Notes under the pieces: generated by a model
The model's database searches: none
Told to the model about the DNA's origin: nothing
What the model saw: the letters and a program-made list of their open reading frames with translations, nothing else
DNA from: Lentimicrobiaceae bacterium
Lineage (GTDB): Bacteria; Bacteroidota; Bacteroidia; Bacteroidales; UBA4417
NCBI GenBank assembly: GCA_033809755.1
Contig: JAPXLB010000002.1
Span: 64,486-128,485 of the forward strand
Direction: 5' to 3'
DNA length: 64,000 nucleotides
Shown: positions 1 through 64,000 of the stretch, piece after piece
How the letters are laid out: every line of letters begins with the position of its first letter
Position numbering within the stretch: the first letter of the stretch is position 1
Position numbers and translations under genes: made by a program

Positions 1-185
1 TCGGAATTAGGAATTTGAATATTACCTTTCTCAACAAGTTTTAATCTATTATATCCGGCACCTACAGAAATGCCCATAATGTTTTTATTAGCGTACTGTC
101 CCATAGCTTTATTGCAACCGAACAAAGTAAGAAGGAAAAATACTAACAAAAACGTTACTCTACAATTATTTTTTATAAAACTCAT
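1..185 (-). CDS. N-terminal fragment of a lipoprotein (gene continues beyond window start)
   Basis: The reverse complement starts with ATG at 185-183 and reads MSFIKNNCRVTFLLVFFLLTLFGCNKAMGQ... This is a hydrophobic signal followed by a lipobox-like LFGC. The ORF is open to the window edge. Confidence 0.4.
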   Translation of the reverse strand, partial: MSFIKNNCRVTFLLVFFLLTLFGCNKAMGQYANKNIMGISVGAGYNRLKLVEKGNIQIPNS

Positions 186-269
186 CAATAATATTGTTAA
201 AATTCATTCCAAAATTAATATATTTATAAAAACATTGGAAAAAATTTGATAAGGTTCGCTATCTTTTTA

Positions 270-277
270 TATTTTTG
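270..277 (+). promoter_or_regulatory. Bacteroidota -7 box (TAnnTTTG) upstream of ROK gene
   Basis: TATTTTTG at 270-277, 35 nt upstream of ATG 312. It matches the established Bacteroides sigma-AB -7 consensus TAnnTTTG. Confidence 0.4.
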
Positions 278-311
278 TAAAAAAACTAAAATTATTACTA
301 ATAAAATTATC

Positions 312-1538
312 ATGCACACAACAATATTATTACCACAAGATGCAAATAAAAAATTTGTTTACGAAAGAAAAAGGCAGCTCAAATTAGAAATTCTTCGTTT
401 TTTATATAAAAATGGTAAGCAATCCATCCCCGATCTCAGTGGCTACCTAGAACACAGCACTCCTACAATTACCAGAGCTGTTGAATCGTTAATTGACGAA
501 GATAATTTAGTTGTCAATTTGGGAGAAGGAGCCTCAAAAGGCGGAAGGCGTCCTAACTACTACGGGCTTAACCCTGAAGCTAAATACGTTTTAGCATTGG
601 ACATAAGCAGATATTACACAAAAATATGTTTATACGATTTTGTTTGTAATCCTAAAATTGAAGTGAAAACAATAAATGAAGGATTTGAAACCACTAACGA
701 CATATTATCTTTCATCAAGGTAGAAGTGAATAAATATTTGTCAGATTCAAAAATTAATACCGATAAAATAGTTGGAGCAGGTATTGCAATTCCGGGACTG
801 ATAAATATAAAAACTGGGATGAGTTACTCGTATCTGAAAGAAGACGAACCGGCTCATGTTATTTTTAAAGAATTATTGAATTTTCCTGCATTTGTTATAA
901 ACGACACTAAAGCTATGACTTTGAGTGAATTGTACTTTGGTAAAGCAAATGGAAAGAAAAACGTTTTATACCTTACAGTTGGGTCGGGTGTCGGATTAGG
1001 AATTATTGTCAATGGCAAACTATACCACGGAACATCCGGATATACCGGTGAATTCGGACATATTCAAGTTCAACCCGACGGTAAACTTTGTCGCTGCGGT
1101 AAAATAGGTTGTCTTGAAACAGTAGCATCGGGTAGAGTACTGATTGAAAATATTATAAGCGAACTTTCAAATGGATCCGATAGTATAATAAGAAACTTGG
1201 TTAACAATGACTTATCATTAATAGATGCAAATATTGTCACAGAAGCAGCCAGAAAAGGAGATTTCTTTTCTATACAAAAATTGGCTGAAATAGGTGAGCG
1301 TCTCGGACTAGGAATTACTACTCTGATACACCTTTTCAATCCCGAAATGATTATCATAGGTGGCGATTTGGGTGTTGCAGGAAACTTTATTACAGATCCT
1401 ATTCAACATAGCATAAATAAATACGCACTACAAAAAATAAAAAGAGATGCACATATAGTTGCTTCCGAAATTGGTGAAAACACCACTCTTATGGGTGCAT
1501 ATGCTAATACAATGAACGCAATTTTTAATGTATCATAA
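312..1538 (+). CDS. ROK family transcriptional regulator / sugar kinase
   Basis: An N-terminal HTH-like segment (KQSIPDLSGYLEHSTPTITRAVESLI) is followed by a ROK fold with Gly-rich GSGVGLGII and the Cys cluster CRCGKIGCLE. The ORF-track start at 246 is TTG and would contain the putative promoter box, so ATG 312 is preferred. Confidence 0.8.
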   Translation: MHTTILLPQDANKKFVYERKRQLKLEILRFLYKNGKQSIPDLSGYLEHSTPTITRAVESLIDEDNLVVNLGEGASKGGRRPNYYGLNPEAKYVLALDISRYYTKICLYDFVCNPKIEVKTINEGFETTNDILSFIKVEVNKYLSDSKINTDKIVGAGIAIPGLINIKTGMSYSYLKEDEPAHVIFKELLNFPAFVINDTKAMTLSELYFGKANGKKNVLYLTVGSGVGLGIIVNGKLYHGTSGYTGEFGHIQVQPDGKLCRCGKIGCLETVASGRVLIENIISELSNGSDSIIRNLVNNDLSLIDANIVTEAARKGDFFSIQKLAEIGERLGLGITTLIHLFNPEMIIIGGDLGVAGNFITDPIQHSINKYALQKIKRDAHIVASEIGENTTLMGAYANTMNAIFNVS

Positions 1539-1559
1539 GACAAAATAAATTCTAATATT

Positions 1560-2465
1560 ATGAAACCTACTTTAGTGATTTTAGCAGCCGGAATGGGTAG
1601 TAGATTTGGAGGATTAAAACAAATTGACGCTTTTGGTCCAAACGGCGAAACAATTATCGATTATTCTATATTTGATGCCATAAGAAGTGGATACGGCAAA
1701 ATAGTTTTTATTATCAGAAAACACTTTGAAAAAGAATTTAACGACATCATAATCGATAAGGTGAGAAAACACATCAATGTCGATTATGTTTTTCAGGAAC
1801 TTGACTACTTGCCCGAAGGTTACGTTCTACCTCCAGAAAGAGAAAAACCTTGGGGAACAGGACATGCCGTTTTGTGTGTTAGAAACATTGTTAACGAACC
1901 TTTTACCGTTATCAACGGTGACGATTTCTACGGTTTTGGAGCTTTTAAAGTTATGAGTGATTATTTATCTAATTTAACTGACTCGCAGCAAAACATATTT
2001 TCAATGGTCGCTTATAAGGTTGGTAATACCTTGTCGGAAAATGGTGTCGTATCACGTGGAGTTTGTAATGTTAGTAGCGACGATACTCTTATTTCTGTCA
2101 CCGAAAGAACAAACATAAAAGATTACGACGGAATAATAGGATATATTGACGAAAATGAAAATATGGTTGCTCTGGATTTCGACTCAAAAGTTTCGATGAA
2201 CTTTTGGGGATTTACGCCTTTGTACTTTGACCTCACTCATTCGCTTTTTATCGATTTCTTAGACAAAAACATAAATACTCCAAAATCGGAATTTTATATT
2301 CCAAGTGCAGTAGATTTGCTTATCAAAAGCAATAAAGCATCTGTCAAGGTGCTAACTTCTGACGCCAAATGGTTTGGAGTTACTTATAAAGAAGACAAAC
2401 CTTCGGTTGTAAACAAGATTGGAGAACTTGTCGATAACAAAATTTATCCCTCAAAACTGTTTTAA
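1560..2465 (+). CDS. sugar-1-phosphate nucleotidyltransferase family protein
   Basis: N-terminal LAAGMGSRFGGLKQ, the G-x-G-x-R-x(n)-K NTP-transferase signature, plus a GTGHAV motif. Confidence 0.7.
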   Translation: MKPTLVILAAGMGSRFGGLKQIDAFGPNGETIIDYSIFDAIRSGYGKIVFIIRKHFEKEFNDIIIDKVRKHINVDYVFQELDYLPEGYVLPPEREKPWGTGHAVLCVRNIVNEPFTVINGDDFYGFGAFKVMSDYLSNLTDSQQNIFSMVAYKVGNTLSENGVVSRGVCNVSSDDTLISVTERTNIKDYDGIIGYIDENENMVALDFDSKVSMNFWGFTPLYFDLTHSLFIDFLDKNINTPKSEFYIPSAVDLLIKSNKASVKVLTSDAKWFGVTYKEDKPSVVNKIGELVDNKIYPSKLF

Positions 2466-2474
2466 TAATCAATT

Positions 2475-4736
2475 ATGAATATTAATCTTTTAAAGTTTGT
2501 TTCTATAACTATACTTTGGCTATTTGGTATTAGCTCATTTGCTCAAAACCTAACAATCGTAAAAGATAACAAATCCGATTACGTTATTATTGTTCCTCAA
2601 ACGGCTAGCCAGTCGGATATCACTGCAGCCGAATATTTGCAGGAATATATTTTTAAATCAACAGGGGTGGTTGTTCCGAGTCTGCAAGAAACCGAACAGC
2701 AGAGCCAAAACATAATTAGCATCGGAAATACTTTGTTGCTTAACAAAACAAATAATAAAACCAAAGACAGCTATCAAGAAGATGAGTTTCAAGTATTTGC
2801 CCATAACAACAACTTATATTTTGTAGGTGGTACAGATAAAGGAACTCTGTACGGAGTTATTGAATTTATTGAAAAGTATTTAAACTCGTACGTATTGGCT
2901 CCCGATGTGGAAATTGTAGCTGAGCTCAATGAGATTATTATTCCCGAAAATATTAATTTGAGTGACAAACCCTACAATGTTTTCAGAAACGTAAACGGAA
3001 GATTTGTTGACAACGAAAAGTACAAAAATTGGATGCGTTTGGATAATGTTTACGAAGTTTTCGGAAACAACTACTACGTCCACACATTCAATAACCTTAT
3101 CCCTTGGGAAAAATATTTTAAATTATATCCCGAATTATACGCGTACTACAACAATAAGCATAATCCCACTCAATTATGTTTATCTAATCCTGAAGTGTTA
3201 AACCGAGCAATAACCAAATTAAAACATGAAATGTTTAAACAACCCGACCGTAAATATTGGTCGGTGAGTCAAAACGATAACGACTCTTATTGCAAGTGCG
3301 AAAAATGTACTCGAACGATTGAAAAAGAGGGCAGTCCTTCGGGTTTGCTCCTGCAGTTTGTCAACAAAATTGCAGCCGAATTTCCCGATAAAGTCATATC
3401 AACATTAGCATACAGCTACACTCGCAAAGCCCCGAAATACACAAAGCCCGCTAAAAACGTTCAAATCGTTTTGTGTACTATTGAGTTAAACAGAAGCATG
3501 CCTATTGCCGAAGATCCTTCAAGTGCAAGTTTTGTCGAAGATATAAAGCAATGGTCGGCACTGACCGATAATATTATGATATGGGATTACACAGTCGATT
3601 TTGCTCATTTTTCTTATCCTTTCCCAAATTTGCACGTTTTGCAACCCAACATTAAGTTTTTTAATGAATACAATGTAAAATCTCATTTTCAGCAGACTAA
3701 CACGCTTATAGGGCACGAAATGTCCGAACTTAAAAGTTATTTAATATCTCGTCTCTTGTGGAATCCTGATATTAATTTCGATTCGACAAAACGAGTTTTT
3801 ATTGAGAAATACTTTGGCGATGCGTCAAGCTACATCTTGAAATATGTAAATACTTTAGAAAAAGAACTTCTGAAATCAGGCGAAAAACTCAATATATACG
3901 AGCATCCAACATCGCATGAAAACACCTTATATTCAGAAAAAAATCTGAAATATTACAACAAACTTTTCGACAAAGCCGAAAAAGCAGTGAAAAACAATCC
4001 GTATGTTTATCAACGTGTTAAGGTGGCTCGTCTGCCAATTCAGTACACTGCGATGGAAATTGGTAAAAAGCATTTGCTAGGCAAAAGGGGTTGGTACAAC
4101 AAGAAAAATAACGATTATATTATTAAAGACGAAATGCTTGCTGTACTTGAAGATTTTTACAGCACTTGTAAAAATAATAATGTCAGAAATCTCAACGAAT
4201 CGCGTCTTACTCCAAAGAAATACTACGATATGACTATGCGTTTCCTGCGCATATATACTAAAGATAACCATGCTTTTGAAAAGAAAATAACTTCAACAGT
4301 TGCTGCAAGCACTAAATATTCCAAAGGTGATTTGCAATTGCTAACAAATGGTGTTAGGGGTCCCAACGACTACAACGTACATTGGATAGGTTGGGAAAAC
4401 GAAGACACAAAACTGACTTTAGATTTGGAAAAAAATCTTTCTTTCGATAGCATAATAATTAGTTCAATGTATTATCCGCAAAGTTGGATACTGCATCCGC
4501 AGTCGATAGAGTGTTTAGTTTCGGAAGATGGTATTAACTACACATCTGTCGGCAAATATACGCCGGGATTAATTCAAAAGGAAGAAGAAAACATCAAAGA
4601 CTTCGTTTTTACAGGTAAATTTAATAATATAAAATACGTTAGTTTCGATGTTAAAGGCACGAAAACTTTACCCGATTGGCATTACGCTGCCGGCGGAAAA
4701 TCGTGGTTCTTTTTTGATGAGATTATTATCAAATAA
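2475..4736 (+). CDS. DUF4838-like secreted protein with C-terminal discoidin (F5/8 type C)-like domain
   Basis: Signal peptide. The N-terminus (LTIVKDNKSDYVIIVPQTAS...LYFVGGTDKGTLYGV) is typical of Bacteroidota DUF4838/GH-like proteins. The C-terminal ~150 aa look discoidin-like. Recognised by eye only. Confidence 0.55.
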   Translation: MNINLLKFVSITILWLFGISSFAQNLTIVKDNKSDYVIIVPQTASQSDITAAEYLQEYIFKSTGVVVPSLQETEQQSQNIISIGNTLLLNKTNNKTKDSYQEDEFQVFAHNNNLYFVGGTDKGTLYGVIEFIEKYLNSYVLAPDVEIVAELNEIIIPENINLSDKPYNVFRNVNGRFVDNEKYKNWMRLDNVYEVFGNNYYVHTFNNLIPWEKYFKLYPELYAYYNNKHNPTQLCLSNPEVLNRAITKLKHEMFKQPDRKYWSVSQNDNDSYCKCEKCTRTIEKEGSPSGLLLQFVNKIAAEFPDKVISTLAYSYTRKAPKYTKPAKNVQIVLCTIELNRSMPIAEDPSSASFVEDIKQWSALTDNIMIWDYTVDFAHFSYPFPNLHVLQPNIKFFNEYNVKSHFQQTNTLIGHEMSELKSYLISRLLWNPDINFDSTKRVFIEKYFGDASSYILKYVNTLEKELLKSGEKLNIYEHPTSHENTLYSEKNLKYYNKLFDKAEKAVKNNPYVYQRVKVARLPIQYTAMEIGKKHLLGKRGWYNKKNNDYIIKDEMLAVLEDFYSTCKNNNVRNLNESRLTPKKYYDMTMRFLRIYTKDNHAFEKKITSTVAASTKYSKGDLQLLTNGVRGPNDYNVHWIGWENEDTKLTLDLEKNLSFDSIIISSMYYPQSWILHPQSIECLVSEDGINYTSVGKYTPGLIQKEEENIKDFVFTGKFNNIKYVSFDVKGTKTLPDWHYAAGGKSWFFFDEIIIK

Positions 4737-4752
4737 TTTCTTAATTTTGTAG

Positions 4753-4760
4753 TATATTTG
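4753..4760 (+). promoter_or_regulatory. -7 box (TATATTTG) upstream of LysM gene
   Basis: Matches TAnnTTTG, 21 nt upstream of ATG 4781. Confidence 0.4.
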
Positions 4761-4780
4761 TCAGCAACAAAATTTATAAA

Positions 4781-6754
4781 ATGAAATTATCTGCAAAACT
4801 ATCAATTATATTGCTTCTTGCTTTCAATCTGTCGGCTATTCAGCTGTTTTCGCAAAATGTTAAAGTTGAAAAATCGACGATTATCGAATATTACAAAGGA
4901 AAGCCTTATTATATGCACTTTGTAAAAAAAGGAGAAACTATCGATAAAATTGCAGATGCATACCAAGTTACCGTTGAAGAAATTAGGCGAGAAAACGATT
5001 TTATGAAAGGCGAAGTTGCAGAATTTCAAGCTCTGAAAATACCTCAAAATCAGAAGAATACGACTTCAACTGTCGATGAGTCTAAGGAAACTAAAAGTGT
5101 AAAAGAAAAAAAGATAGTTGTTCCCGATTTTACTAAAACTACAGTCGATACCATACAAGAATTTGTTACTTACAAAGCCAAAAAACAAGATTCATTCGAC
5201 GGTATTGCCCGAAAATTTAATATTACTACCGAATCGTTGCTTAAGGCAAACCCAGACCTAAAAAGGCTCAAAAGAGGTACAATAGTTAATATTCCGCCTT
5301 CAAATAATTGGGTTTTGAAAACCGATGATAAAGTTGTTGAAAAACCAAAATTTCAGCAAAAAGATTCAGCAATAGTGGTCGTGCCCACAATCGACTCGCT
5401 TGTAATACAGCCCGAAATTCCTGAAAACTGTATCCTTGTCCAACCAAAGCAAACACTGTTCAGAATTTCAAATACGTACAATATTTCTATAGATTCGCTT
5501 ATTATACTCAATCCTCAACTCGAAAACGGCTTAAAAGCAGGTATGATACTAAAAATAAGACCCGACAAAGGTTCGGAAATTACTCCCGTATTTGAAATTG
5601 ATAAAAACAAAGACAGTTTTGTTCAAAATTTGTTAGAATCAGAGTACTACAATCCCCGAAATTTTGACAATATTTTTAAAGTTGCCTTGCTATTACCGTT
5701 TGATGTAGAAAATTATTCTGCATCAGAACAAGAAACAAGCAACCCTGAAAGCTCTTTTTATCAATTTATGCAGTTTTACGGTGGTTTTACACTTGCAGTT
5801 GATTCGCTAGTGAAAAATGGGCTTAAAATTAAATTATTCGTCTACGATGCAGACCAGCAGAAGGGAACCGGCAAAATTGAAGCAATTTTGAGAAAAGATG
5901 AAATGAAAAGTATGGACTTAATTGTTGGTCCGTTATTCATCCACACATTTTCAGTCGCAGCCAAATTTGCCCAACGATACGATATTCCTATAGTTAATCC
6001 CTTGTCGAAACGCGAAAATCTTACCAACGGAAACAGCCAAGTAATTAAAGTGCAACCGCTCTACAATTCAATAGGACAGGTTATAAGCAGCTATATCAAA
6101 AATAATTATTCGGAAACTGTAAATGTTATTTTAGTCGATAACAACGAAGCAAATTACAAGAACTGTATCAGCCAAATTACTAGCTCAGCAAATACTAATA
6201 GCAGATATTATACCACAACCTATTCAGTTGTTAGTTATAAAAATGGTGGCATTTCGGGAGTTGTTAGCAAACTTAAACCCAATATTAAAAACTTAATAAT
6301 TTACTTTACCAACGAAAAAGAAAATATTAAAGAGTTTGTTTCGCTTTTGTATTCCAGAAAAGGCAACTATATTATCGATTTAGCTGGCTTCGATGGATGG
6401 GATAAAACAGATATAAATACCAACTTCCTTAACGACTTTAATTATACACAGTTTGCGACTTATTATGTAAATCACGAGCTTCCTGAAGTTAAACATTTTA
6501 ACAACACATTTAAAGATAAATTCAACGCATTCCCAGTCGATAAACAGCTTCCGTACCTTGGCTATGATATTGGAATGTTTTTCTTAAATACGCTGTATCA
6601 TTTGGATTCTAAATACACCGATAGTTATAGTAATAACTACTATAAAGGATTATCGACAAACTTTTATTTTACCAAAAGTAGCCCTAATAATGGATTAGAA
6701 AATTACGGAATTAAAACGCTTAAATTATCTAATAATCAATTGATTGAGAAGTGA
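4781..6754 (+). CDS. LysM-repeat protein with C-terminal periplasmic-binding-protein (type 1)-like domain
   Basis: Signal peptide. Three LysM-like units (YMHFVKKGETIDKIADAYQVTVEEIRRENDF; YKAKKQDSFDGIARKFNITTESLLKANP; VQPKQTLFRISNTYNISIDSLIILNP), then a ~350-aa alpha/beta region. Confidence 0.7.
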   Translation: MKLSAKLSIILLLAFNLSAIQLFSQNVKVEKSTIIEYYKGKPYYMHFVKKGETIDKIADAYQVTVEEIRRENDFMKGEVAEFQALKIPQNQKNTTSTVDESKETKSVKEKKIVVPDFTKTTVDTIQEFVTYKAKKQDSFDGIARKFNITTESLLKANPDLKRLKRGTIVNIPPSNNWVLKTDDKVVEKPKFQQKDSAIVVVPTIDSLVIQPEIPENCILVQPKQTLFRISNTYNISIDSLIILNPQLENGLKAGMILKIRPDKGSEITPVFEIDKNKDSFVQNLLESEYYNPRNFDNIFKVALLLPFDVENYSASEQETSNPESSFYQFMQFYGGFTLAVDSLVKNGLKIKLFVYDADQQKGTGKIEAILRKDEMKSMDLIVGPLFIHTFSVAAKFAQRYDIPIVNPLSKRENLTNGNSQVIKVQPLYNSIGQVISSYIKNNYSETVNVILVDNNEANYKNCISQITSSANTNSRYYTTTYSVVSYKNGGISGVVSKLKPNIKNLIIYFTNEKENIKEFVSLLYSRKGNYIIDLAGFDGWDKTDINTNFLNDFNYTQFATYYVNHELPEVKHFNNTFKDKFNAFPVDKQLPYLGYDIGMFFLNTLYHLDSKYTDSYSNNYYKGLSTNFYFTKSSPNNGLENYGIKTLKLSNNQLIEK

Positions 6755-6786
6755 AAAGTGTTTCTCAACGATCCAATGATAAACAA

Positions 6787-7605
6787 TTATCGTTTTTTCT
6801 TTTTAAAAACGTAAACACACAATTTGCACAACAAAAACATAGTAGCCAACATCAATACTATTGAAGCTCCTGATGGTATATTGAAAGTAAACGAAATAAG
6901 CAAACCGGCAAGACTTCCAATCAAGCTGAACAACATTGCAAGCACCATAATCTTCTTATAATCATTTGTAAATATATTTGCTATATTGGCAGGTATAGTT
7001 AGCAATGCAATTACTAAAACAATTCCAGCAACTCTGATATTAGCAACAATAACTAACGAAACTAAGATTAATAATCCCAAATCAAATATGTTGGTATTAA
7101 CGCCTTTTGTGTGGGCGTATTCAGCATCAAAAGAAATAAACAATATTTGGTAGTAAAAAACGCTGAAAACGATAATTGTAATCAGAGTAAGAATTCCCAA
7201 TAACAAAATATCGGTTTTGCTAACCAATAAAATGCTTCCAAAAAGGTATGACATTAGGTCGGGGACATATCCGGGTGTCAAATAAATAAAAACAACACCC
7301 AAAGCCATTCCCAACGACCATAAAATACCTATAACAGAATCGAAACGCAGTTTTAATAATTTGTTTCCGTAGTGAATCGCAAATGCAGTCAACAAGCTAA
7401 AACCGGCAGCTCCAATTAATGGGTTTATTCCTAAAAAATAACCTATCCCAATTCCTCCAAACGATGCGTGCGATATGCCACCGCTTAAAAACACTAATCG
7501 ACGTGTAACTATATACGTTCCGATAAGACCACTCAAAATACTAGATAATAGTATGACAATTAAAGAATTGTAAAAAAACGGCATAGTAAAAATTGAAACA
7601 TCCAT
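6787..7605 (-). CDS. metal (Zn/Mn) ABC transporter permease, ZnuB/TroC type
   Basis: A 272-aa polytopic membrane protein with the GGISHASFGGIG motif typical of ABC-3 permeases. It is the last gene of a three-gene minus-strand operon. Confidence 0.8.
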   Translation of the reverse strand: MDVSIFTMPFFYNSLIVILLSSILSGLIGTYIVTRRLVFLSGGISHASFGGIGIGYFLGINPLIGAAGFSLLTAFAIHYGNKLLKLRFDSVIGILWSLGMALGVVFIYLTPGYVPDLMSYLFGSILLVSKTDILLLGILTLITIIVFSVFYYQILFISFDAEYAHTKGVNTNIFDLGLLILVSLVIVANIRVAGIVLVIALLTIPANIANIFTNDYKKIMVLAMLFSLIGSLAGLLISFTFNIPSGASIVLMLATMFLLCKLCVYVFKKKKR

Positions 7606-7610
7606 AAGTC

Positions 7611-8345
7611 TTAGTGATTATGTAATACAGTGTGCGGCACATCGCCGTGAGTAATAAGTTGAATAGGGCAGTTGTACTGTTGCAATTGCTCTTGAGTAAT
7701 TACGTTGCTTTTATGATAATGTAAAGTCTTGTTAACGCAAGCTATTGATTTTACGTAATACGAAATAGTTCCCATATCATGCGAAACCATTAATATAGTC
7801 ATTGTTTCATTAAGATGTTTTAAAGTTTCGTGCAACTCTTTCTCAAAATTAGAATCTATGTAACTTGTGGGCTCATCTAAAATTAATATTTCAGGATTTG
7901 AGATCATTGCTCTACTTAAAAGCACCCTTTGCATCTGTCCACCGGAAATTTCACTAATCAATGAGTTTGATAAATCTAAGATGCCCATCTTTTCTAAAAT
8001 CTCTTTAGCCTGTTTCTTTTGTTGTTTACTGAATTTTATAATAATACTGCTTGAATCGAATAAGCCTGACAAAACAACATCAATAACACGTATAGGAAAC
8101 TGCTTGTCGAAATTAAAATGCTGGGGCAAATAACCAATATTCTTCGACTTTAAATTATATTCAATTGTTCCTGAAATTAAAGGAACCAAGCCCAGAATTG
8201 CCTTTACCAAAGTTGTTTTACCTCCTCCGTTCGGACCAATAATGCCAATAAAGTCATGTTCATAAACATCTAGGTTTACATCCTTTAACACAACTTTTTG
8301 ATTATAACCTACGCTAACATTTTGTAGTGAAAGTAACTTTGTCAT
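7611..8345 (-). CDS. metal ABC transporter ATP-binding protein, ZnuC type
   Basis: Walker A GPNGGGKTT, ABC signature ISGGQMQRV and Walker B ILILDEP. Confidence 0.85.
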   Translation of the reverse strand: MTKLLSLQNVSVGYNQKVVLKDVNLDVYEHDFIGIIGPNGGGKTTLVKAILGLVPLISGTIEYNLKSKNIGYLPQHFNFDKQFPIRVIDVVLSGLFDSSSIIIKFSKQQKKQAKEILEKMGILDLSNSLISEISGGQMQRVLLSRAMISNPEILILDEPTSYIDSNFEKELHETLKHLNETMTILMVSHDMGTISYYVKSIACVNKTLHYHKSNVITQEQLQQYNCPIQLITHGDVPHTVLHNH

Positions 8346-8364
8346 TGCAAATTATAAAACTTAT

Positions 8365-9264
8365 CTACTTTTTTGATTTTATTGTGCTATCATTTGTAAT
8401 CAATGAAGTTATGTAGAGCAAATTATCTACAATATTTTCCTTCATTGGATCAAACTCATACACTGTGCCATTAATTTGTTCTGCAACCACATACGCTTGT
8501 TTTGTGTCAAATTGTTTGGAAACTAAAACATTATAATATTTTTTAGACTTGGCAGTTTCAATAACATTATTTAAATAGGAAATTGAAGGCTCTTTGCCAT
8601 CTTTTTCTATTGAAATCTGCTCAAGATTGTAGTCTGCTGAATAATAAGTTAACGACGGATGAAAAATAACAAAACCCTTTACATCATTATCAGCAACTGC
8701 TTTATTTATCAAGCTGTCTGTTGCAAAAAGCCTAATTTCAAACTCTTTAAAATTTTTAGCAAATACCATCTTGTCTTCCGGATAAAACTCTGACAAAACG
8801 TATAACATATTAGAACTTATTTGTCTTATCCCAGAGGTACTTAACCAAATATGTGGGTCGATGAATTGTTTTCCTCCTCGCATACTATCAGTTATTAGTT
8901 GGGAATAATTATCGGAGGTTGAAGCTATTAATATGTCCTTATTTATACTCAAAAAATTATCCTGCCACAGTTTCTCATAATCAAATAAACCTAATGTAAA
9001 TAAAATATCCGATTTACTTAATTCGGTAAGAAGGCTAGGTGAAGGCTCAAAGTTTGTATGATTGGCACCAGGAGGCATTAATACACTTACAGTATAAGTA
9101 GAATCAACCAAACTTTCTAAAATATATTTTTGAGGTAAAATACTAACCACAATGTGCTTACTTCTCTCATCCGAACGATTAGGTCTTGAACCACATGAAA
9201 CAAAATGTAATATGACAAAGAGTAGGACAGAGTGTAAACAGATAGATTTTATTTTTGTGTTCAT
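8365..9264 (-). CDS. metal ABC transporter substrate-binding lipoprotein, ZnuA/TroA type
   Basis: Signal plus lipobox (HFVSCGS). The cluster A-I SBP layout carries conserved His residues (PPGANHTNFEPSP, IDPHIWL). It is the first gene of the operon. Confidence 0.75.
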   Translation of the reverse strand: MNTKIKSICLHSVLLFVILHFVSCGSRPNRSDERSKHIVVSILPQKYILESLVDSTYTVSVLMPPGANHTNFEPSPSLLTELSKSDILFTLGLFDYEKLWQDNFLSINKDILIASTSDNYSQLITDSMRGGKQFIDPHIWLSTSGIRQISSNMLYVLSEFYPEDKMVFAKNFKEFEIRLFATDSLINKAVADNDVKGFVIFHPSLTYYSADYNLEQISIEKDGKEPSISYLNNVIETAKSKKYYNVLVSKQFDTKQAYVVAEQINGTVYEFDPMKENIVDNLLYITSLITNDSTIKSKK

Positions 9265-9347
9265 TGTTGTTTTTTCTTCAAAAGTATAAATTTTATATCA
9301 ATTAAATTATAAATTATTTACAGCTAAATTTATTTAATAATTATGTT

Positions 9348-9789
9348 TTTACAATTGTAAATAGGCAAGTTCACAACAATCTGTTTACATATGTAAAATA
9401 AGGGGCATTTAACTAATTTCACATTTGTAAACTGATTTAAATAACACCTTGAATAATAAGTATTTACACCTCCAATAGTATATAATTTAATAATTATTAC
9501 TATTACCATTCTTATAGAATTTGCTGTAAATGAGATTGTTATATCACTTATTTGATTAGTTAGTTCAATAAATTTAAATTATTTAACTTAATAGGATAAG
9601 ATGGCTGATTTCTTATCTAATATACTGATATTTAGTAGATTATATTTGCTACTTAGTATTATACTTTAGGTGAAATTGTACGGTTTACAAATGTTTTGAT
9701 TGGGTTTCGCTCTGTTTACAAATGTTTATTATATTTTATGATATAAAAATTCACTTTTGTAAATTATAAATATTGTTTACATTTGCATA
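9348..9789. promoter_or_regulatory. array of ~7 TTTACA-N2-TGTAAA palindromic boxes in a 555-bp divergent intergenic region
   Basis: Perfect 14-bp palindromes TTTACAATTGTAAA (9348-9361) and TTTACATATGTAAA (9384-9397). Degenerate copies lie at 9418-9431, 9684-9697, 9715-9728, 9750-9763 and 9776-9789. Confidence 0.5.
9778..9785 (+). promoter_or_regulatory. -7 box (TACATTTG) upstream of HTH gene
   Basis: Matches TAnnTTTG, 35 nt upstream of ATG 9820. It overlaps the last palindromic box. Confidence 0.4.
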
Positions 9790-9819
9790 TTGATATTATG
9801 AAACAAAAAATGCTGAATT

Positions 9820-10479
9820 ATGAAAGATAGAATTTTAGCTTTAATTAATGCCTATAACTTAACATCTACTCAATTTGCTGATGAAATTGACTCTTCTAAA
9901 TCGAAATTATCACATATTTTTAGTGGTAGAAATAATCCCAGCCTTGATGTTGTTACTAATATTTTAGAGAATTTTCCAGAAGTAAATCCCGATTGGCTTA
10001 TATTGGGTAAAGGGAAAATGTTTAGAAGTATGGAAAATGATGATGATAATGAAAATATAGTTGTAGTGAAGAAAGAAAGTAAAGAATCATCAGATATTGG
10101 TATTAAGGATAATACAAGTAATGTTCAAAATGCTAGTGAAGAGGAGTTAATATCGCAAGAACAAAAACCTTCAGTGAAAAATGAAGTTGAAAATATCAAT
10201 ATGAAAGATTTGTTTGCCGAAATTAATAAGCTCAATCTTGAATTCCCCAAACAGAGTAGTGTAAACACAAGTAAAACCGAAATAAATAAACAAAATTCGG
10301 ATATTAGTACCGACAGTATTGCTAACGTTTCTACAGATATAAATATTGCTAAATCGGAAGATAAAGTTGAGTATAAAACAGTAGATAGACCTGATATAAA
10401 TACCAAAAGCTCAGCGAGAATAGATAAAATTATAGTACTTAAATCCGACGGAACATTTGAAGAGTATTTTAAATCATAG
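9820..10479 (+). CDS. XRE-type helix-turn-helix protein with acidic/low-complexity C-terminal region
   Basis: The N-terminal ~65 aa (LTSTQFADEIDSSKSKLSHIFSGRNNPSLDVVTNILENFPEVNPDWLILGKG) form a typical HTH_3-like unit. The rest is low complexity. Confidence 0.65.
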   Translation: MKDRILALINAYNLTSTQFADEIDSSKSKLSHIFSGRNNPSLDVVTNILENFPEVNPDWLILGKGKMFRSMENDDDNENIVVVKKESKESSDIGIKDNTSNVQNASEEELISQEQKPSVKNEVENINMKDLFAEINKLNLEFPKQSSVNTSKTEINKQNSDISTDSIANVSTDINIAKSEDKVEYKTVDRPDINTKSSARIDKIIVLKSDGTFEEYFKS

Positions 10480-10639
10480 TAATTTTATTTTCGTTCCTAT
10501 CTACAAACAATTTTCTTACTTTATATATTACCATTTCTTAATATCTGTAAATCAGATTATTAGTTAGCAAATTGTTTTCTTTTCAGAAAAAATAATGCTT
10601 ATAACAAGCAAAAAAATTTTGTATTCTTAAAAATAGGTT

Positions 10640-10647
10640 TACTTTTG
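10640..10647 (+). promoter_or_regulatory. -7 box (TACTTTTG) for tRNA-Ser
   Basis: Matches TAnnTTTG and ends 5 nt before the mature tRNA 5' end. Confidence 0.5.
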
Positions 10648-10651
10648 CAGC

Positions 10652-10736
10652 GGAGAGATGGCAGAGCGGTTGATTGCGGCGGTCTTGAAAACCGTTGACT
10701 GTAACAGGTCCGGGGGTTCGAATCCCTCTCTCTCCG
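10652..10736 (+). tRNA. tRNA-Ser (anticodon UGA)
   Basis: Acceptor stem GGAGAGA/TCTCTCC, anticodon loop CTTGAAA, long variable arm and T-loop GTTCGAATC. Folded by eye. Confidence 0.9.
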
Positions 10737-10744
10737 CTAGAATC

Positions 10745-10772
10745 AAGCTACCTAATAGTTGGTAGCTTTTTT
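10745..10772 (+). terminator. rho-independent terminator (probably bidirectional)
   Basis: Perfect 8-bp stem AAGCTACC/GGTAGCTT, an 8-nt loop, then a TTTTTT run. It lies between the tRNA and the convergent acyl-CoA reductase gene. Confidence 0.7.
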
Positions 10773-10785
10773 ATTTACCAAATAC

Positions 10786-11859
10786 TTATTCCAAAAAACT
10801 TATTGTATCAACTCCGTCGGCGTAGTCGCTCAACTGTGGCTGTTGAGATAAACCGTAAGGTACTACATTGTTTAACAAACCACTTAGCTTTTTAGAACCA
10901 ACAACACATTGAATTCTGTCGGCATTAGCTTTTATTTCTTCAATAACATCTTTTAAGTTACTGTATTTCTGATAATTAATTACCGAAATTGGCGATAAAA
11001 AAGATGTATCTTCTTGAAACAGTATAAAACCGTTGTCGTGAATATTATCAGTGTTATTTATAAGGTATATACTTTTACGATATACATAATTATTGCTATA
11101 CCTATGGTGGTTGCTAAAAAGCGTGCGATATTTTTCAATTCCGAAAATAACGTCGCTGATATTTACATTGTCAGGAATATATATTTTTGAAACACTTCTG
11201 CAACCCAAACCAAAATACAGACAAATATCATCGGCTAAAGCCGACAATTCATCTTTACTTGTCGTATCATCAATTACAGCAACACTATTCATATTTTTTC
11301 TGATAATAGATGGATACTTCCCGACGTATTTATTGAAATACTTGGCAGTACTGTCGGAACCAGTTGCAATAATTTTGTCAAATTTAGGTAAAATATGACT
11401 CTCAAAACTAATGTAGTCTTTAAATTTGGGTTGTATTTTACACAATAAATTAGCAATTGCCGGCAATAAAACATCATCTTTATGCGAACATTTACCAATA
11501 AAAATATTACCTGTAATCAATACCGAAACAAAATCATGCATCCCAACAATAGGAATATTACCTGCCATAACAACAGCAACTTTTTTCGGATTGTCATTAT
11601 AATCGCTGATAGAATAGGGAGCAACCCATTTTTTCAATTCCGTTTCTTTCAAAAGTTTAGCCCACTGACTTATTGTATAATTTATAAAAGACATGTCGAA
11701 CCATGGATTGGAAACACTTGCCTTGTGGCATTCTTGCTTAAAATTTTCAATTTCGAGGTTAAAGTCCGTAATATTATTTGTTCCCGATGTAACAACATCA
11801 AACAATATTGATAATTCGTGTAATGCCGAAATTCTTTCGTTTAAAGAGATTAATTCCAT
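10786..11859 (-). CDS. acyl-CoA reductase (LuxC family)
   Basis: Length ~357 aa, with a VMAGNIPIVGMHDFVSVLITGN segment characteristic of the LuxC-type family as seen in Bacteroidota. Confidence 0.65.
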   Translation of the reverse strand: MELISLNERISALHELSILFDVVTSGTNNITDFNLEIENFKQECHKASVSNPWFDMSFINYTISQWAKLLKETELKKWVAPYSISDYNDNPKKVAVVMAGNIPIVGMHDFVSVLITGNIFIGKCSHKDDVLLPAIANLLCKIQPKFKDYISFESHILPKFDKIIATGSDSTAKYFNKYVGKYPSIIRKNMNSVAVIDDTTSKDELSALADDICLYFGLGCRSVSKIYIPDNVNISDVIFGIEKYRTLFSNHHRYSNNYVYRKSIYLINNTDNIHDNGFILFQEDTSFLSPISVINYQKYSNLKDVIEEIKANADRIQCVVGSKKLSGLLNNVVPYGLSQQPQLSDYADGVDTISFLE

Positions 11860-11956
11860 TATTTATTGCGATATTTGTATTTTTGAAGTAAAAATATATA
11901 ATTTATAAGATTTTACTACGTTAAAATCTTAAAACTGTTTATACAACTATTAAAAC

Positions 11957-12859
11957 ATGAAAAATATTTTATGCTTTATATCAATATTTTTGTTTTTATT
12001 GTTAGGAACTGGTCAATTATATTCTCAAGATAGTAGTGACGAAAACAAAATCGAGCTTCTGAAAGAAATTAACAGTCTATCAATTGAAATAAAAAACAAC
12101 AACGCCGACTCTATAAAAATATCTCTCAATAATGTACTTGTCGCCAAAGTAGAGCAACTTTTCAATATAACAAAAATCAACGACCCTATTTTAGATTCAA
12201 TAGATGGGATAAGTAAGATAAAATCTTCTGACGAAAAAGTGCAGATTTTCACCTGGGGTTTTGCTTCATCTACAGGCAGAAGTATGTACTACGGATTAAT
12301 ACGACTTAACAACGGAAAGGTGTTTAAACTTACATCCAGAAACAGTAATTGCAACCAAGTGTACCCCGACAATATTTATTACCCCGAAGATTGGTACGGT
12401 GCTATTTATTACGATATTGTAAAAGAAAAATATAAAAGGCAGACGTACTACCTCTTGTTGGGTTGGAAAGCAGGTGATCAAAACTGCAAGTGCAAACTAA
12501 TTGAACCTTTGGTAATTACAGATGACGGGATAGTGAAATTTGGTAGCCCTATTATTGTTAATGAAAATGGAATCTTTAACAGAGAAGTGTTTAAACACAA
12601 ACCTGATGCTAATTTTGTATTAAAATACGACCAGCAATATATTAAGGTACAGAAAAGAAATAAAATAAAGTACAAAAAGGTAAACATGGTAGTTTTCGAC
12701 CATTTAATTTCAATAGCTCCTAAAAACAGTCCTATGTTTAATGAAGGCAAATTTAAGGTTCCAGCTGGCGACTCTTACGACGGATTCATATTTAAAGAAG
12801 GTAAATGGAGAAAAGTTGAAAATATTGAAGCCAGAAATTCACCTTTAAAGAAAAAATAA
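11957..12859 (+). CDS. secreted hypothetical protein
   Basis: N-terminal signal peptide (FISIFLFLLLGTGQLYSQ). No recognisable domain. Confidence 0.5.
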   Translation: MKNILCFISIFLFLLLGTGQLYSQDSSDENKIELLKEINSLSIEIKNNNADSIKISLNNVLVAKVEQLFNITKINDPILDSIDGISKIKSSDEKVQIFTWGFASSTGRSMYYGLIRLNNGKVFKLTSRNSNCNQVYPDNIYYPEDWYGAIYYDIVKEKYKRQTYYLLLGWKAGDQNCKCKLIEPLVITDDGIVKFGSPIIVNENGIFNREVFKHKPDANFVLKYDQQYIKVQKRNKIKYKKVNMVVFDHLISIAPKNSPMFNEGKFKVPAGDSYDGFIFKEGKWRKVENIEARNSPLKKK

Positions 12860-13031
12860 TCGATTATTATTTTTGTTTATATAAAATATTACTATTTTTG
12901 TCAAGAATTTGTATTACACCAAAATAGTACAATAATGTATAACCAATAAAACCCAAATCTATGAAACAAAATTTTAATAGTATCAAATCTGTTCTTCCTA
13001 GAAGCACAACCTGAAATAATGTTGTAGCTTT

Positions 13032-13208
13032 ATGGATATTAATGTAACATACTTCTCTTTATCAGGATTTTTTCATTGTGACGAAAAAAACAAAGCGATA
13101 ATCAATGAAACCGAAATCCTTTTTAAAGAATTTCTAGGTATTCCAAAGAGCTATAATGTACCATTTTCAGGAAACAGTATTAAACTATTGTTAGCAATGG
13201 GCTATTAA
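13032..13208 (+). pseudogene. 58-codon remnant resembling the N-terminus of a class-V/SerC-like aminotransferase
   Basis: The translation is MDINVTYFSLSGFFHCDEKNKAIINETEILFKEFLGIPKSYNVPFSGNSIKLLLAMGY*. Its core resembles the segment [31 protein letters not shown] of the SerC in this window. The remnant is truncated after about 1/6 of the normal length. Confidence 0.35.
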
Positions 13209-13221
13209 ACAAAAAAATATG

Positions 13222-13229
13222 TAACTTTG
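13222..13229 (+). promoter_or_regulatory. -7 box (TAACTTTG) upstream of SPFH gene
   Basis: Matches TAnnTTTG, 65 nt upstream of ATG 13294. Confidence 0.4.
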
Positions 13230-13293
13230 CTTTGAAGTAACAAACACAAAAATTAAATATATAAATTTGAAAATTTTTAAAACTTTGTAGACT

Positions 13294-14427
13294 ATGGCAT
13301 TATTTGACAAAATTAAACAAAAAGCATTCGCTGAATTTATTGACATCATCGAATGGACTGACGAGACGAGCGACACCATAATCTGGCGTTTTCCACGTTA
13401 TAATGCGGAAATAAAAAATGGAGCTCAACTCACCGTACGCGAAACTCAAGTAGCCGTATTGGTAAACGAAGGACAGTTTGCCGACGTGTATCAACCGGGA
13501 CGTTATGAACTAACTACTGCAAACATGCCCATTCTTACTACATTAAGAGGATGGAAATACGGATTTAATTCTCCTTTCAAGGTAGATGTTTATTTCGTAA
13601 ACACTAAACAGTTTTTGAATCAACGTTGGGGAACAGCTAATCCGATAATGATGCGCGACCCTGAGTTCGGACCAATTCGTATGCGTGCATTTGGTTCGTA
13701 CAACTTCAAGGTACAACCCGACCCAATACCGTTTATCCGCAATGTAGCAGGAACTAGCGGTGAATTTACCACCGAAGGTATTAGCGAACAACTTCGCAAT
13801 TTTGTTATTACCAAATTTACCGACTATTTGGCAGAATCTAAAATTGCTGCATTAGATTTAGCTGCTAATCTCAATGAATTTTCCAATGACCTCACGATAG
13901 CTCTAAAAGACGATTTCGCTGAATATGGTATAGAACTTACTCGCTTTTTGGTAGAAAATATTTCGTTGCCCGAAGCTGTTGAAGAAGCTCTTGATAAACG
14001 CACAAGCATGGGTGTTATTGGCAATATGACAACTTACACTCAAATGCAGTTTGCCGATTCGCTTAAAGATGCTGCAAACAATCCAGCTGGAGGTGGAAAT
14101 CTTGCAGGCGACGCTATGGGAGCTGGTATAGGACTTGCTATGGCAGGACAAATGGCACAACAAATGGTAAATCCGCAAGGTGGACAGCAACAACAAGTTG
14201 GAGCTACACCTCCACCGCCACCAATACCGACGCAAGTTATGTATCACGTTGCTATCAATGGAGTGCAACAAGGACCTTTCAACATGCAACAGTTAAGTCA
14301 AATGGTTCAACAAGGACAAATAACTGCCGATACATTGGTATGGACACAAGGAATGGCTAACTGGTCAGCTGCAAGTTCGGTAGCCGAATTATCACAATTA
14401 TTCAATGCGCCTCCACCATTACCATAA
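13294..14427 (+). CDS. SPFH/band-7 family protein (YdjI/COG4260-like) with C-terminal GYF_2-like domain flanked by proline tracts
   Basis: The N-terminus (MALFDKIK...IEWTD...IIWRFP...I.NGAQLTVRETQVAV) is typical of the COG4260 SPFH subgroup. It is followed by a Gly/Gln-rich linker, PPPPPIP, a GYF_2-like unit (YHVAINGVQQGPFNMQQLSQMVQQGQITADTLVWTQGMANWSAASSV) and a terminal APPPLP. Confidence 0.75.
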   Translation: MALFDKIKQKAFAEFIDIIEWTDETSDTIIWRFPRYNAEIKNGAQLTVRETQVAVLVNEGQFADVYQPGRYELTTANMPILTTLRGWKYGFNSPFKVDVYFVNTKQFLNQRWGTANPIMMRDPEFGPIRMRAFGSYNFKVQPDPIPFIRNVAGTSGEFTTEGISEQLRNFVITKFTDYLAESKIAALDLAANLNEFSNDLTIALKDDFAEYGIELTRFLVENISLPEAVEEALDKRTSMGVIGNMTTYTQMQFADSLKDAANNPAGGGNLAGDAMGAGIGLAMAGQMAQQMVNPQGGQQQQVGATPPPPPIPTQVMYHVAINGVQQGPFNMQQLSQMVQQGQITADTLVWTQGMANWSAASSVAELSQLFNAPPPLP

Positions 14428-14497
14428 ATAAATGAATGAATTAACACACAACTACTAAATAATAAAATTAAATTATAAACTTTAAAAACAAAACATC

Positions 14498-14869
14498 ATG
14501 AAACAAATTTTTGAAATTTTTAAAAACGTTGTAACAAAAAATTATGCAAACTTCAAAGGCAGAGCCGATAGAAGAGAATTCTGGTCATTCGTGCTAGTAA
14601 TGATTATTATTAATGTTATATTTAGCATATTAACAAACATATCTGGAGGAGTAAAAGCTCTTTATTGGATATTCCTAATCCTTCAAATAATAGTTTCGTT
14701 AGCTTTACTATTACCATCATTAGCTGTAGGTGTTCGTCGTATGCACGATATTGGTAAAGGTGGCGGATGGATTTTTATCAACTTGTTGCCTATTATAGGC
14801 TCACTTTGGTTCTTAATCCTAACTATAAAACCAAGCGAAGAAGGAGAAAACAGATTTGATAATAAGTAA
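14498..14869 (+). CDS. DUF805 family inner-membrane protein
   Basis: 123 aa, with GRADRREFWSF..., three TM segments and the VGVRRMHDIGKGGGW motif typical of DUF805 (YhaH/YhaI-like). Confidence 0.75.
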   Translation: MKQIFEIFKNVVTKNYANFKGRADRREFWSFVLVMIIINVIFSILTNISGGVKALYWIFLILQIIVSLALLLPSLAVGVRRMHDIGKGGGWIFINLLPIIGSLWFLILTIKPSEEGENRFDNK

Positions 14870-14878
14870 AAATTATTT

Positions 14879-14908
14879 GATAGAGACGTGGAAAAACACG
14901 TCTCTATC
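14879..14908 (+). terminator. perfect 12-bp stem-loop between DUF805 and zinc-ribbon genes (terminator/attenuator or RNA processing site)
   Basis: GATAGAGACGTG-GAAAAA-CACGTCTCTATC. No clear T-run follows. Confidence 0.45.
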
Positions 14909-14927
14909 AATTTTATAAAATCAAAAT

Positions 14928-16013
14928 ATGGATATCAATACACAACCTATAACCGATATTTTGCAAACCAAGTGTAAATCATGTGGTGGTTATATGCAAT
15001 ATTCTCCTGCCGACGAAGACTTAAAATGTCTTTACTGCGGATACAAAGGCGGATTAGATAAAACTCCTGTACAAATTAAAGAAAATGATTTTGGATACTG
15101 GAAAAATCGTGCCGACGAAGAAAATAACGAAGAGGTAATAGAAATTCCGGAAATAAAATGCCGTCAGTGTGGTGCAACAACTACATTGCCCGAAAACACA
15201 TCGGCTGCAAAATGTGCTTTTTGTGGCACTCCGCTGATTATGAATGAAGCATCGGTGAAACGCTTCTGGCAGCCCGAATATCTCTTGCCTTTCAAGGTGA
15301 CTGAAAAAGCAAGCAGAGAAAACTTTAAAAAATGGTTGGGTAAGAAGTGGTTTCTGCCAACACAGCTTAAAAAGTATGGTACAACAACCGATAGCTTTAA
15401 AGGAGTGTATCTGCCATTTTGGACTTACGATGCTGATACACACACCGATTACACAGGTCAGCGAGGTAAACATAGAACCGAAGTATCACGCAATAGTAAA
15501 GGCGAAGAAGTACGCCGTACCGTTACCGACTGGTACTATACTAGCGGTAGTGTTAATGTTTCATTCGACGACATTGTAGTACCCGCATCAAAATCGCTTC
15601 CCGATAGTATTACGAAAAAACTTACCAACTGGGACATGATGAACTGCGTTGGATATAAAAAAGAGTTTTTGGCAGGATTTCTTACCGAAATATACCAAAG
15701 AGATTTTCGTGAAGCAATAGATGATGCTAAAGATAAAATGGAAATTGTAATTGAAGATTCTATTAAAGTTGATATCGGTGGCGACGATCAAAGAATTGAT
15801 TCAAAACGCATACAGTACAATAACATAAAATTTAAACACCTGCTGCTCCCTGTTTGGATTAGCGCATTTAAATTTAACAATAAGGTATACCAGTTTGTTG
15901 TAAACGCACGTACCGGAAAAGTAATTGGGCAATATCCTAAAGACAAGACTAAGATTGCAATGCTAGTGATAACTATTATAGCTATTATTGTAGCCTTAGC
16001 TATGATTTTTTAA
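14928..16013 (+). CDS. double zinc-ribbon protein with C-terminal TM anchor (YdjG-like architecture)
   Basis: Two CxxC...CxxC units (CKSCGG..CLYCGY; CRQCGA..CAFCGT), a conserved ~230-aa body (LLPVWISAF...VNARTGKVIGQYP) and a terminal TM (IAMLVITIIAIIVALAMIF). Confidence 0.55.
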   Translation: MDINTQPITDILQTKCKSCGGYMQYSPADEDLKCLYCGYKGGLDKTPVQIKENDFGYWKNRADEENNEEVIEIPEIKCRQCGATTTLPENTSAAKCAFCGTPLIMNEASVKRFWQPEYLLPFKVTEKASRENFKKWLGKKWFLPTQLKKYGTTTDSFKGVYLPFWTYDADTHTDYTGQRGKHRTEVSRNSKGEEVRRTVTDWYYTSGSVNVSFDDIVVPASKSLPDSITKKLTNWDMMNCVGYKKEFLAGFLTEIYQRDFREAIDDAKDKMEIVIEDSIKVDIGGDDQRIDSKRIQYNNIKFKHLLLPVWISAFKFNNKVYQFVVNARTGKVIGQYPKDKTKIAMLVITIIAIIVALAMIF

Positions 16014-16108
16014 AATAAATAATTAATTATGAGAGCAAGGAAAAATAAAAATACAATACTGATTTACAAATTCTTGCTCTCAATTTTTAACTTTTAACTT
16101 TTTATTAT

Positions 16109-16693
16109 ATGGGTAAAAAAGTAATTATATGGTTCTCAATTTTTATACTTCTGTTGATTTTGGTTCCATTTGTATGGGGAACATACAACCGTTTGGTAAA
16201 AAGAGAAGAAGCCGTTAAAATGGCATGGGCTCAAGTAGAAAATCAATATCAAAGACGTGCCGATTTGATTAAAAATTTAGTAGAAACCGTGAAAGGATAC
16301 GCTACACACGAACAAGAAACACTAACACAAGTAATTGAAGCTCGCGCTAAGGCAACTCAAGTTAATATTGATGCCGACAACCTAGATGCTGAGAGTTTGC
16401 AGCAATTTAGCAATGTGCAAGGCGAGCTATCGCAAGCTCTTTCAAGGTTGTTGGCTGTTGTTGAAAACTATCCCGACCTAAAAGCTGCCGACAACTTCAT
16501 TCTGCTACAAGGACAACTTGAAGGCACCGAAAATCGTATTGCTTTTGTGCGTAGAGAATTTAACGAGACAGTTAATAAATACAATACATACCGACGTCGA
16601 TTCCCGAAAAACATAGTTGCCTTGGTGTTCGGTTTTGCTAAGAAAGATTATTTCGAAGCATATGATAACACTACGCCAGATGTTCAATTCTAA
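16109..16693 (+). CDS. LemA family protein
   Basis: An N-terminal TM followed by YNRLV...AWAQVENQYQRRADLIKNLVETVKGYA.HE..TL, the hallmark LemA sequence. Confidence 0.9.
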   Translation: MGKKVIIWFSIFILLLILVPFVWGTYNRLVKREEAVKMAWAQVENQYQRRADLIKNLVETVKGYATHEQETLTQVIEARAKATQVNIDADNLDAESLQQFSNVQGELSQALSRLLAVVENYPDLKAADNFILLQGQLEGTENRIAFVRREFNETVNKYNTYRRRFPKNIVALVFGFAKKDYFEAYDNTTPDVQF

Positions 16694-16733
16694 ATATGAT
16701 TAAAATTTAATATAAAATAAAACGAAAACAAAA

Positions 16734-17810
16734 ATGAAGATAATTAAAAAACTTAACCTAGTTCTTTTACTCTTACTTTCCGTCAGCATACAAGCTCAAA
16801 TGCGCTACACGGTAAGAGATGTTCCTAATGTACAATTAGAAGATTATACACGCTACGTAAGCGACCCTGAAAATGTTTTGGATATTGGAGATATTATTCT
16901 TTTAGACGAACGTCTGGCAGAATTTCGCGATTCATTAGATATTGAAGCTGCTATAGTTGTAATACCTGCAATAGACGTAGAGAAATACGGCTCAGCAAAA
17001 GATTTCGCTACCGAACTTTTCAACACTTGGGGTATAGGTAAAAAAGAAACTAACAATGGCTTGCTCATCTTACTTCTTACAGCAGATGGCGAACGCGAAA
17101 TTGTTTTTGAAACCGGACTAGGTACCGAACAGGTTCTTACCGACGGTTTATGTAAGCTCATTCAAACTAAAAAAATGGTACCGTATCTTAAAACAAGTGA
17201 TTACGGGGAAGGACTAATAGTTGGGCTAGAAGAGATTGAAAAAGTATTAAATGGCTCTTCCGAGTTCCTGAAAAGTGATTCTTCATCGAGCGGAATTGGC
17301 AAATATGTATTGATTTGGTTGATAGTTGGTTTCATTGTAATTGGTATTGTAGAGTCGGCAAGGAAAAAACGTGTAGTGGAAAGTGAAGATCCTTTTGTTG
17401 CCGCAGCTAATTATAAATCGCTCTCAGGTATAGGTTGTCTTATTGCAACCCTCTTTTTCGGTTCATATATAATTTATATGATTTATAAAGCCATAGCAAA
17501 AAAAGATGATATGCCACCTCTAAATTGCCAAAACTGCGGAGCTAAAGGCAAGGTTGTACTTAAAAACAAACCGCAAGTTGTACAAAAAGCCCTGCCAGAT
17601 CAAGACGGAATGAAACAGTATCACTACATTTGTAAAGCGTGTAATCATGGACACAAAGTACTTGTGCCTTATAAGTACGTAGCACCGCAAACGAGGTCAA
17701 GTGGAGGCGGAGGCTACAGCTCATATAGCGGCAGTAGTAGCTCAAGCAGCAGAGGTGGCTCATGGGGTGGTGGAAGAAGCGGAGGAGGAGGCGCTAGTAC
17801 AAAATTCTAG
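16734..17810 (+). CDS. TPM-domain (YgcG-like) membrane protein with inserted C4 zinc ribbon and Ser/Gly tail
   Basis: Signal peptide, then a TPM domain (VSDPENVL...AIVVIPAI...TWGIGKKETNNGLLILLL...REIVFETGLG), two TMs, CQNCG...CKACNH, and the tail ...GGSWGGGRSGGGGASTKF. Confidence 0.8.
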   Translation: MKIIKKLNLVLLLLLSVSIQAQMRYTVRDVPNVQLEDYTRYVSDPENVLDIGDIILLDERLAEFRDSLDIEAAIVVIPAIDVEKYGSAKDFATELFNTWGIGKKETNNGLLILLLTADGEREIVFETGLGTEQVLTDGLCKLIQTKKMVPYLKTSDYGEGLIVGLEEIEKVLNGSSEFLKSDSSSSGIGKYVLIWLIVGFIVIGIVESARKKRVVESEDPFVAAANYKSLSGIGCLIATLFFGSYIIYMIYKAIAKKDDMPPLNCQNCGAKGKVVLKNKPQVVQKALPDQDGMKQYHYICKACNHGHKVLVPYKYVAPQTRSSGGGGYSSYSGSSSSSSRGGSWGGGRSGGGGASTKF

Positions 17811-17848
17811 AAATATTGAATTTTAAACTTCACTAACGTAAAAAAGAA

Positions 17849-18631
17849 ATGAAAAAGATAATATTAATAATAGTAGCTTTGTTGTTGTGCACGGTTGGCT
17901 GCTCGCAGAAGAAGTCTGTTGTCGAACTGCTTGAAGGCACTTGGCAACATGTAGATGATGAAACTAACTATCTTGTCTTTGAAGATGGAATGCGTAAAGA
18001 AATTGTAGATGGAATGAGTGATTGGGATGTTGAACCATACACACTTTCCGACTTTTGTACTAACGATATGAACAAAGACATGGAGTTACCACACGAAAAA
18101 GACAAATACATTTCTTGCAACGAATCGGATTTTTGTTGGTACATAGTTCAACTCGACGAAGAAAATCTAATTCTTAGCCTTATGGGACGTGGTAACACCC
18201 TTGAATACAAAAGGGTAAAAAACGGTGATTCCCAAGCAGTTTCTATCTCCGAATGCGAAGATTTTGAAACATTTCTCAACAAATACAACAGTGATTTTGA
18301 GTTTCAAAAAAGCAGAACTATTTTTCCGTTTGTGTCTGAAACAATTGAATATGAAGAAGTACTAAACGAAGAAGGTGAATATGTATATGATTTTCAAGAA
18401 GTAATAATTACGAATACTAAGTCGGAAAGCGAGTGGCAAAAGATAGATTTCTATTGGGACCCATCAATTGCTGAACGTAAAACAGATGCATACACTCAAG
18501 AAATTGAAGTTCTAGGAGACACAGCTTTCATCCATATAAAAGGAATTGAAAATGGAATAGGCATCCAGGCAGTATTTGTATGCAAGAATAATAATTGGTA
18601 TCTACAAAAAACAGTCGACAGATCGATGTAG
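17849..18631 (+). CDS. hypothetical lipoprotein
   Basis: Lipobox LLCTVGCSQ. The C-terminal half (FETFLNKYNSDFEFQKSRTIFPF) is reminiscent of DUF4348/NTF2-like domains, on weak by-eye similarity. Confidence 0.5.
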   Translation: MKKIILIIVALLLCTVGCSQKKSVVELLEGTWQHVDDETNYLVFEDGMRKEIVDGMSDWDVEPYTLSDFCTNDMNKDMELPHEKDKYISCNESDFCWYIVQLDEENLILSLMGRGNTLEYKRVKNGDSQAVSISECEDFETFLNKYNSDFEFQKSRTIFPFVSETIEYEEVLNEEGEYVYDFQEVIITNTKSESEWQKIDFYWDPSIAERKTDAYTQEIEVLGDTAFIHIKGIENGIGIQAVFVCKNNNWYLQKTVDRSM

Positions 18632-18693
18632 AATTAACAAACGAATCTTATAAAATTAAATAAAATCAATTAATTAACTAAAATTTTAAAAGC

Positions 18694-19764
18694 ATGAAAA
18701 AACTATTTATCCCATTACTGTGCACAATGTTATTACTTAACATGAGTGTACAAGCACAAAAGAAAGAAAAAGTAATCCTCGACACCGACATGGTTGAAGT
18801 ATTTGACGATGGTATCACCATGATGATGCTAGCTAAAGCTCCCAATATCGATTTATTAGGTGCAACTATTGTTGTAGGAAATACTTGGGTCAATGAAGGA
18901 ATTGCTTATGCCATTCGCCAATTGGAAGCTATAGGAAGATCTGATATTCCTGTTGTACCTGGCATTCGTCAACCTATTTATCCTAGCCGTTTCGAGACTA
19001 TTAAAAATGAACGTATCCTCTTTGGTATCGGCGATGCATACGTTGGAGCCGCAGGTTATCCTGAACCTAAATCTTGGCAATCGGTTTATCTACAAAAATA
19101 TGGTACCGAGCCTAAGGTAAAACCATTGGAAATGAAAGCCGTGAACTTTATCATCGAACAGGTAAAGAAAAATCCGAACGAAATAACTATTATAGCTATA
19201 GGCACATGTGTAAACTTGGCTACTGCCGTTCGTATTGCTCCCGAAATAGTTCCGCTTATCAAACGTGTAATATACATGGGTGGTTCTTTCTTCAAACCGG
19301 GCAACACCACACCTACAGCTGAGTTCAACTGGTGGATGGACCCGGAAGCTGCAAAAATGTGCTTACGTACACCTTTCAAAGAACAAATTATTGTTGGATT
19401 AGACGTTTGCGAAAAAATGCCATTCCGTAAAGATAGGTACGAAGAAATTATTTCTATTACAAAAAATCCTGAACTTGTAAATATGCTTAATCGCAATTTC
19501 CTAAAAACTTTGTACATCGAAAACCCCGACTATGTACACTACATTTGGGACGTTATTGCAGGTGCAATCATGATTGACCCAACACTTATTACCGAAGAAG
19601 TTACTCGTTACGTCGACGTTAACTCACAATTCGGTTTCTCGTACGGGCAATCTGTTGCTTTTGAGCATAATCAACCTATTGGTACGCAACAAGCACGTAT
19701 AATACTTACTGTTGACAGCGATCGTTTGTGGAAAATGGTTGAAGACTACTGTAGAAACTTTTAA
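18694..19764 (+). CDS. nucleoside hydrolase (IU-NH family) with signal peptide
   Basis: The N-terminal Asp cluster ILDTDMVEVFDDGITMMM corresponds to the DxDxxxDD calcium/ribose-binding motif. It is preceded by a cleavable-looking signal (LLLNMSVQAQ). Confidence 0.75.
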   Translation: MKKLFIPLLCTMLLLNMSVQAQKKEKVILDTDMVEVFDDGITMMMLAKAPNIDLLGATIVVGNTWVNEGIAYAIRQLEAIGRSDIPVVPGIRQPIYPSRFETIKNERILFGIGDAYVGAAGYPEPKSWQSVYLQKYGTEPKVKPLEMKAVNFIIEQVKKNPNEITIIAIGTCVNLATAVRIAPEIVPLIKRVIYMGGSFFKPGNTTPTAEFNWWMDPEAAKMCLRTPFKEQIIVGLDVCEKMPFRKDRYEEIISITKNPELVNMLNRNFLKTLYIENPDYVHYIWDVIAGAIMIDPTLITEEVTRYVDVNSQFGFSYGQSVAFEHNQPIGTQQARIILTVDSDRLWKMVEDYCRNF

Positions 19765-19797
19765 AATAAATATATCAACAATTAAAAAATAACAAAA

Positions 19798-20604
19798 ATG
19801 AGAACATATCTTTTAATTATTGCATTAATTGCAGCCACGTTACTAAGTGGATGTGGCAATAAACAGAAACCAAATACAAGCGCAGAAATGAATACCAAAA
19901 TCACTTTTACAACTTCTAAAGAAATAGGAGAAAAGATTATCCTTTCCATTAATGCCGACGAAGCAGACCAATCTGAGATTTGGATTGATTTGAACAATAA
20001 CGGCGTAAAAGACAAAGGCGAAGCTGTTACCGAATTTGGTGAAGAAGCTTTTGTGGAAACAGAGTTTAAGTTAAGAGCTCAAACTGTTACACTATACGGG
20101 AATGTTACACACTTTACGTGCGTAGAAAATGAAATAACTGACCTAGATGTGTCAGAAAACCCGTTACTTATCGACTTAAACTGCAATAACAATGATCTTA
20201 CGTCATTAGACGTATCGAAAAATACTGCTTTGGAAGCACTTGGATGCAGAAGCAACAAGATTGCATCACTCGATTTATCTGAGAATCAAGCGCTAGAAGA
20301 ATTATTATGCGGATGTAAAGAACTTACTTCTTTAATTCTTTCTAATCCGGAATTAGAGTTGATAGACGCAAACTTCAGTTCACTTACATCGTTAGATTTA
20401 TCGGCTTGCCCAGGACTGCATGAAGTAAGAATTCTTGAAAACAATTTTACTGAAGAAGCACTTGAAGCTATGTTTGGTACACTTCCTGACAGAACCGATC
20501 AAAGTTGGGAAGGAAAAGCTAAAATTAACGGTAATCCTGGTACCGAAACTGTTGATACATCCATTGCTGAAAGTAAAAATTGGGTGGTGGTTAAAGAATT
20601 TTAG
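19798..20604 (+). CDS. leucine-rich-repeat lipoprotein with N-terminal EF-hand-like-loop domain
   Basis: Lipobox LLSGCGN, the loop WIDLNNNGVKDKGE, then ~22-aa LRRs (LxxLDVSxNxxLxxLxCxxNxL). Confidence 0.7.
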   Translation: MRTYLLIIALIAATLLSGCGNKQKPNTSAEMNTKITFTTSKEIGEKIILSINADEADQSEIWIDLNNNGVKDKGEAVTEFGEEAFVETEFKLRAQTVTLYGNVTHFTCVENEITDLDVSENPLLIDLNCNNNDLTSLDVSKNTALEALGCRSNKIASLDLSENQALEELLCGCKELTSLILSNPELELIDANFSSLTSLDLSACPGLHEVRILENNFTEEALEAMFGTLPDRTDQSWEGKAKINGNPGTETVDTSIAESKNWVVVKEF

Positions 20605-20620
20605 AATAAGTAATGAAAAG

Positions 20621-20650
20621 AGTCAGAGGTTGGAAGTCCAACTTCTGACT
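20621..20650 (+). terminator. stem-loop terminator after LRR gene
   Basis: AGTCAGAGGTTGG...CCAACTTCTGACT, a ~13-bp stem with one G-U pair, 17 nt after the stop. Confidence 0.55.
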
Positions 20651-20678
20651 TAGTAATAACACTTAAAAATTAACGAAA

Positions 20679-21206
20679 ATGATAAAAAAAATTAACATTG
20701 TAATTATTATGTGTGCAGCACTGGTACTGTCTGGCTGTGGCAACAATTCCAAAAAAGCCTCGTCAACTGTAAAATCCGAAAAAGAATTGCTTTCTGCAAG
20801 CAATGAAAGTCTTGCAAAAATGATTGTAACAATTTACGATGAAAGCATGGCTGAAATGGTTAAAATACTTGAAAAGTATCCGCAGGCAAACGATGAAATG
20901 AAAGTAGAGTTTGAAAATCTTTACGAAGCTACAGTGCAAAAACTTTTACCTATAGGTAAAGTAATTGACCAAAAAGATGATGCAACTAAAGATGAAATCG
21001 GTTCGCTTACCTTCGTGGATGTTGTTAGATTGGAAATGCCACAAAAAGCAATTGACCTATATAATCCTCGCATGAGTGAAATTAGAGAATTTGACAGCGA
21101 GCTTAATAGCAAAATGGTAGCCATGAACATTATTACTCAGTATGCCTTTTTCGATTTACTAAAAAAACAAAACCCCGAAGAAGCTGAAAGATTAGGAATT
21201 GAATAG
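20679..21206 (+). CDS. hypothetical lipoprotein
   Basis: Lipobox VLSGCGN. Helical-looking, with no recognisable domain. Confidence 0.5.
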   Translation: MIKKINIVIIMCAALVLSGCGNNSKKASSTVKSEKELLSASNESLAKMIVTIYDESMAEMVKILEKYPQANDEMKVEFENLYEATVQKLLPIGKVIDQKDDATKDEIGSLTFVDVVRLEMPQKAIDLYNPRMSEIREFDSELNSKMVAMNIITQYAFFDLLKKQNPEEAERLGIE

Positions 21207-21270
21207 AAATAGTTATTTGCGTTAGTAAACTTCTAATTAGTTTGCTTAATAACTATAAAGAATTGTAAAT

Positions 21271-21310
21271 AGAATGAGGCGGCGTATCATCTCTGATGCC
21301 GTCTCATTCT
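21271..21310 (+). terminator. stem-loop terminator
   Basis: AGAATGAGGCGGC...GCCGTCTCATTCT, a 13-bp stem with one G-U pair. Confidence 0.5.
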
Positions 21311-21353
21311 TTAAAAATTGTAGTGAAGAAATATACAATAAGGAAACAAATAT

Positions 21354-22004
21354 ATGAACCTTACTAAAATAGTGCTTATCAAAATATTAATAGCAGTTGC
21401 AGTAACTACTGCTTTTGCTCAAAATAAACAAAAACCGGAAGATTTTTTACCCGAAGAATACATTATTTACGAAGAAATTAGAGGAGATTTGAATAAAGAT
21501 GGAGTTGAAGACCTAGTGTTATACATTAAAGGAACTGATACAAGTTTGCTAGAAACTGACCATCTCGGAAGAGAATTAGACTTTAATAGAGGTGGAATTA
21601 TAGTGCTATTTAACAAAAACGGAACGTATGAGCTAGCATCAAAAAACTACGACTGTTTTTCCCCTGAAGATGAAGATGACTCATTTAGTGTAATTATTGA
21701 GATAAAAAAGAATATACTATACATTTTATATTCGTATGGAAAATATGGCTATACTAAGTACACGTTTAGATGGCAAAACAAAGATTTTGAACTTATAGGC
21801 TGCGATTTTAGCAACAATAGAGGTGCGACTATTTTAGATAAAACAAGCATCAACTTTTCAACTAAAAAAAAGTTGGAAACACTGTATACCGATGATGAAG
21901 AGAATACGGTCTATAAGGAAACATGGACAAATATAAGTATCGATAAACTAATTAGACTATCGGAAATAGAAGATGTTGGTACAATGGGTTTATCAAAGTA
22001 TTAA
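21354..22004 (+). CDS. secreted hypothetical protein with FG-GAP/DxDxDG-like loop
   Basis: Signal peptide, and a GDLNKDGVEDLVL motif. Confidence 0.45.
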   Translation: MNLTKIVLIKILIAVAVTTAFAQNKQKPEDFLPEEYIIYEEIRGDLNKDGVEDLVLYIKGTDTSLLETDHLGRELDFNRGGIIVLFNKNGTYELASKNYDCFSPEDEDDSFSVIIEIKKNILYILYSYGKYGYTKYTFRWQNKDFELIGCDFSNNRGATILDKTSINFSTKKKLETLYTDDEENTVYKETWTNISIDKLIRLSEIEDVGTMGLSKY

Positions 22005-22027
22005 AACAAAAAGTGAAATAAAAAAAT

Positions 22028-23134
22028 ATGAGAAAATTAGTATTATTACTACTCTTGGCAATAGCATTTGTAAGTTGCGAAAGTGGAAAAACAGAGAAAC
22101 AATTTGAAGACTGGAAAAACTTTTTTGGAAGATGGGAAAAATCAGATTACGATGAAGGCACATTTTTCATTCTCGATTTCAGAAGTAAAGCCGATACGTT
22201 AAGCGAAATTAGCTATTCGTCAATGGGACCTTTTGAAGAAATACTTGTTGGAAAATTAACTTCCGAAACAAGCGCCGAACTTTTTTTTGATTATATAATG
22301 GGCTCAATGTCATTTAATAATGCTACCGAACAAGACGAAGCCGCACTCGATGAATGCAGAAAAAATAAAGTTGCCGATTGCACCATCAATCCCGATGGAA
22401 CAATGACTGTACAAACATACTCAGACAAATGCGGACAATTGCCTCCAAATACAAAAATTATCCTTAATAAAAACACCGATTCCGAAATGTCTGATAACGA
22501 AATAGAAGACGACCCATTTCGTGAAGTGATAGCAGAATATTCGCCCGAACAAATTAAGCAATTGATTGGGAAATCGGAACCGCAAGACGTGCGCGACCTG
22601 TTTGTATTGTTGCCCGACGATCTTTGCTACGAATATTCGGCTACCGACCGCAGAAAAGTTGCACAAGGCGAACGAGTAGGAGAGTACGGAGGTATTGCTA
22701 TTGGTGAATTAGACATAAAAAATGGTTACTTTGATCTTTCCGGAGCTTGGGAAGGCATATGGGAAATGTTTGCAAAAAAACAGGATAATACGTGGTGGTT
22801 AGCTGTAAATCAGCAGTATTGCGGACCAATGTGTTACACACATATTGCAAACACTTATACATTTGAAAACGGAAAGTTAATACAACATAGTTATGCTAAC
22901 TTAGCAGGCTATCAGGATGTTTGGTTAGAGTTGTTTTTAGATTTTGACAAACTGACAGATACGCAAAAGAAACAAGCAAACGATATTTGGGAGGAAAATG
23001 GATATGAATCAGTCCTTTTCAGTTTACCCCGAGATGGTAAAACCATTACCATGTTCATAGAAAACGAGCCTTATATTGAAATAGGAATACCCGAAAACGC
23101 ATTCAAAGAGATTAAGAAAAATATATTTGAATAG
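22028..23134 (+). CDS. hypothetical lipoprotein (N-terminal domain shared with C-terminus of the 33199-34926 protein)
   Basis: Lipobox AFVSCES. The N-terminal ~120 aa align by eye with aa ~455-575 of the LRR protein (DWK.F.G.W...SY.S.GPFEE..GK..S...AEL.F......SFN....KVADC...PDGT.T....DKCG). Confidence 0.5.
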   Translation: MRKLVLLLLLAIAFVSCESGKTEKQFEDWKNFFGRWEKSDYDEGTFFILDFRSKADTLSEISYSSMGPFEEILVGKLTSETSAELFFDYIMGSMSFNNATEQDEAALDECRKNKVADCTINPDGTMTVQTYSDKCGQLPPNTKIILNKNTDSEMSDNEIEDDPFREVIAEYSPEQIKQLIGKSEPQDVRDLFVLLPDDLCYEYSATDRRKVAQGERVGEYGGIAIGELDIKNGYFDLSGAWEGIWEMFAKKQDNTWWLAVNQQYCGPMCYTHIANTYTFENGKLIQHSYANLAGYQDVWLELFLDFDKLTDTQKKQANDIWEENGYESVLFSLPRDGKTITMFIENEPYIEIGIPENAFKEIKKNIFE

Positions 23135-23181
23135 AATTAAAACAATAAATCAACGATAGTTACATATAAAAATTACAAGCC

Positions 23182-26100
23182 ATGAACTCAAAAATTTTTA
23201 AACTCACAGTCATTTTAAATGTAATAGCAATAATAGCTTTTACAGGTTGTAAAAAAGCGCGTCTACAAGAAGTAGATCCGGCTTTTTGTCAGTATATTTC
23301 AGCATTTACTTATGGCGGAATATCAACTGACTCATACATCCAAATTGAGCTTATCAACGAACTTCCGGCGGTTGAGCTTAATTCAGAGGTTAAAGACAAA
23401 ATATTTGATTTTTTACCGTCTATTAAAGGAACAACACAATGGATAAACTCTAACACTATAAGGTTTACACCCGATCCAAATGAGTTGAAACCCGGTACCA
23501 AGTACAAAGCTTCATTTTATTTGGATAAAATTCTGAAAGTAGAGAAGAAGTTTAAAAATTTTAAATTCGGTTTCTTCGTACTCGAACAAAACTTCAGGTA
23601 CGACATAATGCCTTATTCACCTGTGAGCAACAGTCAGCTCGAAAATAATAAAGTTGAAATTTCTCTTCAAATTGCAAATCCTGCCTCCGAAGAAGAAGTA
23701 AAACAAATGTTTAAAATAGATAACAGTAGCGACAATGTTGCTGTTAGCACGGTAAGTAGAAACACATTTCTAGTTACTTTAAACAACCTACCTCGTGGTC
23801 AGAAAGATAATATTATTAAACTTAAAATCGATGGCAAAGCAATTGGAGCTAATAAAGTAGTTGACGAAGAAATTTTAATTCCGGCAATGTCTATAAACAA
23901 CTATTCGGTTGTCGACGTAAGAATGATGCACGATGCCGACCCGCATATCAGAATTACTTTTAGCGACCCAATAGAACCCGACCAGGCTATAGAAGACCTC
24001 ATAAAACCGGTAGGTATAGGCTTTTTTACTTATAATATCGACAAGAATGTCATTCGTATTTATCCTGAAGTAATTCCAAGCTACGATATAGAAGTTGAAA
24101 TTAAAGCCTCTTTAAAAAATATAAATAATCTGTACCTTGATAACAATTACAAGTTCGACCTTAAAGTTAAGGCTTTAGATCCTAAAATAAAGTTCGAAAA
24201 TGAAGGCAATATTCTTCCAAATGCCGATCAATTAAAAATTCAATTCTCGGCTGTTAATCTGTGGGCTGTTGATGTTAGCGTGATAAAAATTTACAAGAAT
24301 AATATCTTATATTATATGCAGTCTAATTCCATAGATGATTCGTATCAAAGTGAACTACGTCGCTTTGGAAGATTGGTTATGAAAAAACGTATCAGACTTG
24401 ATGAAGATAAGAGCCTTGATTTAAGCAAGCCCAACACCTTCGACTTAGACCTTTCTACAATGTTTAACCAAGACCCTGGAGCCTTGTACATGGTAAAACT
24501 ATCAATGAAACACGAGTATTCTGCATATCCTTGCGCAGGCTCTAATCCTCGTTCAATAGAAGATGATAAAAACCAAAGTTCTTTTTCAAACATTACTGAA
24601 GAAGAAAACGCTGTTTGGGATGTACAAAGCTCCTATTATTACGAACACACCGACTGGAGCGAGTATAATTGGGAGGAAAGCGACGACCCATGCAAACCCT
24701 CATATTATATTGGATCGGGTACGTCTGTGAAAAAGATTTTAATGGCTTCTAATATCGGAATGATTGCAAAACTTTCCGACAATAATACTGTTACCGTGGC
24801 AGTTACCAATATTGTTTCAACCAATCCAATTTCGGGAGCAAGTGTTAAACTTTATAACTATCAACTTCAGGAAATAGGAAGCGGAAAAACCAACAGCGAC
24901 GGACTTGTTGATATTGAGTTTGAATACAGTCAGCCGTTTGTTATTTCGGCAACCAAAGGTGATGATATTGGATACCTTGACATGAAAAACGAATCTTCAT
25001 TGTCGTTGAGCCGTTTCCAAGTTGATGGCAAACAATTGCAAAAAGGACTTAAAGGTTATATCTACGGTGAAAGAGGAATCTGGCGTCCCGGAGATACAAT
25101 TCACCTCACTTTTATTCTTGAAGATAAAGAGAAAAAACTTCCGAAATCTCACCCCGTTGTGCTTGAAGTTTATACACCTTTCAGACAACTTTACCACAGA
25201 GAAGTGCAAACCGAAGGCGTAAACGGATTTTATAATTTCAAATTTGCAACCGACCCGTCAGTTACAACCGGAACATGGCAATCGTATATTAAAGTTGGAG
25301 GAGCTAGTTTTTATAAAGCCCTTAATATTGAAACCATAAAACCCAATAGATTAAAAATCAACTTAATTTGCGATTCTATTATCAATGCAAGCAACAATAC
25401 ATTTACAGGTAGGCTTAATGCTCAATGGCTACACGGTTCTCCTGCAGTAAATTTGAAGTCTGAAGTAGAACTAACTTTATCTAGGACAAGCAGACCATTT
25501 CCAGCATACAAAGATTATGAATTCAACAATCCTTTGATAAAATTCAGCGACGTAACATATACAGTTTTTGATGGTCTACTTAATTCAGTAGGTTCGGCAC
25601 AAATTAGCACCAAACTAGTAATGTCGGAAAATGCTCCGGGTATGCTTAAAGGTAATATTCTGTCGAAAGTTTACGAAGCCGGCGGAGATATGAGTTTTTA
25701 CTCTCAATCGGTAATGTACTCTCCATATTCATCATACGTTGGAATTAAAACTCCGAGGAATGGCAACAGTAGATATTTGGAAACCGACAAGCCAATAGTT
25801 TTCGATATTGCAACTCTTAATATGTACGGAGAAAAAGTTAGCAGAAACCAATTGGAATACAAGGTTTACAAACTAAAATGGAGTTGGTGGTGGAGTACTT
25901 CGTACGAAAACTTAAGTTCATACACGAATAATACAGCTGTTGTACCACTAGCAACCGGAACAATATCTACACAAAACGGAGTAGGTAAGGTTAACTTTCA
26001 GGTAGATTATCCGGAGTGGGGAAGATACCTGATTCTTGTAAAAGACCCTGTTAGCGGACACACTGCGGGCAATATTTTTTACGTTGATTGGCCCGACTGG

Positions 26101-28752
26101 AGAGGAAAATCGGCTAAAACCGACCCCGAAGGCTTGACAATGCTCTCATTTTCAACCGATAAAGAAACTTATAAAGTTGGCGAAGAAGTTAGCGTTATAA
26201 TTCCAAAAAGTTCAAACGGTAGAGCTCTTGTTAGCTTAGAAAAAGGTTCTAGAGTTTACAGCAAGCAATGGGTAAAAACTTCCGATACGGAAGACACAAA
26301 ATATACCTTTAAAGTTACAGATGAAATGACACCTAACATTTACATCTTCATTTCATTGCTTCAACCGCATAGTCAAACTTCTAACGACTTGCCTATCAGG
26401 CTTTATGGCGTTGTAAATATCAACGTTGAAAATGATAACAGCAAGTTATCGCCTAAAATTGCAATGCCTGACGAATTAAAACCCGAAACGGATTTTGATG
26501 TTACAATTTCTGAAACAAACGGTAAACCAATGACTTATACCCTTGCAGTTGTTGATGAAGGTCTGCTAGATATTACAGGATTCAGAACTCCCAACGCTTG
26601 GAGCGAATTTTACAGCAAAGAAGCTTTAAGCGTTCGTACTTGGGACTTATTCGATAAAGTTATCGGTGCTCATGGTCAAGCTGTTGGACCATTACTCAAC
26701 ATTGGTGGAGACGAAGCTCTTAAGGGCTCAAGCAACAAAGTTAACAGATTTAAACCTGTTGTCAGATTTTTAGGACCATTCACCGTTAAGGCTAACGGGA
26801 AAAACACTCATAAAATTACAATGCCGCAATATGTTGGTTCAGTCAGAGTTATGGTTGTTGCCGGCTACGAAGGAGCTTACGGAAGTGCTGAAAAAACTGT
26901 TCCTGTTAAAAATGCGTTGATGACAATCTCTACATTGCCAAGAGTATTAGGACCAAAAGAAGAAGTACTATTACCTGTAAACGTTTTTGCTATGAGTCCG
27001 CATGTTAAAAATGTAACTGTTTCGGTAGAAACCGAAGGATTACTCAAAGCAACGGAAGGCAGCTCACAACAAGTAACATTTAATAATACAGGCGATAAAA
27101 TATTATACTTCAAATTAAAATCTTCGGCAAAAACAGGCGTTGAGCAAGTTAAAATTAAAGCAACGGGTGGAGGCGAGTCTTCTAACGAAGTTATTAATAT
27201 TGAAATTAGAAATCCAAATCCGCCTACTGTTAAAAGTCAAGGAATATTTATAGACGAAAACTCTACTGTAACACTAAATGTCAAAACTGACGAAGTTTCG
27301 CCTTACGACTGGACTAAACTAGAAGTTTCTCGTTTCCCTTCGGTAAACTTAACTAAAAACTACAATTACTTGCTTGATTGTGAGTTTACCAGCAGCGAAC
27401 ACTTGACTTCCAGAGCGTTCCCGCTATTATACATCGATAAGTTTGATGAAATAAGTGATGATGATAAGAAGAAATACGATGAAATTATTACACAAAGTAT
27501 CAAAAACTTATCGTTAAGACAATTATCGGACGGCGGATTTAAGTTCTGGTCAACAAACACTTATTCAAATGAATGGGTTTCAACATACGCCGGACACTTT
27601 TTAGTTGAAGCTAAAAATAAAGGCTACGATGTTCCTAATAAGATTTTGAATAATTGGACGAAATATCAGCAAAAACTTGCACGCAACTGGACACATACTA
27701 CTACCTCGACAAGTTATTATAGTATAAATATGACTGAATTGCAACAGGCATACCGTCTATACACACTTGCGCTACACGGAAAAGCAGAACAAGGTGCAAT
27801 GAACCGAATGAAAGAAATTAAAGACTTGTCATTGCAAGCTAAATGGCGTCTTGCAGCAGCTTACGCTATTATTAATAAAACCAAAATTGCAAACGATATT
27901 GTTTTTAAATTAGATGATAAAGTCAGCGATTACGAAAGCAATAATAATACTTACGGAAGCTCGACTAGAGACCATGCAATGATAATGGAAACATACTTGC
28001 TACTCGGAAAAACCGATAAAGCTATGGAACTTGCATTTAGCGTATCCGACAGGTTGTCATCTAATTACGCATCTTCGCAAGAAACAGCGTTCGGACTTAT
28101 TGCTATGGCAAAATTAGCTGACAAAATGGGACAGGGAAATATAAATGCTGAGTGGACTGTTAACGACAAGAAAATGAAAGATATTCACACTCCAAAACCG
28201 TTCTATCAGCATAGTATTAATCCCGATACAAGTATTACTGTTCAAATTACCAACAAAGGAAACAATAAGATATTTGCAAGACTAACTTCGCAAACTATTC
28301 CTATTGAAGATGATTTCGTTCCTGAAAACACTTCGTTAAATCTTACGGTTGCATATACCGATAAACTCGGCAAACCGATAGACATTACAAAACTAAAACA
28401 AGGTACGGAGTTCACTGCGACTGTTACCATAGAAAACACGTCGCACTTCAACTTTAACAATGTTGTGCTTGCACAAATATTCCCTTCGGGTTGGGAAGTG
28501 TATAATGAAGGTTTAATGAACAGCACATATAACAATGACCGCAATTCTTACTACATAAATCACAGAGACTTCCGCGACGATAGGGTTCTGACTTATTTTG
28601 ACATATATTCAGGCAAAAAAATACAAGTTTCGGTTAATTTGCAAGCAGCATATCGTGGTAAGTATTATTTGCCTGCTACTGTTTGTCAAGTGCTTTATAA
28701 TCCTACTGAGCAAGGTAGAAGTCAAGGAAAGTGGGTAGAAGTTGTCAACTAA
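23182..28752 (+). CDS. alpha-2-macroglobulin family lipoprotein (thioester motif absent)
   Basis: 1856 aa, lipobox AFTGCKK, MG-domain-like repeats, and a thioester-domain-like region (...FPLLYI...LRQLSDGGFKFWS...EWVSTYAGHFLVEAKNKGYDVP). There is no C-x-E-Q anywhere. The aligned site reads S-S-E-H at 27391-27402. Confidence 0.85.
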   Translation: MNSKIFKLTVILNVIAIIAFTGCKKARLQEVDPAFCQYISAFTYGGISTDSYIQIELINELPAVELNSEVKDKIFDFLPSIKGTTQWINSNTIRFTPDPNELKPGTKYKASFYLDKILKVEKKFKNFKFGFFVLEQNFRYDIMPYSPVSNSQLENNKVEISLQIANPASEEEVKQMFKIDNSSDNVAVSTVSRNTFLVTLNNLPRGQKDNIIKLKIDGKAIGANKVVDEEILIPAMSINNYSVVDVRMMHDADPHIRITFSDPIEPDQAIEDLIKPVGIGFFTYNIDKNVIRIYPEVIPSYDIEVEIKASLKNINNLYLDNNYKFDLKVKALDPKIKFENEGNILPNADQLKIQFSAVNLWAVDVSVIKIYKNNILYYMQSNSIDDSYQSELRRFGRLVMKKRIRLDEDKSLDLSKPNTFDLDLSTMFNQDPGALYMVKLSMKHEYSAYPCAGSNPRSIEDDKNQSSFSNITEEENAVWDVQSSYYYEHTDWSEYNWEESDDPCKPSYYIGSGTSVKKILMASNIGMIAKLSDNNTVTVAVTNIVSTNPISGASVKLYNYQLQEIGSGKTNSDGLVDIEFEYSQPFVISATKGDDIGYLDMKNESSLSLSRFQVDGKQLQKGLKGYIYGERGIWRPGDTIHLTFILEDKEKKLPKSHPVVLEVYTPFRQLYHREVQTEGVNGFYNFKFATDPSVTTGTWQSYIKVGGASFYKALNIETIKPNRLKINLICDSIINASNNTFTGRLNAQWLHGSPAVNLKSEVELTLSRTSRPFPAYKDYEFNNPLIKFSDVTYTVFDGLLNSVGSAQISTKLVMSENAPGMLKGNILSKVYEAGGDMSFYSQSVMYSPYSSYVGIKTPRNGNSRYLETDKPIVFDIATLNMYGEKVSRNQLEYKVYKLKWSWWWSTSYENLSSYTNNTAVVPLATGTISTQNGVGKVNFQVDYPEWGRYLILVKDPVSGHTAGNIFYVDWPDWRGKSAKTDPEGLTMLSFSTDKETYKVGEEVSVIIPKSSNGRALVSLEKGSRVYSKQWVKTSDTEDTKYTFKVTDEMTPNIYIFISLLQPHSQTSNDLPIRLYGVVNINVENDNSKLSPKIAMPDELKPETDFDVTISETNGKPMTYTLAVVDEGLLDITGFRTPNAWSEFYSKEALSVRTWDLFDKVIGAHGQAVGPLLNIGGDEALKGSSNKVNRFKPVVRFLGPFTVKANGKNTHKITMPQYVGSVRVMVVAGYEGAYGSAEKTVPVKNALMTISTLPRVLGPKEEVLLPVNVFAMSPHVKNVTVSVETEGLLKATEGSSQQVTFNNTGDKILYFKLKSSAKTGVEQVKIKATGGGESSNEVINIEIRNPNPPTVKSQGIFIDENSTVTLNVKTDEVSPYDWTKLEVSRFPSVNLTKNYNYLLDCEFTSSEHLTSRAFPLLYIDKFDEISDDDKKKYDEIITQSIKNLSLRQLSDGGFKFWSTNTYSNEWVSTYAGHFLVEAKNKGYDVPNKILNNWTKYQQKLARNWTHTTTSTSYYSINMTELQQAYRLYTLALHGKAEQGAMNRMKEIKDLSLQAKWRLAAAYAIINKTKIANDIVFKLDDKVSDYESNNNTYGSSTRDHAMIMETYLLLGKTDKAMELAFSVSDRLSSNYASSQETAFGLIAMAKLADKMGQGNINAEWTVNDKKMKDIHTPKPFYQHSINPDTSITVQITNKGNNKIFARLTSQTIPIEDDFVPENTSLNLTVAYTDKLGKPIDITKLKQGTEFTATVTIENTSHFNFNNVVLAQIFPSGWEVYNEGLMNSTYNNDRNSYYINHRDFRDDRVLTYFDIYSGKKIQVSVNLQAAYRGKYYLPATVCQVLYNPTEQGRSQGKWVEVVN

Positions 28753-28758
28753 TATGAA

Positions 28759-31128
28759 ATGCTACGGTTTTTTAAAAACTTATATGATAGATTTTTAAAA
28801 CTTGGATATTTTTCTAAAATATGCATAGTAACATTTTTGGTACTTTTCTTAATATATGTGTTTACACTGCCTTCAAAATTGTTCGAGGTACCGTACACGA
28901 CTACGGTACTCGACAATGAAGGCAATTTGCTTGGTGCACGCATTGCTACCGACGGTCAGTGGCGTTTCCCAATAAGCGAAGAGATTCCGGATAAATATAA
29001 AACTTGCGTTATTCAATTCGAAGACAGATATTTTTTATATCATCCTGGCGTCAATCCATTTGCAATGGGAAGAGCATTGTATCAAAATATTAAAGAAGGC
29101 AGAATTGTAAGCGGTGGCAGTACCATAACCATGCAGACCGTCAGGTTGATGCGAAAAAACAAACAGCGGACTTACTTCGAAAAGTTTGTAGAAATTATTC
29201 TCTCTACAAGATTGGAATTAAAATATTCGAAGAAAAGCATTTTGGCACTTTACGCATCGCATGCACCAATGGGTGGAAATACCGTTGGAATAGAAGCTGC
29301 GGCTTACAGATATTTCGGACATAATTCCAATATGTTATCGTGGGCAGAAGCTGCAACTTTAGCCGTGCTACCAAATTCGCCTTCGTTGATGCACTTTGGT
29401 AAGAATAGGGATAAGTTGTTAACCAAAAGAAATAAACTTCTTAAAACCCTTCTAGATAGGGAATACATAAGCAATGACGATTACCAACTTGCTATCTCGG
29501 AGCCTTTACCCGACGAGCCGCAAAATATGCCGCAAATTGCACCGCATTTGCTAATAACTTCTTACAAAAAGTATCCTGGTAAAACAACCAAAACCACCAT
29601 AGATAAACACTTGCAAATTAATGCTGATGAAATTTTAAAAAGGTGGAACGACGAATTTGCACAAAACGATATAATGAATATTGCTTCGCTTATCGTTGAT
29701 GTAGAGAAAAACGAAGTTTTGGCGTACAACGGAAACGTTGATTTTTTTAGCAATGTGGCTTCAAATCAGGTTGATATAATTTTTTCCGACCGCAGTACAG
29801 GAAGTATTTTAAAGCCTTTTCTTTACTGTGCCATGCTGCAAGAAGGCAAATTATTGCCCGACGAAATCATTGCCGACGTTCCCATTAACATAGGTGGTTT
29901 TGCTCCCAAGAACTTTAACTTACAATATCAAGGTGCAGTTGCTGCTTCCGATGCTCTTGCAAGGTCGCTCAATGTGCCGGCAGTTGTAGCTTTACGCAAA
30001 TATGGAATAATCAACTTTTATCAATTGCTGAAAAAGTCGGGGATGACGACGCTTAACAATCCTGCATCACATTACGGTTTGTCATTAATTCTTGGCGGAG
30101 CCGAAGGTAAACTTTGGGAAGTTGCCAATATCTATGCTCATATGGCAAAAAATCTGAATAACTACAATAAACATAAAAAGTATTTCGAAAACATAGACTT
30201 TACTTGGGAATACTCCGACAAAGAAACAAAAAACACTCCAACGGATTATCCCTTATACAACGCCGGAGCTATTTGGGCTACATTTGAAACTTTAACAAAC
30301 TTAAATCGTCCCGAAGAAATAGATTGGCAATTTATTCCTTCTATCAGAAAAATAGCATGGAAAACCGGTACGAGCTACGGATACAGAGATGGCTGGTCTG
30401 TTGGTGTAACACCTAAATATTTGGTTGCCGTTTGGGTAGGAAATGCCAGCGGAGAAGGTCGTCCTGGACTTACAGGTGCTAGAACTGCAGCCAGAGTTAT
30501 GTTCGATTTATTTAATATTTTACCTTATACTTCTTGGTTCGATATTCCATATCAGGAACTTACCGAAGCTGAAATTTGTTCAACTAGCGGTCATTTAAAA
30601 GGATTAAATTGTCCTGAAAGTTCAGTGGTTAAAAAATTTATACCTAAAAAAGGTATCAATACCGAAACCTGTCCGTATCACAGAAAAATACACGTCTCCA
30701 ACGACGAAAAATATATGGTTTACGAAAATTGTGCAGGAAGTAGGGGAATAAAACCTGTATCGTGGTTTGTTTTGCCACCCATATGGGAATGGTACTACAA
30801 ACAGCATAATCCTAATTATAAATCTTTGCCGCCGTACTCGCCCGAATGTTCCAAGAGTGATTACAAACAAGTTATGGAGTTTATTTATCCGTTTCCTAAC
30901 TCAAAAATAAAACTACAAAAACAAATGGATGGAAGTAAAGGAAAAGTTATTTTGGAAATAGCTCACAGAAATCCGCAAAGCACTATTTATTGGCATCTTA
31001 ACGATATGTTTTTGGGCGAAACCACTGATATTCACCAATTTGAAATTTCTCCTGATAAAGGCAAACATAAATTAACCGTCGTTGATAGCGAAGGAAACTT
31101 TAATAGTACAAATTTTATAATCGAATAA
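28759..31128 (+). CDS. pbpC: penicillin-binding protein 1C (bifunctional glycosyltransferase/transpeptidase)
   Basis: GT51 motifs (IQFEDRYFLYHPGVNP; GGSTITMQ), transpeptidase SxxK (STGSILKP), and a C-terminal PBP1C-type domain. It sits immediately downstream of the A2M gene, the classic pairing. Confidence 0.85.
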   Translation: MLRFFKNLYDRFLKLGYFSKICIVTFLVLFLIYVFTLPSKLFEVPYTTTVLDNEGNLLGARIATDGQWRFPISEEIPDKYKTCVIQFEDRYFLYHPGVNPFAMGRALYQNIKEGRIVSGGSTITMQTVRLMRKNKQRTYFEKFVEIILSTRLELKYSKKSILALYASHAPMGGNTVGIEAAAYRYFGHNSNMLSWAEAATLAVLPNSPSLMHFGKNRDKLLTKRNKLLKTLLDREYISNDDYQLAISEPLPDEPQNMPQIAPHLLITSYKKYPGKTTKTTIDKHLQINADEILKRWNDEFAQNDIMNIASLIVDVEKNEVLAYNGNVDFFSNVASNQVDIIFSDRSTGSILKPFLYCAMLQEGKLLPDEIIADVPINIGGFAPKNFNLQYQGAVAASDALARSLNVPAVVALRKYGIINFYQLLKKSGMTTLNNPASHYGLSLILGGAEGKLWEVANIYAHMAKNLNNYNKHKKYFENIDFTWEYSDKETKNTPTDYPLYNAGAIWATFETLTNLNRPEEIDWQFIPSIRKIAWKTGTSYGYRDGWSVGVTPKYLVAVWVGNASGEGRPGLTGARTAARVMFDLFNILPYTSWFDIPYQELTEAEICSTSGHLKGLNCPESSVVKKFIPKKGINTETCPYHRKIHVSNDEKYMVYENCAGSRGIKPVSWFVLPPIWEWYYKQHNPNYKSLPPYSPECSKSDYKQVMEFIYPFPNSKIKLQKQMDGSKGKVILEIAHRNPQSTIYWHLNDMFLGETTDIHQFEISPDKGKHKLTVVDSEGNFNSTNFIIE

Positions 31129-31152
31129 AACTGAAAAACCACTTAAATTATA

Positions 31153-31160
31153 TATATTTG
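31153..31160 (+). promoter_or_regulatory. -7 box (TATATTTG)
   Basis: Matches TAnnTTTG, 18 nt upstream of ATG 31178. Confidence 0.4.
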
Positions 31161-31177
31161 TAAAAAAAACCAAACCT

Positions 31178-31939
31178 ATGAAAAAGACCTTATTATTTAC
31201 ATGTTTATTTATCTTTTGCGTACAGCTAAATTTTGCTCAAACCGAAAAGTCATTCCCGCAATACATATGGATTAATGCCAACTCCGAACATGCTGACGGC
31301 TCAAGGTTTGGCTACTTGAAAGACTCTTTTACGCTAATAAACAAAAACTGTCATAGTTTACCAACTACCGACCCTTGCTACGATGCCGACGAATATTCCG
31401 ACTACACCTTGTTGGGTAGGTATAAAAACTCTTCAATGGGCGAACATGTTAATATTATCTATTCACCGGGTCCAAGTGTTGACCCCGCTTTTTACATTAC
31501 CGACAAAAACAACAATCCCATTTGGTCGGAAGCTGCAGAAGAAATGTGTATCAATTCCAACGGAATAATATACATATCGGGAAATATCAATAAAATGTTC
31601 AACCAACGGAAGAAGTTAAAACTTAACAACAACAATGTTACCGAAGTTGAACAGCCTTTTTATTACGTTGATGTTAAAGGTAAGCTTCTGAAGCCGGTTA
31701 AACTTTACAGTCAAAAAAATAATAAAGGCGAACTTGTTGCAACTCTTCCTGTAGGCTACGAAATTGAGATTTTACTTGCTGAACCTGTAACTAATACCGA
31801 TGAATACGGAATGCCAAAACCCATGATGAACTACTTGGCACGTACCGCTTTCGGATTGGTAGGTTGGCTTCGCCTCGGCAATGATGATATTTCCCACATG
31901 AGTCCTGTAGTCAGAGGCTTAGGATTTCTAGGAGATTGA
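31178..31939 (+). CDS. secreted hypothetical protein
   Basis: Signal peptide (FIFCVQLNFAQ). The C-terminal part looks SH3b-like (LVATLPVGYEIEIL...GLVGWLRL); this is weak. Confidence 0.45.
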   Translation: MKKTLLFTCLFIFCVQLNFAQTEKSFPQYIWINANSEHADGSRFGYLKDSFTLINKNCHSLPTTDPCYDADEYSDYTLLGRYKNSSMGEHVNIIYSPGPSVDPAFYITDKNNNPIWSEAAEEMCINSNGIIYISGNINKMFNQRKKLKLNNNNVTEVEQPFYYVDVKGKLLKPVKLYSQKNNKGELVATLPVGYEIEILLAEPVTNTDEYGMPKPMMNYLARTAFGLVGWLRLGNDDISHMSPVVRGLGFLGD

Positions 31940-31994
31940 AAATTAAACAAATACAGCATTATAAAAGTACGAATAAATAAAAAAACATCATAAT

Positions 31995-33170
31995 ATGAAA
32001 GGACTCAGATATCTACCATTATTGCTTATTGTCGTTTTTTTGTGTACCAATTGTTCAACTAGTAAAAGAGCATTGAAACACGGCGATTATTACGGAGCTT
32101 CAATGAGTGCAATAAAAACATTGCGCTCAAATCCTAAAAATAAAAAATCGTTTGAAGTGTTACAACAGTCATATCCTTTAGCAAAAGAAAACGGTTTACG
32201 AAAGATTCAAAACGCACTTGAAACCAATTCTCCCAACAAGTATTCAATCGTAGCAGAAGAATATTTGGCTCTTAATGCTATAGCCGATGCAATATACACT
32301 TGTCCGAAAGCATTGGAACTTTTTCCTCAACCCGAACAATACAGCAAAGAATTAAGGCAAGCTTTGCCTTTGGCGGCAGAAGAAGCCTATAATTTAGGCG
32401 AACGCCTGCTACAAACTAATACCATTCAGGATGCCAGAGAAGCATATTTCCATTTTATGAGAGTTAAAAAATATGTACCTGACTATAAAGATGTTGACGA
32501 AAAAATTCAAGATGCTTTGTATGCAGCCACACTCAAGGTAGTAGTACAAAAACCTCTTACACCCAGGAGGTATCAGGTCTCTGCTGATTTTTTCTACAAT
32601 AATCTGATGGCTAAAATTTGTGATGTAACTGAAGACAAGTTTATCCGTTTCTATACTTACGAAGAGGCTAGGAGAGAACGATTGAATAATCCTGATCAAT
32701 ATTTAGTGCTTAATTTCGAAGACTTCTCGGTTGGAAATATGCGAGAAATCAGGAACTCAAAGGAGGTTTCTAAAGATAGCGTATTGGTGGGAACAACTAC
32801 AATAGACGGGAAATCTCAAGATGTGTACGGAACAGTAAAAGCAACACTAACTACTTATAAAAGAGAAGTCATCTCACAAGGAGTACTCTCGGCAAAAATT
32901 ATTGATGCTAACACTAACCGCGTAGAACAACATCGCAATTTCCCAGGTAAATTTGTGTGGGTCAATGAATGGGCAACGTACAAAGGCGATGAGCGAGCTT
33001 TATCTAAAGAACAACTCAGAATGACTAATCTTGAGGCTGTTATGCCTCCACCTGAACAAGATTTGTTTGTTGAATTTACTAAACCTATATTCGATCAAGT
33101 TGTGAGTTTTGCTGTAGGATACTATTCACGTTACGATAGAAACATAAATAAACTCAAAATATCTTATTAA
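31995..33170 (+). CDS. hypothetical lipoprotein
   Basis: Lipobox FLCTNCST. No recognisable domain. Confidence 0.5.
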   Translation: MKGLRYLPLLLIVVFLCTNCSTSKRALKHGDYYGASMSAIKTLRSNPKNKKSFEVLQQSYPLAKENGLRKIQNALETNSPNKYSIVAEEYLALNAIADAIYTCPKALELFPQPEQYSKELRQALPLAAEEAYNLGERLLQTNTIQDAREAYFHFMRVKKYVPDYKDVDEKIQDALYAATLKVVVQKPLTPRRYQVSADFFYNNLMAKICDVTEDKFIRFYTYEEARRERLNNPDQYLVLNFEDFSVGNMREIRNSKEVSKDSVLVGTTTIDGKSQDVYGTVKATLTTYKREVISQGVLSAKIIDANTNRVEQHRNFPGKFVWVNEWATYKGDERALSKEQLRMTNLEAVMPPPEQDLFVEFTKPIFDQVVSFAVGYYSRYDRNINKLKISY

Positions 33171-33198
33171 TAAAACCAGACAAATACTCAATTAATAC

Positions 33199-34926
33199 AT
33201 GAAGACAAACATTTTTATCACTGTCATCGCACTTGCAGCCATTCTGCTAATTGGTTGTACAAGAGGAACGCAAGAAAACGTAATTACCTTTACCACCGAT
33301 AAAGGGGTAGGACTTGAGATTTTTCTTGGCATAGACGCTGCAGAAGAACATCGTGCCGATATATGGATAGACCTTAATAACAACGGAGTTAAGGACGAGG
33401 GGGAGACAGTTACTAACTTTGGTAAAAACTCTGCTGCCGAATACGTACTTGAAGCACAAACTGTAACTATACATGGTAATGTAAGCGTGCTGTGGTGCGA
33501 CTACGTAGAACTCAACACGCTCGATGTGTCAAAAAACAAGTATTTATCCGAACTTAATTGCAGTGATAATTTGCTTACTGAACTTGATTTATCAAAAAAT
33601 TCGGAACTAACCGTATTGTGTTGTCCCAAAAACGAGTTAACTAAACTTGATGTATCAAACAATCAAATGCTTACCTATTTGAATTGCAGTGATAATCATC
33701 TCTCTAAATTAGATGTATCAAATAACTTGAATTTAAATGAGTTGCATTGCGATGCCAACCAAATATCAAAGTTAGATATTAGCCAAAATTCGGCTCTCAA
33801 AATAATAGATTGCACTAATAATCAATTTTCAGAGTCGGCTATTGCAAATATTGTAGATAACTTACCCTTGTACACATCTTCTGACAATGCTAAGGCTCAT
33901 TTTGGAGGAAATCTTGCATTACCAACTCCTCAGCAAGTAACAAAAGCCGAAGAGAAAGGATGGGATATTATTGAACCTCAGATAATACTAACTACACAAA
34001 AAGCTCCTGGCGAGCAATTCAAGATATGGGTAGCTGCCGATGAAATTGACAGAGCGAACGTGTGGATAGATCTTAACAACAATGGTGCAAAAGAAGATGG
34101 CGAATATTTTGAAACTCTCGATAGAGCACACGGTCGTAGAGAAACATTCGAAGTACAGAGCCAAAAAATAACCGTGTACGGAAAAATTACCTTCTTAGCA
34201 TGTAGTGAAAATGAAATCACGTCACTCACAGTCAGAAAAGGTGAAAAGTTACACGAACTATCGTGTAATAAAAATCAGATAAACTCAGTAAACCTCGCCG
34301 AAGCACCAATGCTAAAAGACTTATGGCTCAATAATAACCAACTAACAGAAGAAGAGATATCAAAAATAGTAGCAGACCTTCCTACACGCGATCCATCTGA
34401 TTATGCCAAAGCATACTTCGACGATAATCTCGGCAGAGCTACGAAACAAGACTCAGCTCTGGCCGCCTCCAAAAACTGGAGGATAAGCCCTGTTAAGCTG
34501 TCGCCCGAAGCACAAGCTAAGTACGATGCTCTGTTGAAAGATTGGAAACCATTCCTTGGCAAATGGTGCTGCAATGATGAAACAGTCAGAGAAGGTGAGT
34601 GCTTTCAATTGGAATTTAGTTTGTACGATAACGGACTATCTATAAGCTACTACTCGGGTGGACCTTTCGAAGAAAATTTCACAGGAAAAGTGATATCCGA
34701 CAACCACGCCGAACTCTATTTTGCTAGCATAGGTGGTTCTACATCATTCAACAGAGCAAAAGGAGACATGGATGGGTGCGTAGGACAAAAGGTAGCAGAC
34801 TGCATGTTGCAGCCTGACGGAACATTGACAATAGTCGTTGGAGATGATAAGTGCGGGGCAATGTATGGCACACACACACTTCACAAATTAAAGGAAAGCG
34901 AATGGTGCGAATTGAGATACAATTGA
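33199..34926 (+). CDS. composite LRR lipoprotein: two (EF-hand-like-loop + LRR) modules plus a C-terminal domain shared with the 22028 gene
   Basis: Lipobox LLIGCTR. WIDLNNNGVKDEGE and WIDLNNNGAKEDGE are each followed by LRRs. The C-terminal ~120 aa are homologous to the N-terminus of the 22028-23134 protein. Confidence 0.7.
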   Translation: MKTNIFITVIALAAILLIGCTRGTQENVITFTTDKGVGLEIFLGIDAAEEHRADIWIDLNNNGVKDEGETVTNFGKNSAAEYVLEAQTVTIHGNVSVLWCDYVELNTLDVSKNKYLSELNCSDNLLTELDLSKNSELTVLCCPKNELTKLDVSNNQMLTYLNCSDNHLSKLDVSNNLNLNELHCDANQISKLDISQNSALKIIDCTNNQFSESAIANIVDNLPLYTSSDNAKAHFGGNLALPTPQQVTKAEEKGWDIIEPQIILTTQKAPGEQFKIWVAADEIDRANVWIDLNNNGAKEDGEYFETLDRAHGRRETFEVQSQKITVYGKITFLACSENEITSLTVRKGEKLHELSCNKNQINSVNLAEAPMLKDLWLNNNQLTEEEISKIVADLPTRDPSDYAKAYFDDNLGRATKQDSALAASKNWRISPVKLSPEAQAKYDALLKDWKPFLGKWCCNDETVREGECFQLEFSLYDNGLSISYYSGGPFEENFTGKVISDNHAELYFASIGGSTSFNRAKGDMDGCVGQKVADCMLQPDGTLTIVVGDDKCGAMYGTHTLHKLKESEWCELRYN

Positions 34927-34982
34927 GATACAATTGAGTTTATTAATTTTATTATCATAACCTATTATAAAACATAAAAACA

Positions 34983-35969
34983 ATGAAAACATTTTTTTTA
35001 ACTATTATGACTGCCACAATTCTACTAATGTGTAGATGTACTGGCGAAACACAAGAAAGTTATATAACACTAACCACAGCCAAAGAAGTAGGAGAAACTA
35101 TCAAATTAACTATAGACGCTGCCGAAGCCGACCGAACTGACGTTTGGATTGACCTTAATAACAATGGAATAAAAGATGAAGGAGAGGCTGTTACCAATTT
35201 TGGCAAAAATGCTGGAACAGAGTATGAGCTTGGTGCACAAACCGTTACTATACACGGGAAGGTGAATGCGCTGTGGTGCCGTAGTGGTCAATTCACTATG
35301 CTGGATATCTTAGGCAACCCTGAACTTATTGAATTAGAATGTTCACACAATCAGCTTACTGAACTGGATGCGTCAAATAGCACAAAATTGGCTATGCTAC
35401 ATTGTTACAACAACCAACTTGCCATACTAAATATATCAAATAACTTGCAGTTAACTAATCTGGAGTGCTCAAATAATCAATTAACGACGTTGGAAGTATC
35501 TAGCAACCCTGAACTCAACAGCCTAAGTTGTTTTGGTAATCAGCTTACTGCATTGGATTTATCAAATAATTCAAATCTTAAGTGGCTGAATTGTGGAAAT
35601 AACAATCTCGGTATGCTTGATGTATCGAAAAATCTTCTGCTTAATGAGTTGTATTGCGGTGGCAACCAGCTTGCTACATTGGATTTGTTGTCTAATACAG
35701 AGCTGGAAACGTTAAGTTGCCCGCGTAATCAACTCACTGCGTTGGATTTGTCAAACAATCCAAAGTTACAGAAAATATATTGCGAAACCAATAATATTTC
35801 TGGTGATCAAATGACTGCACTGGTAAACAGCCTACCCGAACGCATTGATGAGTATCCGGGAGAATACGTGCTGCGTTATTGGCTTGAGGACGGTAACACA
35901 TTCGACAAAGCACATGAGTCCATCTTATCAAAAAAGAACTGGTACAAGTACGAAGAATGTGCGCTTTAG
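34983..35969 (+). CDS. LRR lipoprotein, tandem paralog of the preceding gene
   Basis: The N-terminal 100 aa are ~65% identical by eye to the 33199 protein (WIDLNNNGIKDEGEAVTNFGKN...AQTVTIHGKV). They are followed by ~9 LRRs of 22 aa (LT.LD.SNN..L..L.C..NQL). Confidence 0.7.
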   Translation: MKTFFLTIMTATILLMCRCTGETQESYITLTTAKEVGETIKLTIDAAEADRTDVWIDLNNNGIKDEGEAVTNFGKNAGTEYELGAQTVTIHGKVNALWCRSGQFTMLDILGNPELIELECSHNQLTELDASNSTKLAMLHCYNNQLAILNISNNLQLTNLECSNNQLTTLEVSSNPELNSLSCFGNQLTALDLSNNSNLKWLNCGNNNLGMLDVSKNLLLNELYCGGNQLATLDLLSNTELETLSCPRNQLTALDLSNNPKLQKIYCETNNISGDQMTALVNSLPERIDEYPGEYVLRYWLEDGNTFDKAHESILSKKNWYKYEECAL

Positions 35970-36023
35970 TAATATAACATGAAGTAATAAACCCATTTAT
36001 GATTTTACAAATTCTATAAACCA

Positions 36024-36539
36024 ATGAATAATAAAATTTTATTTGCTGCTACGATTGCAGCTATGCTACTGGCGGGATGTGCTGGCAAGGTGCAAAAAGC
36101 CAATGACGAAATCTCTATAGGAGAGGAGTGGCTAGGACTTGTTTTCACTTGTGCCGACGATGAAAACGCCTTCTGCTTCCCCGATGAGGAAAAGATTTGC
36201 ACAGAACGGTATTACGATTATTACACCGAATATATGGAGATATTTGAATATCCCAACTTTGAGACCGATGAGGAGCAAAAAGCGGCAGAAATGGAATTTC
36301 AAAACAAATGGAAAGACATTTATCCTGCAGGAGTTGAGATGTGGTCACCATTTGGGCGTGGCAACGGAATGGAGGTAGGGCAAAAGCTGAAAAACGTTTC
36401 CATTGCTCACATCGAAGGCTTAAAATATCTGGTAACTGTGGACTACGGCGATGGGCTGGTTTTCAAAAACGAAGTAACCCTTGTGCCACATGAAGATGCG
36501 TTCCTGATAGATTATTTCAAAACCGAACTTGTTGAGTAA
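36024..36539 (+). CDS. hypothetical lipoprotein
   Basis: Lipobox LLAGCAG. This gene is noticeably more GC-rich than the window average. Confidence 0.5.
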   Translation: MNNKILFAATIAAMLLAGCAGKVQKANDEISIGEEWLGLVFTCADDENAFCFPDEEKICTERYYDYYTEYMEIFEYPNFETDEEQKAAEMEFQNKWKDIYPAGVEMWSPFGRGNGMEVGQKLKNVSIAHIEGLKYLVTVDYGDGLVFKNEVTLVPHEDAFLIDYFKTELVE

Positions 36540-36717
36540 TAAAAAGCAGAATATTTATGTTCAATTTTATCAAAACAATAATGCCTGGCTGCTTGCGCTA
36601 CCTGTTATTTCAGGCAGGAAATCCGCTTAATGAAGAAGGTATGCATAAAGCCCAAGAATCATGTTGATTGACTATGAACGCACCTATTGTTTCTCTAAAA
36701 AGCGTTAATAAGAAGAA

Positions 36718-37326
36718 ATGAAAGCAAAAACCAACAAATTATTATTATTATTATTTCTAATACTAATATTAGTAATCTGGCTGGTTATGAAGTTAACCTG
36801 GCAAAATAACGTAGTGCTAATATTCATAGTTGTATGGACACTAATGGGACTGGCATTGCTAATCCCGTGGGAAAACAGTATAAGAAAGAATATTAAAAAT
36901 TCCGAAAATCCTTTTCAAAAAGCTATCTATGCCAACTCAACAGACCCAGCTACTATAACTATGCTTTCCATCATGATTCCGTACATATTTCTGCCATATG
37001 TACTTTTTATCTACTATCCACGCCGTCGAAAAGCATACAAAAACGTTGTTTGCCAAAATTGCCAATCAAACGGTTCTATGAAGCACAAGCGTAAAGCTCA
37101 AATAATACAACAAGCCGTAATAGGACAAGATGGCGTCAAGCGTTACTCTTTTATCTGTAAAAATTGCGAACATCAACACTTTGAAGATATAACATACAAG
37201 TACGTAGCGCCTTCATCAAGCGGCAGCTCGAGCGATAGTTCTTGGAGTGGAGGTAGTAGTTCAAGTAGCGGTGGTTCCTGGGGAGGAGGAAGTAGTGGGG
37301 GAGGTGGTGCAAGCACGAAGTTTTAA
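36718..37326 (+). CDS. TPM-less paralog: multi-TM protein with C4 zinc ribbon and Ser/Gly tail
   Basis: Three hydrophobic segments, then CQNCQ...CKNCEHQHFEDITYKYVAP and the tail ...GGSWGGGSSGGGGASTKF. The C-terminal ~90 aa are homologous to the 16734 and 40727 proteins, but there is no TPM domain. Confidence 0.65.
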   Translation: MKAKTNKLLLLLFLILILVIWLVMKLTWQNNVVLIFIVVWTLMGLALLIPWENSIRKNIKNSENPFQKAIYANSTDPATITMLSIMIPYIFLPYVLFIYYPRRRKAYKNVVCQNCQSNGSMKHKRKAQIIQQAVIGQDGVKRYSFICKNCEHQHFEDITYKYVAPSSSGSSSDSSWSGGSSSSSGGSWGGGSSGGGGASTKF

Positions 37327-37341
37327 AGGAAAATATATGAA

Positions 37342-37806
37342 ATGAAAACAAAACTAATAATTATAGCTATGGCACTTTTTAGTTTATTTGGATGCAAATC
37401 AGATGCACAAGATAAACAGCTTGTTTCTGTAGAATATAATAGAGTGGCGATGCGTTCCTCACTTAATATGCGTATAACAACTTCAGAAACAAATGACAGC
37501 ATTATGATGTACTTTGATGATAGAGAAACAAACGAATCTGGTTCATTTCAAATAAGCCAAAACACTTTCGATTCGTTAGCAAACATTGTCCTTAAAATGA
37601 ATAGACCGCTCAATTTCAACCTATTTTTCGTTCGCGACCTTACCGAAACTTTTAAAGTAACTTTTATTAAAAATGATAGGACCCGTGAATATAAATATAA
37701 AAGATGGAAAATAGTAAATAAAAAAACGTTAGAGCGAGAAGAACAAGCAATTCAGCTTATGAGAGAATGTATAGACAATTATAGAAAAACACGAGAACAA
37801 GTTTGA
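37342..37806 (+). CDS. hypothetical lipoprotein (short member of a 3-member paralog family; N-domain only)
   Basis: MKTKLIIIAMALFSLFGC... aligns with the N-terminal halves of the 38902 and 44781 proteins (F.I(S/T)QN.FD.LANI...M.(R/K)P; KV.FIKN.). Confidence 0.55.
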   Translation: MKTKLIIIAMALFSLFGCKSDAQDKQLVSVEYNRVAMRSSLNMRITTSETNDSIMMYFDDRETNESGSFQISQNTFDSLANIVLKMNRPLNFNLFFVRDLTETFKVTFIKNDRTREYKYKRWKIVNKKTLEREEQAIQLMRECIDNYRKTREQV

Positions 37807-37859
37807 GCAAATGAAAGGAAATAATTAGAAAATAAAAATAACTTTTAAATAATAAAAAT

Positions 37860-38306
37860 ATGAGAACAAAATTAATGATTTTGATTGCGTCGGTAATACT
37901 ACCGTTAACGCTTCTTACGGCGTGCAATTCAGGCAAAAAAAACAATGTAGAACAATTTGAGGAAAAAGCGTTTTATTCGGGAGGATTAAAGTATGAAACC
38001 CTTGTAAAATTAAGTATCAATTCTAAAGGAGAAGTAACAGGAACTGTTACGGCAAATGAATATGGCATGGAGGGAGAGCCTATTTCATTCACCGGAACGC
38101 TTTCAAACGGAGAAATAAATGTAAAATTCAACGGCGAACCACCAATAGTTGGAACAGCCTCCGAATGGACAAATATACCATGGCGCATTGAGGAAAGAGA
38201 TGGCAAAGATGTGCTAATCATTACATTCTACGCAATGGACTACGAAACCGAAGAGTGGGGTAATTCTGAGTATGAATTTGAAGAAGTAAATGAACAAGTC
38301 AACTAA
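37860..38306 (+). CDS. hypothetical lipoprotein
   Basis: Lipobox LLTACNS. No recognisable domain. Confidence 0.5.
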   Translation: MRTKLMILIASVILPLTLLTACNSGKKNNVEQFEEKAFYSGGLKYETLVKLSINSKGEVTGTVTANEYGMEGEPISFTGTLSNGEINVKFNGEPPIVGTASEWTNIPWRIEERDGKDVLIITFYAMDYETEEWGNSEYEFEEVNEQVN

Positions 38307-38361
38307 ACTTATAAAGTAAATCTTTAAACAAAAAATAATAGCAACTAAATTAATTAATGTT

Positions 38362-38787
38362 ATGACAACAAACGAATTAGGAACACAAATGGGTAATATA
38401 GCTATAAAAGCTTTCAATTTTCTCTACGACAATTTTAGCAATTCACCCGAAATAACCGACGAATTGAAACAAAAGGTGAAAGGCGAACGTGAAAAAATCT
38501 TCACAGAATTTATTCCTTTAGTTAAACAGTGTCACACATTTGGCGAAGAAGATGTGGCTGACATTGGACAAATTATGGCTTTAACTTACATGCAAGGAAT
38601 AGATGATGCCGGTACTAAACTACAGAAAATGGCTAGTATTGTGGAAAACATCGTACATGAAGGCGGTGATGAAGCCTTTATGAGAGATTTTATGAGTCTT
38701 TCTGTTATGTTTGAGTTTTTAGAAAAACCAACCGAAGACGATGAAGAAAGGAAAGCTATGTTAAAACATGTTGGATTATTAGATTAA
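38362..38787 (+). CDS. hypothetical cytoplasmic protein (helical)
   Basis: A 141-aa ORF with no signal peptide. Codon usage is consistent with its neighbours. Confidence 0.45.
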   Translation: MTTNELGTQMGNIAIKAFNFLYDNFSNSPEITDELKQKVKGEREKIFTEFIPLVKQCHTFGEEDVADIGQIMALTYMQGIDDAGTKLQKMASIVENIVHEGGDEAFMRDFMSLSVMFEFLEKPTEDDEERKAMLKHVGLLD

Positions 38788-38901
38788 GGATTAAAAAAGC
38801 AATTGAGATGCAATTAACTGAGAATCAACATGAGGCAACTGGTGATATTGTTGAACTTATTGCTATAAAGTTATAAAAACAAACAGAAAGTTTAATATAT
38901 A

Positions 38902-39708
38902 ATGAAAACAAAACTGATTATTATGACATTATCACTTTCTTCCCTTTTCGGATGCGCAAACGCACAAAAAACGGAACTTATATCTGCCGATTACCACCGT
39001 TCTGGTATGCGTAGCGATGACCGAATTAGTATTAGAGTAAAAAAAACAACGGAAACTTATACTGTAGAATTTGAAAAAGGTCATTCCGAAGAAAACAATA
39101 GCACAAGTTTTGAAATTACGCAAAACGACTTCGATAAGTTGGCGAATATTCTTTTCGGTATGAGCAAACCTCGTAAAGAACGTCGCAATTTCATCCGCGA
39201 TTTAATGGAGCATCTTGATGTAAAATTTATTAAAAACGGCAAGGTGGTATCCTATAATTATTCTATCAATCAACCAATGGATGAGAAAACTGCAGAATTG
39301 CAAAACCAGGCGATTGATTTGATGTACCTATGGATTGACAAGTTCAAGCAACGAAGCGAAATTCGTATTTATTACAGTAAAGGCATTGCTACGCCAACCG
39401 AAATATACACTCACGCCGATCCTGCCGATTTGGTTGAAGACTTAGGTACTTTTACCGAACGCCTTGACCCAAATCGCGATAATTACTGTGGCGGAAGTAA
39501 TGATTACTCTCACCGTTGGCGTGCTTTAAAACCAGGTGTGGTTACCGTTTGGCATGAAGAGTTGATGGGAGGATACGATGCAAATAGGCTGACCGAAGAG
39601 TTTGAACCTCATTCGTGCTACATTATTGATGAAAACTTAAACGTGCGTTATTCGAAAGAAGAAACAGAAACAGCACGAGAAAAATTTAAACAACGAACTA
39701 AAAGATAA
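38902..39708 (+). CDS. lipoprotein, paralog family member with C-terminal chagasin/I42-like candidate domain
   Basis: Lipobox SLFGCAN. The C-terminal half (CGGSNDYSHRWRALKPGVVTVWHEE...CYIIDENLNVRYSKEETE) resembles the (G)GG...F.F.A...G pattern of I42 peptidase inhibitors. This is by eye only. Confidence 0.5.
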   Translation: MKTKLIIMTLSLSSLFGCANAQKTELISADYHRSGMRSDDRISIRVKKTTETYTVEFEKGHSEENNSTSFEITQNDFDKLANILFGMSKPRKERRNFIRDLMEHLDVKFIKNGKVVSYNYSINQPMDEKTAELQNQAIDLMYLWIDKFKQRSEIRIYYSKGIATPTEIYTHADPADLVEDLGTFTERLDPNRDNYCGGSNDYSHRWRALKPGVVTVWHEELMGGYDANRLTEEFEPHSCYIIDENLNVRYSKEETETAREKFKQRTKR

Positions 39709-39729
39709 AATATCTAAGGAGGACAACAT

Positions 39730-40116
39730 ATGCTTTTATTAGGAGTAAGTGAAGAAAACGGTTGGCTAGCGTCAACATTTAATCTAACGTATGCAGTCGG
39801 ATGGGATAAAATATGTAAAGCTGTAAGCATGATTTACAGTTATTACGAGAATGCAGAAATTCTAATCGATAATGAAAAAATAGATATCTCTTCAAAAGAG
39901 GATATTTTAAAACTTGAAGAAGCCGGAAATATGACAATTCGCGGAATATCGACTATAATTAAAGTCCCAATTATGATAACGTTCTTTAATCAGCTTCAGA
40001 CCGTAAATGTTGCTGTTCCATGTATGAAAGGGGAATTTGAAAAGGCTGATTATCAAAAGTTCAACATGTCGTTAGGACAATATATGGATAGTTTGGAATT
40101 GGCAATGTATCGTTAG
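39730..40116 (+). CDS. hypothetical cytoplasmic protein
   Basis: A 128-aa ORF with no signal peptide. It starts 22 nt after the preceding gene. Confidence 0.4.
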   Translation: MLLLGVSEENGWLASTFNLTYAVGWDKICKAVSMIYSYYENAEILIDNEKIDISSKEDILKLEEAGNMTIRGISTIIKVPIMITFFNQLQTVNVAVPCMKGEFEKADYQKFNMSLGQYMDSLELAMYR

Positions 40117-40131
40117 TGGGAATAAATAATT

Positions 40132-40195
40132 AAACCATTAAGAAATTAAGGTTAGTTAAGTACTTAATGATTCTTAATGTCTTAATGGTTCAAAA
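40132..40195 (+). repeat. 64-bp palindromic repeat element, copy 1
   Basis: AAACCATTAAGAAATTAAGGTTAGTTAAGTACTTAATGATTCTTAATGTCTTAATGGTTCAAAA. The termini AACCATTAAG/CTTAATGGTT are inverted repeats, and there are internal CTTAATG iterations. Confidence 0.85.
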
Positions 40196-40204
40196 TAATT
40201 AAAT

Positions 40205-40609
40205 ATGACAAAGAAAGAAGTAACAAATTTATCGTACGAAATTGTCAGTTGTGCCATAAAAGTGCATAAAGAATTAGGTCCGGGTCTATTGGAAAGTGTT
40301 TACGAAAAATGCCTGAAATACGAACTCCAGAAACAAGGATACAGTGTTCAGCAACAGATGTTAGTTCCTGTTATTTATGATACAATAGAGATGGATGTTG
40401 AATTGCGAATAGATTTATTGGTAAACGATTGCGTTGTAGTAGAACTTAAGGCAGTAGAGACAGTCTTGCCTGTACATGAGGCTCAGTTACTTACATATAT
40501 GAAATTGCTCAAAAAACCGCAAGGATTGCTGATTAATTTTCATACGGATAACATTACAAAAAGCATGAAACCATTTGTAAATGAATATTTTAAACAGTTA
40601 AATGATTAA
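40205..40609 (+). CDS. GxxExxY protein (PD-(D/E)XK nuclease-fold family)
   Basis: Contains LGPGLLESVYEKCL (the G-x-x-E-x-x-Y signature) and a D...ELK core (DLLVNDCVVVELKAV). Its 134-aa size is typical for the family. Confidence 0.8.
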   Translation: MTKKEVTNLSYEIVSCAIKVHKELGPGLLESVYEKCLKYELQKQGYSVQQQMLVPVIYDTIEMDVELRIDLLVNDCVVVELKAVETVLPVHEAQLLTYMKLLKKPQGLLINFHTDNITKSMKPFVNEYFKQLND

Positions 40610-40611
40610 AC

Positions 40612-40675
40612 AAACCATTAAGAAATTAAGGTTAGTTAAGGACTTAATGATTCTTAATGCCTTAATGGTTCAAAA
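40612..40675 (+). repeat. 64-bp palindromic repeat element, copy 2
   Basis: 62/64 identical to copy 1 and exactly 480 bp downstream of it. It begins 3 nt after the GxxExxY stop codon. Confidence 0.85.
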
Positions 40676-40726
40676 AATAGTTTTATCAGGGTAAATTCAA
40701 CCAAAAAGTAGAATATTATAGAAAAA

Positions 40727-41974
40727 ATGAAAGAAAAGAGACATACAAGTAATAGCGGAGTAATAAAAAGCGTTTTTATTCTTTTTACAATCTTTATTGC
40801 AACTGCCTTGTTGGTCAGTTTTGCTGGAAACCATGAGGATTCTAACAAAGAAATAGCTATTTCAAAGCAAGAACGCTCTACGAGTAGTAGGCTACAAAGC
40901 AGCGCTGTCCTTAAGACTAATATCAGATACCGTGTAGAAGATGTACCAAATGTGCAACTTCAAAATGCATCTCGCTATACCAGCGATCCGAATAATCTGA
41001 TTACCGAACGCTACCGTATCGCAATCGACAGTATAGCAGCCACAATACGAGATACATTCGATGTGGAAGTGGCGGTAGTTGTACTACCAAATTTCGATGA
41101 TAACAAATACGCTACATTACGCGAATTTGCCAATCAGCTATTCAACACTTGGGGCATTGGCAATAAAGAAACAGACCAAGGATTGCTCATCTTGCTCAAT
41201 TTAGAAGAGGGCAATAGAGAAATAACCTTCGAAACAGGATATGGACTTGAGGCTATACTCCCCGACGGAATTTGTAAGTTAATCCAAACAAAAATAATGC
41301 TGCCTTATTTAGTCGAAGGGGAGTACGGCGAAGCACTCGAAGCAGGACTAATTGCAGTACAAAAGCGGCTTGCCGACCCCGACAACGAGGAGTTCCTTGG
41401 CACAACCACGAGCAGCGGCGATGATGGAGATGCAATATTTGGATTCGCTATTTGGACACTGTTTGGGTTAGCCTTTTTAGGTTATGCCCACTACAAGAGA
41501 AGAAAAGACGTAAACATAGGTGATAACGTTTATCAAAAACAAATTTTTTACAGAGGAATTAAACCTGCGAACTTAATTGCATACTTTATTTTTGTCCCCT
41601 ATCTAATTATTCCTTACTTGCTTTTCATCAATATTCCTTGGCGTAGAAAATTGCGAAGAGGTATGATTTGCGAAGCATGTGAGACAATTGGTAAAATGAA
41701 ACTTGAGAAAGGTAAAGAATTTATTTCATTGGAGCCAACAACGGAAGAAAATATATATATACACACTGACCGCTACACTTTTACTTGCAAAAAGTGCGGA
41801 CATCAGCATTTTGAAGATATAAGAATTCAATATATACAACCTTATTCAGGTAGTAGTGGTTCGGGATATAGTTCATCAAGCTACGACGACAGTTCATCAT
41901 GGGATTCGTCAAGTGATGGTGGCTCGTGGGGTGGTGGTAGTAGTGGTGGCGGTGGTGCAAGTACAAGGTTTTAA
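40727..41974 (+). CDS. TPM-domain (YgcG-like) membrane protein with C4 zinc ribbon and Ser/Gly tail, second full-length paralog
   Basis: N-terminal TM, then a TPM domain (RYRVEDVPNVQL...VAVVVLPNF...TWGIGNKETDQGLLILL...REITFETGYG), two TMs, CEACE...CKKCGHQHFEDI, and the tail ...GGSWGGGSSGGGGASTRF. Confidence 0.8.
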   Translation: MKEKRHTSNSGVIKSVFILFTIFIATALLVSFAGNHEDSNKEIAISKQERSTSSRLQSSAVLKTNIRYRVEDVPNVQLQNASRYTSDPNNLITERYRIAIDSIAATIRDTFDVEVAVVVLPNFDDNKYATLREFANQLFNTWGIGNKETDQGLLILLNLEEGNREITFETGYGLEAILPDGICKLIQTKIMLPYLVEGEYGEALEAGLIAVQKRLADPDNEEFLGTTTSSGDDGDAIFGFAIWTLFGLAFLGYAHYKRRKDVNIGDNVYQKQIFYRGIKPANLIAYFIFVPYLIIPYLLFINIPWRRKLRRGMICEACETIGKMKLEKGKEFISLEPTTEENIYIHTDRYTFTCKKCGHQHFEDIRIQYIQPYSGSSGSGYSSSSYDDSSSWDSSSDGGSWGGGSSGGGGASTRF

Positions 41975-42041
41975 GGTTATTTATAAATGGTACAGATTTA
42001 AGTAAAAAATTAAAATAATAAAATAATAAAATAATAAAACA

Positions 42042-42560
42042 ATGAAAAGAATATTTATAACTATCATTATTACAATGCTTTGCCTTACGGCAATACAAGC
42101 ACAAGATGCAGCAAAAGATGTGCAAAAAATTCGCACGCAGTATTATAAACTAAAATCACAACTTGAAGGTAAAACCAACGATTTGGTTTGCCTTTATTTA
42201 GAGGACAATAAGTACGACCAAAGAGAGCCTGGTGCACGCTTTTACAACGAAAAAATCTACTTCTACTACACACCTGACGAAAGAGAATTAAAAATGGTGA
42301 TTTTTGAATCCCAACATGGGATTTTCTCAACTTATGCAGAGTACATGTTCGACGATGATTTACTTACTTTTGCCTTTGAACAACAAAACGAGGACAAAGA
42401 CTCAGAAAAACGCCTTTACCGACAAAACGACAAAAATGTTAAATATTCCGTTGGTAACATTGATAAGAACATTGCAGAAAACGAAAATGACATAGCAATG
42501 CTAAACAAAAAGTCTTTTCAGTTGCTTCGTATCTTCAACTCGTATATGCTACGCGATTAA
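42042..42560 (+). CDS. secreted hypothetical protein
   Basis: Signal peptide (MLCLTAIQAQ). Its N-terminus is related to the 34-codon remnant at 44635-44739. Confidence 0.5.
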   Translation: MKRIFITIIITMLCLTAIQAQDAAKDVQKIRTQYYKLKSQLEGKTNDLVCLYLEDNKYDQREPGARFYNEKIYFYYTPDERELKMVIFESQHGIFSTYAEYMFDDDLLTFAFEQQNEDKDSEKRLYRQNDKNVKYSVGNIDKNIAENENDIAMLNKKSFQLLRIFNSYMLRD

Positions 42561-42589
42561 AATTTAATTAAACTAAAAACATTAATAAA

Positions 42590-43246
42590 ATGAAGAAAAA
42601 AATTGTATTACTCACATTAATTACACTAGCAATGTTGGCTTGTACTAACAATAAAAAAGACAATAAAAAAGTCAAAGATGTTGAAATTATCACATTACAA
42701 CCATTACAAGAAAACGAAACACTTTGTTATGAAGATGAATTGCGCCGCATTAGCGGTAGCTGGGCTGAAAATTACGACGGATTTATTATTCGGGTTGAAG
42801 CAAAGCGTGAAGATGTAAAATCATTCACAGTTCAAGATGCTACGGCATTTGAATGCGTTGTAGCTGATGCATTGATATTGAGTAATGGTACAAGCAATGT
42901 TCGGACACTTAATGTGTACGACTTAAACTCATGTGATGAATTACTGTCAATTAAAGATAATTTTTCAGGTGAGGTAATGCCTGATGACAATCAGACGGGA
43001 TTTACATTTTATAAATATTCTGAAGATATGCCTATCGTTCAATGGAACGCCCAGACTGGCGAATGGCATGAAACAAACAAAGTGCCGTCCGAACTCTTCA
43101 ACTCAGATTTTCACAATACAATTGAAGAAATTGGCGATAGAGCCTTTAACGGAATGAGATTAGCTGCATTGCAAAAAACTTACGTCAACATAAAGAATAA
43201 AAAAATAAGCTACCTGAACGAATACAAATGGAAATATATCGAATAG
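42590..43246 (+). CDS. hypothetical lipoprotein
   Basis: Lipobox AMLACTN. Confidence 0.5.
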   Translation: MKKKIVLLTLITLAMLACTNNKKDNKKVKDVEIITLQPLQENETLCYEDELRRISGSWAENYDGFIIRVEAKREDVKSFTVQDATAFECVVADALILSNGTSNVRTLNVYDLNSCDELLSIKDNFSGEVMPDDNQTGFTFYKYSEDMPIVQWNAQTGEWHETNKVPSELFNSDFHNTIEEIGDRAFNGMRLAALQKTYVNIKNKKISYLNEYKWKYIE

Positions 43247-43322
43247 GTTAGGCTTAATATGTTAATTGACAATATACATATGTAATAACCTAAATAATAG
43301 ATAAAATTAAGACTATAAAACA

Positions 43323-43982
43323 ATGAGAACAAAAGCAATAATAATTATAATGGTGTTATCATCACTTTTCGTTACAAGTTGTAACGGACAAGATAAAACA
43401 CGACATAATTATGCAAACACAAAAATATTAACAGAAAAAGAAAAATACCCAATGACTTATCAGTTTATAACACTTACAAAAGAAGAGCAAGATAAAATTA
43501 AAAAAATTATAAGGAAAGATGGGGAAAAAAGAAAAATCAAAATCTCCGAATATGCATCACAAATTCATTGTTTCCTGTTTGTATCTTATGAAGTAAAGAG
43601 AGATTTCATTGTCCTTGACCAAGACCCGAATATATACCACTTTAGCATAATATTTGACACCAAGACCAATGAAATTCTACGCAATTCAAGAGAAACGCTT
43701 GCACATATTGCTCAAACAATAGATATATTCAATAACCAAGAAATTTCTGATGAAGATATCATACGGCTTATTTCAAAAGTTCTTTTCGGCGGAAAATTGC
43801 TTACCGAAAAGTTTAGGCTTTTCGATATCGCCGAACTCCCTGTATTGCAACGCAATGAAAAATTTATAAAATGCACTGCATATTTAAAAGTTTCAGACAG
43901 CGGCATGACTAAGCCTCGTGCTGTAAAGTACATTATTTCTATCGATAATAATTTTAATGTAGAATGTAATAAACACGAATAA
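43323..43982 (+). CDS. hypothetical lipoprotein
   Basis: Lipobox FVTSCNG. Confidence 0.5.
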   Translation: MRTKAIIIIMVLSSLFVTSCNGQDKTRHNYANTKILTEKEKYPMTYQFITLTKEEQDKIKKIIRKDGEKRKIKISEYASQIHCFLFVSYEVKRDFIVLDQDPNIYHFSIIFDTKTNEILRNSRETLAHIAQTIDIFNNQEISDEDIIRLISKVLFGGKLLTEKFRLFDIAELPVLQRNEKFIKCTAYLKVSDSGMTKPRAVKYIISIDNNFNVECNKHE

Positions 43983-44023
43983 TAACGCATTACACAGTAC
44001 AAAAACCATAAATTCTCAAAATC

Positions 44024-44602
44024 ATGAAATCCAAAATTATTTTTACAGTTATTATCCTTTGTTCAAGTGTGTTGGCATACGGACAAACCAAGAAGCCCTC
44101 TACTGCCGAACGTTTTAAAGCAGAGTATGTAAACCAAAACCCACAAAACGAAGCTATTGCCGGAGCCTACCTTTACGACCCAGACCCAAATGGTGCAAAC
44201 CTACGCGAAAGTCCTGGCGGTAAAGTTATAAAAGTCATTCCTACAAATGTAGAGTGGCTTATAGATATATACGAGGCATGGAATGGTTGGTTCAGAATAG
44301 ACCCTCAAATTTATAGCGAAGAAAGCGAACCAATTGATTTACAAACCAATAATTGCTGGATTCACGGCTCAATATTGGCTTCAAGAACACGAAATTATGG
44401 CAACCAAACCTTGAAGTTTTATAGCAGTCCGGATAGCACTAGCACAGTTACATTTACTGTAAGTGAAGAAATTTCAGTTACATTTCTAGATGTGAAAAAA
44501 GACTGGGCAAAAGTGTGCTATACTGACGGAAGTGGTAAGAAGCTAGTAGGTTGGATTGAATTGGAATGGCTATGTTCTAATCCATATACAACTTGTCCTT
44601 AA
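44024..44602 (+). CDS. secreted protein with two SH3b-like units
   Basis: Signal peptide. GANLRESPGGKVIKVIP...GWFRI and LKFYSSPDSTS...DWAKVCY...LVGWIELEWL resemble bacterial SH3 domains, by eye. Confidence 0.45.
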   Translation: MKSKIIFTVIILCSSVLAYGQTKKPSTAERFKAEYVNQNPQNEAIAGAYLYDPDPNGANLRESPGGKVIKVIPTNVEWLIDIYEAWNGWFRIDPQIYSEESEPIDLQTNNCWIHGSILASRTRNYGNQTLKFYSSPDSTSTVTFTVSEEISVTFLDVKKDWAKVCYTDGSGKKLVGWIELEWLCSNPYTTCP

Positions 44603-44634
44603 ATTATCTACAAAGCCATTAAAGTACCCAAAAT

Positions 44635-44739
44635 ATGAAAAAAATATTTTACTTATTACTACTATTAGGAGTTTTTATGCATCATAACGTACATGCTCAA
44701 GATGTGGAAAAAACCGTAAAAGAAATCAGACAAGAATAG
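44635..44739 (+). pseudogene. 34-codon remnant of a paralog of the 42042-42560 gene
   Basis: MKKIFYLLLLLGVFMHHNVHAQDVEKTVKEIRQE* compared with MKRIFITIIITMLCLTAIQAQDAAKDVQKIRTQYY... It has a signal peptide plus the first ~12 mature residues, then a stop. Confidence 0.4.
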
Positions 44740-44780
44740 GTGGCAAGAATAATTACTTAAATAAAATAATTAATAAAATC

Positions 44781-45581
44781 ATGAAACCCAAAATTATTAT
44801 TATGACAGCATTTTCTCTATTTACTTGCATCGGCTGTAATATGGCTCAAAAAAAACAATTAGTTTCGGTAAGTTTCGATTATTCCGTAGAATGTATAGAC
44901 TATCGCTTTGCTGCAACAGTTAAAAAAGATGGTGATACATATAATGCTTCTTATCAAGACAAGCAAATGCAAAAACCCGTAGCATTTGACCTTACCGATA
45001 CCGATTTTGATGAATTAACAAAAGTAGTATCCAAAATGAATAAGCCCGCCAAAAATCGAAAACATGCCGTTACAGACGAAAGTAGAGTAGGGACATTTAC
45101 GGTAGTTTTAAACAAAAAGGGCAAAGACATAACGTATGAGTACAAAATAAATAAATTTTCAAGCGAAAAAGAAAACAATCTGAAAAACGAAGCCATTGAT
45201 TTGATTAAGAAATGTATAGACCGTCATAAGAAAAAAAGTGAAATTCGTGTAGGTTGGCGCCAAGTCATCCCTCCAACTTATGAGGTATATGCTCACGCCG
45301 AACCTGCTGAATTGGTCGAATATTTGGGTAAATTTGTTGAGAATAGTAACTCTAAAAAGAACGTGTGCGGTGGAAGTGAATCCGGAACTTTTAGATGGAA
45401 AGCTTTAAAGCCAGGCGTGGTAACTGTTTGGGTAGAAGAATCACGTTATCATCACGATCCAAAAAATTTCCCTACACTTTTCGAGCCATTCCGTTGTTAT
45501 ATCATCGATGAAAACCTAAATGTTCGTTATTCGGAAGAAGAAACAGAAGCAGCAAAAAAGAAGTTTAAAGAAAAAAAATAA
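44781..45581 (+). CDS. lipoprotein, paralog of 38902-39708 (N-domain + chagasin/I42-like candidate domain)
   Basis: CGGSESGTFRWKALKPGVVTVWVEE...FEPFRCYIIDENLNVRYSEEETEAAKKKFK is colinear with the 38902 protein along its full length. Confidence 0.5.
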   Translation: MKPKIIIMTAFSLFTCIGCNMAQKKQLVSVSFDYSVECIDYRFAATVKKDGDTYNASYQDKQMQKPVAFDLTDTDFDELTKVVSKMNKPAKNRKHAVTDESRVGTFTVVLNKKGKDITYEYKINKFSSEKENNLKNEAIDLIKKCIDRHKKKSEIRVGWRQVIPPTYEVYAHAEPAELVEYLGKFVENSNSKKNVCGGSESGTFRWKALKPGVVTVWVEESRYHHDPKNFPTLFEPFRCYIIDENLNVRYSEEETEAAKKKFKEKK

Positions 45582-45625
45582 TAAAATAAAATCATTTAAT
45601 ACCTTTAAGAAAAAATATTAGAACT

Positions 45626-46384
45626 ATGAGAGCAAAAAATTATTTATTATTAATGGCTTTAATTGTCATCTCTTGTAATCAAGGCATGAGTCAGAAAACA
45701 AAGCCTGCAAATTTAGAACTCGAAACCTATACCGAATGGGTAACCAAGTACGAAGAAACCGAATGTTATGAATTGTCGATTCCAAATTATTTCGGAGAAA
45801 ACAATCCTATTACTATTCTGTTTTACTACAATGATGAAGGCAACGAAGATCAATCAACCATCAACCTGATTGATAAAAATGGAGATTTTTTAATCACACA
45901 CTATGAACCAATAACCGTACATCCAATGGCAATGGGATACACCAAACTTGTGGTAGGAGATATTGACGGCAACGGATTAAAAGATATTAGAATGGAATTT
46001 CCATACATGGGCAACGGACTTATGGCATGTGCCGTACGTACTATTTATATCTTTCAGGAAAAAGATAAAATATTCAACAAAGTATCTTTCGATAGCTTTA
46101 TTTGCACCGACCAAGCTTCGGAAATTGATGCCGATGGCGACGGTAAATGGGAAATTATTGCCAGAACCTTGGAATACATCGACGAAGAAAATTATTATTG
46201 GATCGATAATATATACAAATATACCCCCGAAGGATTAGTATGTGTTAGTGAAGAAAATGGTTATCCAAAAGCAATAAATACGCACGAAGCCAAAACAACC
46301 GATGCTAAAATCGTGAATAAAAATAAAAAAGGTTGGATAAAAGAACAGCCCGATGGATATATCTTTTTTTTTAATAGTAAATAA
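45626..46384 (+). CDS. lipoprotein with FG-GAP/VCBS-like loops
   Basis: Lipobox VISCNQ, plus VGDIDGNGLKDI and IDADGDGKWEII motifs. Confidence 0.5.
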   Translation: MRAKNYLLLMALIVISCNQGMSQKTKPANLELETYTEWVTKYEETECYELSIPNYFGENNPITILFYYNDEGNEDQSTINLIDKNGDFLITHYEPITVHPMAMGYTKLVVGDIDGNGLKDIRMEFPYMGNGLMACAVRTIYIFQEKDKIFNKVSFDSFICTDQASEIDADGDGKWEIIARTLEYIDEENYYWIDNIYKYTPEGLVCVSEENGYPKAINTHEAKTTDAKIVNKNKKGWIKEQPDGYIFFFNSK

Positions 46385-46393
46385 AACAATAAT

Positions 46394-47776
46394 ATGAGAA
46401 TAAGATTAATTTGTCTACTATCTATCGCTATAGTACTTGCCTCATGTGCAAATAAAACCTCAAAAGAGGAAGATATTTCTATAGTTTTACTAGAAGATCA
46501 ATACAGCCAAACAAACGACCCTTTTGATAAATTCGTCTTGCTTGACCAAATTGCAAAGGCAAAAGCACAAACGCTTTCAGCTGAGGAGTTTGGCAACTTT
46601 TTTTTGGAATTCAAGGTCGAACTTGAAAACCTTATTGCCGATATAAATACCAACGAAAAAGATTATCTGTACAAACGATACGGACTGCATCACGATGACA
46701 GAGGAAACGAGATAACTCCGCCAGATTGGGTTCAGGAAAAAGAAAAACGTTATGCCGATGCAGGATTGTATCCAAAACACATAGGTGAAGGTTTTGAAGA
46801 ATTTCGCCTCGCCAATGACTATTTCAGTCAAAATTTTGATAGTATTTTACCTATGGATATTAAAGAATACCTGAAACTAAAAGAAAAAGATGGTGAAATT
46901 GTATCCGATGGCGGTTTGTGGATAGAACTTAACGAGCTAGCTGACGAAATTCTTCTTTACGAAAATTTTATAATTAATCACCCTAATAGTAAGCTGATAG
47001 ATGAGGTAAAGGAAAAATACCTTTTTTACCAAGATATCTACTTAAACGGCATCGACAATACACCCATAAAGGATAAGAACGGTCGCCTTTTGCCGGAAGC
47101 TAAAGCCGAATTGCAACGCTTTATAAAGACAAACCCTAATAGCCCTACAACTGAATTAGCAAAAATGACGTTAGAAGATAAAACTGTTGTAGATATGTTT
47201 CTGTTATTGCCTGATGAAGCATTTGATGGAGCGTATTCGAGTGCCATACGTAAAAGAATGGCTAATGGAGAACATATTAAATTTGAAAGTACTTGGGAAC
47301 ATGATTATAGATGGATAGATATTTCCGACATAGAAAAAGGTGTATTGACATTGGAAGACGAAAGCGAGTCGCCTTTAGGATTTATTTATTTTTGGAGATT
47401 AAGGGAAAACAAGAATCTGGTTACTGTACTTAATAATCAGAGTCACAAGCTAAAAGCCTACTGGTATGAGAACGGTAAATTAGAAAAAGATGATGACTTT
47501 TATGCTTTTGTAAACGAGAACTCAAATCTAGAAACTGACGATTTTTTTGACCTTCAAAATGTTCCGGAAGAGATAAGGAAAGACCTTCAATATTTTACCG
47601 ATAGTTATTTGAGTTTATCTAAAAATGGTGTAATAACATTTACAATTAGCAATGCACACTTTTATGATTATAACAACAGAGAAATATTTGACGAACGCGA
47701 ATATTATTATAAATTTGAACTTGTGAATGGCAAATGGACAAAAAAGCGAATAAAAACATACAACACAAATGATTAA
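46394..47776 (+). CDS. hypothetical lipoprotein
   Basis: Lipobox VLASCAN. 460 aa with no recognisable domain. Confidence 0.5.
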   Translation: MRIRLICLLSIAIVLASCANKTSKEEDISIVLLEDQYSQTNDPFDKFVLLDQIAKAKAQTLSAEEFGNFFLEFKVELENLIADINTNEKDYLYKRYGLHHDDRGNEITPPDWVQEKEKRYADAGLYPKHIGEGFEEFRLANDYFSQNFDSILPMDIKEYLKLKEKDGEIVSDGGLWIELNELADEILLYENFIINHPNSKLIDEVKEKYLFYQDIYLNGIDNTPIKDKNGRLLPEAKAELQRFIKTNPNSPTTELAKMTLEDKTVVDMFLLLPDEAFDGAYSSAIRKRMANGEHIKFESTWEHDYRWIDISDIEKGVLTLEDESESPLGFIYFWRLRENKNLVTVLNNQSHKLKAYWYENGKLEKDDDFYAFVNENSNLETDDFFDLQNVPEEIRKDLQYFTDSYLSLSKNGVITFTISNAHFYDYNNREIFDEREYYYKFELVNGKWTKKRIKTYNTND

Positions 47777-47799
47777 TTTTAAATAAATAATTTATATTA

Positions 47800-47864
47800 A
47801 GCCATTAAAAAGTTGAGAGTCGTACAGACCTTAATGTCCCTTAATGCCTTAATGGTTCAAAATA
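47800..47864 (+). repeat. palindromic repeat element, diverged copy 3
   Basis: AGCCATTAA...CTTAATGTCCCTTAATGCCTTAATGGTTCAAAA. The right arm is nearly identical to copies 1 and 2, and the centre has diverged. Confidence 0.7.
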
Positions 47865-47895
47865 AAAACATTAACAATTCAAAAAATTAAACAAT

Positions 47896-49680
47896 ATGAA
47901 ACGAATAATTTATTTACTGCTTATTTCCCTGACAGTTGCATCCTGTTCAGGTGTTAAGAAAAAAGGTGTTAACGTAGTTACGTTCGACTCTATAGTGATG
48001 CAAGAAAAAATTATGCTGAATCCCAATTTACCAGATACAATTCCTTATGCTACTCTGGATATCAACTTTGTATATCCTGCTAAATTCGGCTCTAAAGAGC
48101 AATTACAAAAACTACAATCAATATTTTACGAAAATGTATTAGGCGAATTTTGTACAAATGCTTCGTCTCCCAATAGTGCCATAGCCTCTTATATGAATGG
48201 TTACGTGGATATGTACCGCGAAATTAGTTCCGACTTTGATGAAATGCTCATCGAATATGGAAAGCATAATCTACCATATCACAGGTTTTCGTACTACAGA
48301 AGTATTTCAAATAATATAATTTACAAAAATGAATCTTTACTAAGTTTCTCAACACATTACACTGATTACCAAGGTGGAGCACACGGCATATATATACAAG
48401 AAAATATAACTGTAAATTTGAACACAATAGAAAAGATTCAAGAAACTGATATTTTTATTCCGAATTATAAAGAACCTCTAGCACAAGTTATAAGAAAAAA
48501 ACTCTTGGAAAATTTGAGAGAAATATATGATGGTGATGATGAATACTTAAAACAATATTTTTTTGAATTTAATAACATTTATCCCAACAATAATTTCCTT
48601 TTTGATGACAAAGGCTTAAATTATGTGTATAACGTCTACGAAATTGCACCATACGCATCCGGAATGTTCGAGGTATTTATTCCGTATTCCGAAATAACAC
48701 ATCTACTCAATATGGAAATTTTCGCGGAGCTTTTCCCTGATATGGAGTTAAAAGAAGTGACAGAAGAACCAAAAACTGCCGAAGAAATTCACAGTGTAAA
48801 TTATAACGAGTTCCCAATAGCTTACATTAAAAATGATAAACTTTACTTTTTCAATCCTGAAAACCATACCATTGTTGAGTTTGAGGAAGAAACCGAACAA
48901 GTTTTCAACTGCGTTTACTCCGACCAAGATGCGATGTTTTATTATACAGTTTCGCAAAACGAAAATCTAGTTATAAAGCAAGTAGATTTAAGCGTTATGC
49001 CGGCACAACCAAAGTTGCTTTTTAATCTAAACAAACCTACAAAAGAATTTTATTCTGAAACTTACGGCGAAAAAGCAAAGTTGAAATTTATTAAAGATAA
49101 CTTGCTTTTAGAGTGTGATTTCTCATGGGATTCTTATAACTTCATTAAGTTTTACAATTATTCTGTAAAGGATAATACAGTTGATAAAATTAATTGGAAA
49201 CAATTCCACAATAAATTTGGATGTCTCCCTTATTATTTACCAGACGAAACAACAGACTACAGTTCAATCTATAAAAAAGCTGATCAGCTAGATTTATCGG
49301 AATATATAGACGAATACAACAAGGATTTTGAAAAGGAATATTACTTTGAAGGAACATCAGCTGATGGTTCAAAAATCATTTTTGCTATAATGATTGGCAT
49401 GGGTGACCTTCCTCACGGTCCATATTGTGTTTTAAATGCCGATGGGGAAAAAATACAATTGTTAGACGGTACGGATATGGGTTCATCATTCAAACCACTT
49501 TGGTGTAATAATAATGTTGTATATATACGCTCATACAAATCAGAAACTGAAAAAAATCAGTGGGGTGATGCCAAAATAATAGAAGAACTTTGCTATACCC
49601 AAGCTACCGATAATTCTATTAAACGTATAGACCAAGATGTAGATTATTACGCGACTAGAACAAAACATCCAATAAAATAA
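47896..49680 (+). CDS. lipoprotein with DUF3298 (RsiV/PdaC-type) domain and unknown C-terminal half
   Basis: Lipobox TVASCSG. YTDYQGGAHGIY and VYNVYEIAPYASGMFEVFIPYSEI are hallmark DUF3298 motifs. Confidence 0.6.
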   Translation: MKRIIYLLLISLTVASCSGVKKKGVNVVTFDSIVMQEKIMLNPNLPDTIPYATLDINFVYPAKFGSKEQLQKLQSIFYENVLGEFCTNASSPNSAIASYMNGYVDMYREISSDFDEMLIEYGKHNLPYHRFSYYRSISNNIIYKNESLLSFSTHYTDYQGGAHGIYIQENITVNLNTIEKIQETDIFIPNYKEPLAQVIRKKLLENLREIYDGDDEYLKQYFFEFNNIYPNNNFLFDDKGLNYVYNVYEIAPYASGMFEVFIPYSEITHLLNMEIFAELFPDMELKEVTEEPKTAEEIHSVNYNEFPIAYIKNDKLYFFNPENHTIVEFEEETEQVFNCVYSDQDAMFYYTVSQNENLVIKQVDLSVMPAQPKLLFNLNKPTKEFYSETYGEKAKLKFIKDNLLLECDFSWDSYNFIKFYNYSVKDNTVDKINWKQFHNKFGCLPYYLPDETTDYSSIYKKADQLDLSEYIDEYNKDFEKEYYFEGTSADGSKIIFAIMIGMGDLPHGPYCVLNADGEKIQLLDGTDMGSSFKPLWCNNNVVYIRSYKSETEKNQWGDAKIIEELCYTQATDNSIKRIDQDVDYYATRTKHPIK

Positions 49681-49723
49681 TAGTAAAAAACATCATACTT
49701 CTAAAACACTTATATTATTATAA

Positions 49724-49756
49724 CTTAATGCCCCTTAATGCCTTAATGGTTCAAAT
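49724..49756 (+). repeat. palindromic repeat element, right-arm-only copy 4
   Basis: CTTAATGCCCCTTAATGCCTTAATGGTTCAAA. It shares the 16-mer CCTTAATGGTTCAAAA/T with copies 2 and 3. No left arm is visible. Confidence 0.65.
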
Positions 49757-49891
49757 GTAGCTATGCCGAATTAGAATCTACTAACTTTTGGTTCCTAGCT
49801 TCGTTTAGCCAAAGGCTAAATATTTCAAAAAAATGATTTGAAAAATAAAAATTATTTAATACTAATATTGGTTAAATACCAAAGATTTTAG

Positions 49892-49899
49892 TACATTTG
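49892..49899 (+). promoter_or_regulatory. -7 box (TACATTTG)
   Basis: Matches TAnnTTTG, 91 nt upstream of ATG 49990. Confidence 0.35.
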
Positions 49900-49989
49900 C
49901 AAAGAGTAAATTTATGGAAACCAAAACAACATACCCAAAATTACATTCAAACAATTAATACATACATTAACATTTAAAAACCCATTATT

Positions 49990-50520
49990 ATGAGACATTT
50001 ATTTTTATTTATCAGCGTTATCGCATTTACTTTTTTTACAACAGGTAACGTACAAGCACAAAGTGGAATTAAAGCCGAAACTAACAGCATTTCACAACAC
50101 GAACTATACGATGCCAACGGAAAACTATTAGGCAAAGTGAAATCCGATGGGGTTGTACAAGTGGCCTCAGGTAAACAAATCGGTAAAATTGAATCTAACG
50201 GCACCTTGCGAAATGAAAGAGGTGCTCAGGTCGGTAAAATTGAAACCGATGGAACAATAAAAGATGGTAAAGGAGGTAAACTTGGTCAAGTTAATGCAAA
50301 CGGTTATGTACGTGATGCAGCCGGAAAACAAATTGGAAATATAGATAGAGACGGAACCATCAAAAATGCACAAGGAGCTAAGATTGGAAAAGCAACAGGA
50401 AATAATAAAAATATTATCGGAGCTTGCTATTTCTTCTTTTTCTTTAAAGATAACGTAACTGTAGATAAAGTTGAGAAGAGTACACCGCGTATACAATCCG
50501 CACCTAGTGGCAGAAAATAA
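49990..50520 (+). CDS. secreted protein with ~5.5 tandem 17-aa Gly/Lys repeats
   Basis: Signal peptide (FFTTGNVQAQ), then repeats GKQIGKIESNGTLRNER / GAQVGKIETDGTIKDGK / GGKLGQVNANGYVRDAA / GKQIGNIDRDGTIKNAQ ... Confidence 0.55.
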   Translation: MRHLFLFISVIAFTFFTTGNVQAQSGIKAETNSISQHELYDANGKLLGKVKSDGVVQVASGKQIGKIESNGTLRNERGAQVGKIETDGTIKDGKGGKLGQVNANGYVRDAAGKQIGNIDRDGTIKNAQGAKIGKATGNNKNIIGACYFFFFFKDNVTVDKVEKSTPRIQSAPSGRK

Positions 50521-50532
50521 TATCATAAAACT

Positions 50533-51573
50533 ATGAAAATAAAATTACTTTTACTTGCAACCGCAATTTTCTTGTTTGGTTGCAAAAACAAATCTGTTAA
50601 AACCGAAACTCAGGATATTGATTACGGTTCGTATTTTAACGAACGCTACGATTACAAAGTAGATTGCCCTCTCTTTCTTATTCCACAAGGTGAGTCAGAA
50701 AGTGAAGACGGACAAGCATTTGTTTCCGAAGACGGCAAAAGCAGAATGCTCGTTTATCGCACATTTAAAGCTCTTACAGGCTGCAATCCAACTATAGAGG
50801 CTGCTTTCGATGAAGATATGCAAACATCAAGAAATGTAATAGAAAAACAACAGTTCAGCAATTATTATTTCATAAAAGGAGAATTAGACGAAAACACTCT
50901 TTATAAGACATATACTATTTTGGAAAACGACGAATACTTTGTAATCTATTTCGAATATCCAAAAGATGATGAAGACTTATTTGAGAGCATAAGCCAATAC
51001 GTGTACGAATCGTTTAAGGTTGGTGCCGGTGTCGGCTATATCGAACACAACGAATTTGTGATGTTTTTAGAAGAGTTCTTGAACGATTGTTTTTGGGACG
51101 TAAATTTCAACTCCTTACTCAAAAACAACGACCATCGATTGGCTAAATACATAGACCCGCAAATGGATATTCGTCGATATTACAATCCGGGCTCAGTAGC
51201 TTATCTTTACTCACGTGACGATAATTTCGGCTTCGAAGATTTCAACGACTTCGACACTAAAGCTAATTCGGGTGGCAAGTTTTCAATAAAAGAATTATCC
51301 TACGAAGCCATGCCCTGCGAATTAGACTTTAATCAGCAGAAAGGCTCTATAGAAATATATTTCTGGTCGGTAGGTAGTTTCCCTTATATAGTAGTTGATA
51401 CAGAAACCTTTGAAATGCAAGAAGTTACACTACCTTACCCCGATGCTGAAAAAATAGCAGTTTATCTGCCCGATTATTACAAAGATAACGTAAACGTACG
51501 CGCGTTTTACTTTGTAAATACACCTTCAGGTTGGAAGATAGCTTTTGTAGATGATTCCTTATGCTCGGCATAA
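50533..51573 (+). CDS. hypothetical lipoprotein
   Basis: Lipobox FLFGCKN. 346 aa with no recognisable domain. Confidence 0.5.
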   Translation: MKIKLLLLATAIFLFGCKNKSVKTETQDIDYGSYFNERYDYKVDCPLFLIPQGESESEDGQAFVSEDGKSRMLVYRTFKALTGCNPTIEAAFDEDMQTSRNVIEKQQFSNYYFIKGELDENTLYKTYTILENDEYFVIYFEYPKDDEDLFESISQYVYESFKVGAGVGYIEHNEFVMFLEEFLNDCFWDVNFNSLLKNNDHRLAKYIDPQMDIRRYYNPGSVAYLYSRDDNFGFEDFNDFDTKANSGGKFSIKELSYEAMPCELDFNQQKGSIEIYFWSVGSFPYIVVDTETFEMQEVTLPYPDAEKIAVYLPDYYKDNVNVRAFYFVNTPSGWKIAFVDDSLCSA

Positions 51574-51648
51574 TTTTCTTTAAAACAAGGCGAGTAGGGG
51601 AGTTGCAATAATAATTTATAACAATAAATAAACTTTATAAATAAAACT

Positions 51649-52032
51649 ATGGACACAACAATTAATATTACATGTCCGCAATCGGGTTGCCAAATTTCTA
51701 TCCATATTTCTATACCGGAAAGTGTTGGAAATACAAGACCATCCATTGAAGTGCTTGATAATCAAAGACCTGTTGACTCTGGTGTAAGACCTACTGAAAC
51801 AGAAAGTCCGGTAGATTCCGAAACAAGACCCACCCAAACAGTGAGACCTTCGGATCCTGTGGTAAGACCAACCCAAACAGTGAGACCTTCGGACCCTGTG
51901 GTAAGACCAACATCTGGAGGTAGGGTAGATGCTCCTGCCGGTAAAAACTCGTACGATACATCTGATAATAATGATGAATCTGATGATAGTAATAAAGCAC
52001 TATTCAGAAATGTGAGAAGACCAAGAAATTAA
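51649..52032 (+). CDS. small proline/threonine-rich repeat protein
   Basis: A 127-aa ORF containing in-frame 13-aa repeats (RPTQTVRPSDPVV x2 plus degenerate copies). No signal peptide is obvious. Confidence 0.4.
   Translation: MDTTINITCPQSGCQISIHISIPESVGNTRPSIEVLDNQRPVDSGVRPTETESPVDSETRPTQTVRPSDPVVRPTQTVRPSDPVVRPTSGGRVDAPAGKNSYDTSDNNDESDDSNKALFRNVRRPRN
51826..51910 (+). repeat. 39-bp tandem repeat (2 near-identical units plus partial), in-frame coding
   Basis: AGACC(C/A)ACCCAAACAGTGAGACCTTCGGA(T/C)CCTGTGGTA repeated with a 39-nt period. AGACC recurs at 51826, 51865 and 51904. Confidence 0.8.
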
Positions 52033-52275
52033 TTTGGGTAATATTTTTGAGTTATTTGTTATTATTCGGCGGTTTTGAGTTTTGAAAAATACACAAGCCC
52101 GACATTTATTAATCAATAAATATTTGGGCATTTCTTGTTGCATTTAAATTTATGTCATTAAAACACCTGTTTTTTCTGTTGAATAAAAGACTAATCAATA
52201 GAGACCGAAGTCTTAAATTCCTTAAAAAACTAAAATAATTGACTTAATTTAACCCTTTATGTTAAATATTATTAT

Positions 52276-52283
52276 TACTTTTG
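52276..52283 (+). promoter_or_regulatory. -7 box (TACTTTTG) upstream of serC
   Basis: Matches TAnnTTTG, 78 nt upstream of ATG 52361. Confidence 0.4.
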
Positions 52284-52360
52284 TTCCATATTTTCAGAGA
52301 ACTGAAGAATATAACAAGTAAAAATAAATTAAACTATAACTATATTAAACACAATAATTT

Positions 52361-53428
52361 ATGAAACACAATTTTAATGCAGGTCCGTCAATTCTACCAA
52401 GAATTGCAATCGAAAACACAGCAAAAGCTGTTTTAGATTTAGAAGGAATTGGTCTTTCTTTATTGGAAATTTCTCATCGTAGCAAAGATTTTCAAGCAGT
52501 AATTGATGAGGCAGAAGCTCTTTTTAAAGAGTTGCTCAATATTCCCGAAAATTATCATGTATTATTTTTAGGTGGTGGCGCAAGCCTTCAATTTGCTATG
52601 GTTCCATATAACTTGCTAAATAAAAAAGCTGCTTACTTAGAAACAGGTGTATGGTCGAAAAAAGCTATAAAAGAAGCAAAACTATTTGGCGAAGTTGAAG
52701 TTGTAGCAAGTTCTTCCGATAAGAATTTTACTTACATCCCAAAAGGCTGGAAAATACCAACAGACGCCGATTACTTCCATATTACATCAAATAACACAAT
52801 TTACGGAACCGAAATATTAGAAGATTTCGATAGCCCAATTCCATTGGTAGCCGATATGTCAAGCGACATTTTCAGTCGTCCTATTGATATTTCTAAATAC
52901 GCCATTATTTACGGTGGAGCTCAAAAAAATACAGGTCCTGCCGGCGTTACATTTGTTATAATTAGAGATGATATTTTAGGAAAAGTTGACAGAGCTATCC
53001 CAACGATGCTCAACTATCAAACACATATAGATAGTGGCTCAATGTTTAACACACCTCCTTGTGTTAGCATTTTTGGTGTTAAAGAAACTCTAAAATGGGT
53101 TAAACAAATGGGCGGTGTTAAAGAAATTCAAAAAATGAATGTAGAAAAAGCAAAACTTCTTTACGACGCTATCGATAACAGCAAAATGTTTGTCGGAACA
53201 GCCGAAAAAGATTCACGCTCACTAATGAACATTTGCTTTGTGATGAGAGAAGAATACAAAGATAAAGAAGCTAATTTCCTAGAGTTTGCTGGTAGCAAAG
53301 GAATGGTTGGCGTTAAAGGACACCGTTCGGTTGGTGGCTTCAGAGCATCAACTTACAATGCACTTCCAATAGAAAGCGTAAAAGCTCTTGTTGAGTGCAT
53401 GAAAGAATTTGAACAAAAGAATTTATAA
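52361..53428 (+). CDS. serC: phosphoserine aminotransferase
   Basis: [13 protein letters not shown]...ISHRSKDF...[15 protein letters not shown]... is full-length colinear with SerC. Confidence 0.9.
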
Positions 53429-53449
53429 ACATTTTAATTTGAATAAGAT

Positions 53450-54370
53450 ATGAAAAAAATACTTTTAGCTACAACAAAGCCCTTCGCTAAAGTTGCAGTT
53501 GATGGAATTAAAAAAATTATTGCAGACGCAGGTTACGAACTTGTTCTTTTAGAAAACTATACCGAACAAGAAGACCTTATTAAAGCAATAAGCGATGTAG
53601 ATGCTGTAATAATTCGTAGCGATATTGTTGACAAGCAAGTGCTTGAAGCAGCAAAAAATTTGAAACTAGTTGTTAGAGCCGGTGCAGGTACCGATAACGT
53701 TGATAAAAAATTTGCTAAAGAAAAAGACATCATTGTTATGAACACTCCGGGACAAAACTCAAATGCAGTAGGAGAGTTGGTTGCTGGTATGATGGTATAT
53801 GTGTCAAGAAACTGCTTTAACGGCACATCAGGTTCCGAACTTAGAGGCAAAAAATTAGGCTTACATGCATTCGGTTACACAGGTAGAGCTGTAAACACCA
53901 TTGCCAAAGGATTTGGAATGGAAGTTTATGCCTTCGATCCGTTTGTTAAACCCGAAGCTATGAAAGCCGAAGGAGTTACTCCTGTTAACAACATAGAAGA
54001 GTTGTATTCAACTTGCCAATTTGTTTCGTTGCATACTCCGGCAACACCCGAAACAATAAACTCAATTAACTACAACTTGCTGTCGAAAATGCCTAAGAAT
54101 GCTGTACTAATTAACTCTGCAAGAAAAGAAGTAATTAATGAAGCTGATTTGATTAAAATCTTTACAGACAGACCAGACTTTAAATATGCATCTGACGTAG
54201 CTCCTGACAACAGCGCCGAAATTGCTGAAAAATTCCCAGGAAGATACTTCTTTACTCCTAAAAAAATGGGAGCACAAACTTCAGAAGCTAATATCAATGC
54301 AGGATTAGCTGCAGCTAATCAAATTGTTAATTATTTTAAAAACGGCGACGACAAATACAGAGTAAATTAA
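53450..54370 (+). CDS. serA: D-3-phosphoglycerate dehydrogenase (short, ACT-less D-2-hydroxyacid dehydrogenase type)
   Basis: D-isomer 2-hydroxyacid dehydrogenase fold with an NAD-binding site LGLHAFGYTGRAV. It lies directly downstream of serC. Confidence 0.7.
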   Translation: MKKILLATTKPFAKVAVDGIKKIIADAGYELVLLENYTEQEDLIKAISDVDAVIIRSDIVDKQVLEAAKNLKLVVRAGAGTDNVDKKFAKEKDIIVMNTPGQNSNAVGELVAGMMVYVSRNCFNGTSGSELRGKKLGLHAFGYTGRAVNTIAKGFGMEVYAFDPFVKPEAMKAEGVTPVNNIEELYSTCQFVSLHTPATPETINSINYNLLSKMPKNAVLINSARKEVINEADLIKIFTDRPDFKYASDVAPDNSAEIAEKFPGRYFFTPKKMGAQTSEANINAGLAAANQIVNYFKNGDDKYRVN

Positions 54371-54403
54371 TTAACGGTTGACTTTTAAAAGTTTATTAAA
54401 CAT

Positions 54404-54440
54404 GGGGCTACGACTACGTTTCGAAGCCCTTTGTTTTTTA
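54404..54440 (+). terminator. weak stem-loop plus T-run after serA
   Basis: GGGGCT...AGCCC followed by TTTGTTTTTT. Confidence 0.4.
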
Positions 54441-54512
54441 TTTGAAACGAGGTAAGTCGGGGAGTAATAACAAAAAAAGCAAACAATTATTTGGTAGTTA
54501 TCAAAAAATTAC

Positions 54513-54520
54513 TATTTTTG
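54513..54520 (+). promoter_or_regulatory. -7 box (TATTTTTG) for tRNA-Glu
   Basis: Matches TAnnTTTG, 19 nt upstream of the tRNA. Confidence 0.45.
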
Positions 54521-54538
54521 CAATCTCAAATTTGAAAC

Positions 54539-54610
54539 GGTCCGTTCGTCTAGGGGTTAGGACGTCAGGTTTTCATCCTGGTAACAGGGGTTCGATTCCC
54601 CTACGGACTG
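54539..54610 (+). tRNA. tRNA-Glu (anticodon UUC)
   Basis: Acceptor GGTCCGT/ACGGACT, anticodon loop TTTTCAT and T-loop GTTCGATTC. Folded by eye. Confidence 0.9.
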
Positions 54611-54663
54611 CAAGGTTTTGGCTAACAAAACCCTTTTTTATTAAATAAATTATAGTATAATAT

Positions 54664-54918
54664 ATGGCAAATCATATTTCAGCTAAAAAAAGAATACGTT
54701 CGAACAATAAAAAACGCTTGAGAAACAGATACTATGCTCGAACAATGAGAAATTCTTTACGCAATTTCAGAAATATTGAAAATAAATCAGAAGCTACTGA
54801 AAAACTTCCTGAGATGACATCTATGATTGATAAATTAGTTAAACGTGGTATAATCCATAAAAATAAAGCTGCTAATTTAAAATCGAAAATTGCACGTCAG
54901 GTTAATACAATGGCTTAA
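54664..54918 (+). CDS. rpsT: 30S ribosomal protein S20
   Basis: MANHISAKKRIRSNNKKRLRNR... is 84 aa, basic and typical of S20. Confidence 0.9.
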   Translation: MANHISAKKRIRSNNKKRLRNRYYARTMRNSLRNFRNIENKSEATEKLPEMTSMIDKLVKRGIIHKNKAANLKSKIARQVNTMA

Positions 54919-55069
54919 ATAAAGTAGTTTTAGATTTTTGTTTAAAATTTATTTACTTTTATTTTTTTAATTTATTTCTATTAACTCGTAATGAGTGTGT
55001 AGAATGTGAATTATTTACAGATTGGTAAAAATAAAAAATAGCAAGTAAATTTTTTAATGTTAACTTTGA

Positions 55070-55102
55070 AAGAACTTGAAATTTATTTTCAAGTTCTTTT
55101 TT
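55070..55102 (+). terminator. canonical rho-independent terminator
   Basis: AAGAACTTGAAA-TTTAT-TTTCAAGTTCTT, a perfect 12-bp stem followed by TTTT. It lies 152 nt downstream of the rpsT stop. Confidence 0.7.
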
Positions 55103-55235
55103 ATTTGTGCTATATTAACTACAATATTCTTTATTACTATATTAAAAATATCTATTGCTAAATTACATACGATTTTCCCATAATTAATATTATGTTAAAT
55201 AGGAATTGTTAAATAAGATCTTAATATAAAATAAA

Positions 55236-55263
55236 ACTGCCCTATCAGAAATGATAAGGCAGT
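55236..55263 (-). terminator. stem-loop terminator of the TPR gene
   Basis: ACTGCCCTATCA-GAAA-TGATAAGGCAGT, a 12-bp stem with one mismatch. A T-rich tract follows on the minus strand. Confidence 0.55.
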
Positions 55264-55296
55264 TAAAGAATTATCTTATAAATTAATAACTAGAAA

Positions 55297-56475
55297 CTAC
55301 TGAACGTTTAACTCTTTTAATTTTTCAAGTAAGCCTAAACGTGTATAAATTTCTCTCAAAGATGCAATTGTTGCCGGATCATCAGGTTGTAAACTATAGC
55401 ATTTTTCCATATATGGTAGCGCTTTTTTCAAAAATACGTTACCTTCTGCTATAAGCTCATTATATTTTTCCACTTCATTTATAGGCAATTGATTTGCTTC
55501 GTTTACTATATCACCACCTTTATTGTAGTACAATACACCTGTATTAAATATAGCGTCGAAAAATGTGCTATCGAGTTCTAAAGCTTTTTCATATGCCTTT
55601 ATAGCTTTATTAAAATAATTATCATTTTCTTCGGCAGTATTTTTTTCGGTGTCAATCATTCTGTCGTATGAAGAACCTAGAGCGTGATACAACTGTAAAT
55701 TTGAATCGTCATTTTCAATTGCCATTTCCAATTTTTCTATAGCCATTGGAAAATCATCTGTTTGAAGATAATAGTTAGCTTCAGTAATCAGTACATTTGC
55801 ATCATTAGGGAATTTTTCTTTAGCTACATTGATAATTTCAAGAGCCTTATCAAATTGCTTGTCGAACAAGTACAATGAGCTAAGCTCCGAATATATTTCT
55901 TGTCTGCTGTAACCCAAATCTACAATATGACGATAACTTTCGATAGCAGATTTAATAGCACTCGGATCGTTTGCTGCCTCTCCTCTGTACGACATACCAA
56001 GTGCGTAATACGACATGGTATCAACAATATTGCTCTGATTGTTAAGTTCTATAGCTTTTTGGAAGTTAGGAATAGCACTTTTAAAGTCGTTGACTTTAAA
56101 GAATTCAAGTCCCTGATTAAAAAACTCGCCCGCTATACCGCTAATTTGTCTATTAGCATCTTTTGTGTAATTTCCTTTTTTGTCAACTTCTTTAGATTTA
56201 ACAAAAGCATCGTAAGCTTTATGAAGGGCTTGTGGGTCAATTTCGTTGGCTTTACCGCTCGAATAAATATCTAAGTAAATGCCGCCTCTATAGTACCATA
56301 CTTTCGCATCGCTGGCAGCTTCGGGATATTCAACAGCTTTATCGATATACTCTTTGGCTTTTTCGTATTGTCTTTTCATCCAATAGTTGTAAGCTGTTGT
56401 TCTATCTCTTTTCATCTGAGCAAAAGATGTACTAACCGTTGTTAGTAGGATAATAAGAACTAATAATTTTTTCAT
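55297..56475 (-). CDS. tetratricopeptide-repeat secreted protein
   Basis: Signal peptide (TTVSTSFAQ). Multiple 34-aa TPR-like units (A...Y...A.....P). Confidence 0.65.
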   Translation of the reverse strand: MKKLLVLIILLTTVSTSFAQMKRDRTTAYNYWMKRQYEKAKEYIDKAVEYPEAASDAKVWYYRGGIYLDIYSSGKANEIDPQALHKAYDAFVKSKEVDKKGNYTKDANRQISGIAGEFFNQGLEFFKVNDFKSAIPNFQKAIELNNQSNIVDTMSYYALGMSYRGEAANDPSAIKSAIESYRHIVDLGYSRQEIYSELSSLYLFDKQFDKALEIINVAKEKFPNDANVLITEANYYLQTDDFPMAIEKLEMAIENDDSNLQLYHALGSSYDRMIDTEKNTAEENDNYFNKAIKAYEKALELDSTFFDAIFNTGVLYYNKGGDIVNEANQLPINEVEKYNELIAEGNVFLKKALPYMEKCYSLQPDDPATIASLREIYTRLGLLEKLKELNVQ

Positions 56476-56544
56476 GATTTAAAATTTTTGTGTTTAATGT
56501 TATTTGTTATAATTTATAATGTTTAATATTTTAATGAACATCGT

Positions 56545-59109
56545 TTATTCTTCATTTTCGTAATCAACTGCTTCTTCTGCATGTTCCTCGTCATCGTCAA
56601 TTTCATTTTCTTCATCTGGCTCTGCATCTAAGTTAATAACTGCATACGGTACCTTAGCAACTGCTGCTATTTGGTCGCCTTCTTGCATGTCAATGAGCTT
56701 AACACCTTGAGCAACTCTACCAATAATTCTAATATCTTCGACTGCTATTCTGATAATTATACCTTCCTTATTAATAATCATTAACTCGTCTCCATCCTTA
56801 ACATCCTTTATAGCTACCAAATCACCTGTTTTTTCTGTTATGTTAATGGTTTTAACACCCTTGCCTCCCCTATTGGTAACTCTATAATCCTCGAGTTTCG
56901 ATCGTTTTCCGTAACCGTTTTCCGAAACTACCAAAATAGACTCGTCTTCATCATCAGGATCAACACAAATTATGCCAATTACTTCATCTTTATATTTATT
57001 TAATGTTATTCCTTTAACTCCGGCGGCATTTCTACCTACTTCTCTAACGGTTGTTTCGTTGAATCTGATGGCTTTACCGCTCTTTATACCCAGAATAATT
57101 TCTTGCTTACCATTGGTTAGTTTTGCTTCAAGCAAGCTATCGCCTTCGTTGATAACTATAGCTCTAATACCACCACTCCTTGGTCTTGAAAATGCTTCCA
57201 ATCTGGTTCTTTTAATTGTTCCGTTTTTGGTACAGAAAACAACAAAGTGCGAAGATTCGAATTTTTCATCGTTTGGATTTGAAATATTCAGGATAGATTT
57301 AATTTTATCGTCTTTATCTATATTCAACAAATTCTGAATTGCCCTACCCTTTGAGTTTTTGGTACCTTCGGGGATTTCAAATGTTCTTAACCAGTGGCAT
57401 TTTCCGCTTTCGGTAAAAATTAACAAGTATCCGTGTGTGTGTGAAATAAATAGGTGTTCAAGATAATCTTCATCTCTAAAATCAGATCCTCTGGAGCCCT
57501 TGCCTCCCCTATTCTGCAATCTGTACTCATCGAGCGATGTCCTCTTAATATATCCCATATGAGATACTGTAACAACTTCACCTTCATTGGCAATTGTATC
57601 TTCAATTCTGAAATCCGCTGACGAGTATTCTATTTTTGTTCTTCTTTCGTCGCCGTACTTATCTCTAACTTCAATAAGTTCATTTTTAACTATTTCCAAT
57701 TGTTTATTAACATCGGCAAGAATTTCTTTAAGTTTTGCAATAAGAACTAATAAATCCTCGTATTCAGCTTTAAGTTTTTCGCGTTCGAGACCTGTAAGGC
57801 GTTGCAAACGCATAGCCAATATAGCTTTTGCCTGAACATCGGTAAAACCAAACCTTTCAATAAGATTTTCTCTGGCAATATCAGGTGTTGAAGCTGCACG
57901 AATAATTGCTATTACTTCGTCGATATTATCAATAGCAATAACAAGACCTTCTAATATATGTGCTTTGTCTTCAGCTTCCTTTAATTCAAATTGTGTGCGT
58001 CTGACGATAACCTCATGTCGGTGATTGACAAAGTGCTCAATCATATCTTTGAGATTCAACTGTAGCGGACGACCACCTACAAGAGCAATATTATTGACAT
58101 TGAAGCTGGATTGAAGTTCCGTATTTTGATACAATAAATTTAGAACAACACTAGCAAGGGCATCTCTTTTAACTTCATATACTATTCTGATACCATTCCT
58201 ATCACTTTCATCTCTGATGTCCCTAATTCCTTCAATTTTTCTATCGTTAACAAGCTCGGCTGTTTTTCTAATCATTTCCGATTTGTTAACAACGTATGGT
58301 ATTGAAGTTACCACTATCATTTCGTTGTCTTTGCTGTCTGTTTCTATTTTGGCATCTCCTCTGACAACAATACGCCCTCTACCTGTTTCAAAAGCCTGAA
58401 TAACTCCGTCGTATCCGTAAATGGTTCCACCTGTCGGGAAATCGGGAGCAGTAATGTACTGCATAAGCTCCTTTATTGTAATATCTCTATTATCAATATA
58501 GGCAATACAACCATTAACTACTTCGGTTAGGTTATGAGGAGCAATGTTTGTCGCCATACCCACGGCAATACCCGAAGCTCCGTTAATAAGCAAATTTGGT
58601 AGTTTTGAAGGCAATACTGTTGGTTCTTTCAAGCTGTCATCAAAGTTGAGCTGCATATCAACAGTGTCTTTATCAATATCGACAAGCATTTCTTCAGCTA
58701 TTTTTTTCATTCTAGCTTCGGTATAACGCATAGCAGCGGGACTATCGCCGTCAATAGAGCCAAAATTACCTTGTCCGTCAACCAAAGGATAGCGCATAGA
58801 CCAGGGCTGAGCCAGCCTAACCATAGCACCATACACAGAACTATCACCGTGAGGGTGATATTTACCCATTACTTCACCGACAATACGTGCTGATTTTTTA
58901 TATCCTCTATTCGAATACAATCCTAACTCTTGCATACCATATAATACCCTGCGATGTACAGGCTTAAAGCCGTCTCTAACATCGGGTAAAGCTCTCGAAA
59001 CAATTACCGACATGGCATAATCTATATATGCAGTCTTCATTTGCCTTGAAATACTTACAGGTATTATTTTTTCGTTCTCTGTTGTAAATTCTTCTCTATT
59101 ATCTTTCAT
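56545..59109 (-). CDS. gyrA: DNA gyrase subunit A
   Basis: ...[27 protein letters not shown]...[12 protein letters not shown]... with the active-site region AAMRYTE, C-terminal beta-pinwheel repeats and an acidic tail. Confidence 0.95.
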
Positions 59110-59324
59110 TTATATATTTGATTCATTATCAGTTTATTGTACTTTATACTTAATTTTACAAATTTACACAATTTTTGTTAATCTCAATCTGACAACTTGT
59201 CATTTAATTAAATGGTTTTGAACAAACAATTGTTAATAAGTTTATTTTGCAGATTATCAACAGTTTAGCCTATTAATCAGCAATAAAGATTGTTAAAAAG
59301 TTTACAGATACCATATATAATTTT

Positions 59325-59332
59325 TATTTTTG
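59325..59332 (+). promoter_or_regulatory. -7 box (TATTTTTG) upstream of clpC-like gene
   Basis: Matches TAnnTTTG, 57 nt upstream of ATG 59389. Confidence 0.4.
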
Positions 59333-59388
59333 TGGAATAATTGACTACAAGATTATTTTGGCATTAAATATGCTGATTATTGGTTACT

Positions 59389-61956
59389 ATGGAAGCAAAA
59401 TTTTCAAAAAGAGTAAAAGATGTACTGGCATATAGCCGTGAAGAAGCTATACGCTTGGGTAATGACCATATTGGAGTTGAGCATTTAATGTTGGGACTTA
59501 TAAGAGAAGGTAAAGGAGTTGCTATAGAAATTCTTACCTTAGAAGGTGTTGATGTGATTGAATTGAAACACAAAATTGAACTTATAGTCGCCAAAAATTA
59601 TAATTTGGGTTCTAACGTAAACGATGATATACCTTTACAAAAACAAGCCGAAAGAGTTTTAAAATCAACCTATTTGGAAGCTAGAAACTTTAACGACGAG
59701 TATATTGACACAGAACATGTTATGTTGGCTATCTTAAAGGATAAGGATAATATAGTTACCAAAATTTTGGAAAAAGATTACGAGGTTGATTACGAAAGTT
59801 TTAAAGAAGATATTGAAGACATTACTATAGGCGATTACGATAAAAATTCAGGTAATGAAGGTAATGTTTACGATGAAGGAAGTGACTTTGATGCAAAAAA
59901 ATCGTCACGTTCCGGCAGCTACGGATCAAGTTCTAGCAGTTCAAAAGTAAGTACTCCCGTACTTGATGCCTTTGGTAAAGATTTGACAAAAGCAGCTGCT
60001 GAAAACCTTTTAGATCCCATTATAGGTCGCGAAAAAGAACTTACTAGAATATCGCAGATATTAAGTCGCCGCAAAAAAAACAACCCAATACTTATTGGTG
60101 AACCTGGAGTTGGTAAAACCGCGATTGCAGAAGGTTTAGCTCAGAGGATAGTTCAGAAAAAAATTCCTAGAACTTTATTCAATAAAAGAGTTGTTAATAT
60201 AGATATGGCTAGCATGGTTGCCGGCACTAAGTACAGAGGTCAGTTCGAAGAGCGTATGAAAGCTCTGATTACCGAATTGGAAAGCAACAAAGATATTATT
60301 TTGTTTATCGACGAAATACATACCATTGTCGGTGCAGGTAATGTTAGCGGTGGATTAGACGCCAGCAATATTTTCAAACCGGCTCTTGCCAACGGAACAA
60401 TTCAGTGTATTGGTGCTACTACTTTGGACGAATACAGAGAAAATATTGAAAAAGATGGTGCTTTGGAAAGACGTTTCCAAAAGGTTATGGTAGAACCTAC
60501 TACACCTGAAGAGACCATCAAAATATTAGAACAAATTAAGGACAGATACGAAGATCATCATAACGTTATATACTCCGACGAGGCTATAAAAGCATGCGTA
60601 ACACTCACCGATAGGTATTTGTCGGATCGTGCTTTGCCCGACAAAGCTATTGACGCTTTAGATGAAGCCGGTTCAAAAGTTCATATTTCAAATATAAATG
60701 TTCCAACCGAACTTCAAAATTTGGAAAAAGAACTTGAAGTTGTACAAGAGAAAAAACTTGAAGCTATAAAGAGCCAACAGTTTGAAAAAGCTGCGTCATA
60801 TAGAGATGAAGAAAGGCTTATTCAATCGAAAATAGAGAAACAAAAAATACAATGGAACAATGAGTCTAAAAAGAACAGACAAATTGTTACCTACGAAAAT
60901 ATAGCCGAAGTCATCGCAATGATAACAGGAGTTCCGGTACAACGCATAGCCGAAAGTGAAAGCGACAGATTGCTAAACATCGAGAAAGAACTAGCAAAAC
61001 AGGTTGTAGGACAAAACAAAGCGATAGAAAAAATATCAAAAGCTATTCGTAGAAACAGAGCCGGACTAAAAGATCCGAACAGACCTATTGGAAGTTTTAT
61101 ATTTTTAGGTCCTACCGGAGTTGGAAAAACACATCTGGCTAAGGTTCTTGCCGAGTTCTTGTTCGACTCTAAAGAAAATCTTATCAGAATTGATATGAGC
61201 GAATACATGGAAAAATTTAATGTTTCGCGATTGGTAGGAGCTCCTCCCGGATACGTTGGATATCAGGAAGGTGGTCAATTAACCGAACAAGTTAGGCATC
61301 GTCCCTACTCTATTATCTTGCTTGATGAAATAGAAAAAGCTCATCCGGATATTTTTAACATATTACTACAAGTCTTAGACGAAGGAAAACTAACCGATAG
61401 TTTGGGTAAAAAAGTTGATTTCAGAAATACCATAATAATAATGACTTCTAACATTGGAAGTAAACGTTTGAAAGATTTCGGAACAGGCGTTGGATTTAAC
61501 ACAGGTGCCAAATCTTCGCAAACAGACATTATCGTCAAAGGTATTATTGAGAAGGAAATGAAAAAAACCTTTACGCCCGAGTTTATCAACAGAGTTGATG
61601 ATATTATAATATTTGATTCGCTTGACAAAAAAGACTTGTACAAAATTATTGATATTGAATTGAAAGAGGTTTTCTCAAGAATAAACGACTTAAATTACAA
61701 TATAAGCATTACCAAAAAAGCAAAGGATTTTATTCTTGATGAGGGTTGGGACGAACAATACGGCGCTAGACCTTTAAAGAGAGCTATCCAGAAATACGTT
61801 GAGGATAAAATTTCGGAAGAAATAATAAAAGGTGAACTTAAATCTGGCGACAGTATTCTGGTAGATTTTAATGCAACCCTCAAAGATATAGTTATTTCCG
61901 TATCTAAACCTACCAAAGAAATAGAAAACAATATTACGGTTGAAGAGATTAAATAA
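59389..61956 (+). CDS. clpC: ATP-dependent Clp protease ATP-binding subunit (ClpC-type, two AAA+ modules, UVR motif)
   Basis: Clp_N repeats, Walker A GEPGVGKT and GPTGVGKT, and a UVR-like FEKAASYRDEE. ATG 59389 is preferred over the TTG at 59380 used in the ORF track. Confidence 0.85.
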   Translation: MEAKFSKRVKDVLAYSREEAIRLGNDHIGVEHLMLGLIREGKGVAIEILTLEGVDVIELKHKIELIVAKNYNLGSNVNDDIPLQKQAERVLKSTYLEARNFNDEYIDTEHVMLAILKDKDNIVTKILEKDYEVDYESFKEDIEDITIGDYDKNSGNEGNVYDEGSDFDAKKSSRSGSYGSSSSSSKVSTPVLDAFGKDLTKAAAENLLDPIIGREKELTRISQILSRRKKNNPILIGEPGVGKTAIAEGLAQRIVQKKIPRTLFNKRVVNIDMASMVAGTKYRGQFEERMKALITELESNKDIILFIDEIHTIVGAGNVSGGLDASNIFKPALANGTIQCIGATTLDEYRENIEKDGALERRFQKVMVEPTTPEETIKILEQIKDRYEDHHNVIYSDEAIKACVTLTDRYLSDRALPDKAIDALDEAGSKVHISNINVPTELQNLEKELEVVQEKKLEAIKSQQFEKAASYRDEERLIQSKIEKQKIQWNNESKKNRQIVTYENIAEVIAMITGVPVQRIAESESDRLLNIEKELAKQVVGQNKAIEKISKAIRRNRAGLKDPNRPIGSFIFLGPTGVGKTHLAKVLAEFLFDSKENLIRIDMSEYMEKFNVSRLVGAPPGYVGYQEGGQLTEQVRHRPYSIILLDEIEKAHPDIFNILLQVLDEGKLTDSLGKKVDFRNTIIIMTSNIGSKRLKDFGTGVGFNTGAKSSQTDIIVKGIIEKEMKKTFTPEFINRVDDIIIFDSLDKKDLYKIIDIELKEVFSRINDLNYNISITKKAKDFILDEGWDEQYGARPLKRAIQKYVEDKISEEIIKGELKSGDSILVDFNATLKDIVISVSKPTKEIENNITVEEIK

Positions 61957-61971
61957 TTAACAAAAAAACAT

Positions 61972-61979
61972 TACTTTTG
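61972..61979 (+). promoter_or_regulatory. -7 box (TACTTTTG) upstream of YebC-family gene
   Basis: Matches TAnnTTTG, 32 nt upstream of ATG 62011. Confidence 0.45.
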
Positions 61980-62010
61980 TAACATTATATTAACATAAAG
62001 AAATTCAAAG

Positions 62011-62769
62011 ATGGCTGGACATAGTAAATGGTCGACTATAAAACGTAAAAAAGGTGCTGCAGATGCTAAGCGCTCAAAGATATTTTCGAAAATAATAAAA
62101 GAAATAACCGTTGCCGTTAAAGAAGGCGGACCAGATCCCGATACTAACCCTAGATTGAGGTTAGCTATTGCTAATGCAAAAGGAGCTAGTATGCCTAAAG
62201 ACAATATTCAGAGGGCTATTAATAAAGGAAGCGATAAGGACGGTGACCAATACAACGAAATGACTTTTGAAGGTTATGCCAACGGCGGTATTGCAATATT
62301 TATTGAAGCTACTACCGACAACCAGCAACGCACTATTAGCAACATACGTAGCTATTTTAATAAACATGGAGGCAGTTTGGGAACAAACGGTTCTTTGAGT
62401 TTCTTATTCGACCGCAAAGGAGTTTTTACTATTCCTGTTGGATATGTTAATAACAAAGAAGAATTTGAACTTAACATTATTGAAGCAGGTGCCGAAGACA
62501 TAGAAGTGGAAGAAGATGGTTTCTATACTGTTTATACCGCTATGGAAGATTTTGGCAACATGATGAAAAAATTGGAAGAACTAAACATCGAACCCGAAAA
62601 CGCCGAACTGCAAAGAATACCTAAAGATACAAATACTGTTGACCTTGAAACAGCCCAGAAAATTCTCAAGCTAATTGATGTTTTCGAAGATGACGACGAT
62701 GTGCAATCGGTGTACCATAATATGGAAATTACCGACGAGATTATGGAAGCTATCGAAAATAACGCTTAA
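62011..62769 (+). CDS. YebC/PmpR family DNA-binding transcriptional regulator
   Basis: MAGHSKWSTIKRKKGAADAKRSKIFSK... is the hallmark N-terminus. 252 aa. Confidence 0.9.
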   Translation: MAGHSKWSTIKRKKGAADAKRSKIFSKIIKEITVAVKEGGPDPDTNPRLRLAIANAKGASMPKDNIQRAINKGSDKDGDQYNEMTFEGYANGGIAIFIEATTDNQQRTISNIRSYFNKHGGSLGTNGSLSFLFDRKGVFTIPVGYVNNKEEFELNIIEAGAEDIEVEEDGFYTVYTAMEDFGNMMKKLEELNIEPENAELQRIPKDTNTVDLETAQKILKLIDVFEDDDDVQSVYHNMEITDEIMEAIENNA

Positions 62770-62811
62770 AAATCATTACTGTCCTATTAAACCTTAAAAA
62801 AACATTGTTTT

Positions 62812-62859
62812 ACGGCTTGTGTTAATTGCCGAAAGCCGTTAGCTTTTAGCCATTGGCTA
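62812..62859. terminator. two short stem-loops between convergent genes
   Basis: ACGGCTT...AAGCCGT (62812-62839) and TAGCC-ATT-GGCTA (62847-62859). Confidence 0.35.
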
Positions 62860-62919
62860 TAACAACTTAATGATTAAAAATGTTTATCTGACAAATAATT
62901 TAGCTTTTTGAATATAGTG

Positions 62920-63366
62920 TTAATGCATGTACTTTAAAAACCTGCTAAACAAGTATATAAACAACACCGTAACTATAAGGGATAACAGACTTGAGGTTTC
63001 GGGCAAAAAATAGACCGATACAATAAGTATCAGTAATTGTGATATTGCATATATATGAAAACCTATCTTACTCAGCTTAAGCATTTTATAAGCTCCGTAT
63101 ACTGAACCTGCATATAATATTGCCGATAAAATAAAATACCATATATTTGCTTCAGCAAGTAAACCTGCAACTTCGCGCATTGCTTCGTCTTCAAATATTT
63201 CTATTATCTGACCCAAGCTATCTATAGACAATGCCAAAAACGTATGCGAAAAAGCATAAAGCCCACAGTAAATGAAAGTCAGTATACAAAGAAAACGTAA
63301 GAAACTTTTGCTTTGTGCACTTATTTCTTCAGGTCCTTTCTGTTTATCGCTGTTTGACTGAAACAT
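62920..63366 (-). CDS. hypothetical membrane protein (about 4 TM)
   Basis: 148 aa with four hydrophobic segments. Confidence 0.45.
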   Translation of the reverse strand: MFQSNSDKQKGPEEISAQSKSFLRFLCILTFIYCGLYAFSHTFLALSIDSLGQIIEIFEDEAMREVAGLLAEANIWYFILSAILYAGSVYGAYKMLKLSKIGFHIYAISQLLILIVSVYFLPETSSLLSLIVTVLFIYLFSRFLKYMH

Positions 63367-63409
63367 AAATACCTTTCCTTAATTCATCAAAGAGATTTAT
63401 AGTATACCG

Positions 63410-64000
63410 CTATTCCAAATAATCATCAAAATTGTTATTTTTAACGAACTCCAACGATTTGTCCATCAGTTGGTACATTACAACGTCATCTTCGACAAAA
63501 GAAACGCTTTGACGATATTTTTCATGCAATTTTTTTATACTTGATGACGTATTTTCAACCCCTTTGAACTCAATAGCCTGAAATGCTGCAAATAATTCAA
63601 TCGACAAGATTCTTTCTAAATTATCAATTATTCTAATGGTTTTGGTTGCTGCATTTGCTCCCATACTAACATGGTCTTCTTGTTCGTTTGACGAAGGAAT
63701 GCTATCTACAGATGCCGGCGTTGCCAATTGCTTGTTTTGCGAAACAATAGACGCTGACGTATATTGAGGAATCATAAAGCCGGAATTAAGTCCGGGATGT
63801 TTAACCAAAAATTCGGGTAAATCTCGCTGTCCGGATATTAGTCTATAAACACGTCTTTCTGAAATATTACCCAATTCTGCCAAAGCCATTGACATAAAAT
63901 CTAAAACAAGAGCCAAAGGCTCACCATGAAAGTTTCCTCCTGAAACAATGAGATCATCCTCTGGAAATATAGTTGGATTATCGGTAACGGAGTTTATTTC
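63410..64000 (-). CDS. hutH: histidine ammonia-lyase, C-terminal part (gene continues beyond window end)
   Basis: ...GGNFHGEPLALVLDF...ELGNISERR...NSGFMIPQYT.AS.VS.NK.L..PASVDSIPSS..QEDHVSMG... is typical of the HAL/PAL family. The frame is open to position 64000. Confidence 0.8.
   Translation of the reverse strand, partial: EINSVTDNPTIFPEDDLIVSGGNFHGEPLALVLDFMSMALAELGNISERRVYRLISGQRDLPEFLVKHPGLNSGFMIPQYTSASIVSQNKQLATPASVDSIPSSNEQEDHVSMGANAATKTIRIIDNLERILSIELFAAFQAIEFKGVENTSSSIKKLHEKYRQSVSFVEDDVVMYQLMDKSLEFVKNNNFDDYLE

Follow-up and report, generated by a model that had tools for sequence, protein, structure and literature searches.

To our knowledge, the PspA-YdjGHI system of Bacillus subtilis is the only experimental handle on SPFH proteins of the Band_7_1 type. 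LemA, TPM, DUF805 and Band_7_1 are among the commoner families of bacterial membrane proteins, and we know of no function assigned to them. In B. subtilis, YdjI is anchored by YdjG and YdjH, and YdjH interacts with both YdjI and PspA (Scholz et al. 2021, PMC8581546). YdjH belongs to the TPM family (Pfam) and is a membrane protein. The architectures of YdjG, YdjH and YdjI have been published (Ravi et al. 2024, PMC11237479) and match those of genes examined here. The lemA gene and a TPM gene were induced in a Flavobacterium sppA mutant, which the authors link to disturbed membrane homeostasis (PMC13236525). A bacterial GYF domain, that of GltJ, has been shown experimentally to bind a proline-rich sequence, and GYF domains often work with zinc ribbons (Attia et al. 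2024, PMC11135422).

The locus analysed here consists of five genes, all on the + strand, at positions 13294-17810 of a 64 kb stretch of DNA, referred to as the window. The open reading frames and gaps were re-derived and agree exactly with an earlier note on this DNA, which described five co-directional genes separated by short gaps (70, 58, 95 and 40 bp, in order from gene 1 to gene 5). The family assigned to each gene in that note was also recovered, using Pfam for genes 1, 2, 4 and 5 and a full-length match to YdjG for gene 3. However, the statement that all five products are membrane-associated applies directly only to genes 2-5, which encode hydrophobic segments, and extends to the SPFH protein, which has none, only by analogy with YdjI. 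We consider that the region is probably a composite of two modules and a loosely linked DUF805 gene, rather than one indivisible five-gene system. Genes 1 and 3 form module A, which by sequence corresponds to the YdjI/YdjG pair of B. subtilis but lacks PspA. Genes 4 and 5 form module B, the widespread pair of a LemA gene followed by a TPM gene, with a TPM protein that combines the layout of YdjH with a Cys4 ribbon. The homologies, the occurrence of each module on its own and the joining of the two in a single clade were all observed directly, as detailed below.

Gene 1 (13294..14427, + strand) encodes a soluble, YdjI-type SPFH protein of 377 aa. It includes a Band_7_1 domain (nt 13381-14016; E=3e-92, 308 bits vs a cut-off of 24), a Gly/Met-rich linker, the motif PPPPPIP (nt 14209-14229) and, in the C-terminal part, a GYF_2 domain (nt 14242-14391; E=9e-22) and the motif PPPLP (nt 14410-14424). 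The protein also matches Pfam Band_7 (E=1.4e-15). Compared directly with the proteins of a B. subtilis-type pspA-ydjGHI locus, it was 30% identical to YdjI over 257 aa (E=3e-38), which confirms its assignment to the YdjI/COG4260 type. An SPFH/Band 7 domain is also found in HflK/C, the flotillins FloA/FloT and stomatin/NfeD, but the gene 1 product, unlike these classical SPFH scaffolds, has no TM or hairpin anchor, long coiled coil or NfeD partner. A Kyte-Doolittle scan found no hydrophobic segment in it, and likewise none in YdjI. As it lacks an anchor of its own, it must depend on partner proteins for attachment to the membrane, as has been shown for YdjI.

The C-terminal zinc ribbon of YdjI (Zn_ribbon_3) is replaced in gene 1 by the GYF_2 domain, and the PPPΦP motifs on both sides of this domain are conserved in 62/63 homologs. 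The bracketing of a GYF domain by two conserved PPPΦP motifs is new in this analysis, and the PPPΦP-GYF-PPPΦP arrangement offers a well-defined target for mutagenesis. The GYF region matches the GltJ/AgmX GYF structure (7Z3C, E=3e-7), and the locus resembles the ZnR-linker-GYF gliding switch of Myxococcus GltJ in having a bacterial-type GYF domain in a system that contains zinc ribbons. However, separate proteins carry the GYF domain and the zinc ribbons here, the candidate proline ligands are inside the GYF protein, and there is no link to motility or MglA.

Gene 3 (14928..16013, + strand) encodes a YdjG-like tail-anchored protein of 361 aa. No Pfam family scored above the cut-off, and a match to PepSY (E=0.004, residues 311-336) is weak. 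The YdjG-like call made previously stands, as the protein can be aligned over its full length with a B. subtilis-type YdjG (BLASTP, 26% identity, residues 11-344 vs 2-316, E=1e-38) and has two zinc ribbons and a C-terminal TM helix. The ribbons (nt 14973-15038 and nt 15159-15224) each contain a CxxC..CxxC pair (C16/19/34/37 and C78/81/96/99), and all eight Cys are invariant in 54 homologs. The remainder comprises a large domain, in which the beta-strands are very long, and the TM helix (nt 15954-16010), which is the single hydrophobic segment and is found at residues 340-360 in the AlphaFold2 model (mean pLDDT 85.6, pTM 0.80). No relative of gene 3 was found in the PDB by sequence, and none was significant by fold (Foldseek vs PDB). 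The C-terminal domain of YdjG has been described as a YpeB/NTF2-like fold (Ravi et al. 2024, PMC11237479); for gene 3, the observations that bear on this are the weak PepSY match and the absence of a significant Foldseek match in the PDB. Homologs of gene 3 form >4,000 clusters and were found in at least 595 species-level genomes.

In module B, gene 4 (16109..16693, + strand) encodes a LemA protein of 194 aa (PF04011, E=2e-58). It consists of an N-terminal TM segment, which is its one hydrophobic segment, and a helical-bundle domain; it matches the Thermotoga maritima LemA structure 2ETD (E=8.7e-44) and is 59% identical to a Parabacteroides LemA. The co-directional gene 5 (16734..17810, + strand) follows after the 40 bp gap and encodes a TPM membrane protein of 358 aa (PF04536, TPM_phosphatase, E=3.5e-27). 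After a signal-like N-terminus, this protein has the TPM domain (nt 16857-17243), a pair of hydrophobic helices, a Cys4 zinc-ribbon-like domain (nt 17526-17642), a Gly/Ser linker and a GSWGGG..GGG.S..F tail. The Cys motif was found in 118/118 homologs examined, the Cys4 unit (C265/268/300/303) is invariant in 59 homologs, and the tail is also invariant among homologs. In the AlphaFold2 model (mean pLDDT 81.6), the Cys4 unit is confidently modelled as a small beta domain. The best Foldseek match was PG_0361 (2KW7, E=3.7e-11, TM 0.85), with BA41, Psb32 and TLP18.3 among the further top matches.

Gene 5 shares with YdjH a signal/TM segment, a TPM domain, a TM segment and a low-complexity Gly-rich tail, and differs from it in having one more hydrophobic helix and the Cys4 domain. 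A pairwise BLAST comparison over the TPM domain was not significant. Gene 5 is an architectural counterpart of YdjH, and orthology to YdjH is unsupported by sequence. We note that, by simple parity, the Cys4 domain and tail would face the periplasm, whereas the YdjH tail is cytoplasmic. This predicted location, which follows from counting the two hydrophobic helices after the signal-like N-terminus, weakens the analogy with YdjH.

The earlier note took the TPM protein to be foreign to the Ydj system. This was incorrect, as YdjH is a TPM protein, and the domain set of the whole YdjI/G/H triad is therefore represented in genes 1, 3 and 5. The cluster holds counterparts of all three Ydj partners, to which LemA and DUF805 are additions. 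As in the B. subtilis pspA-ydjG-ydjH-ydjI operon, there is a soluble Band_7_1 SPFH protein, a two-ribbon, beta-rich, tail-anchored protein and a membrane TPM protein with a Gly-rich tail, and the homology of genes 1 and 3 to YdjI and YdjG reaches E values of about 1e-38 each. In contrast to that operon, there is no pspA gene, and the order is I…G-LemA-H vs A-G-H-I. YdjG/YdjI are linked to a TPM protein in two distant phyla, in the Bacillota and in the Bacteroidota clade described below.

The neighbourhoods of 80 loci with a YdjG-like gene, from about ten phyla, were scanned, and 76 of these were informative. In 47 loci the SPFH-GYF gene was directly 5' of the YdjG-like gene, and in 58/76 the two shared a locus; the YdjG-like gene was solitary in 18/76. 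The pair was found in Bacteroidota, Proteobacteria, Acidobacteriota, Planctomycetota, Cyanobacteria, Spirochaetes and others. No other recurring neighbour family of the YdjG-like gene was seen in the scan (the largest other cluster had 7 members). Within the 8 kb around the pair, LemA, TPM and DUF805 were missing from 78/80 loci. Outside one clade, LemA and TPM are not within 8 kb of the pair, and the coupling is thus not general. Conversely, LemA followed by one or two TPM genes occurred alone in all four records sampled, from four phyla (Parabacteroides, Polaromonas, Leptospira and Enterococcus), the flanks of about 4 kb containing neither an SPFH nor a YdjG-like gene, which bears out the claim that LemA-TPM pairs are widespread. 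Genes 4 and 5 have the same arrangement as the Parabacteroides distasonis pair WP_005857030/WP_005857032 and other such pairs, namely LemA and then a co-directional membrane TPM gene. Unlike the stand-alone pairs, they directly follow a YdjG-like gene. The cluster here has a single TPM gene, but at many LemA loci there are two.

Modules A and B are found together in a single Bacteroidales-centred clade only (YdjG identity at least 62%, local GC 35-51%, SPFH protein identity 85-97%). The YdjG-like, LemA and TPM genes are contiguous in the window and in the related loci L083, L085, L003/L101/L103, L102, L046/L088 and L089. These loci represent five lineages, which are all those with the full set, and their upstream flanks differ. 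All five families are within about 10 kb in four lineages. Other genes in the clade, namely DUF805 and some encoding secreted proteins or lipoproteins, come and go, and in one 94%-identical relative the cluster is interrupted by an additional gene of 464 aa. Gene 2 (14498..14869, + strand), which encodes a DUF805 protein of 123 aa with three hydrophobic segments (Pfam E=7e-31), is a loosely linked accessory gene. Its relatives are 5' of the SPFH gene in L046 and L088 and 3' of the TPM gene in L003 and L102, and no DUF805 gene was found in the flanks of L085, L089 and L101.

Two of the intergenic gaps contain stem-loops, both much more stable than shuffled controls. The hairpin previously noted at 14879-14908 is real, and is a perfect 14-bp stem-loop in the DUF805-YdjG gap (14877..14910, + strand; -23.1 kcal/mol, z=-9.65) that could be a terminator, an attenuator or an RNA-stability element. 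It is kept in L083, where both bases of a G:C pair have changed to give A:T, and a related hairpin with an AGAGACG core lies 5' of the YdjG-like gene in L085, behind a different upstream gene. The T-run that follows the stem is found in the window only and not in the versions in relatives. The YdjG-LemA gap contains a stem-loop with a T-rich tail (16030..16082, + strand; -15.9 kcal/mol, z=-4.46), and there are hairpins at the equivalent place in L085, L089 and L083, the last with double changes in the stem. With stable hairpins in these two gaps, a single uninterrupted transcript is not a given, and modules A and B could be separate transcription units. Two TAnnTTTG boxes on the + strand (13222-13229, TAACTTTG, and 13262-13269, TAAATTTG), which are candidate Bacteroidota -7 promoter elements, are within the 434-bp gap 5' of gene 1. 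Only the first was reported in the earlier note, and it is weak evidence for a promoter, as the 125 TAnnTTTG boxes in the window exceed the 98 +/- 10 expected by chance only about 1.3-fold.

An alternative explanation is that there is no functional relationship between modules A and B and DUF805, and that their adjacency in the clade is due only to inherited synteny. Each module is also found alone, the hairpins separate the modules, and the other neighbours shared in the clade, a 5'-nucleotidase gene in L085, L088 and L089 and a lipoprotein family, indicate a syntenic block. However, the YdjG-LemA-TPM genes have stayed strictly contiguous across the range of GC content given above, though genes on the SPFH side have been gained, lost or moved. 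In addition, TPM is independently linked to YdjG/YdjI in B. subtilis, where the interactions have been shown experimentally (PMC8581546). We regard synteny alone as a rather unlikely explanation.

It is distinctly improbable that all five genes form one dedicated, PspA-independent operon, encoding a single machine for envelope stress or microdomains with DUF805 and LemA as obligate parts. The co-directional genes, the short gaps, the lack of TAnnTTTG boxes in the gaps between the five genes, the four lineages with all five families and the lack of PspA in the window are consistent with a single operon, but it is already largely refuted by the neighbourhood data. DUF805 moves or is missing, the cluster is interrupted in the 94%-identical relative, modules A and B each occur without the other, and there are hairpins in two gaps. 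The five genes were proposed as one unit, but neither the unit nor its gene order is conserved: only the SPFH-GYF/YdjG pair crosses phyla, and LemA and TPM join it in one clade.

With respect to PspA, the earlier note correctly stated that there is no PspA gene in the 64 kb, as no PspA-like ORF was found in the window with a single B. subtilis PspA query (best phmmer E=0.31). The pair is broadly distributed, and no pspA gene was beside it, within about 8 kb, in any of the loci fetched. The label "PspA-independent" was not retained, because 64 kb of one genome lacking PspA does not establish independence.

An anti-phage defence or mobile-element cargo cluster around the SPFH protein is extremely improbable, as nothing specific favours it, the five proteins gave no PADLOC match at E<0.005 (two marginal ones, both LemA, were at E>0.005), there is no adjacent integrase or transposase, the GC content is uniform with the surroundings, and the very strong conservation of the SPFH protein within the clade is more typical of a housekeeping function.

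For the preferred reading of two modules and a loosely linked DUF805 gene, the B. subtilis system suggests that the YdjG-like protein, and possibly also the TPM protein, may hold SPFH oligomers against the inner membrane on its cytoplasmic face. The GYF domain and the proline motifs flanking it may mediate self-association or docking of a partner, and LemA and TPM may connect the SPFH scaffold to the membrane and periplasmic side. By the same analogy, the likely role of the cluster would be in envelope-stress or membrane-protein maintenance. A more speculative proposal, which we consider unlikely, is that the pair is a widespread PspA-free scaffold with a split GYF/zinc-ribbon switch, and that LemA occupies the effector position of PspA in the Bacteroidales clade. 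In such a switch, which would control assembly of the scaffold, the PPPΦP motifs on either side of the GYF domain would serve as its ligands, either in cis or from one protomer to another, with modulation by the zinc ribbons of the tail-anchored partner. If this proposal is true, LemA, a membrane-anchored helical bundle, would be the effector, and this would be the first functional context for LemA-TPM pairs.

The broad distribution of the YdjI/YdjG pair with no pspA gene nearby in the loci sampled, the link of a TPM protein to the pair in two phyla and the drawing of LemA into the neighbourhood in one clade together yield a specific hypothesis, open to experiment, that connects LemA, TPM, DUF805 and Band_7_1, four families that are poorly understood. 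Petrimonas sulfuriphila, which is cultured and has a complete genome, carries an extended version of the cluster. In Petrimonas and Lentimicrobium, a lipoprotein of about 179 aa is encoded directly 5' of the YdjG-like gene, and its homologue in the window is a 175-aa lipoprotein (20679..21206, + strand; E=1.1e-16 with an HMM from three relatives), the gene for which is 2.9 kb downstream of the TPM gene.

The earlier note had described five co-directional ORFs on the forward strand, at positions 13294-17810 of the window, separated by gaps of 70, 58, 95 and 40 bp. All of the coordinates and gaps were confirmed, and Pfam agrees with the families proposed for four of the products. Gene 1 (13294-14427, 377 aa) encodes an SPFH-GYF protein (Band_7_1 and GYF_2, E=3e-92 and 9e-22), gene 2 (14498-14869, 123 aa) a DUF805 protein (E=7e-31), gene 4 (16109-16693, 194 aa) LemA (E=2e-58) and gene 5 (16734-17810, 358 aa) a TPM protein (TPM_phosphatase, E=3.5e-27). 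Gene 3 (14928-16013, 361 aa) matches no Pfam family above cutoff; its product contains two CxxC..CxxC pairs and has weak matches to ribosomal S27e-type ribbons and PepSY. In a simple hydropathy scan, no hydrophobic segment was found in the gene 1 product, three were found in that of gene 2, and one each at the extreme C-terminus of the gene 3 product and at the N-terminus of LemA, while the gene 5 product has a signal-like N-terminus and two more hydrophobic segments. The nearest relatives are MAGs labelled Lentimicrobiaceae or Bacteroidales. PADLOC scanning of the five proteins came out negative, and an anti-phage defence system was rejected on this ground.

In B. subtilis, YdjH interacts with both YdjI and PspA, and membrane localisation of YdjI and PspA needs YdjG and YdjH (PMC8581546). 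A B. subtilis-type pspA-ydjG-ydjH-ydjI locus, retrieved from a metagenome via a published primer sequence (PMC8581546), was used for comparison. As the earlier note had proposed, gene 3 is YdjG-like, with a near full-length alignment (residues 11-344 versus 2-316, 26% identity, E=1e-38), and gene 1 is YdjI-like, its SPFH domain aligning to YdjI (30% identity, E=3e-38). According to Ravi et al. 2024 (PMC11237479), YdjG combines two zinc ribbons with a YpeB-like domain and a TM segment, and YdjH is a TPM protein of the membrane whose tail is of low complexity; Pfam also identifies YdjH as a TPM protein. Gene 5 and YdjH have a common layout, but orthology is not claimed because the similarity between them was not significant in pairwise BLAST. 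As genes 1 and 3 are homologous to YdjI and YdjG, and gene 5 has the layout of YdjH, the cluster includes counterparts of all three PspA partners. Two of these had been recognized from the sequence alone but the third, the TPM counterpart of YdjH, had been missed. The last 40 residues of gene 5 (17691-17810) form a tail, GSWGGG.S.GGG.S..F, that is invariant in 59 homologs and is predicted by AlphaFold2 to be ordered. The tails of B. subtilis YdjG and YdjH are also Gly-rich and end in ...GGGF and ...GSF, respectively.

The absence of a PspA gene from the window was borne out, with no match even at relaxed thresholds. At relaxed thresholds, PspA-like ORFs were also absent from 104 sources, with the exception of two B. 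subtilis-type loci; the query was a single PspA sequence, which a very divergent homolog could escape. Bacteroidota can carry a PspA gene beside band-7 genes (PMC9239133). As the absence of PspA covers the 64-kb window only, PspA independence of the cluster is not established.

Relatives of gene 3 were collected in a scan that used one genome per species and returned at least 595. The ORFs of the best 80 loci, which come from about ten phyla, were annotated using iterated HMMs seeded with the window and B. subtilis proteins. Of the 80 loci, 47 have a co-directional SPFH+GYF gene directly upstream of the YdjG-like gene and a further 11 have one at another place in the locus; 18 show none in the flank, and four were uninformative. 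Neighbour clustering of the 80 loci revealed no other recurring family around the YdjG-like genes (the largest other cluster had 7 members), and no PspA-like ORF was found in these loci, relaxed thresholds included. Among the 80 loci, only two, the closest relatives, contain LemA, TPM and DUF805, and solitary YdjG-like genes are surrounded by unrelated housekeeping genes. A divergent TPM protein or other partner beside the pair in other phyla was sought using a broadened TPM HMM, neighbour clustering and Pfam scans of the co-directional neighbours of solitary YdjG-like genes, and only unrelated housekeeping genes were recovered. In two loci with a YdjG-like gene 80% identical to gene 3 (L086 and L087), no SPFH gene was detected within ~8 kb upstream, and three paralogous coiled-coil proteins of ~380-390 aa, with only weak apolipoprotein-, filament- and DUF948-like matches, are found in its place (2712-6322). 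These are followed by one more gene, which in L087 encodes an OmpA domain.

Of 63 SPFH+GYF proteins from many phyla, 62 carry (T/A)PPPΦP immediately ahead of the GYF domain and (V/M)PPPΦP behind it, at the extreme C-terminus; a Gly/Met-rich linker precedes the proline motifs and GYF_2. In gene 1, the motifs are PPPPPIP (residues 306-312, 14209-14229) and PPPLP (residues 373-377, 14410-14424). GYF domains are often paired with zinc ribbons as switch modules, and the bacterial one of GltJ binds a proline-rich sequence (PMC11135422). On this basis, and given that the GYF domain of gene 1 matches the structure of the GltJ domain, the flanking PPPΦP motifs are candidate self-ligands or docking sites.

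The model of the YdjG-like protein is confident (mean pLDDT 85.6, pTM 0.80) and consists of two small ribbons, a domain of ~30-residue beta-strands and a terminal TM helix. A sequence search of the PDB found nothing for this protein, and the only PDB structures that Foldseek brought up were beta-pore-forming toxins, matched at low probability (TM ~0.1), which we attribute to the long beta-hairpins rather than to homology. In the gene 5 model, the TPM domain is followed by two hydrophobic helices, a Cys4 beta domain predicted with confidence and a disordered Gly/Ser linker that leads to the ordered tail. PG_0361 of P. gingivalis, BA41, Psb32 and TLP18.3 are the structures nearest to the TPM domain, and the Cys4 domain shows a weak resemblance to the ribbons of NrdR and ZPR1. 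By simple parity, the predicted topology would place the Cys4 domain on the periplasmic side, which would differ from YdjH.

Context look-ups and HMM annotation showed that the YdjG-like, LemA and TPM genes are strictly contiguous, in this order, in five lineages, with local GC from 35% to 51%. These are the window with its 94% relative (L083), Lentimicrobium (L085), Petrimonas sulfuriphila (CP073276.1, at ~2.13 Mb) with its close relatives (L101, L003, L103 and L102), a MAG labelled Fermentimonas (L088 and L046) and a MAG labelled Kapaibacterium (L089 and L090). Identities to the window proteins are 85-97% for SPFH, 63-94% for YdjG, 67-92% for LemA and 47-89% for TPM. In L094, where YdjG identity is 62%, the pair is adjacent and LemA is 1.6 kb downstream, without TPM; in Porphyromonas canoris and L096 (YdjG 53-54%) and in Prevotella, the pair was found alone.

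The interval between the SPFH and YdjG-like genes contains no genes in L089, DUF805 alone in the window, a secreted 464-aa protein and DUF805 in L083, one secreted protein in L046 and L088, and two secreted paralogs with a ~179-aa lipoprotein in Petrimonas and Lentimicrobium. The position of DUF805 varies: it lies in this SPFH-YdjG interval, upstream of SPFH or downstream of TPM, or is missing. Even close relatives thus differ in their five-gene order, and the proposal in the earlier note that the five genes form one unit is not upheld as stated; the stable core is YdjG-LemA-TPM.

The secreted paralogs (L101 9237-12673, L085 4337-7921, L003 2694-6130 and L083 6124-7518) are 319-521 aa long, share a conserved N-terminal AQINLKKLGxQ(V/I)K motif and, in some cases, include a DUF1565/beta-helix region. 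This family is missing from the window. A window homolog of the ~179-aa lipoprotein is encoded 2.9 kb downstream of the TPM gene (20679-21206, E=1e-16). Identities to the window are incongruent between the neighbouring YdjG and TPM proteins (81%/70% in L089, 63%/74% in L046 and 68%/47% in L085), which suggests either that evolutionary rates differ greatly or that recombination has taken place between the modules. The LemA gene of the L102 MAG reads as two short ORFs of 79 and 84 aa (14284-14901), and is either a pseudogene or the product of an assembly or frameshift error. A Metallophos/5'-nucleotidase gene is at most two genes downstream of TPM in L085 (12217-13908), L088 (8460-9965) and L089 (8624-10093), and an inosine-uridine nucleoside hydrolase is similarly placed in the window (18694-19764) and L083. 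This may reflect shared synteny or a link to nucleotide/phosphate metabolism.

LemA is followed directly by one or two TPM genes in all four annotated records sampled, from Parabacteroides, Polaromonas, Leptospira and Enterococcus, and no SPFH or YdjG-like gene was found in their ~4 kb flanks. Remoter homologs of gene 5 (41-42% identity) are in TPM-TPM arrays that follow a CtpB-like peptidase and lack LemA. A second TPM-domain membrane protein in the window (40727-41974, forward strand, 415 aa, Pfam E=7e-28) has one TM segment at its N-terminus and two hydrophobic segments further on, and its gene has no LemA neighbour.

The best-supported reading is that the region is a tandem of two modules, each found alone elsewhere. 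The first would be a PspA-less YdjI/YdjG-type scaffold and anchor pair and the second a LemA-TPM pair whose TPM protein mirrors YdjH, with a loosely linked DUF805 gene between them. A functional link between the modules is plausible, though not proven, because YdjG-LemA-TPM is contiguous across diverged genomes and because B. subtilis ties a TPM protein to YdjG and YdjI through interactions shown experimentally. Induction of lemA and a TPM gene in a Flavobacterium columnare sppA mutant, which its authors connect with disturbed membrane homeostasis (PMC13236525), lends weak support to a possible stress role. Neither the component families nor the Bacillus paradigm is new. The literature searched contained no account of the PspA-free pair or of LemA-TPM function, and the wide PspA-free spread of the SPFH-GYF/YdjG-like pair, the PPPΦP-GYF-PPPΦP signature and the clade-specific junction of the pair with LemA-TPM appear to be undescribed there.

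The TAnnTTTG box reported at 13222 is present (TAACTTTG), with a second at 13262, but is weak evidence for a promoter, because this motif occurs 125 times in the window versus 98 +/- 10 expected by chance. Neither the DUF805-YdjG gap nor the YdjG-LemA gap contains such a box. The hairpin noted in the DUF805-YdjG gap was recovered at 14877-14910 (perfect 14-bp stem, -23.1 kcal/mol, z=-9.65). L083 retains it, with both bases of a G:C pair changed to give A:T, and L085 has a related hairpin before its YdjG-like gene despite a different upstream gene; the T-run after the stem is found only in the window. A second hairpin, followed by a T-rich tail, lies in the YdjG-LemA gap (-15.9 kcal/mol, z=-4.46) and has counterparts in L083, L085 and L089. 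These two hairpins could be partial terminators or RNA-stability elements, and argue against assuming one uniform transcript. A repeated palindromic element was ruled out, as the hairpin arms occur once in the window, and Rfam at gathering thresholds identified no known RNA element in the gaps or leader, giving only two tRNAs, both elsewhere in the window. The tRNA genes of the window are at 10652-10736 and 54539-54610, and ~42 consecutive predicted genes at 11957-54370, including an ORF of 1856 aa (23182-28752), are all on the forward strand.

Follow-up and report, generated by a model that had tools for sequence, protein, structure and literature searches.

A Cys4 zinc ribbon, inserted between the membrane anchor and the Gly-rich tail of TPM proteins, marks a minority form of the LemA-TPM system. 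New here is the finding that operons of the ribbon type are devoid of the small cytoplasmic TPM gene and that ribbon and small TPM never co-occur. The ribbon was detected in three proteins encoded by a 64,000-nucleotide stretch of Lentimicrobiaceae DNA, which is referred to as the window.

Three proteins sharing one C-terminal module

An earlier note on this DNA had described three open reading frames with a common C-terminal module. The ORF list and an alignment confirmed all of them (Table 1). They have in common a hydrophobic anchor, the motif CxxC-(31-35 aa)-CxxC, a Ser-rich spacer and the tail GGSWGGG[RS]SGGGGAST[KR]F. Invariant in the three-copy alignment are C265, C268, C300, C303, H305 and H307 (copy 1 numbering) as well as the terminal GGSWGGG.SGGGGAST.F. 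The spacing between the two knuckles, given in the note as about 32-34 residues, is in fact 31 in the first two copies and 35 in copy 3. Copies 1 and 2 conform to the proposed motif Y(K/I)Y(V/I)(A/Q)P with the residues YKYVAP, and copy 3 (IQYIQP) matches it only loosely. The DNA strings quoted for the tails agree exactly with the sequence. A search of the 2.29-Mb genome revealed neither the module nor the tail beyond these three proteins.

Table 1. Positions of the genes and protein parts in the window (aa, amino acids; TM, transmembrane)
Feature	Position	Strand	Description
SPFH (Band_7_1) protein with C-terminal GYF_2	13294..14427	+	First gene of the cluster; PF13421, E=3.2e-92; PF14237, E=9.1e-22
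DUF805 membrane protein	14498..14869	+	PF05656, E=6.9e-31; nearby in several orthologous loci
Double-zinc-ribbon protein	14928..16013	+	Two N-terminal zinc ribbons, central domain, C-terminal TM helix
LemA family gene	16109..16693	+	PF04011, E=1.8e-58; 40 nt upstream of copy 1, same strand
Copy 1	16734..17810	+	ORF of 358 aa; AF2 mean pLDDT 88.7
Copy 1, TPM domain	16857..17243	+	Residues 42-170; PF04536, E=3.5e-27
Copy 1, TM helix	17283..17366	+	Residues 184-211, then basic RKKR; hydropathy scan, AF2 helix 177-216
Copy 1, second hydrophobic segment	17418..17495	+	Residues 229-254; AF2 helices 233-240 and 242-255
Copy 1, Cys4 zinc ribbon	17526..17687	+	Residues 265-318: CQNC...31 aa...CKAC-N-H-G-H...YKYVAP
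Copy 1, disordered Ser/Gly-rich spacer and tail	17688..17807	+	Spacer residues 319-340; tail residues 341-358
Copy 2	36718..37326	+	202 aa; two TM helices, Pro-kinked hydrophobic segment, ribbon, tail; no TPM domain
Copy 2, ribbon	37051-37212	+	Residues 112-165; AF2 pLDDT 95-98
Copy 2, tail	37270-37323	+	
Copy 3	40727..41974	+	415 aa; N-terminal anchor, TPM domain, TM helix, Pro-kinked hydrophobic segment, ribbon, tail
Copy 3, TPM domain	40982-41362	+	Residues 86-212
Copy 3, ribbon	41669-41842	+	Residues 315-372; 4-aa insertion
Copy 3, tail	41918-41971	+	

Copies 1 and 3 are inner-membrane proteins of the TPM/YgcG family (PF04536, COG1512). They show the layout of this family, namely an N-terminal signal or anchor, a TM helix following the TPM domain and a Gly-rich tail ending with F or W, and their Pfam TPM scores amount to 95.3 (copy 1) and 97.5 bits (copy 3) at a cut-off of 22.1. 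The AF2 model of copy 1 matched the solved structure 2kw7 (Foldseek E=6e-11, TM-score on target 0.84) and also 5anp and 7tbr. This LemA-linked membrane TPM protein is composed of a signal peptide, the presumably periplasmic TPM domain, the TM helix, the second hydrophobic segment, the Cys4 ribbon, the Ser-rich spacer and the Gly-rich tail (GGSWGGGRSGGGGASTKF), in that order. In copy 1 as in copy 3, a short linker separates the TM helix from the second, kinked hydrophobic segment, and a basic linker precedes the ribbon of roughly 55 residues. For copy 2, the Pfam scan revealed no TPM domain, and this protein is a relative of the family by its C-terminal module only.

The three genes had been regarded as diverged paralogs, and they are indeed old copies, each with orthologs of its own. 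The orthologs of copy 3 in L019, L020 and L030 are 63-66% identical to it. Copy 2 groups as sister to the copy 3 clade (support 99/98) and descends from a copy-3-like gene that lost its TPM domain. It is under purifying selection, with a dN/dS of about 0.18 in comparison with its ortholog in L030. This value, the conserved length of its orthologs (201-203 aa) and their grouping in a clade of their own rule out that copy 2 is a decaying remnant.

Within the last 20 codons, the pairwise comparisons of the paralogs gave 14, 10 and 9 synonymous and two to three non-synonymous differences, and the longest exact DNA word common to any two of them is 11-14 nt. Since the synonymous differences are that many and the shared words not longer than 14 nt, it can be concluded, as the note had done, that the likeness of the tails is maintained by purifying selection, and recent gene conversion between the copies is ruled out on the same grounds. 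The tail is not, though, a trait of these paralogs. It is the family-wide tail of YgcG/TPM proteins, and tails of the same type terminate ribbon-less relatives and most of the profile matches. In the AF2 model of copy 1, residues 322-343 have pLDDT values below 50 and the last ten residues form a strand (pLDDT ~91). By contrast, the tail of copy 2 is modelled as disordered.

Conservation, fold and spread of the Cys4 ribbon

Across 71 homologs with a mean column identity of 24%, none of the four ribbon cysteines varies, which is far beyond chance, and they are equally constant in 36 module sequences. The ribbon is thus real and under selection; an absence of the cysteines from orthologs, which would have spoken against the earlier proposal, was not observed. 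The two His residues behind the second knuckle are shared by the close group but not by distant homologs. Two independent AF2 models (copies 1 and 2) revealed four beta-strands of 3, 4, 9 and 8 residues with pLDDT values of 94-98 (94-97 in copy 1). The ribbon probably binds one structural Zn ion. The nearest solved folds outside of the TPM family are the zinc ribbons of NrdR and ZPR1, albeit at non-significant Foldseek E-values of ~0.08-0.1 (probability 0.85-0.98).

The segment is not covered by any model of Pfam or NCBIfam, and none of the known ribbon families FmdB/Zn_ribbon_8, LITAF, TFIIB, DZR and rubredoxin-like reached its cut-off. FmdB-type ribbons (PF09723 Zn_ribbon_8, TIGR02605 CxxC_CxxC_SSSS) resemble the module in that a small CxxC...CxxC ribbon is followed by a Ser/Gly-rich low-complexity tail, and the FmdB knuckle Y-x-F-x-C-x-x-C-G-H-x-F-E is similar to the second knuckle of the window's proteins. 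However, the knuckles are only about 17 residues apart in FmdB compared to 31-35 here, and FmdB proteins are small and soluble, unlike the membrane-anchored TPM fusions. Copy 1 scored 16.2 bits against the FmdB/Zn_ribbon_8 model (curated cut-off 31.3), and the best homolog in this respect, P0024, 28.5 bits (cut-off 34.4); PF09723 was matched by 10 of 133 homologs at E<1e-4. The LITAF/SIMPLE-like domain (PF10601) also combines zinc knuckles with a hydrophobic segment that is embedded in the membrane without crossing it, but there the segment is located between the two knuckles, whereas it precedes both in the window's proteins. A single weak match to PF10601 was obtained (homolog P0009, E=0.007, 17 bits compared to a cut-off of 23.8).

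The ribbon is not a peculiarity of the window. With a ribbon profile, 485 protein clusters were matched (E<=1e-3), and a Pfam scan of the 133 top matches showed a TPM domain in 100 of them. Carriers include Parabacteroides and Porphyromonas, both with cultured representatives, as well as Tannerella and Capnocytophaga, the latter with six tandem paralogs, and the carriers found are for the most part strict anaerobes living in guts and digesters. Double-ribbon forms and TPM-less proteins consisting of ribbon plus tail occur among the homologs. Giant matches containing 7-20 ribbon matches were treated as unrelated proteins: P0055 and P0104, identified by their C-terminal sequences, are C2H2 zinc-finger arrays, and the longest matches, P0034, P0036 and P0038 (>600 aa), which did not enter the Pfam scan, likewise have C-termini resembling C2H2 fingers. 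Among sequencing runs, the locus itself occurs in DNA data from metagenomes of anaerobic digesters, bioreactors and landfills and in no RNA run. A literature search yielded no description of a zinc ribbon in TPM proteins. Hence, the ribbon is a recurrent domain of YgcG proteins, though neither one modelled in the libraries nor one already characterized.

LemA neighbourhoods with and without the ribbon

Two types of LemA-TPM operons were distinguished. Type I comprises LemA, a ribbon-less membrane TPM and, between the two, a small leaderless TPM of about 145 aa; type II has one ribbon-bearing membrane TPM gene beside LemA, and the small leaderless TPM gene is absent. LemA is present in 86 of 101 sampled genomes of this order. 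Among 60 LemA neighbourhoods sampled from 60 different families, 45 contained the full type I triad and three were of type II. Ribbon and small TPM were never found together in these 60 neighbourhoods (Fisher p=2e-4, a value that does not account for phylogeny). This sample was drawn separately and without bias, because the 80 ribbon-type loci studied besides had been found with a full-length alignment and were biased to one tail motif; none of the 80 revealed a small TPM gene. Ribbon-less loci of close relatives, on the other hand, contained it in all cases (11/11). Same-genus relatives of the window's bacterium carry the ribbon-less type I operon, which explains why a search of their genomes for the copy 2 module gave no matches. 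The relation between ribbon and small TPM is not a strict replacement and the ribbon is dispensable in some lineages, since L034 and L037 have lost the ribbon and kept the tail, and L037 and L123 possess neither ribbon nor small TPM. LemA-TPM operons also occur in E. coli, Caulobacter, Bacteroides and Thermotoga.

Copies 1 and 3, both of which bear the ribbon, are the sole TPM genes of the window's genome; the small TPM gene of type I is missing. As suggested before, only copy 1 has a LemA partner, copies 2 and 3 being without a LemA neighbour. In other genomes, LemA adjoins about 55 of about 85 ribbon-bearing TPM ORFs. Two solitary LemA genes are additionally present in the window's genome, so that the genome has three LemA genes and three tail proteins.

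Copy 1 is the last gene of a conserved SPFH-GYF/DUF805/double-zinc-ribbon/LemA/TPM cluster. Copies of the SPFH-GYF gene that are 81-93% identical are located upstream in L005, L007, L008, L010, L018, L037 and other loci, and the double-ribbon gene, whose product has 4397 homologs, is conserved upstream of LemA in 16 loci (L004, L005, L007-L018, L037).

Topology, possible role and related systems

The TPM domain of the window's proteins is probably periplasmic, and the ribbon and tail are likely to be cytoplasmic. The position of the ribbon is deduced from the positive-inside rule and from analogy, the TPM domain being lumenal or extracellular in Psb32 and SamH (10.1101/2025.05.08.652833; PMC8581546, PMC13713150). 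The second hydrophobic segment presumably dips into the membrane without crossing it, as a re-entrant or interfacial anchor and not as a second span. According to hydropathy and AF2, it is rich in K/R at both flanks in the window's copies and broken by Pro or Gly; in copy 1, it is kinked at G241 with K/R on both sides. If this segment did span the membrane, the ribbon would be periplasmic. It is quite unlikely that both hydrophobic segments are spans and that ribbon and tail share the periplasm with the TPM domain, in which case the cysteines would form two disulfides or a metal site there. Admittedly, the forms of Dysgonomonadaceae, Porphyromonas and Tannerella have two hydrophobic segments of 19-30 residues between TPM domain and ribbon, and the end of the tail, which AF2 predicts to be ordered in copy 1 (pLDDT ~91) and not in the TPM-less copy 2, could pack on the TPM domain. 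The tail is, however, nearly invariant, and hence its placement by AF2 cannot rest on covariation. Many homologs possess one TM helix that is at once followed by K/R and the ribbon (3-5 K/R but no D/E immediately ahead of the first Cys), and homologous ribbons should share the same compartment. The K/R-rich flanks on both sides of the second segment and its Pro/Gly break in both AF2 models also argue against a periplasmic ribbon, as does copy 2, for which an N-in arrangement of two TM helices plus a re-entrant segment satisfies the positive-inside rule, whereas three TM helices do not.

With regard to function, the probabilities are about evenly balanced for and against the assumption that ribbon and tail constitute a cytoplasmic structural docking module. 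Right under the membrane, the ribbon would hold a rigid beta-hairpin platform, and ribbon and tail would dock cytoplasmic or peripheral partners, candidates for which are LemA, the SPFH-GYF protein and the double-ribbon protein. That copies 2 and 3 have no LemA neighbour counts against this reading. In type II operons, the fused ribbon may fill the role that the small cytoplasmic TPM plays in trans in type I. The module seems to be autonomous, since the TPM-less copy 2 has orthologs and a low dN/dS. The earlier note had deduced a metal- or redox-dependent function, or an interaction function, from the position of the ribbon. Cys4 ribbons are most often structural, and a docking module with a structural Zn site is a simpler reading than a metal- or redox-dependent function. 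The ribbon is unlikely to be a thiol redox or zinc-release switch comparable to the sites of Hsp33, RsrA or the ChrR type, from which oxidative or metal stress would eject the Zn ion, so that the ribbon unfolds and alters the tail's state or the way in which the complex assembles. Its four invariant cysteines, the two His residues conserved in the close group and the envelope- or stress-type neighbours SPFH and LemA would suit such a switch, and in Flavobacterium columnare, mutation of sppA induces a TPM gene and lemA alongside stress genes (PMC13236525). However, the two His residues are not retained in distant homologs, the cluster contains no gene for a redox partner (thioredoxin, anti-sigma factor), and the preponderance of strict anaerobes among the carriers hardly fits a redox sensor.

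It has also been considered that the ribbon mainly drives self-association of TPM proteins into dimers or higher clusters, with the tail adding weak multivalent contacts and no specific partner being involved. B. subtilis YdjH/SamH does interact with itself and is predicted to form a dimer (PMC8581546, PMC13713150), and both the double-ribbon and TPM-less forms and the six tandem paralogs of Capnocytophaga are compatible with this idea. Nevertheless, it is improbable, because it explains neither the absence of the small TPM gene from ribbon-type operons nor the near-invariance of a tail common to ribbon-less relatives. Binding of nucleic acid in the manner of NrdR or TFIIB, by which the ribbon would tether DNA or RNA to the membrane or serve as a membrane-bound regulator, is highly improbable. 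The idea arises from the NrdR and ZPR1 folds, but these matches were not significant, a helix-turn-helix or another nucleic-acid-binding domain is lacking, the Ser/Gly tail behind the ribbon is uncharged, and every neighbouring gene encodes a membrane or envelope protein.

The docking reading can be extended. Ribbon and tail might together form the working end of the LemA-TPM envelope system in the cytoplasm and be sufficient by themselves. The ribbon would then be a non-orthologous replacement in cis of the small TPM, the ribbon-bearing anchor of the copy 1 clade would nucleate a LemA-based, PspA-independent SPFH scaffold, and further pairs would be made up of copy 2 and the two solitary LemA genes. 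This combined proposal is tentative and more probably wrong than right. If it were true, a comparison of type I with type II would tell which parts of the system contact each other.

The family had been called poorly understood and, in agreement with this, a literature search gave no mechanism for LemA-TPM. The only experimental handle on its function is the work on SamGHI and PspA of B. subtilis, where a TPM protein anchors an SPFH scaffold. Against this background, the ribbon variant is a testable clue to the working of a widespread system. That the membrane TPM is fused to a compact ribbon and its cytoplasmic TPM partner is constantly absent points to an interaction surface in the cytoplasm, and the type II variant suggests which subunits are interchangeable. 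As the variant is present in cultured and genetically tractable Parabacteroides of the gut, the hypothesis can be tested directly. Moreover, neither Pfam nor NCBIfam has a model for this domain of about 55 residues, which recurs in hundreds of protein clusters.

The common membrane TPM of type I operons (COG1512, PF04536; 2kw7, 5anp, 7tbr) is similar to the window's proteins in having a signal peptide, a periplasmic TPM domain, a TM helix, a Gly-rich tail with an aromatic end and an adjacent LemA gene. What separates the window's proteins from it are the Cys4 ribbon and the Ser-rich spacer between anchor and tail and, in the forms of Dysgonomonadaceae, Porphyromonas and Tannerella, an extra kinked hydrophobic segment. 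At the operon level, the ribbon type differs by the missing small leaderless TPM gene. One of the window's paralogs, moreover, is without a TPM domain. In Psb32/TLP18.3, an assembly factor of photosystem II, the TPM domain is likewise exposed on the far membrane side and tethered by a C-terminal TM anchor. The NCBIfam Psb32 match was weak (E=7.5e-10), and Foldseek matched 8c7i and 3pvh. Unlike the window's proteins, Psb32 has neither a Gly-rich tail nor a ribbon, although its non-photosynthetic homologs carry a Gly-rich extension (10.1101/2025.05.08.652833).

The copy 1 cluster as a whole resembles the pspA-samGHI (pspA-ydjGHI) cluster of B. subtilis, to which the proposed docking would be analogous. 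There, the TPM protein SamH/YdjH is a membrane anchor that binds the SPFH protein SamI and PspA (PMC8581546, PMC13713150), and SamG/YdjG has two cytoplasmic zinc ribbons and a TM helix (PMC11237479). Judging by domain architecture, which is all that was compared, SamH corresponds to copy 1 as a membrane TPM with a low-complexity tail, and both clusters associate the membrane TPM with a Band_7_1 SPFH protein (SamI in B. subtilis). The double-ribbon protein matches YdjG/SamG in architecture, as judged from the published description (PMC11237479) and not from sequence; no source names it YdjG. Pfam scans of the five cluster genes gave no match to PspA, and LemA is found where B. subtilis has PspA. 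The SPFH protein ends with GYF_2 in the copy 1 cluster and with a zinc finger in B. subtilis. Two further features set the copy 1 cluster apart from its B. subtilis counterpart, the presence of a DUF805 gene and a TPM protein that itself carries the ribbon.

Structure and history of the C-terminal module

Three open reading frames sharing a ribbon and a tail, as described in an earlier note, were confirmed by ORF calls and an alignment of the three copies (A1), and the tail DNA strings quoted in the note match the sequence exactly. The common module starts with hydrophobic anchor segments which are followed by the first CxxC knuckle. The knuckles are separated by 31 residues in copies 1 and 2 and by 35 in copy 3; the second one reads C-K-x-C-x-H-x-H and leads via a short strand (...Y-[VI]-x-P) and a Ser-rich stretch to the terminal GGSWGGG[RS]SGGGGAST[KR]F. 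Within the whole 2.29-Mb assembly, module and tail are confined to these copies. The TPM domain (PF04536) was detected by Pfam in copies 1 and 3 only, not in copy 2. Pairwise comparison of the last 20 codons revealed 9-14 synonymous and just 2-3 non-synonymous differences, and the longest DNA word common to any two paralogs has 11-14 nt. Thus, the note was right in attributing the motif to selection and not to recent gene conversion.

Positions of the three copies, the genes accompanying copy 1 and the solitary LemA genes (window coordinates unless a contig is given)
Feature	Position	Strand	Remarks
Copy 1	16734-17810		358 aa, ORF confirmed
Copy 2	36718-37326		202 aa, ORF confirmed
Copy 3	40727-41974		415 aa, ORF confirmed
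SPFH protein (Band_7_1 type, GYF_2 domain)	13294-14427	as copy 1	upstream of copy 1
DUF805 protein		as copy 1	upstream of copy 1
Double-ribbon protein	14928-16013	as copy 1	upstream of copy 1; 361 aa, two N-terminal zinc ribbons, C-terminal TM helix
LemA	16109-16693	as copy 1	upstream of copy 1
Solitary LemA	C2:227877-228350	-	own genome, no TPM neighbour
Solitary LemA	C3:147868-148347	+	own genome, no TPM neighbour

Neither Pfam nor NCBIfam contains a model covering the ribbon. The highest-scoring library entry was the FmdB-type ribbon TIGR02605, which the second knuckle matched with 16.2 bits, below the cut-off of 31.3. The earlier note had made its interpretation dependent on the conservation of the cysteines in orthologs; all four are invariant in 71 full-length homologs (alignment A5, mean column identity 24%) and also across 36 module sequences. 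An AlphaFold2 model of copy 1 with A5 as input (mean pLDDT 88.7) predicts four beta-strands for the ribbon (274-276, 281-284, 292-300 and 306-313; pLDDT 94-97), and a second model predicts the same four strands for the TPM-less copy 2 (pLDDT 95-98). In Foldseek searches, the TPM domain matched solved TPM structures (2kw7, 5anp, 7tbr, 8c7i, 3pvh), and the ribbon proved only faintly similar to its zinc-ribbon counterparts in NrdR and ZPR1 (probability 0.85-0.98, with E values around 0.08-0.1), which suggests that the module has the fold of a generic zinc ribbon with long hairpins. In the copy 1 model, the Ser-rich spacer (322-343) is disordered and the last 10 residues of the tail form an ordered strand (349-357, window 17778-17804; pLDDT about 91), whose placement cannot stem from covariation since the tail is almost invariant. 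Unlike in copy 1, the same type of tail is disordered in the model of copy 2.

In a maximum-likelihood tree of the modules, copy 1 groups with LemA-linked orthologs and copy 3 with orthologs from Fermentimonas, Petrimonas and one Dysgonomonadaceae MAG. Copy 2 and two 201-aa proteins (P0002, P0003) form the sister group of the copy 3 clade (support 99/98); copy 2 thus derives from a gene resembling copy 3 by loss of the TPM domain. Comparison with the ortholog in locus L030 (dN about 0.23, dS about 1.27, ratio about 0.18) shows that copy 2 is maintained and, because this gene is TPM-less, anchor, ribbon and tail are able to stand alone. Other lineages possess TPM-less proteins of about 190-230 aa that combine two ribbons with the tail (P0056, P0063, P0072, P0093, P0099, P0101), so that the stub architecture arose more than once, unless some of these proteins are gene fragments. 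Copies 2 and 3 lie within an array of small orphan lipoprotein genes (window 36024-43982), and homologs of array members (37342, 37860, 38902, 42042, 42590) flank copy 3 orthologs in changing order in loci L008, L019, L020 and L030. In a Fermentimonas MAG (L018, 5953-7043), a frameshift just past the TM helix cuts a copy 1 ortholog into pieces of 218 and 182 aa, while the other frame still encodes an undamaged ribbon and tail. Either a faulty assembly or a pseudogene may explain this.

Distribution of the ribbon and types of LemA operon

A profile of 13 ribbon modules excluding the tail (A2) matched 485 of 1.84 billion representative proteins at E<=1e-3 and 25 at E<=1e-10. A Pfam scan restricted to the 133 top matches of up to 600 aa detected the TPM domain in 100 of them. 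Most of the 133 end with the same tail and many possess two ribbons (four CxxC), while a few are unrelated C2H2 finger arrays. Among species-representative genomes, copy 1 orthologs with about 70% identity were found in MAGs of Bacteroidales from digesters, which are labelled Petrimonas, Proteiniphilum, Fermentimonas and Dysgonomonadaceae. Ribbon-bearing TPM proteins are also encoded by Parabacteroides goldsteinii, P. gordonii, P. distasonis, P. segnis and Porphyromonas canoris as well as by Tannerella, Capnocytophaga, Prevotella, Desulfovibrio, Haliscomenobacter, Dawidia and Lujinxingia. Whole-genome profile searches revealed the ribbon in at least 20 of 201 genomes of the order and at least 14 of 301 of the phylum, both lower bounds because the searches overlooked at least one genuine carrier (L130). 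By these counts, the ribbon is a recurrent but minority form. The tail is the ordinary tail of the family and terminates ribbon-less relatives too; a preprint on Psb32 (10.1101/2025.05.08.652833) mentions it as a Gly-rich extension in non-photosynthetic homologs. The architecture itself is nearly certain, and the feature is an undescribed, unmodelled and recurrent zinc-ribbon form of LemA-linked TPM/YgcG proteins.

Between the membrane and their last ribbon, double-ribbon forms (P0014, P0024, L055, L063, L076, L079, L137 and others) share a conserved acidic stretch with DYDVW at its end. In Saprospiraceae and Haliscomenobacter proteins (L055, L063-L066), the cysteines of the first ribbon have been lost and the DYDVW-ending motif is kept. 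An uncultured Capnocytophaga MAG (L027, 4488-12512) harbors six tandem ribbon-bearing TPM paralogs of 333-429 aa, each with the tail or a tail-like end, directly upstream of a single LemA gene. DNA near-identical to window 16100-17850 occurs in metagenome contigs from anaerobic digesters, bioreactors and landfills of several studies, indicating a habitat of this type for the organism.

The ribbon was not found in genomes listed as the same genus. Their TPM protein is ribbon-less (262-291 aa, just 26-36% identical to copy 1) and belongs to a common operon comprising LemA, a small leaderless TPM protein of about 145 aa and the Gly-tailed membrane TPM protein. The small TPM gene was present in 11 of 11 ribbon-less same-genus loci and in none of the 80 loci of a ribbon-enriched set. 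Because this set had been chosen through the tail motif, an unbiased sample was drawn, covering LemA +/- 3.3 kb in 60 genomes from 60 different families of the order. It contained 45 type I loci (LemA, small TPM, ribbon-less membrane TPM), three type II loci in which a ribbon-bearing TPM gene lies beside LemA without a small TPM gene (L102, L130, L137), ten with LemA alone, one with a ribbon-less membrane TPM but no small TPM (L123) and one other neighbourhood (L149). Ribbon and small TPM occurred together in none of the 60 neighbourhoods (Fisher p=2e-4, without phylogenetic correction). The window's own genome conforms to type II: it has just two TPM genes, each with the ribbon. Two of its three LemA genes are solitary, and it also encodes three ribbon-plus-tail proteins. 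As exceptions, two members of the same protein family (L037, 3381-4310; L034, 5983-6906) lost the ribbon and kept the exact tail, so the ribbon is dispensable in some lineages. L037 is also without small TPM, and its ribbon-less member still lies within the SPFH/double-ribbon/LemA cluster.

Topology and possible role of the ribbon

Copy 1 starts with a cleavable-type signal peptide, copy 3 with an anchor. In Psb32 (10.1101/2025.05.08.652833) and SamH (PMC13713150), the TPM domain has a lumenal or extracellular location. Many homologs, including those of Parabacteroides and the three type II cases of the unbiased sample, possess a single TM helix, directly after which 3-5 K/R lead to the first Cys without any acidic residue. 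By the positive-inside rule, their ribbon should be cytoplasmic. The window's copies have an additional hydrophobic segment between TM helix and ribbon. If this were a true second span, the ribbon would be periplasmic, which is improbable given the single-TM homologs. Moreover, the segment is flanked by K/R on both sides, Pro-rich (IPYIFLPY, VPYLIIPY) or broken at Gly, and modelled by AF2 as a pair of short helices in copy 1 as well as in copy 2. It is probably a re-entrant or interfacial anchor, and the ribbon would stay in the cytoplasm.

The interpretation given in the earlier note is partly supported. In the best-supported reading, to which we give about an even chance as a whole, the ribbon would be a structural zinc module positioned just beneath the membrane, forming together with the tail the cytoplasmic docking end of a membrane TPM protein. 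LemA is a likely docking partner; the double-ribbon and SPFH-GYF proteins are likely further ones in the copy 1 clade. In type II operons, the ribbon may substitute for the small TPM subunit of the cytoplasm. Architecture, conservation, predicted fold, operon dichotomy and cluster conservation are observed here, whereas topology, zinc binding and partners are inferred. A switch acting by redox change or zinc release is unlikely, and a ribbon serving self-association only is just as unlikely; both are slightly less doubtful than a periplasmic location. Binding of nucleic acid by the ribbon is very improbable.

The copy 1 cluster and the samGHI system

Double-ribbon, LemA and TPM genes occur together in 16 related loci, and the SPFH gene lies upstream in nine loci of the copy 1 clade. 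Two of the nine, L014 and L015, contain it only in part because the locus ends there; its distance from LemA in L026 is about 4 kb. Since SPFH, DUF805 and double-ribbon genes were absent within 3.3 kb of LemA in all 60 unbiased neighbourhoods, the five-gene cluster is specific to the copy 1 clade. Between the DUF805 and double-ribbon genes, a hairpin (window 14877-14910) with a perfectly paired 14-bp stem, a loop of 6 nt and runs of T on both strands resembles a bidirectional terminator and may divide the cluster into two transcription units.

A ribbon as such is unsurprising. What makes a long-standing unknown system more testable is that the ribbon strictly excludes the small TPM gene and that it belongs to a samGHI-like cluster. 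In domain architecture, the copy 1 cluster parallels pspA-ydjGHI (samGHI) of B. subtilis. YdjG comprises two zinc ribbons, a YpeB-like domain and a TM helix (Ravi et al., PMC11237479). The soluble SPFH protein YdjI and PspA reach the membrane only with YdjG and YdjH, and YdjH interacts with both of them (Scholz et al., PMC8581546). The zinc finger of SamG is cytoplasmic, and the TPM domain of SamH is located outside the cell (Baur et al., PMC13713150). In the window's cluster, LemA occupies the place that PspA has in B. subtilis.

What the first reader, a model, noticed from the sequence alone, without database searches (positions are those of the whole stretch)
36024..51573. 15-kb same-strand island of small lipoproteins and unknown proteins with paralog families, remnants and hairpin repeats: possible immunity/inhibitor or surface-repertoire island
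Seen:
- About 19 tightly packed + strand ORFs.
- Eleven have lipoboxes, three more have signal peptides and three are cytoplasmic.
- Internal paralog families are present: 37342/38902/44781, and 36718/40727 with 16734 outside the island.
- A truncated remnant lies at 44635.
- A PD-(D/E)XK-like gene is flanked by direct repeats.
- Four copies of a palindromic element sit at gene 3' ends.
- GC content is patchy.
- There is no toxin, secretion-system or mobility gene.
- By-eye domain hints include a chagasin/I42-like protease inhibitor, DUF3298 (the lysozyme-binding fold of RsiV), SH3b and FG-GAP loops.

Inference: the architecture resembles arrays of periplasm-directed immunity or inhibitor genes, such as the orphan-immunity/AID-type arrays described in Bacteroidales. 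It could equally be a variable surface-lipoprotein repertoire. Either way the function is unknown and the organisation is non-random.
Basis: inference. Interest (0 to 1): 0.7.

Follow-up and report, generated by a model that had tools for sequence, protein, structure and literature searches.

The report
Shifting array of orphan periplasmic lipoprotein genes
The reported gene cluster is real, but it is the tail of a 39.5-kb lineage-specific stretch of mostly unknown periplasmic lipoprotein genes that gains, loses, duplicates and reshuffles single genes between close relatives; nothing tested shows that it is a toxin-immunity array.

Summary
OBSERVATION: confirmed almost item by item.
- There are 19 + strand ORFs: 11 with lipoboxes, 3 with signal peptides, 3 cytoplasmic and 2 membrane proteins.
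- Also confirmed: two paralog families, a 34-codon remnant, a GxxExxY/PD-(D/E)XK gene between 92%-identical 75-nt repeats, and 4 copies of a hairpin element.

WHAT IS NEW:
- The island is only the 3' part of a 39.5-kb all-+-strand block (12.9-52.3 kb). That block separates two genes that are adjacent in about 13 other Bacteroidales species.
- Content changes gene by gene between strains, a sister species (about 91% nt identity) and more distant relatives.
- Island genes are under purifying selection (pN/pS 0.1-0.5).
- Most families are extreme orphans (26-33 relatives among billions of proteins).

NOT SUPPORTED:
- Chagasin/I42: not supported at sequence level.
- AID/rAID membership: no recombinase, no GC skew, no repeated intergenic sites, no immunity-family hits.
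- Surface repertoire: none of 18 lipoproteins has a Bacteroidota surface-export signal.

VERDICT:
- This is an ordinary but well-documented plasticity zone of periplasm-facing lipoproteins. A protective or binding role is only inferred.
- Two side leads are worth noting: a 128-aa cytoplasmic family conserved across phyla with no Pfam entry, and a GxxExxY-plus-hairpin unit that behaves as a mobile cassette.

The parts
12860..52360 (+). Whole lineage-specific block: about 38 co-directional genes between the 11957 gene and serC. The reported island is its 3' part.
   Evidence: Homologues of 11957(+) lie directly upstream of serC in 13 related species. The LuxC-like 10786(-) gene lies upstream in about 25. 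The left junction and upstream half are the same in two other assemblies of the species.
23182..31128 (+). Alpha-2-macroglobulin lipoprotein (1856 aa, no CxEQ thioester motif) and PBP1C. This is the known periplasmic protease-trap plus peptidoglycan-synthase pair, lying upstream in the same block.
   Evidence: Pfam bMG/A2M domains and Transgly+BiPBP_C. No CxEQ motif. The defence proposal for this pair is taken from PMC4498604.
36024..36539 (+). Orphan lipoprotein, 171 aa.
   Evidence: Lipobox LAGC. No Pfam or NCBIfam hit. 94% identical in sister species L195.
36718..37326 (+). Truncated paralogue of the TPM proteins. It keeps the membrane segments, the CxxC...CxxC ribbon and the Gly/Ser tail, and lacks the TPM domain.
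   Evidence: BLASTP to 40727 residues 242-372 (E 6e-30) and to 16734. Motifs.
37342..37806 (+). Short paralogue (154 aa) of the 38902 family, N-terminal domain only. Absent from sister species L195.
37860..38306 (+). Orphan lipoprotein, 148 aa.
   Evidence: Lipobox. No family hit. Orthologues in L107 (58%) and L195 (89%).
38362..38787 (+). Cytoplasmic protein, 141 aa, no family hit.
38902..39708 (+). Founding member of the three-copy lipoprotein family. Two domains: a beta4-alpha-beta2-alpha N-domain and a C-terminal Ig-like sandwich. Absent from L195.
   Evidence: 33 homologues in 5.8e9 proteins. 26 representative clusters in 1.84e9 with a profile search. AlphaFold pLDDT 85.9. No convincing PDB match.
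39730..40116 (+). Cytoplasmic 128-aa protein of a family conserved across phyla, with no Pfam entry. Preceded by a Shine-Dalgarno-like AAGGAGG.
   Evidence: 235 homologues, 61-73% identical in Firmicutes and Chloroflexi. pLDDT 91.8. No PDB fold match. Spacer sequence.
40121..40195 (+). Hairpin element, copy 1 (left flank of the GxxExxY gene).
40205..40609 (+). GxxExxY / PDDEXK_3 nuclease-superfamily gene. It is a strain-variable insert.
   Evidence: Present in the window and L091, absent in L092, L093, L096 and L097. Empty-site alignment.
40601..40675 (+). Hairpin element, copy 2 (right flank). It is identical to the single copy at the empty site.
40727..41974 (+). TPM-domain membrane protein with zinc ribbon and Gly/Ser tail. 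Paralogue of 16734, which sits next to LemA.
   Evidence: Pfam TPM_phosphatase 7e-28. BLASTP 7e-66 to 16734.
42042..43982 (+). Three orphan secreted or lipoprotein genes: 42042 (172 aa, signal peptide), 42590 (218 aa) and 43323 (219 aa).
   Evidence: The 42042 family also follows the 38902/39730 pair in L100.
44024..44602 (+). Secreted SH3b-domain protein.
   Evidence: Pfam SH3_3 2.5e-7.
44635..44739 (+). 34-codon remnant of a 42042-family gene.
   Evidence: Also called as a 34-aa gene in L002 and L005.
44781..45581 (+). Third member of the 38902 lipoprotein family (43% identical to 38902).
45626..46384 (+). Lipoprotein with sub-threshold FG-GAP-like repeats.
46394..47776 (+). Modular lipoprotein. 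The N-terminal domain (residues about 1-262) is swapped between strains. The C-terminal domain of about 200 aa is constant and is shared with 22028 and with stand-alone 206-aa genes in relatives. The gene is absent from L195.
47788..47862 (+). Hairpin element, copy 3 (left arm degenerate).
47896..49680 (+). PdaC+DUF3298 lipoprotein with a C-terminal region of about 300 aa of unknown family. Duplicated in some strains. Only 69% identical in L195, whose neighbouring genes are about 90% identical.
49682..49756 (+). Hairpin element, copy 4 (right arm only). It forms the end of the duplicated unit in L002 and L005.
49990..50520 (+). Secreted five-fold beta-flower protein.
   Evidence: Pfam Bflower_2 2.3e-22. 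The fold is described in PMC10584680 with function unknown.
50533..51573 (+). Orphan lipoprotein, 346 aa.
51649..52032 (+). Pro/Thr-rich tandem-repeat protein without a signal peptide. The last gene of the block; its length varies (114-127 aa) between strains.
   Evidence: pN/pS about 0.05.

Best explanation
SHOWN
- The 15-kb 'island' is the 3' part of a chromosomally fixed, lineage-specific accretion zone of 39.5 kb. It lies between a conserved gene pair (11957-like and serC).
- The host is an uncultured low-GC Bacteroidales genus; one sister MAG is labelled Lentimicrobiaceae.
- The zone contains no mobility gene.
- It changes by single-gene gain and loss, tandem duplication followed by divergence, domain swapping, truncation and inter-strain recombination. 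Some of these events occur at copies of a REP-like hairpin.
- The genes are real and maintained by selection (pN/pS well below 1).

INFERRED
- The products stay inside the envelope as lipoproteins facing the periplasm, because they have lipoboxes but no surface-export signal.
- Together with the co-directional A2M-PBP1C, LemA-TPM and SPFH modules, they act as an accessory, fast-turnover set of periplasmic binding or protective proteins. Candidate folds for that role are the Ig-like, SH3b, DUF3298, LRR and beta-flower domains.
- They are therefore not a coherent pathway, a toxin-immunity array or a surface coat.

HOW SURE
- The evolutionary and organisational part is well supported (about 0.8).
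- The protective/binding role is a weak inference (about 0.3).
For: INSERTION BETWEEN CONSERVED NEIGHBOURS
- Shown. The block is fixed in the species.

GENE-BY-GENE TURNOVER
- Sister species L195 lacks 33199, 37342, 38902, the GxxExxY gene and 46394. The indel ends fall at or close to the gene borders. L195 has two other genes (216 and 92 aa) instead.
- L107 carries a re-ordered subset.
- The module 38902-39730-42042 sits at an unrelated site in L100 and L189.

CHANGES BETWEEN STRAINS
- Duplication of the DUF3298 gene, with copies 92% identical and ends at the hairpin copies.
- N-terminal domain swap in 46394.
- Recombination mosaic: L091 is 100% identical over 31178-44602, then 97-99%.

SELECTION AND REMNANTS
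- pN/pS is mostly 0.1-0.5 in island genes (range 0-0.7) against mostly 0-0.05 in the named flanking housekeeping genes.
- Remnants.

LOCALISATION AND CONTEXT
- Lipoboxes but no acidic export signal in 18 of 18 lipoproteins.
- Envelope modules lie in the same block.
- The Bacteroidota -7 motif TAnnTTTG occurs in only four of the 38 spacers examined: upstream of 13294, 31178, 49990 and serC. This is compatible with a few long transcripts.
Against: - No biochemical or structural link to any ligand, protease, lysozyme or toxin was found.
- Only 2 of about 15 orphan families were modelled, and neither matched a known fold.
- Three ORFs are cytoplasmic, so the set is not purely periplasmic.
- The export-signal rule was defined in Capnocytophaga, Bacteroides and Flavobacterium, not in this lineage.
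- Co-direction with A2M-PBP1C is guilt by association.
- The promoter-motif count is weak evidence, because internal promoters were not excluded.
Confidence: 0.55

Rival explanations
1. Orphan-immunity array (AID-like). The small periplasmic lipoproteins and the cytoplasmic proteins neutralise effectors delivered by T6SS or other contact-dependent systems of competitors. Genes would be gained piecemeal as new toxins are met.
For: - Turnover is single-gene and cassette-like.
- The genes are small and co-directional, and many are directed to the periplasm.
- In Butyricicoccus the 39730 homologue lies in an array with WapI and SUKH_6 immunity families.
- 39730 is 61-73% identical across phyla and carries a Shine-Dalgarno-like AAGGAGG. 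This suggests horizontal spread, as reported for immunity genes.
Against: - There is no XerD-like recombinase, no GC skew and no repeated intergenic sites (against the criteria).
- No hit to Imm, SUKH, WapI or other immunity Pfam families. No PADLOC hit among the ten proteins scanned.
- No toxin was recognised next to homologues in nine groups of contexts.
- In Gemella and Parvimonas the 39730 homologue sits among miscellaneous metabolic genes.
- Within the species the array is largely fixed and under purifying selection.
Confidence: 0.2
2. Variable surface-lipoprotein repertoire. The products would be exported to the cell surface and diversify under pressure from phage, predators or a host.
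For: - Lipoprotein enrichment and paralog families.
- Domain swap in 46394.
- An unusually diverged 47896 allele: 69% against about 90% for its neighbours in L195.
Against: - None of 18 lipoproteins has two consecutive acidic residues at +2 to +6. Net charge there is zero or positive in 17 of 18 (against the signal defined in PMC5080379).
- No invertible promoter, recombinase or phase-variation repeat was seen.
- pN/pS is below 1 throughout.
Confidence: 0.08
3. Cargo of a decayed mobile element (ICE, prophage or integron-like platform) that integrated upstream of serC.
For: - A 39.5-kb insertion lies between conserved neighbours.
- A tRNA-Ser lies 2 kb upstream of the block.
- The sister species carries a 92-aa gene in the array that looked, by eye only, like a Bro-N/RhuM-type fragment.
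Against: - No integrase, transposase, conjugation or phage gene occurs in 64 kb.
- Composition equals that of the flanks.
- The block does not abut the tRNA.
- The content consists of ordinary chromosomal envelope modules.
Confidence: 0.07

Closest known systems
rAID-1 / AID orphan-immunity gene clusters of gut Bacteroidales (Ross et al., bioRxiv 10.1101/471110)
   Same: - Long runs of small, co-directional, mostly unannotated genes in Bacteroidales.
- Gene content varies between relatives.
   Different: - No 5' XerD-like tyrosine recombinase.
- No GC skew relative to the genome.
- No repeated intergenic motif between ORFs.
- No homology to immunity families.
- Not on a mobile element, and fixed within the species.
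Polymorphic-toxin immunity gene arrays (SUKH, Imm and WapI families; own knowledge of Zhang et al. 2012)
   Same: - Heterogeneous small genes in tandem.
- One member (39730) has homologues inside such an array in Butyricicoccus.
   Different: - Most members here are lipoproteins of orphan families.
- No toxin gene or toxin fragment is adjacent.
- No Imm-family hit.
Bacterial alpha-2-macroglobulin + PBP1C periplasmic defence operon (PMC4498604)
   Same: - It lies in the same co-directional block.
- It also encodes periplasmic lipoproteins proposed to protect the envelope.
   Different: - The island genes have no sequence or detected fold relation to A2M.
- The link is positional only.
REP/BIME palindromic elements and their REP-associated transposases (own knowledge)
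   Same: - The hairpin element is short, intergenic, imperfectly palindromic and multi-copy.
- It is found in many genomes, sometimes in tandem, and marks recombination end points.
   Different: - The associated gene is a GxxExxY PD-(D/E)XK-superfamily protein, not a Y1 transposase.
- Only four copies occur in this window.
- The element is absent from the related islands in L107, L100, L102 and L189.
Integron cassette arrays (own knowledge)
   Same: - Single-gene units are gained and lost in a co-directional array.
- The filled GxxExxY site looks like Campbell-type integration of a gene-plus-hairpin circle at a resident hairpin.
   Different: - No integrase is present.
- Hairpins flank only two of about 20 genes.
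- No common promoter was demonstrated.

Membership tests
rAID-1 (recombinase-associated AID) | [quoted passage not shown] | tested here: not met
   No Phage_integrase or recombinase hit in the ORFs of at least 110 aa scanned across the 64-kb window (downstream genes). Identity to the reference protein itself could not be computed.
rAID-1 (recombinase-associated AID) | Two or more co-directional downstream genes | tested here: met
   About 38 co-directional genes. This feature is not specific.
rAID-1 (recombinase-associated AID) | GC content skewed relative to the genome or recombinase | tested here: not met
   Island 0.346, block 0.358, rest of window 0.332.
rAID-1 (recombinase-associated AID) | Repetitive, integron-like intergenic sequences between ORFs | tested here: not met
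   The only shared spacer motif is the hairpin, found in 4 of 21 spacers. All other 8-mers occur at shuffle level.
rAID-1 (recombinase-associated AID) | Genes homologous to T6SS or polymorphic-toxin immunity families | tested here: not met
   No Imm, SUKH, WapI or similar Pfam hit at E<=0.01 for 20 ORFs, or at E<=1 for 10 of them plus the 24 members of the 38902 family. The curated set of 46 Bacteroidales T6SS immunity genes was not available here.
Chagasin / peptidase inhibitor I42 | Match to PF09394 at the gathering score | tested here: not met
   1 of 24 members of the 38902 family at E 0.13. No hit for the other ORFs.
Chagasin / peptidase inhibitor I42 | Chagasin-type Ig-like fold with the three inhibitory loops | tested here: inconclusive
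   The model has a C-terminal beta-sandwich. No chagasin or ICP entry is among the top 50 PDB matches of the whole two-domain model. The domain could not be searched on its own.
GxxExxY / PDDEXK_3 | Match to TIGR04256 and PF13366 above cut-off | tested here: met
   146.5 bits against a cut-off of 35, and 137.9 bits against 22.
TPM domain (YgcG/Psb32-like) | PF04536 above cut-off | tested here: met
   40727 scores 97.5 bits and 16734 scores 95.3 bits. 36718 lacks the domain.
DUF3298/PdaC module (the RsiV-type lysozyme-binding link is own knowledge) | PF11738 plus PF13739 above cut-off; lysozyme binding | tested here: met
   The domains are met (68.4 and 29.9 bits). Ligand binding is not testable with these tools.
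Beta-flower (Bflower_2) | PF21785 above cut-off | tested here: met
   79.4 bits against a cut-off of 38.
FG-GAP repeat | PF13517 above cut-off | tested here: not met
   23.4 bits against a cut-off of 26.9. In L195 the match is marked 'faint'.
REP-like palindromic elements | Short imperfect palindrome, intergenic, multi-copy, present in many genomes | tested here: met
   The 22-nt core occurs in 73 metagenome contigs, in tandem in several.
REP-like palindromic elements | Association with a RAYT (Y1) transposase | tested here: not met
   The associated gene is GxxExxY: 8 genes in 0.455 Mb of hairpin loci against 0 in 1.39 Mb of control loci.

The most novel reading that the evidence does not exclude
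The hairpin element plus the GxxExxY PD-(D/E)XK gene forms a self-mobilising, integrase-free cassette that integrates at resident hairpins. The same hairpins would serve as exchange points that move neighbouring lipoprotein genes, such as the DUF3298 unit. The array would then be a nuclease-driven cassette platform that assembles a repertoire of periplasmic immunity or inhibitor proteins.
Probability: 0.1. Interest if true: 0.7.

Novelty: new member of a known kind. Interest (0 to 1): 0.33.

Why it matters
- Runs of hypothetical lipoproteins are among the largest blocks of unannotated sequence in Bacteroidota genomes.
- This case shows, with strain, sister-species and genus-level comparisons, that such a run can be a chromosomal accretion zone. 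It turns over gene by gene without any mobility gene, while each gene stays under purifying selection.
- That pattern gives a concrete list of candidates for periplasmic binding or protection assays.
- It also singles out two tractable side targets. One is a 128-aa protein family conserved at 61-73% identity between Bacteroidales and Firmicutes that has no family entry. The other is a GxxExxY-nuclease-plus-hairpin unit with a clean filled and empty site.
- If the immunity reading were later proven, it would extend AID-type defence to non-gut, recombinase-free arrays.

Tried and rejected
1. Chagasin/I42 for the C-terminal domain of the 38902 family. Rejected at sequence level. The structural test was inconclusive, because only the whole model could be searched.
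2. Known fold for the 128-aa protein. The best PDB match has E 0.025 and TM <= 0.41 (RnlA NRD and Bet v 1-like proteins), too weak to use.
3. Profile search of the PDB with both families: nothing.
4. A wider superfamily for the 38902 family. A profile search of 1.84e9 representatives gave only 26 clusters. One of these (P0166) was a spurious match to TPR repeats.
5. The constant C-terminal domain of 46394: only 3 homologues, no annotation.
6. PADLOC defence models: only a weak Cas4-like hit for the GxxExxY nuclease fold.
7. Rfam: only the two tRNAs.
8. Sigma-70 promoter and terminator scan: at shuffle level and not suited to Bacteroidota.
9. A shared intergenic motif like that of integrons or rAID: none beyond the hairpin.
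10. Toxins next to the Gemella homologue: the unannotated gap is a frameshifted gene that I read by eye as oleate-hydratase-like (untested), not a toxin.
11. Species identity: no GTDB representative is closer than 79% SerC identity. The organism is known only from MAGs.
12. Literature on GxxExxY: three papers mention it, none on function.

Full report
1. WHAT IS THERE

- The window is low-GC (about 0.35) Bacteroidales DNA.
- From 36024 to 51573 there are 19 + strand ORFs with spacers of 9-309 nt. A 20th (51649-52032) lies before serC.
- A regex finds lipoboxes in 11 ORFs. Three more have signal peptides with A-x-A/G cleavage motifs, read by eye. Three have no signal, and two are membrane proteins.
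- BLASTP confirms both paralog families. These are 37342/38902/44781, and the C-terminal membrane/zinc-ribbon/Gly-Ser part shared by 36718, 40727 and 16734.
- The 34-codon ORF at 44635 is a true remnant. Its 'AQDVEKTVKEIRQE' matches the N-terminus of an intact 194-aa gene that occupies the same position, just upstream of the 44781 orthologue, in locus L107.
- The gene at 40205 is a GxxExxY/PDDEXK_3 protein. It lies between two 75-nt repeats that are 92% identical.
- The 22-nt core of that repeat occurs four times in the window, all inside the island, where 0.02 are expected. Three copies fold as strong hairpins. The fourth is a right arm only.
- Pfam confirms DUF3298+PdaC, SH3_3, TPM and a five-fold beta-flower domain. 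FG-GAP is sub-threshold.
- The beta-flower is a recently named fold of unknown function (PMC10584680).
- GC 'patchiness' is no greater than elsewhere in the window.

2. THE BOUNDARIES ARE WIDER THAN REPORTED

- Every ORF of at least 110 aa that I take as a gene, from 11957 to 54370, is on the + strand.
- I fetched serC loci from 80 other species. The best is only 79% identical, so the species has no close representative.
- In 13 of these loci a homologue of 11957(+) lies immediately upstream of serC. In about 25 the LuxC-like gene 10786(-) does.
- In this genome 39.5 kb (12860-52360) separates 11957 from serC.
- The upstream part of that block holds the following:
  - an SPFH/GYF protein and DUF805;
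  - LemA and TPM;
  - a secreted nucleoside hydrolase;
  - three paralogous LRR lipoproteins and several orphan lipoproteins;
  - an alpha-2-macroglobulin (no CxEQ motif) with PBP1C.
- A2M with PBP1C is a pair proposed to defend the periplasm (PMC4498604).
- The flanks are housekeeping genes: ZnuABC, two tRNAs, serC/serA, rpsT, gyrA and clpB.
- No integrase, transposase, secretion or toxin family appears anywhere in the window.
- The block, including its left junction, is present in the other assemblies of the species.

3. THE ARRAY IS DYNAMIC AT EVERY EVOLUTIONARY DISTANCE EXAMINED

Between strains (97-100% nt identity):
- The GxxExxY gene plus one hairpin is present in the window and L091, and absent in L092, L093, L096 and L097.
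- The empty site keeps a single hairpin identical to the right-hand copy.
- In L002 and L005 the unit made of the DUF3298 gene plus the half hairpin is present twice. The copies are 92% identical and the ends lie at the hairpin copies.
- The N-terminal 262 residues of 46394 are replaced in all other strains by a PdaC/DUF3298-like domain. That domain is 35% identical to the N-terminus of 47896. The C-terminal 200 residues stay about 98% identical.
- The repeat protein 51649 varies in length.
- L091 is 100% identical to the window from 31178 to 44602 and 97-99% beyond, which is a recombination mosaic.

Sister species L195 (about 91% nt identity):
- It lacks 33199, 37342, 38902, the GxxExxY unit and 46394. 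The indel ends fall at or close to the gene borders.
- It has a 216-aa and a 92-aa gene after the 39730 orthologue.
- Its 47896 orthologue is only 69% identical, while neighbouring genes are about 90% identical.

More distant relatives:
- L107 carries a re-ordered subset of the families.
- 38902-39730-42042 forms a small module at an unrelated site next to a UDG gene in L100 and L189.
- In L102 and L105 a 38902 homologue follows a stand-alone copy of the 46394 C-terminal domain.
- The 216-aa gene of L195 is 94% identical to the one in L189. The adjacent 128-aa genes of the L189 species are 84% identical to the window's copy. This suggests cassette exchange between species.

4. THE GENES ARE FUNCTIONAL BUT ARE ORPHANS

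- Between strains, pN/pS is mostly 0.1-0.5 for island genes (range 0-0.7) and mostly 0-0.05 for the named flanking housekeeping genes. Constraint is relaxed but real, with no gene-wide positive selection.
- The 38902 family has 33 relatives among 5.8e9 clustered proteins. With a profile it has only 26 representative clusters among 1.84e9.
- The constant domain of 46394 has 3 relatives.
- No Pfam, NCBIfam or PADLOC family covers 36024, 37342, 37860, 38362, 38902, 39730, 42042, 42590, 43323, 44781, 46394, 50533 or 51649 (PADLOC covered only some of them).

5. TESTS OF THE PROPOSED FUNCTIONS

Inhibitor or immunity folds:
- The AlphaFold model of 38902 (pLDDT 85.9) has a beta4-alpha-beta2-alpha platform followed by an Ig-like sandwich.
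- Foldseek against the PDB gives only low-TM architectural look-alikes such as MHC-like proteins, MAGO and PUR. No chagasin appears.
- I42 is hit by one of 24 family members, at E 0.13.

The 128-aa cytoplasmic protein 39730:
- It has more than 235 homologues of the same length. These are 61-73% identical in Parvimonas, Gemella, Butyricicoccus, Clostridiaceae, Oscillospiraceae and Chloroflexi.
- There is no Pfam entry. The model is confident (pLDDT 91.8), and there is no PDB fold match.
- In the window it is preceded by AAGGAGG. To my knowledge such a site is unusual for Bacteroidota, so it is compatible with acquisition from Firmicutes.
- Its Firmicutes contexts are mixed:
  - Butyricicoccus: a small-gene array with WapI and SUKH_6 next to CRISPR-Cas.
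  - Parvimonas: an array with GNAT, YCII, DJ-1 and MazE genes.
  - Gemella: a position between a frameshifted gene (read by eye as oleate-hydratase-like) and an acetyltransferase.
- This is the only observation that leans towards immunity, and it is weak.

AID/rAID membership:
- The published criteria require a 5' XerD-like recombinase, skewed GC, repetitive intergenic sequences and immunity-family homologues.
- All four were tested and not met.

Surface repertoire:
- The Bacteroidota lipoprotein export signal needs consecutive acidic residues just after the lipidated Cys (PMC5080379).
- None of the 18 lipoproteins of the block has them, and the segment is neutral or basic in 17 of 18.
- The proteins are therefore predicted to face the periplasm. 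This is an inference.

6. MOST LIKELY EXPLANATION

- The region is a chromosomal accretion (plasticity) zone upstream of serC. Single genes are inserted, duplicated, recombined into new domain combinations, truncated and lost.
- It has no dedicated mobility machinery. Some events use a REP-like hairpin as the crossover point.
- The products are mainly periplasm-facing lipoproteins with binding-type folds: Ig-like, SH3b, LRR, DUF3298 and beta-flower.
- The canonical -7 promoter motif TAnnTTTG occurs in only four spacers, upstream of 13294, 31178, 49990 and serC. The genes may therefore be co-transcribed with the A2M-PBP1C and LemA-TPM modules.
- I infer an accessory envelope-protective or ligand-binding role. 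My confidence is about 0.3 for that role and about 0.8 for the evolutionary description.

Rivals:
- An orphan-immunity array: 0.2.
- A surface repertoire: 0.08.
- Decayed mobile-element cargo: 0.07.

7. THE HAIRPIN AND THE GxxExxY GENE

- The 22-nt core CTTAATGNCTTAATGGTTCAAA has exact matches in 73 metagenome contigs of varied GC content (0.30-0.46). It is often in tandem.
- In 8 of those loci a GxxExxY gene 66-84% identical to 40205 lies within 11-330 nt of the motif. L124 has the same hairpin-gene-hairpin layout.
- There are no GxxExxY genes in 1.39 Mb of control Bacteroidales loci.
- Together with the filled and empty sites, this fits a small cassette that integrates at a resident hairpin. 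Deletion between the two repeats explains the polymorphism equally well.
- The hairpins are absent from the related islands in L107, L100, L102 and L189. They are therefore not the organising principle of the array.

8. NOVELTY AND SCORE

- The kind of feature is known: a lineage-specific run of hypothetical lipoproteins in a Bacteroidota genome with paralogs and remnants.
- What is added is a documented turnover pattern, corrected boundaries, negative tests of the AID, I42 and surface readings, and two side leads.
- I rate it a new member of a known kind, with interest about 0.33.

Noticed in passing
window 39730-40116: A 128-aa cytoplasmic protein belongs to a family of more than 235 same-length homologues. 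They are 61-73% identical between Bacteroidales, Firmicutes (Parvimonas, Gemella, Butyricicoccus) and Chloroflexi. The family has no Pfam or NCBIfam entry and no PDB fold match despite a pLDDT-92 model. In three Bacteroidales species it follows a 38902-like lipoprotein gene; in sister species L195 that lipoprotein gene is missing. In the window it is preceded by an AAGGAGG Shine-Dalgarno-like site.
   Followed up: partly
window 40121-40675; L092 9850-10010; L124: The GxxExxY/PDDEXK_3 gene plus one hairpin is a presence/absence polymorphism between strains. The empty site keeps one hairpin. Genes 66-84% identical sit next to the same hairpin core in 8 unrelated metagenome contigs, against none in 1.39 Mb of control loci. 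This may be a REP/RAYT-like relationship with a nuclease in place of a transposase.
   Followed up: partly
L108-L180 (e.g. L165 224-1384, L129, L150): The 22-nt hairpin core CTTAATGNCTTAATGGTTCAAA is conserved exactly in 73 metagenome contigs with GC 0.30-0.46. It is often in tandem arrays with spacing of about 104 nt. The right arm is better conserved than the left.
   Followed up: partly
window 12860-52360: The whole 39.5-kb co-directional block lies between genes that are neighbours in many other Bacteroidales. It includes SPFH, LemA-TPM and A2M-PBP1C modules, and no mobility gene is present.
   Followed up: yes
window 46394-47180 vs L001 3929-4820: The N-terminal domain of the 460-aa lipoprotein is swapped between strains. 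The window has a helical domain, also found in L107. All other strains have a PdaC/DUF3298-like domain related to the neighbouring gene 47896. Both are fused to the same C-terminal domain.
   Followed up: yes
L002 3637-7420, L005: The DUF3298 lipoprotein gene plus the half hairpin is present twice in some strains, and the two copies are 92% identical. In sister species L195 this gene is far more diverged (69% aa) than its neighbours (about 90%).
   Followed up: partly
window 31178-51573 vs L091: Assembly GCA_046128195.1 is 100% identical to the window across 31178-44602 and then drops to 97-99%. This indicates a recent recombination breakpoint near 44.7 kb.
   Followed up: partly
window 51649-52032: This ORF contains RPTQTVRPSDPVV-type Pro/Thr tandem repeats and has no signal peptide. 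Its length varies (114-127 aa) between strains, yet pN/pS is about 0.05.
   Followed up: no
window 23182-28752: The alpha-2-macroglobulin homologue lacks a CxEQ thioester motif.
   Followed up: no
window 12860-52360, intergenic spacers: The Bacteroidota -7 promoter motif TAnnTTTG occurs in only four of the 38 spacers examined: upstream of 13294, 31178, 49990 and serC. This hints at very long transcripts.
   Followed up: no
L195 6017-7022; L189 8418-9068: The sister species carries a 216-aa gene after the 128-aa gene. It is 94% identical to the gene in the more distant L189 species, whose 128-aa gene is only 84% identical to the window's copy. L195 also carries a 92-aa gene that looked, by eye, like a Bro-N/RhuM-type fragment. 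This suggests cassette exchange between species.
   Followed up: no
window 19798-20604, 33199-34926, 34983-35969; L195 2067-3056: There are three paralogous LRR lipoproteins in the block. The sister species has one gene where the window has the tandem pair, consistent with unequal recombination between paralogues.
   Followed up: no
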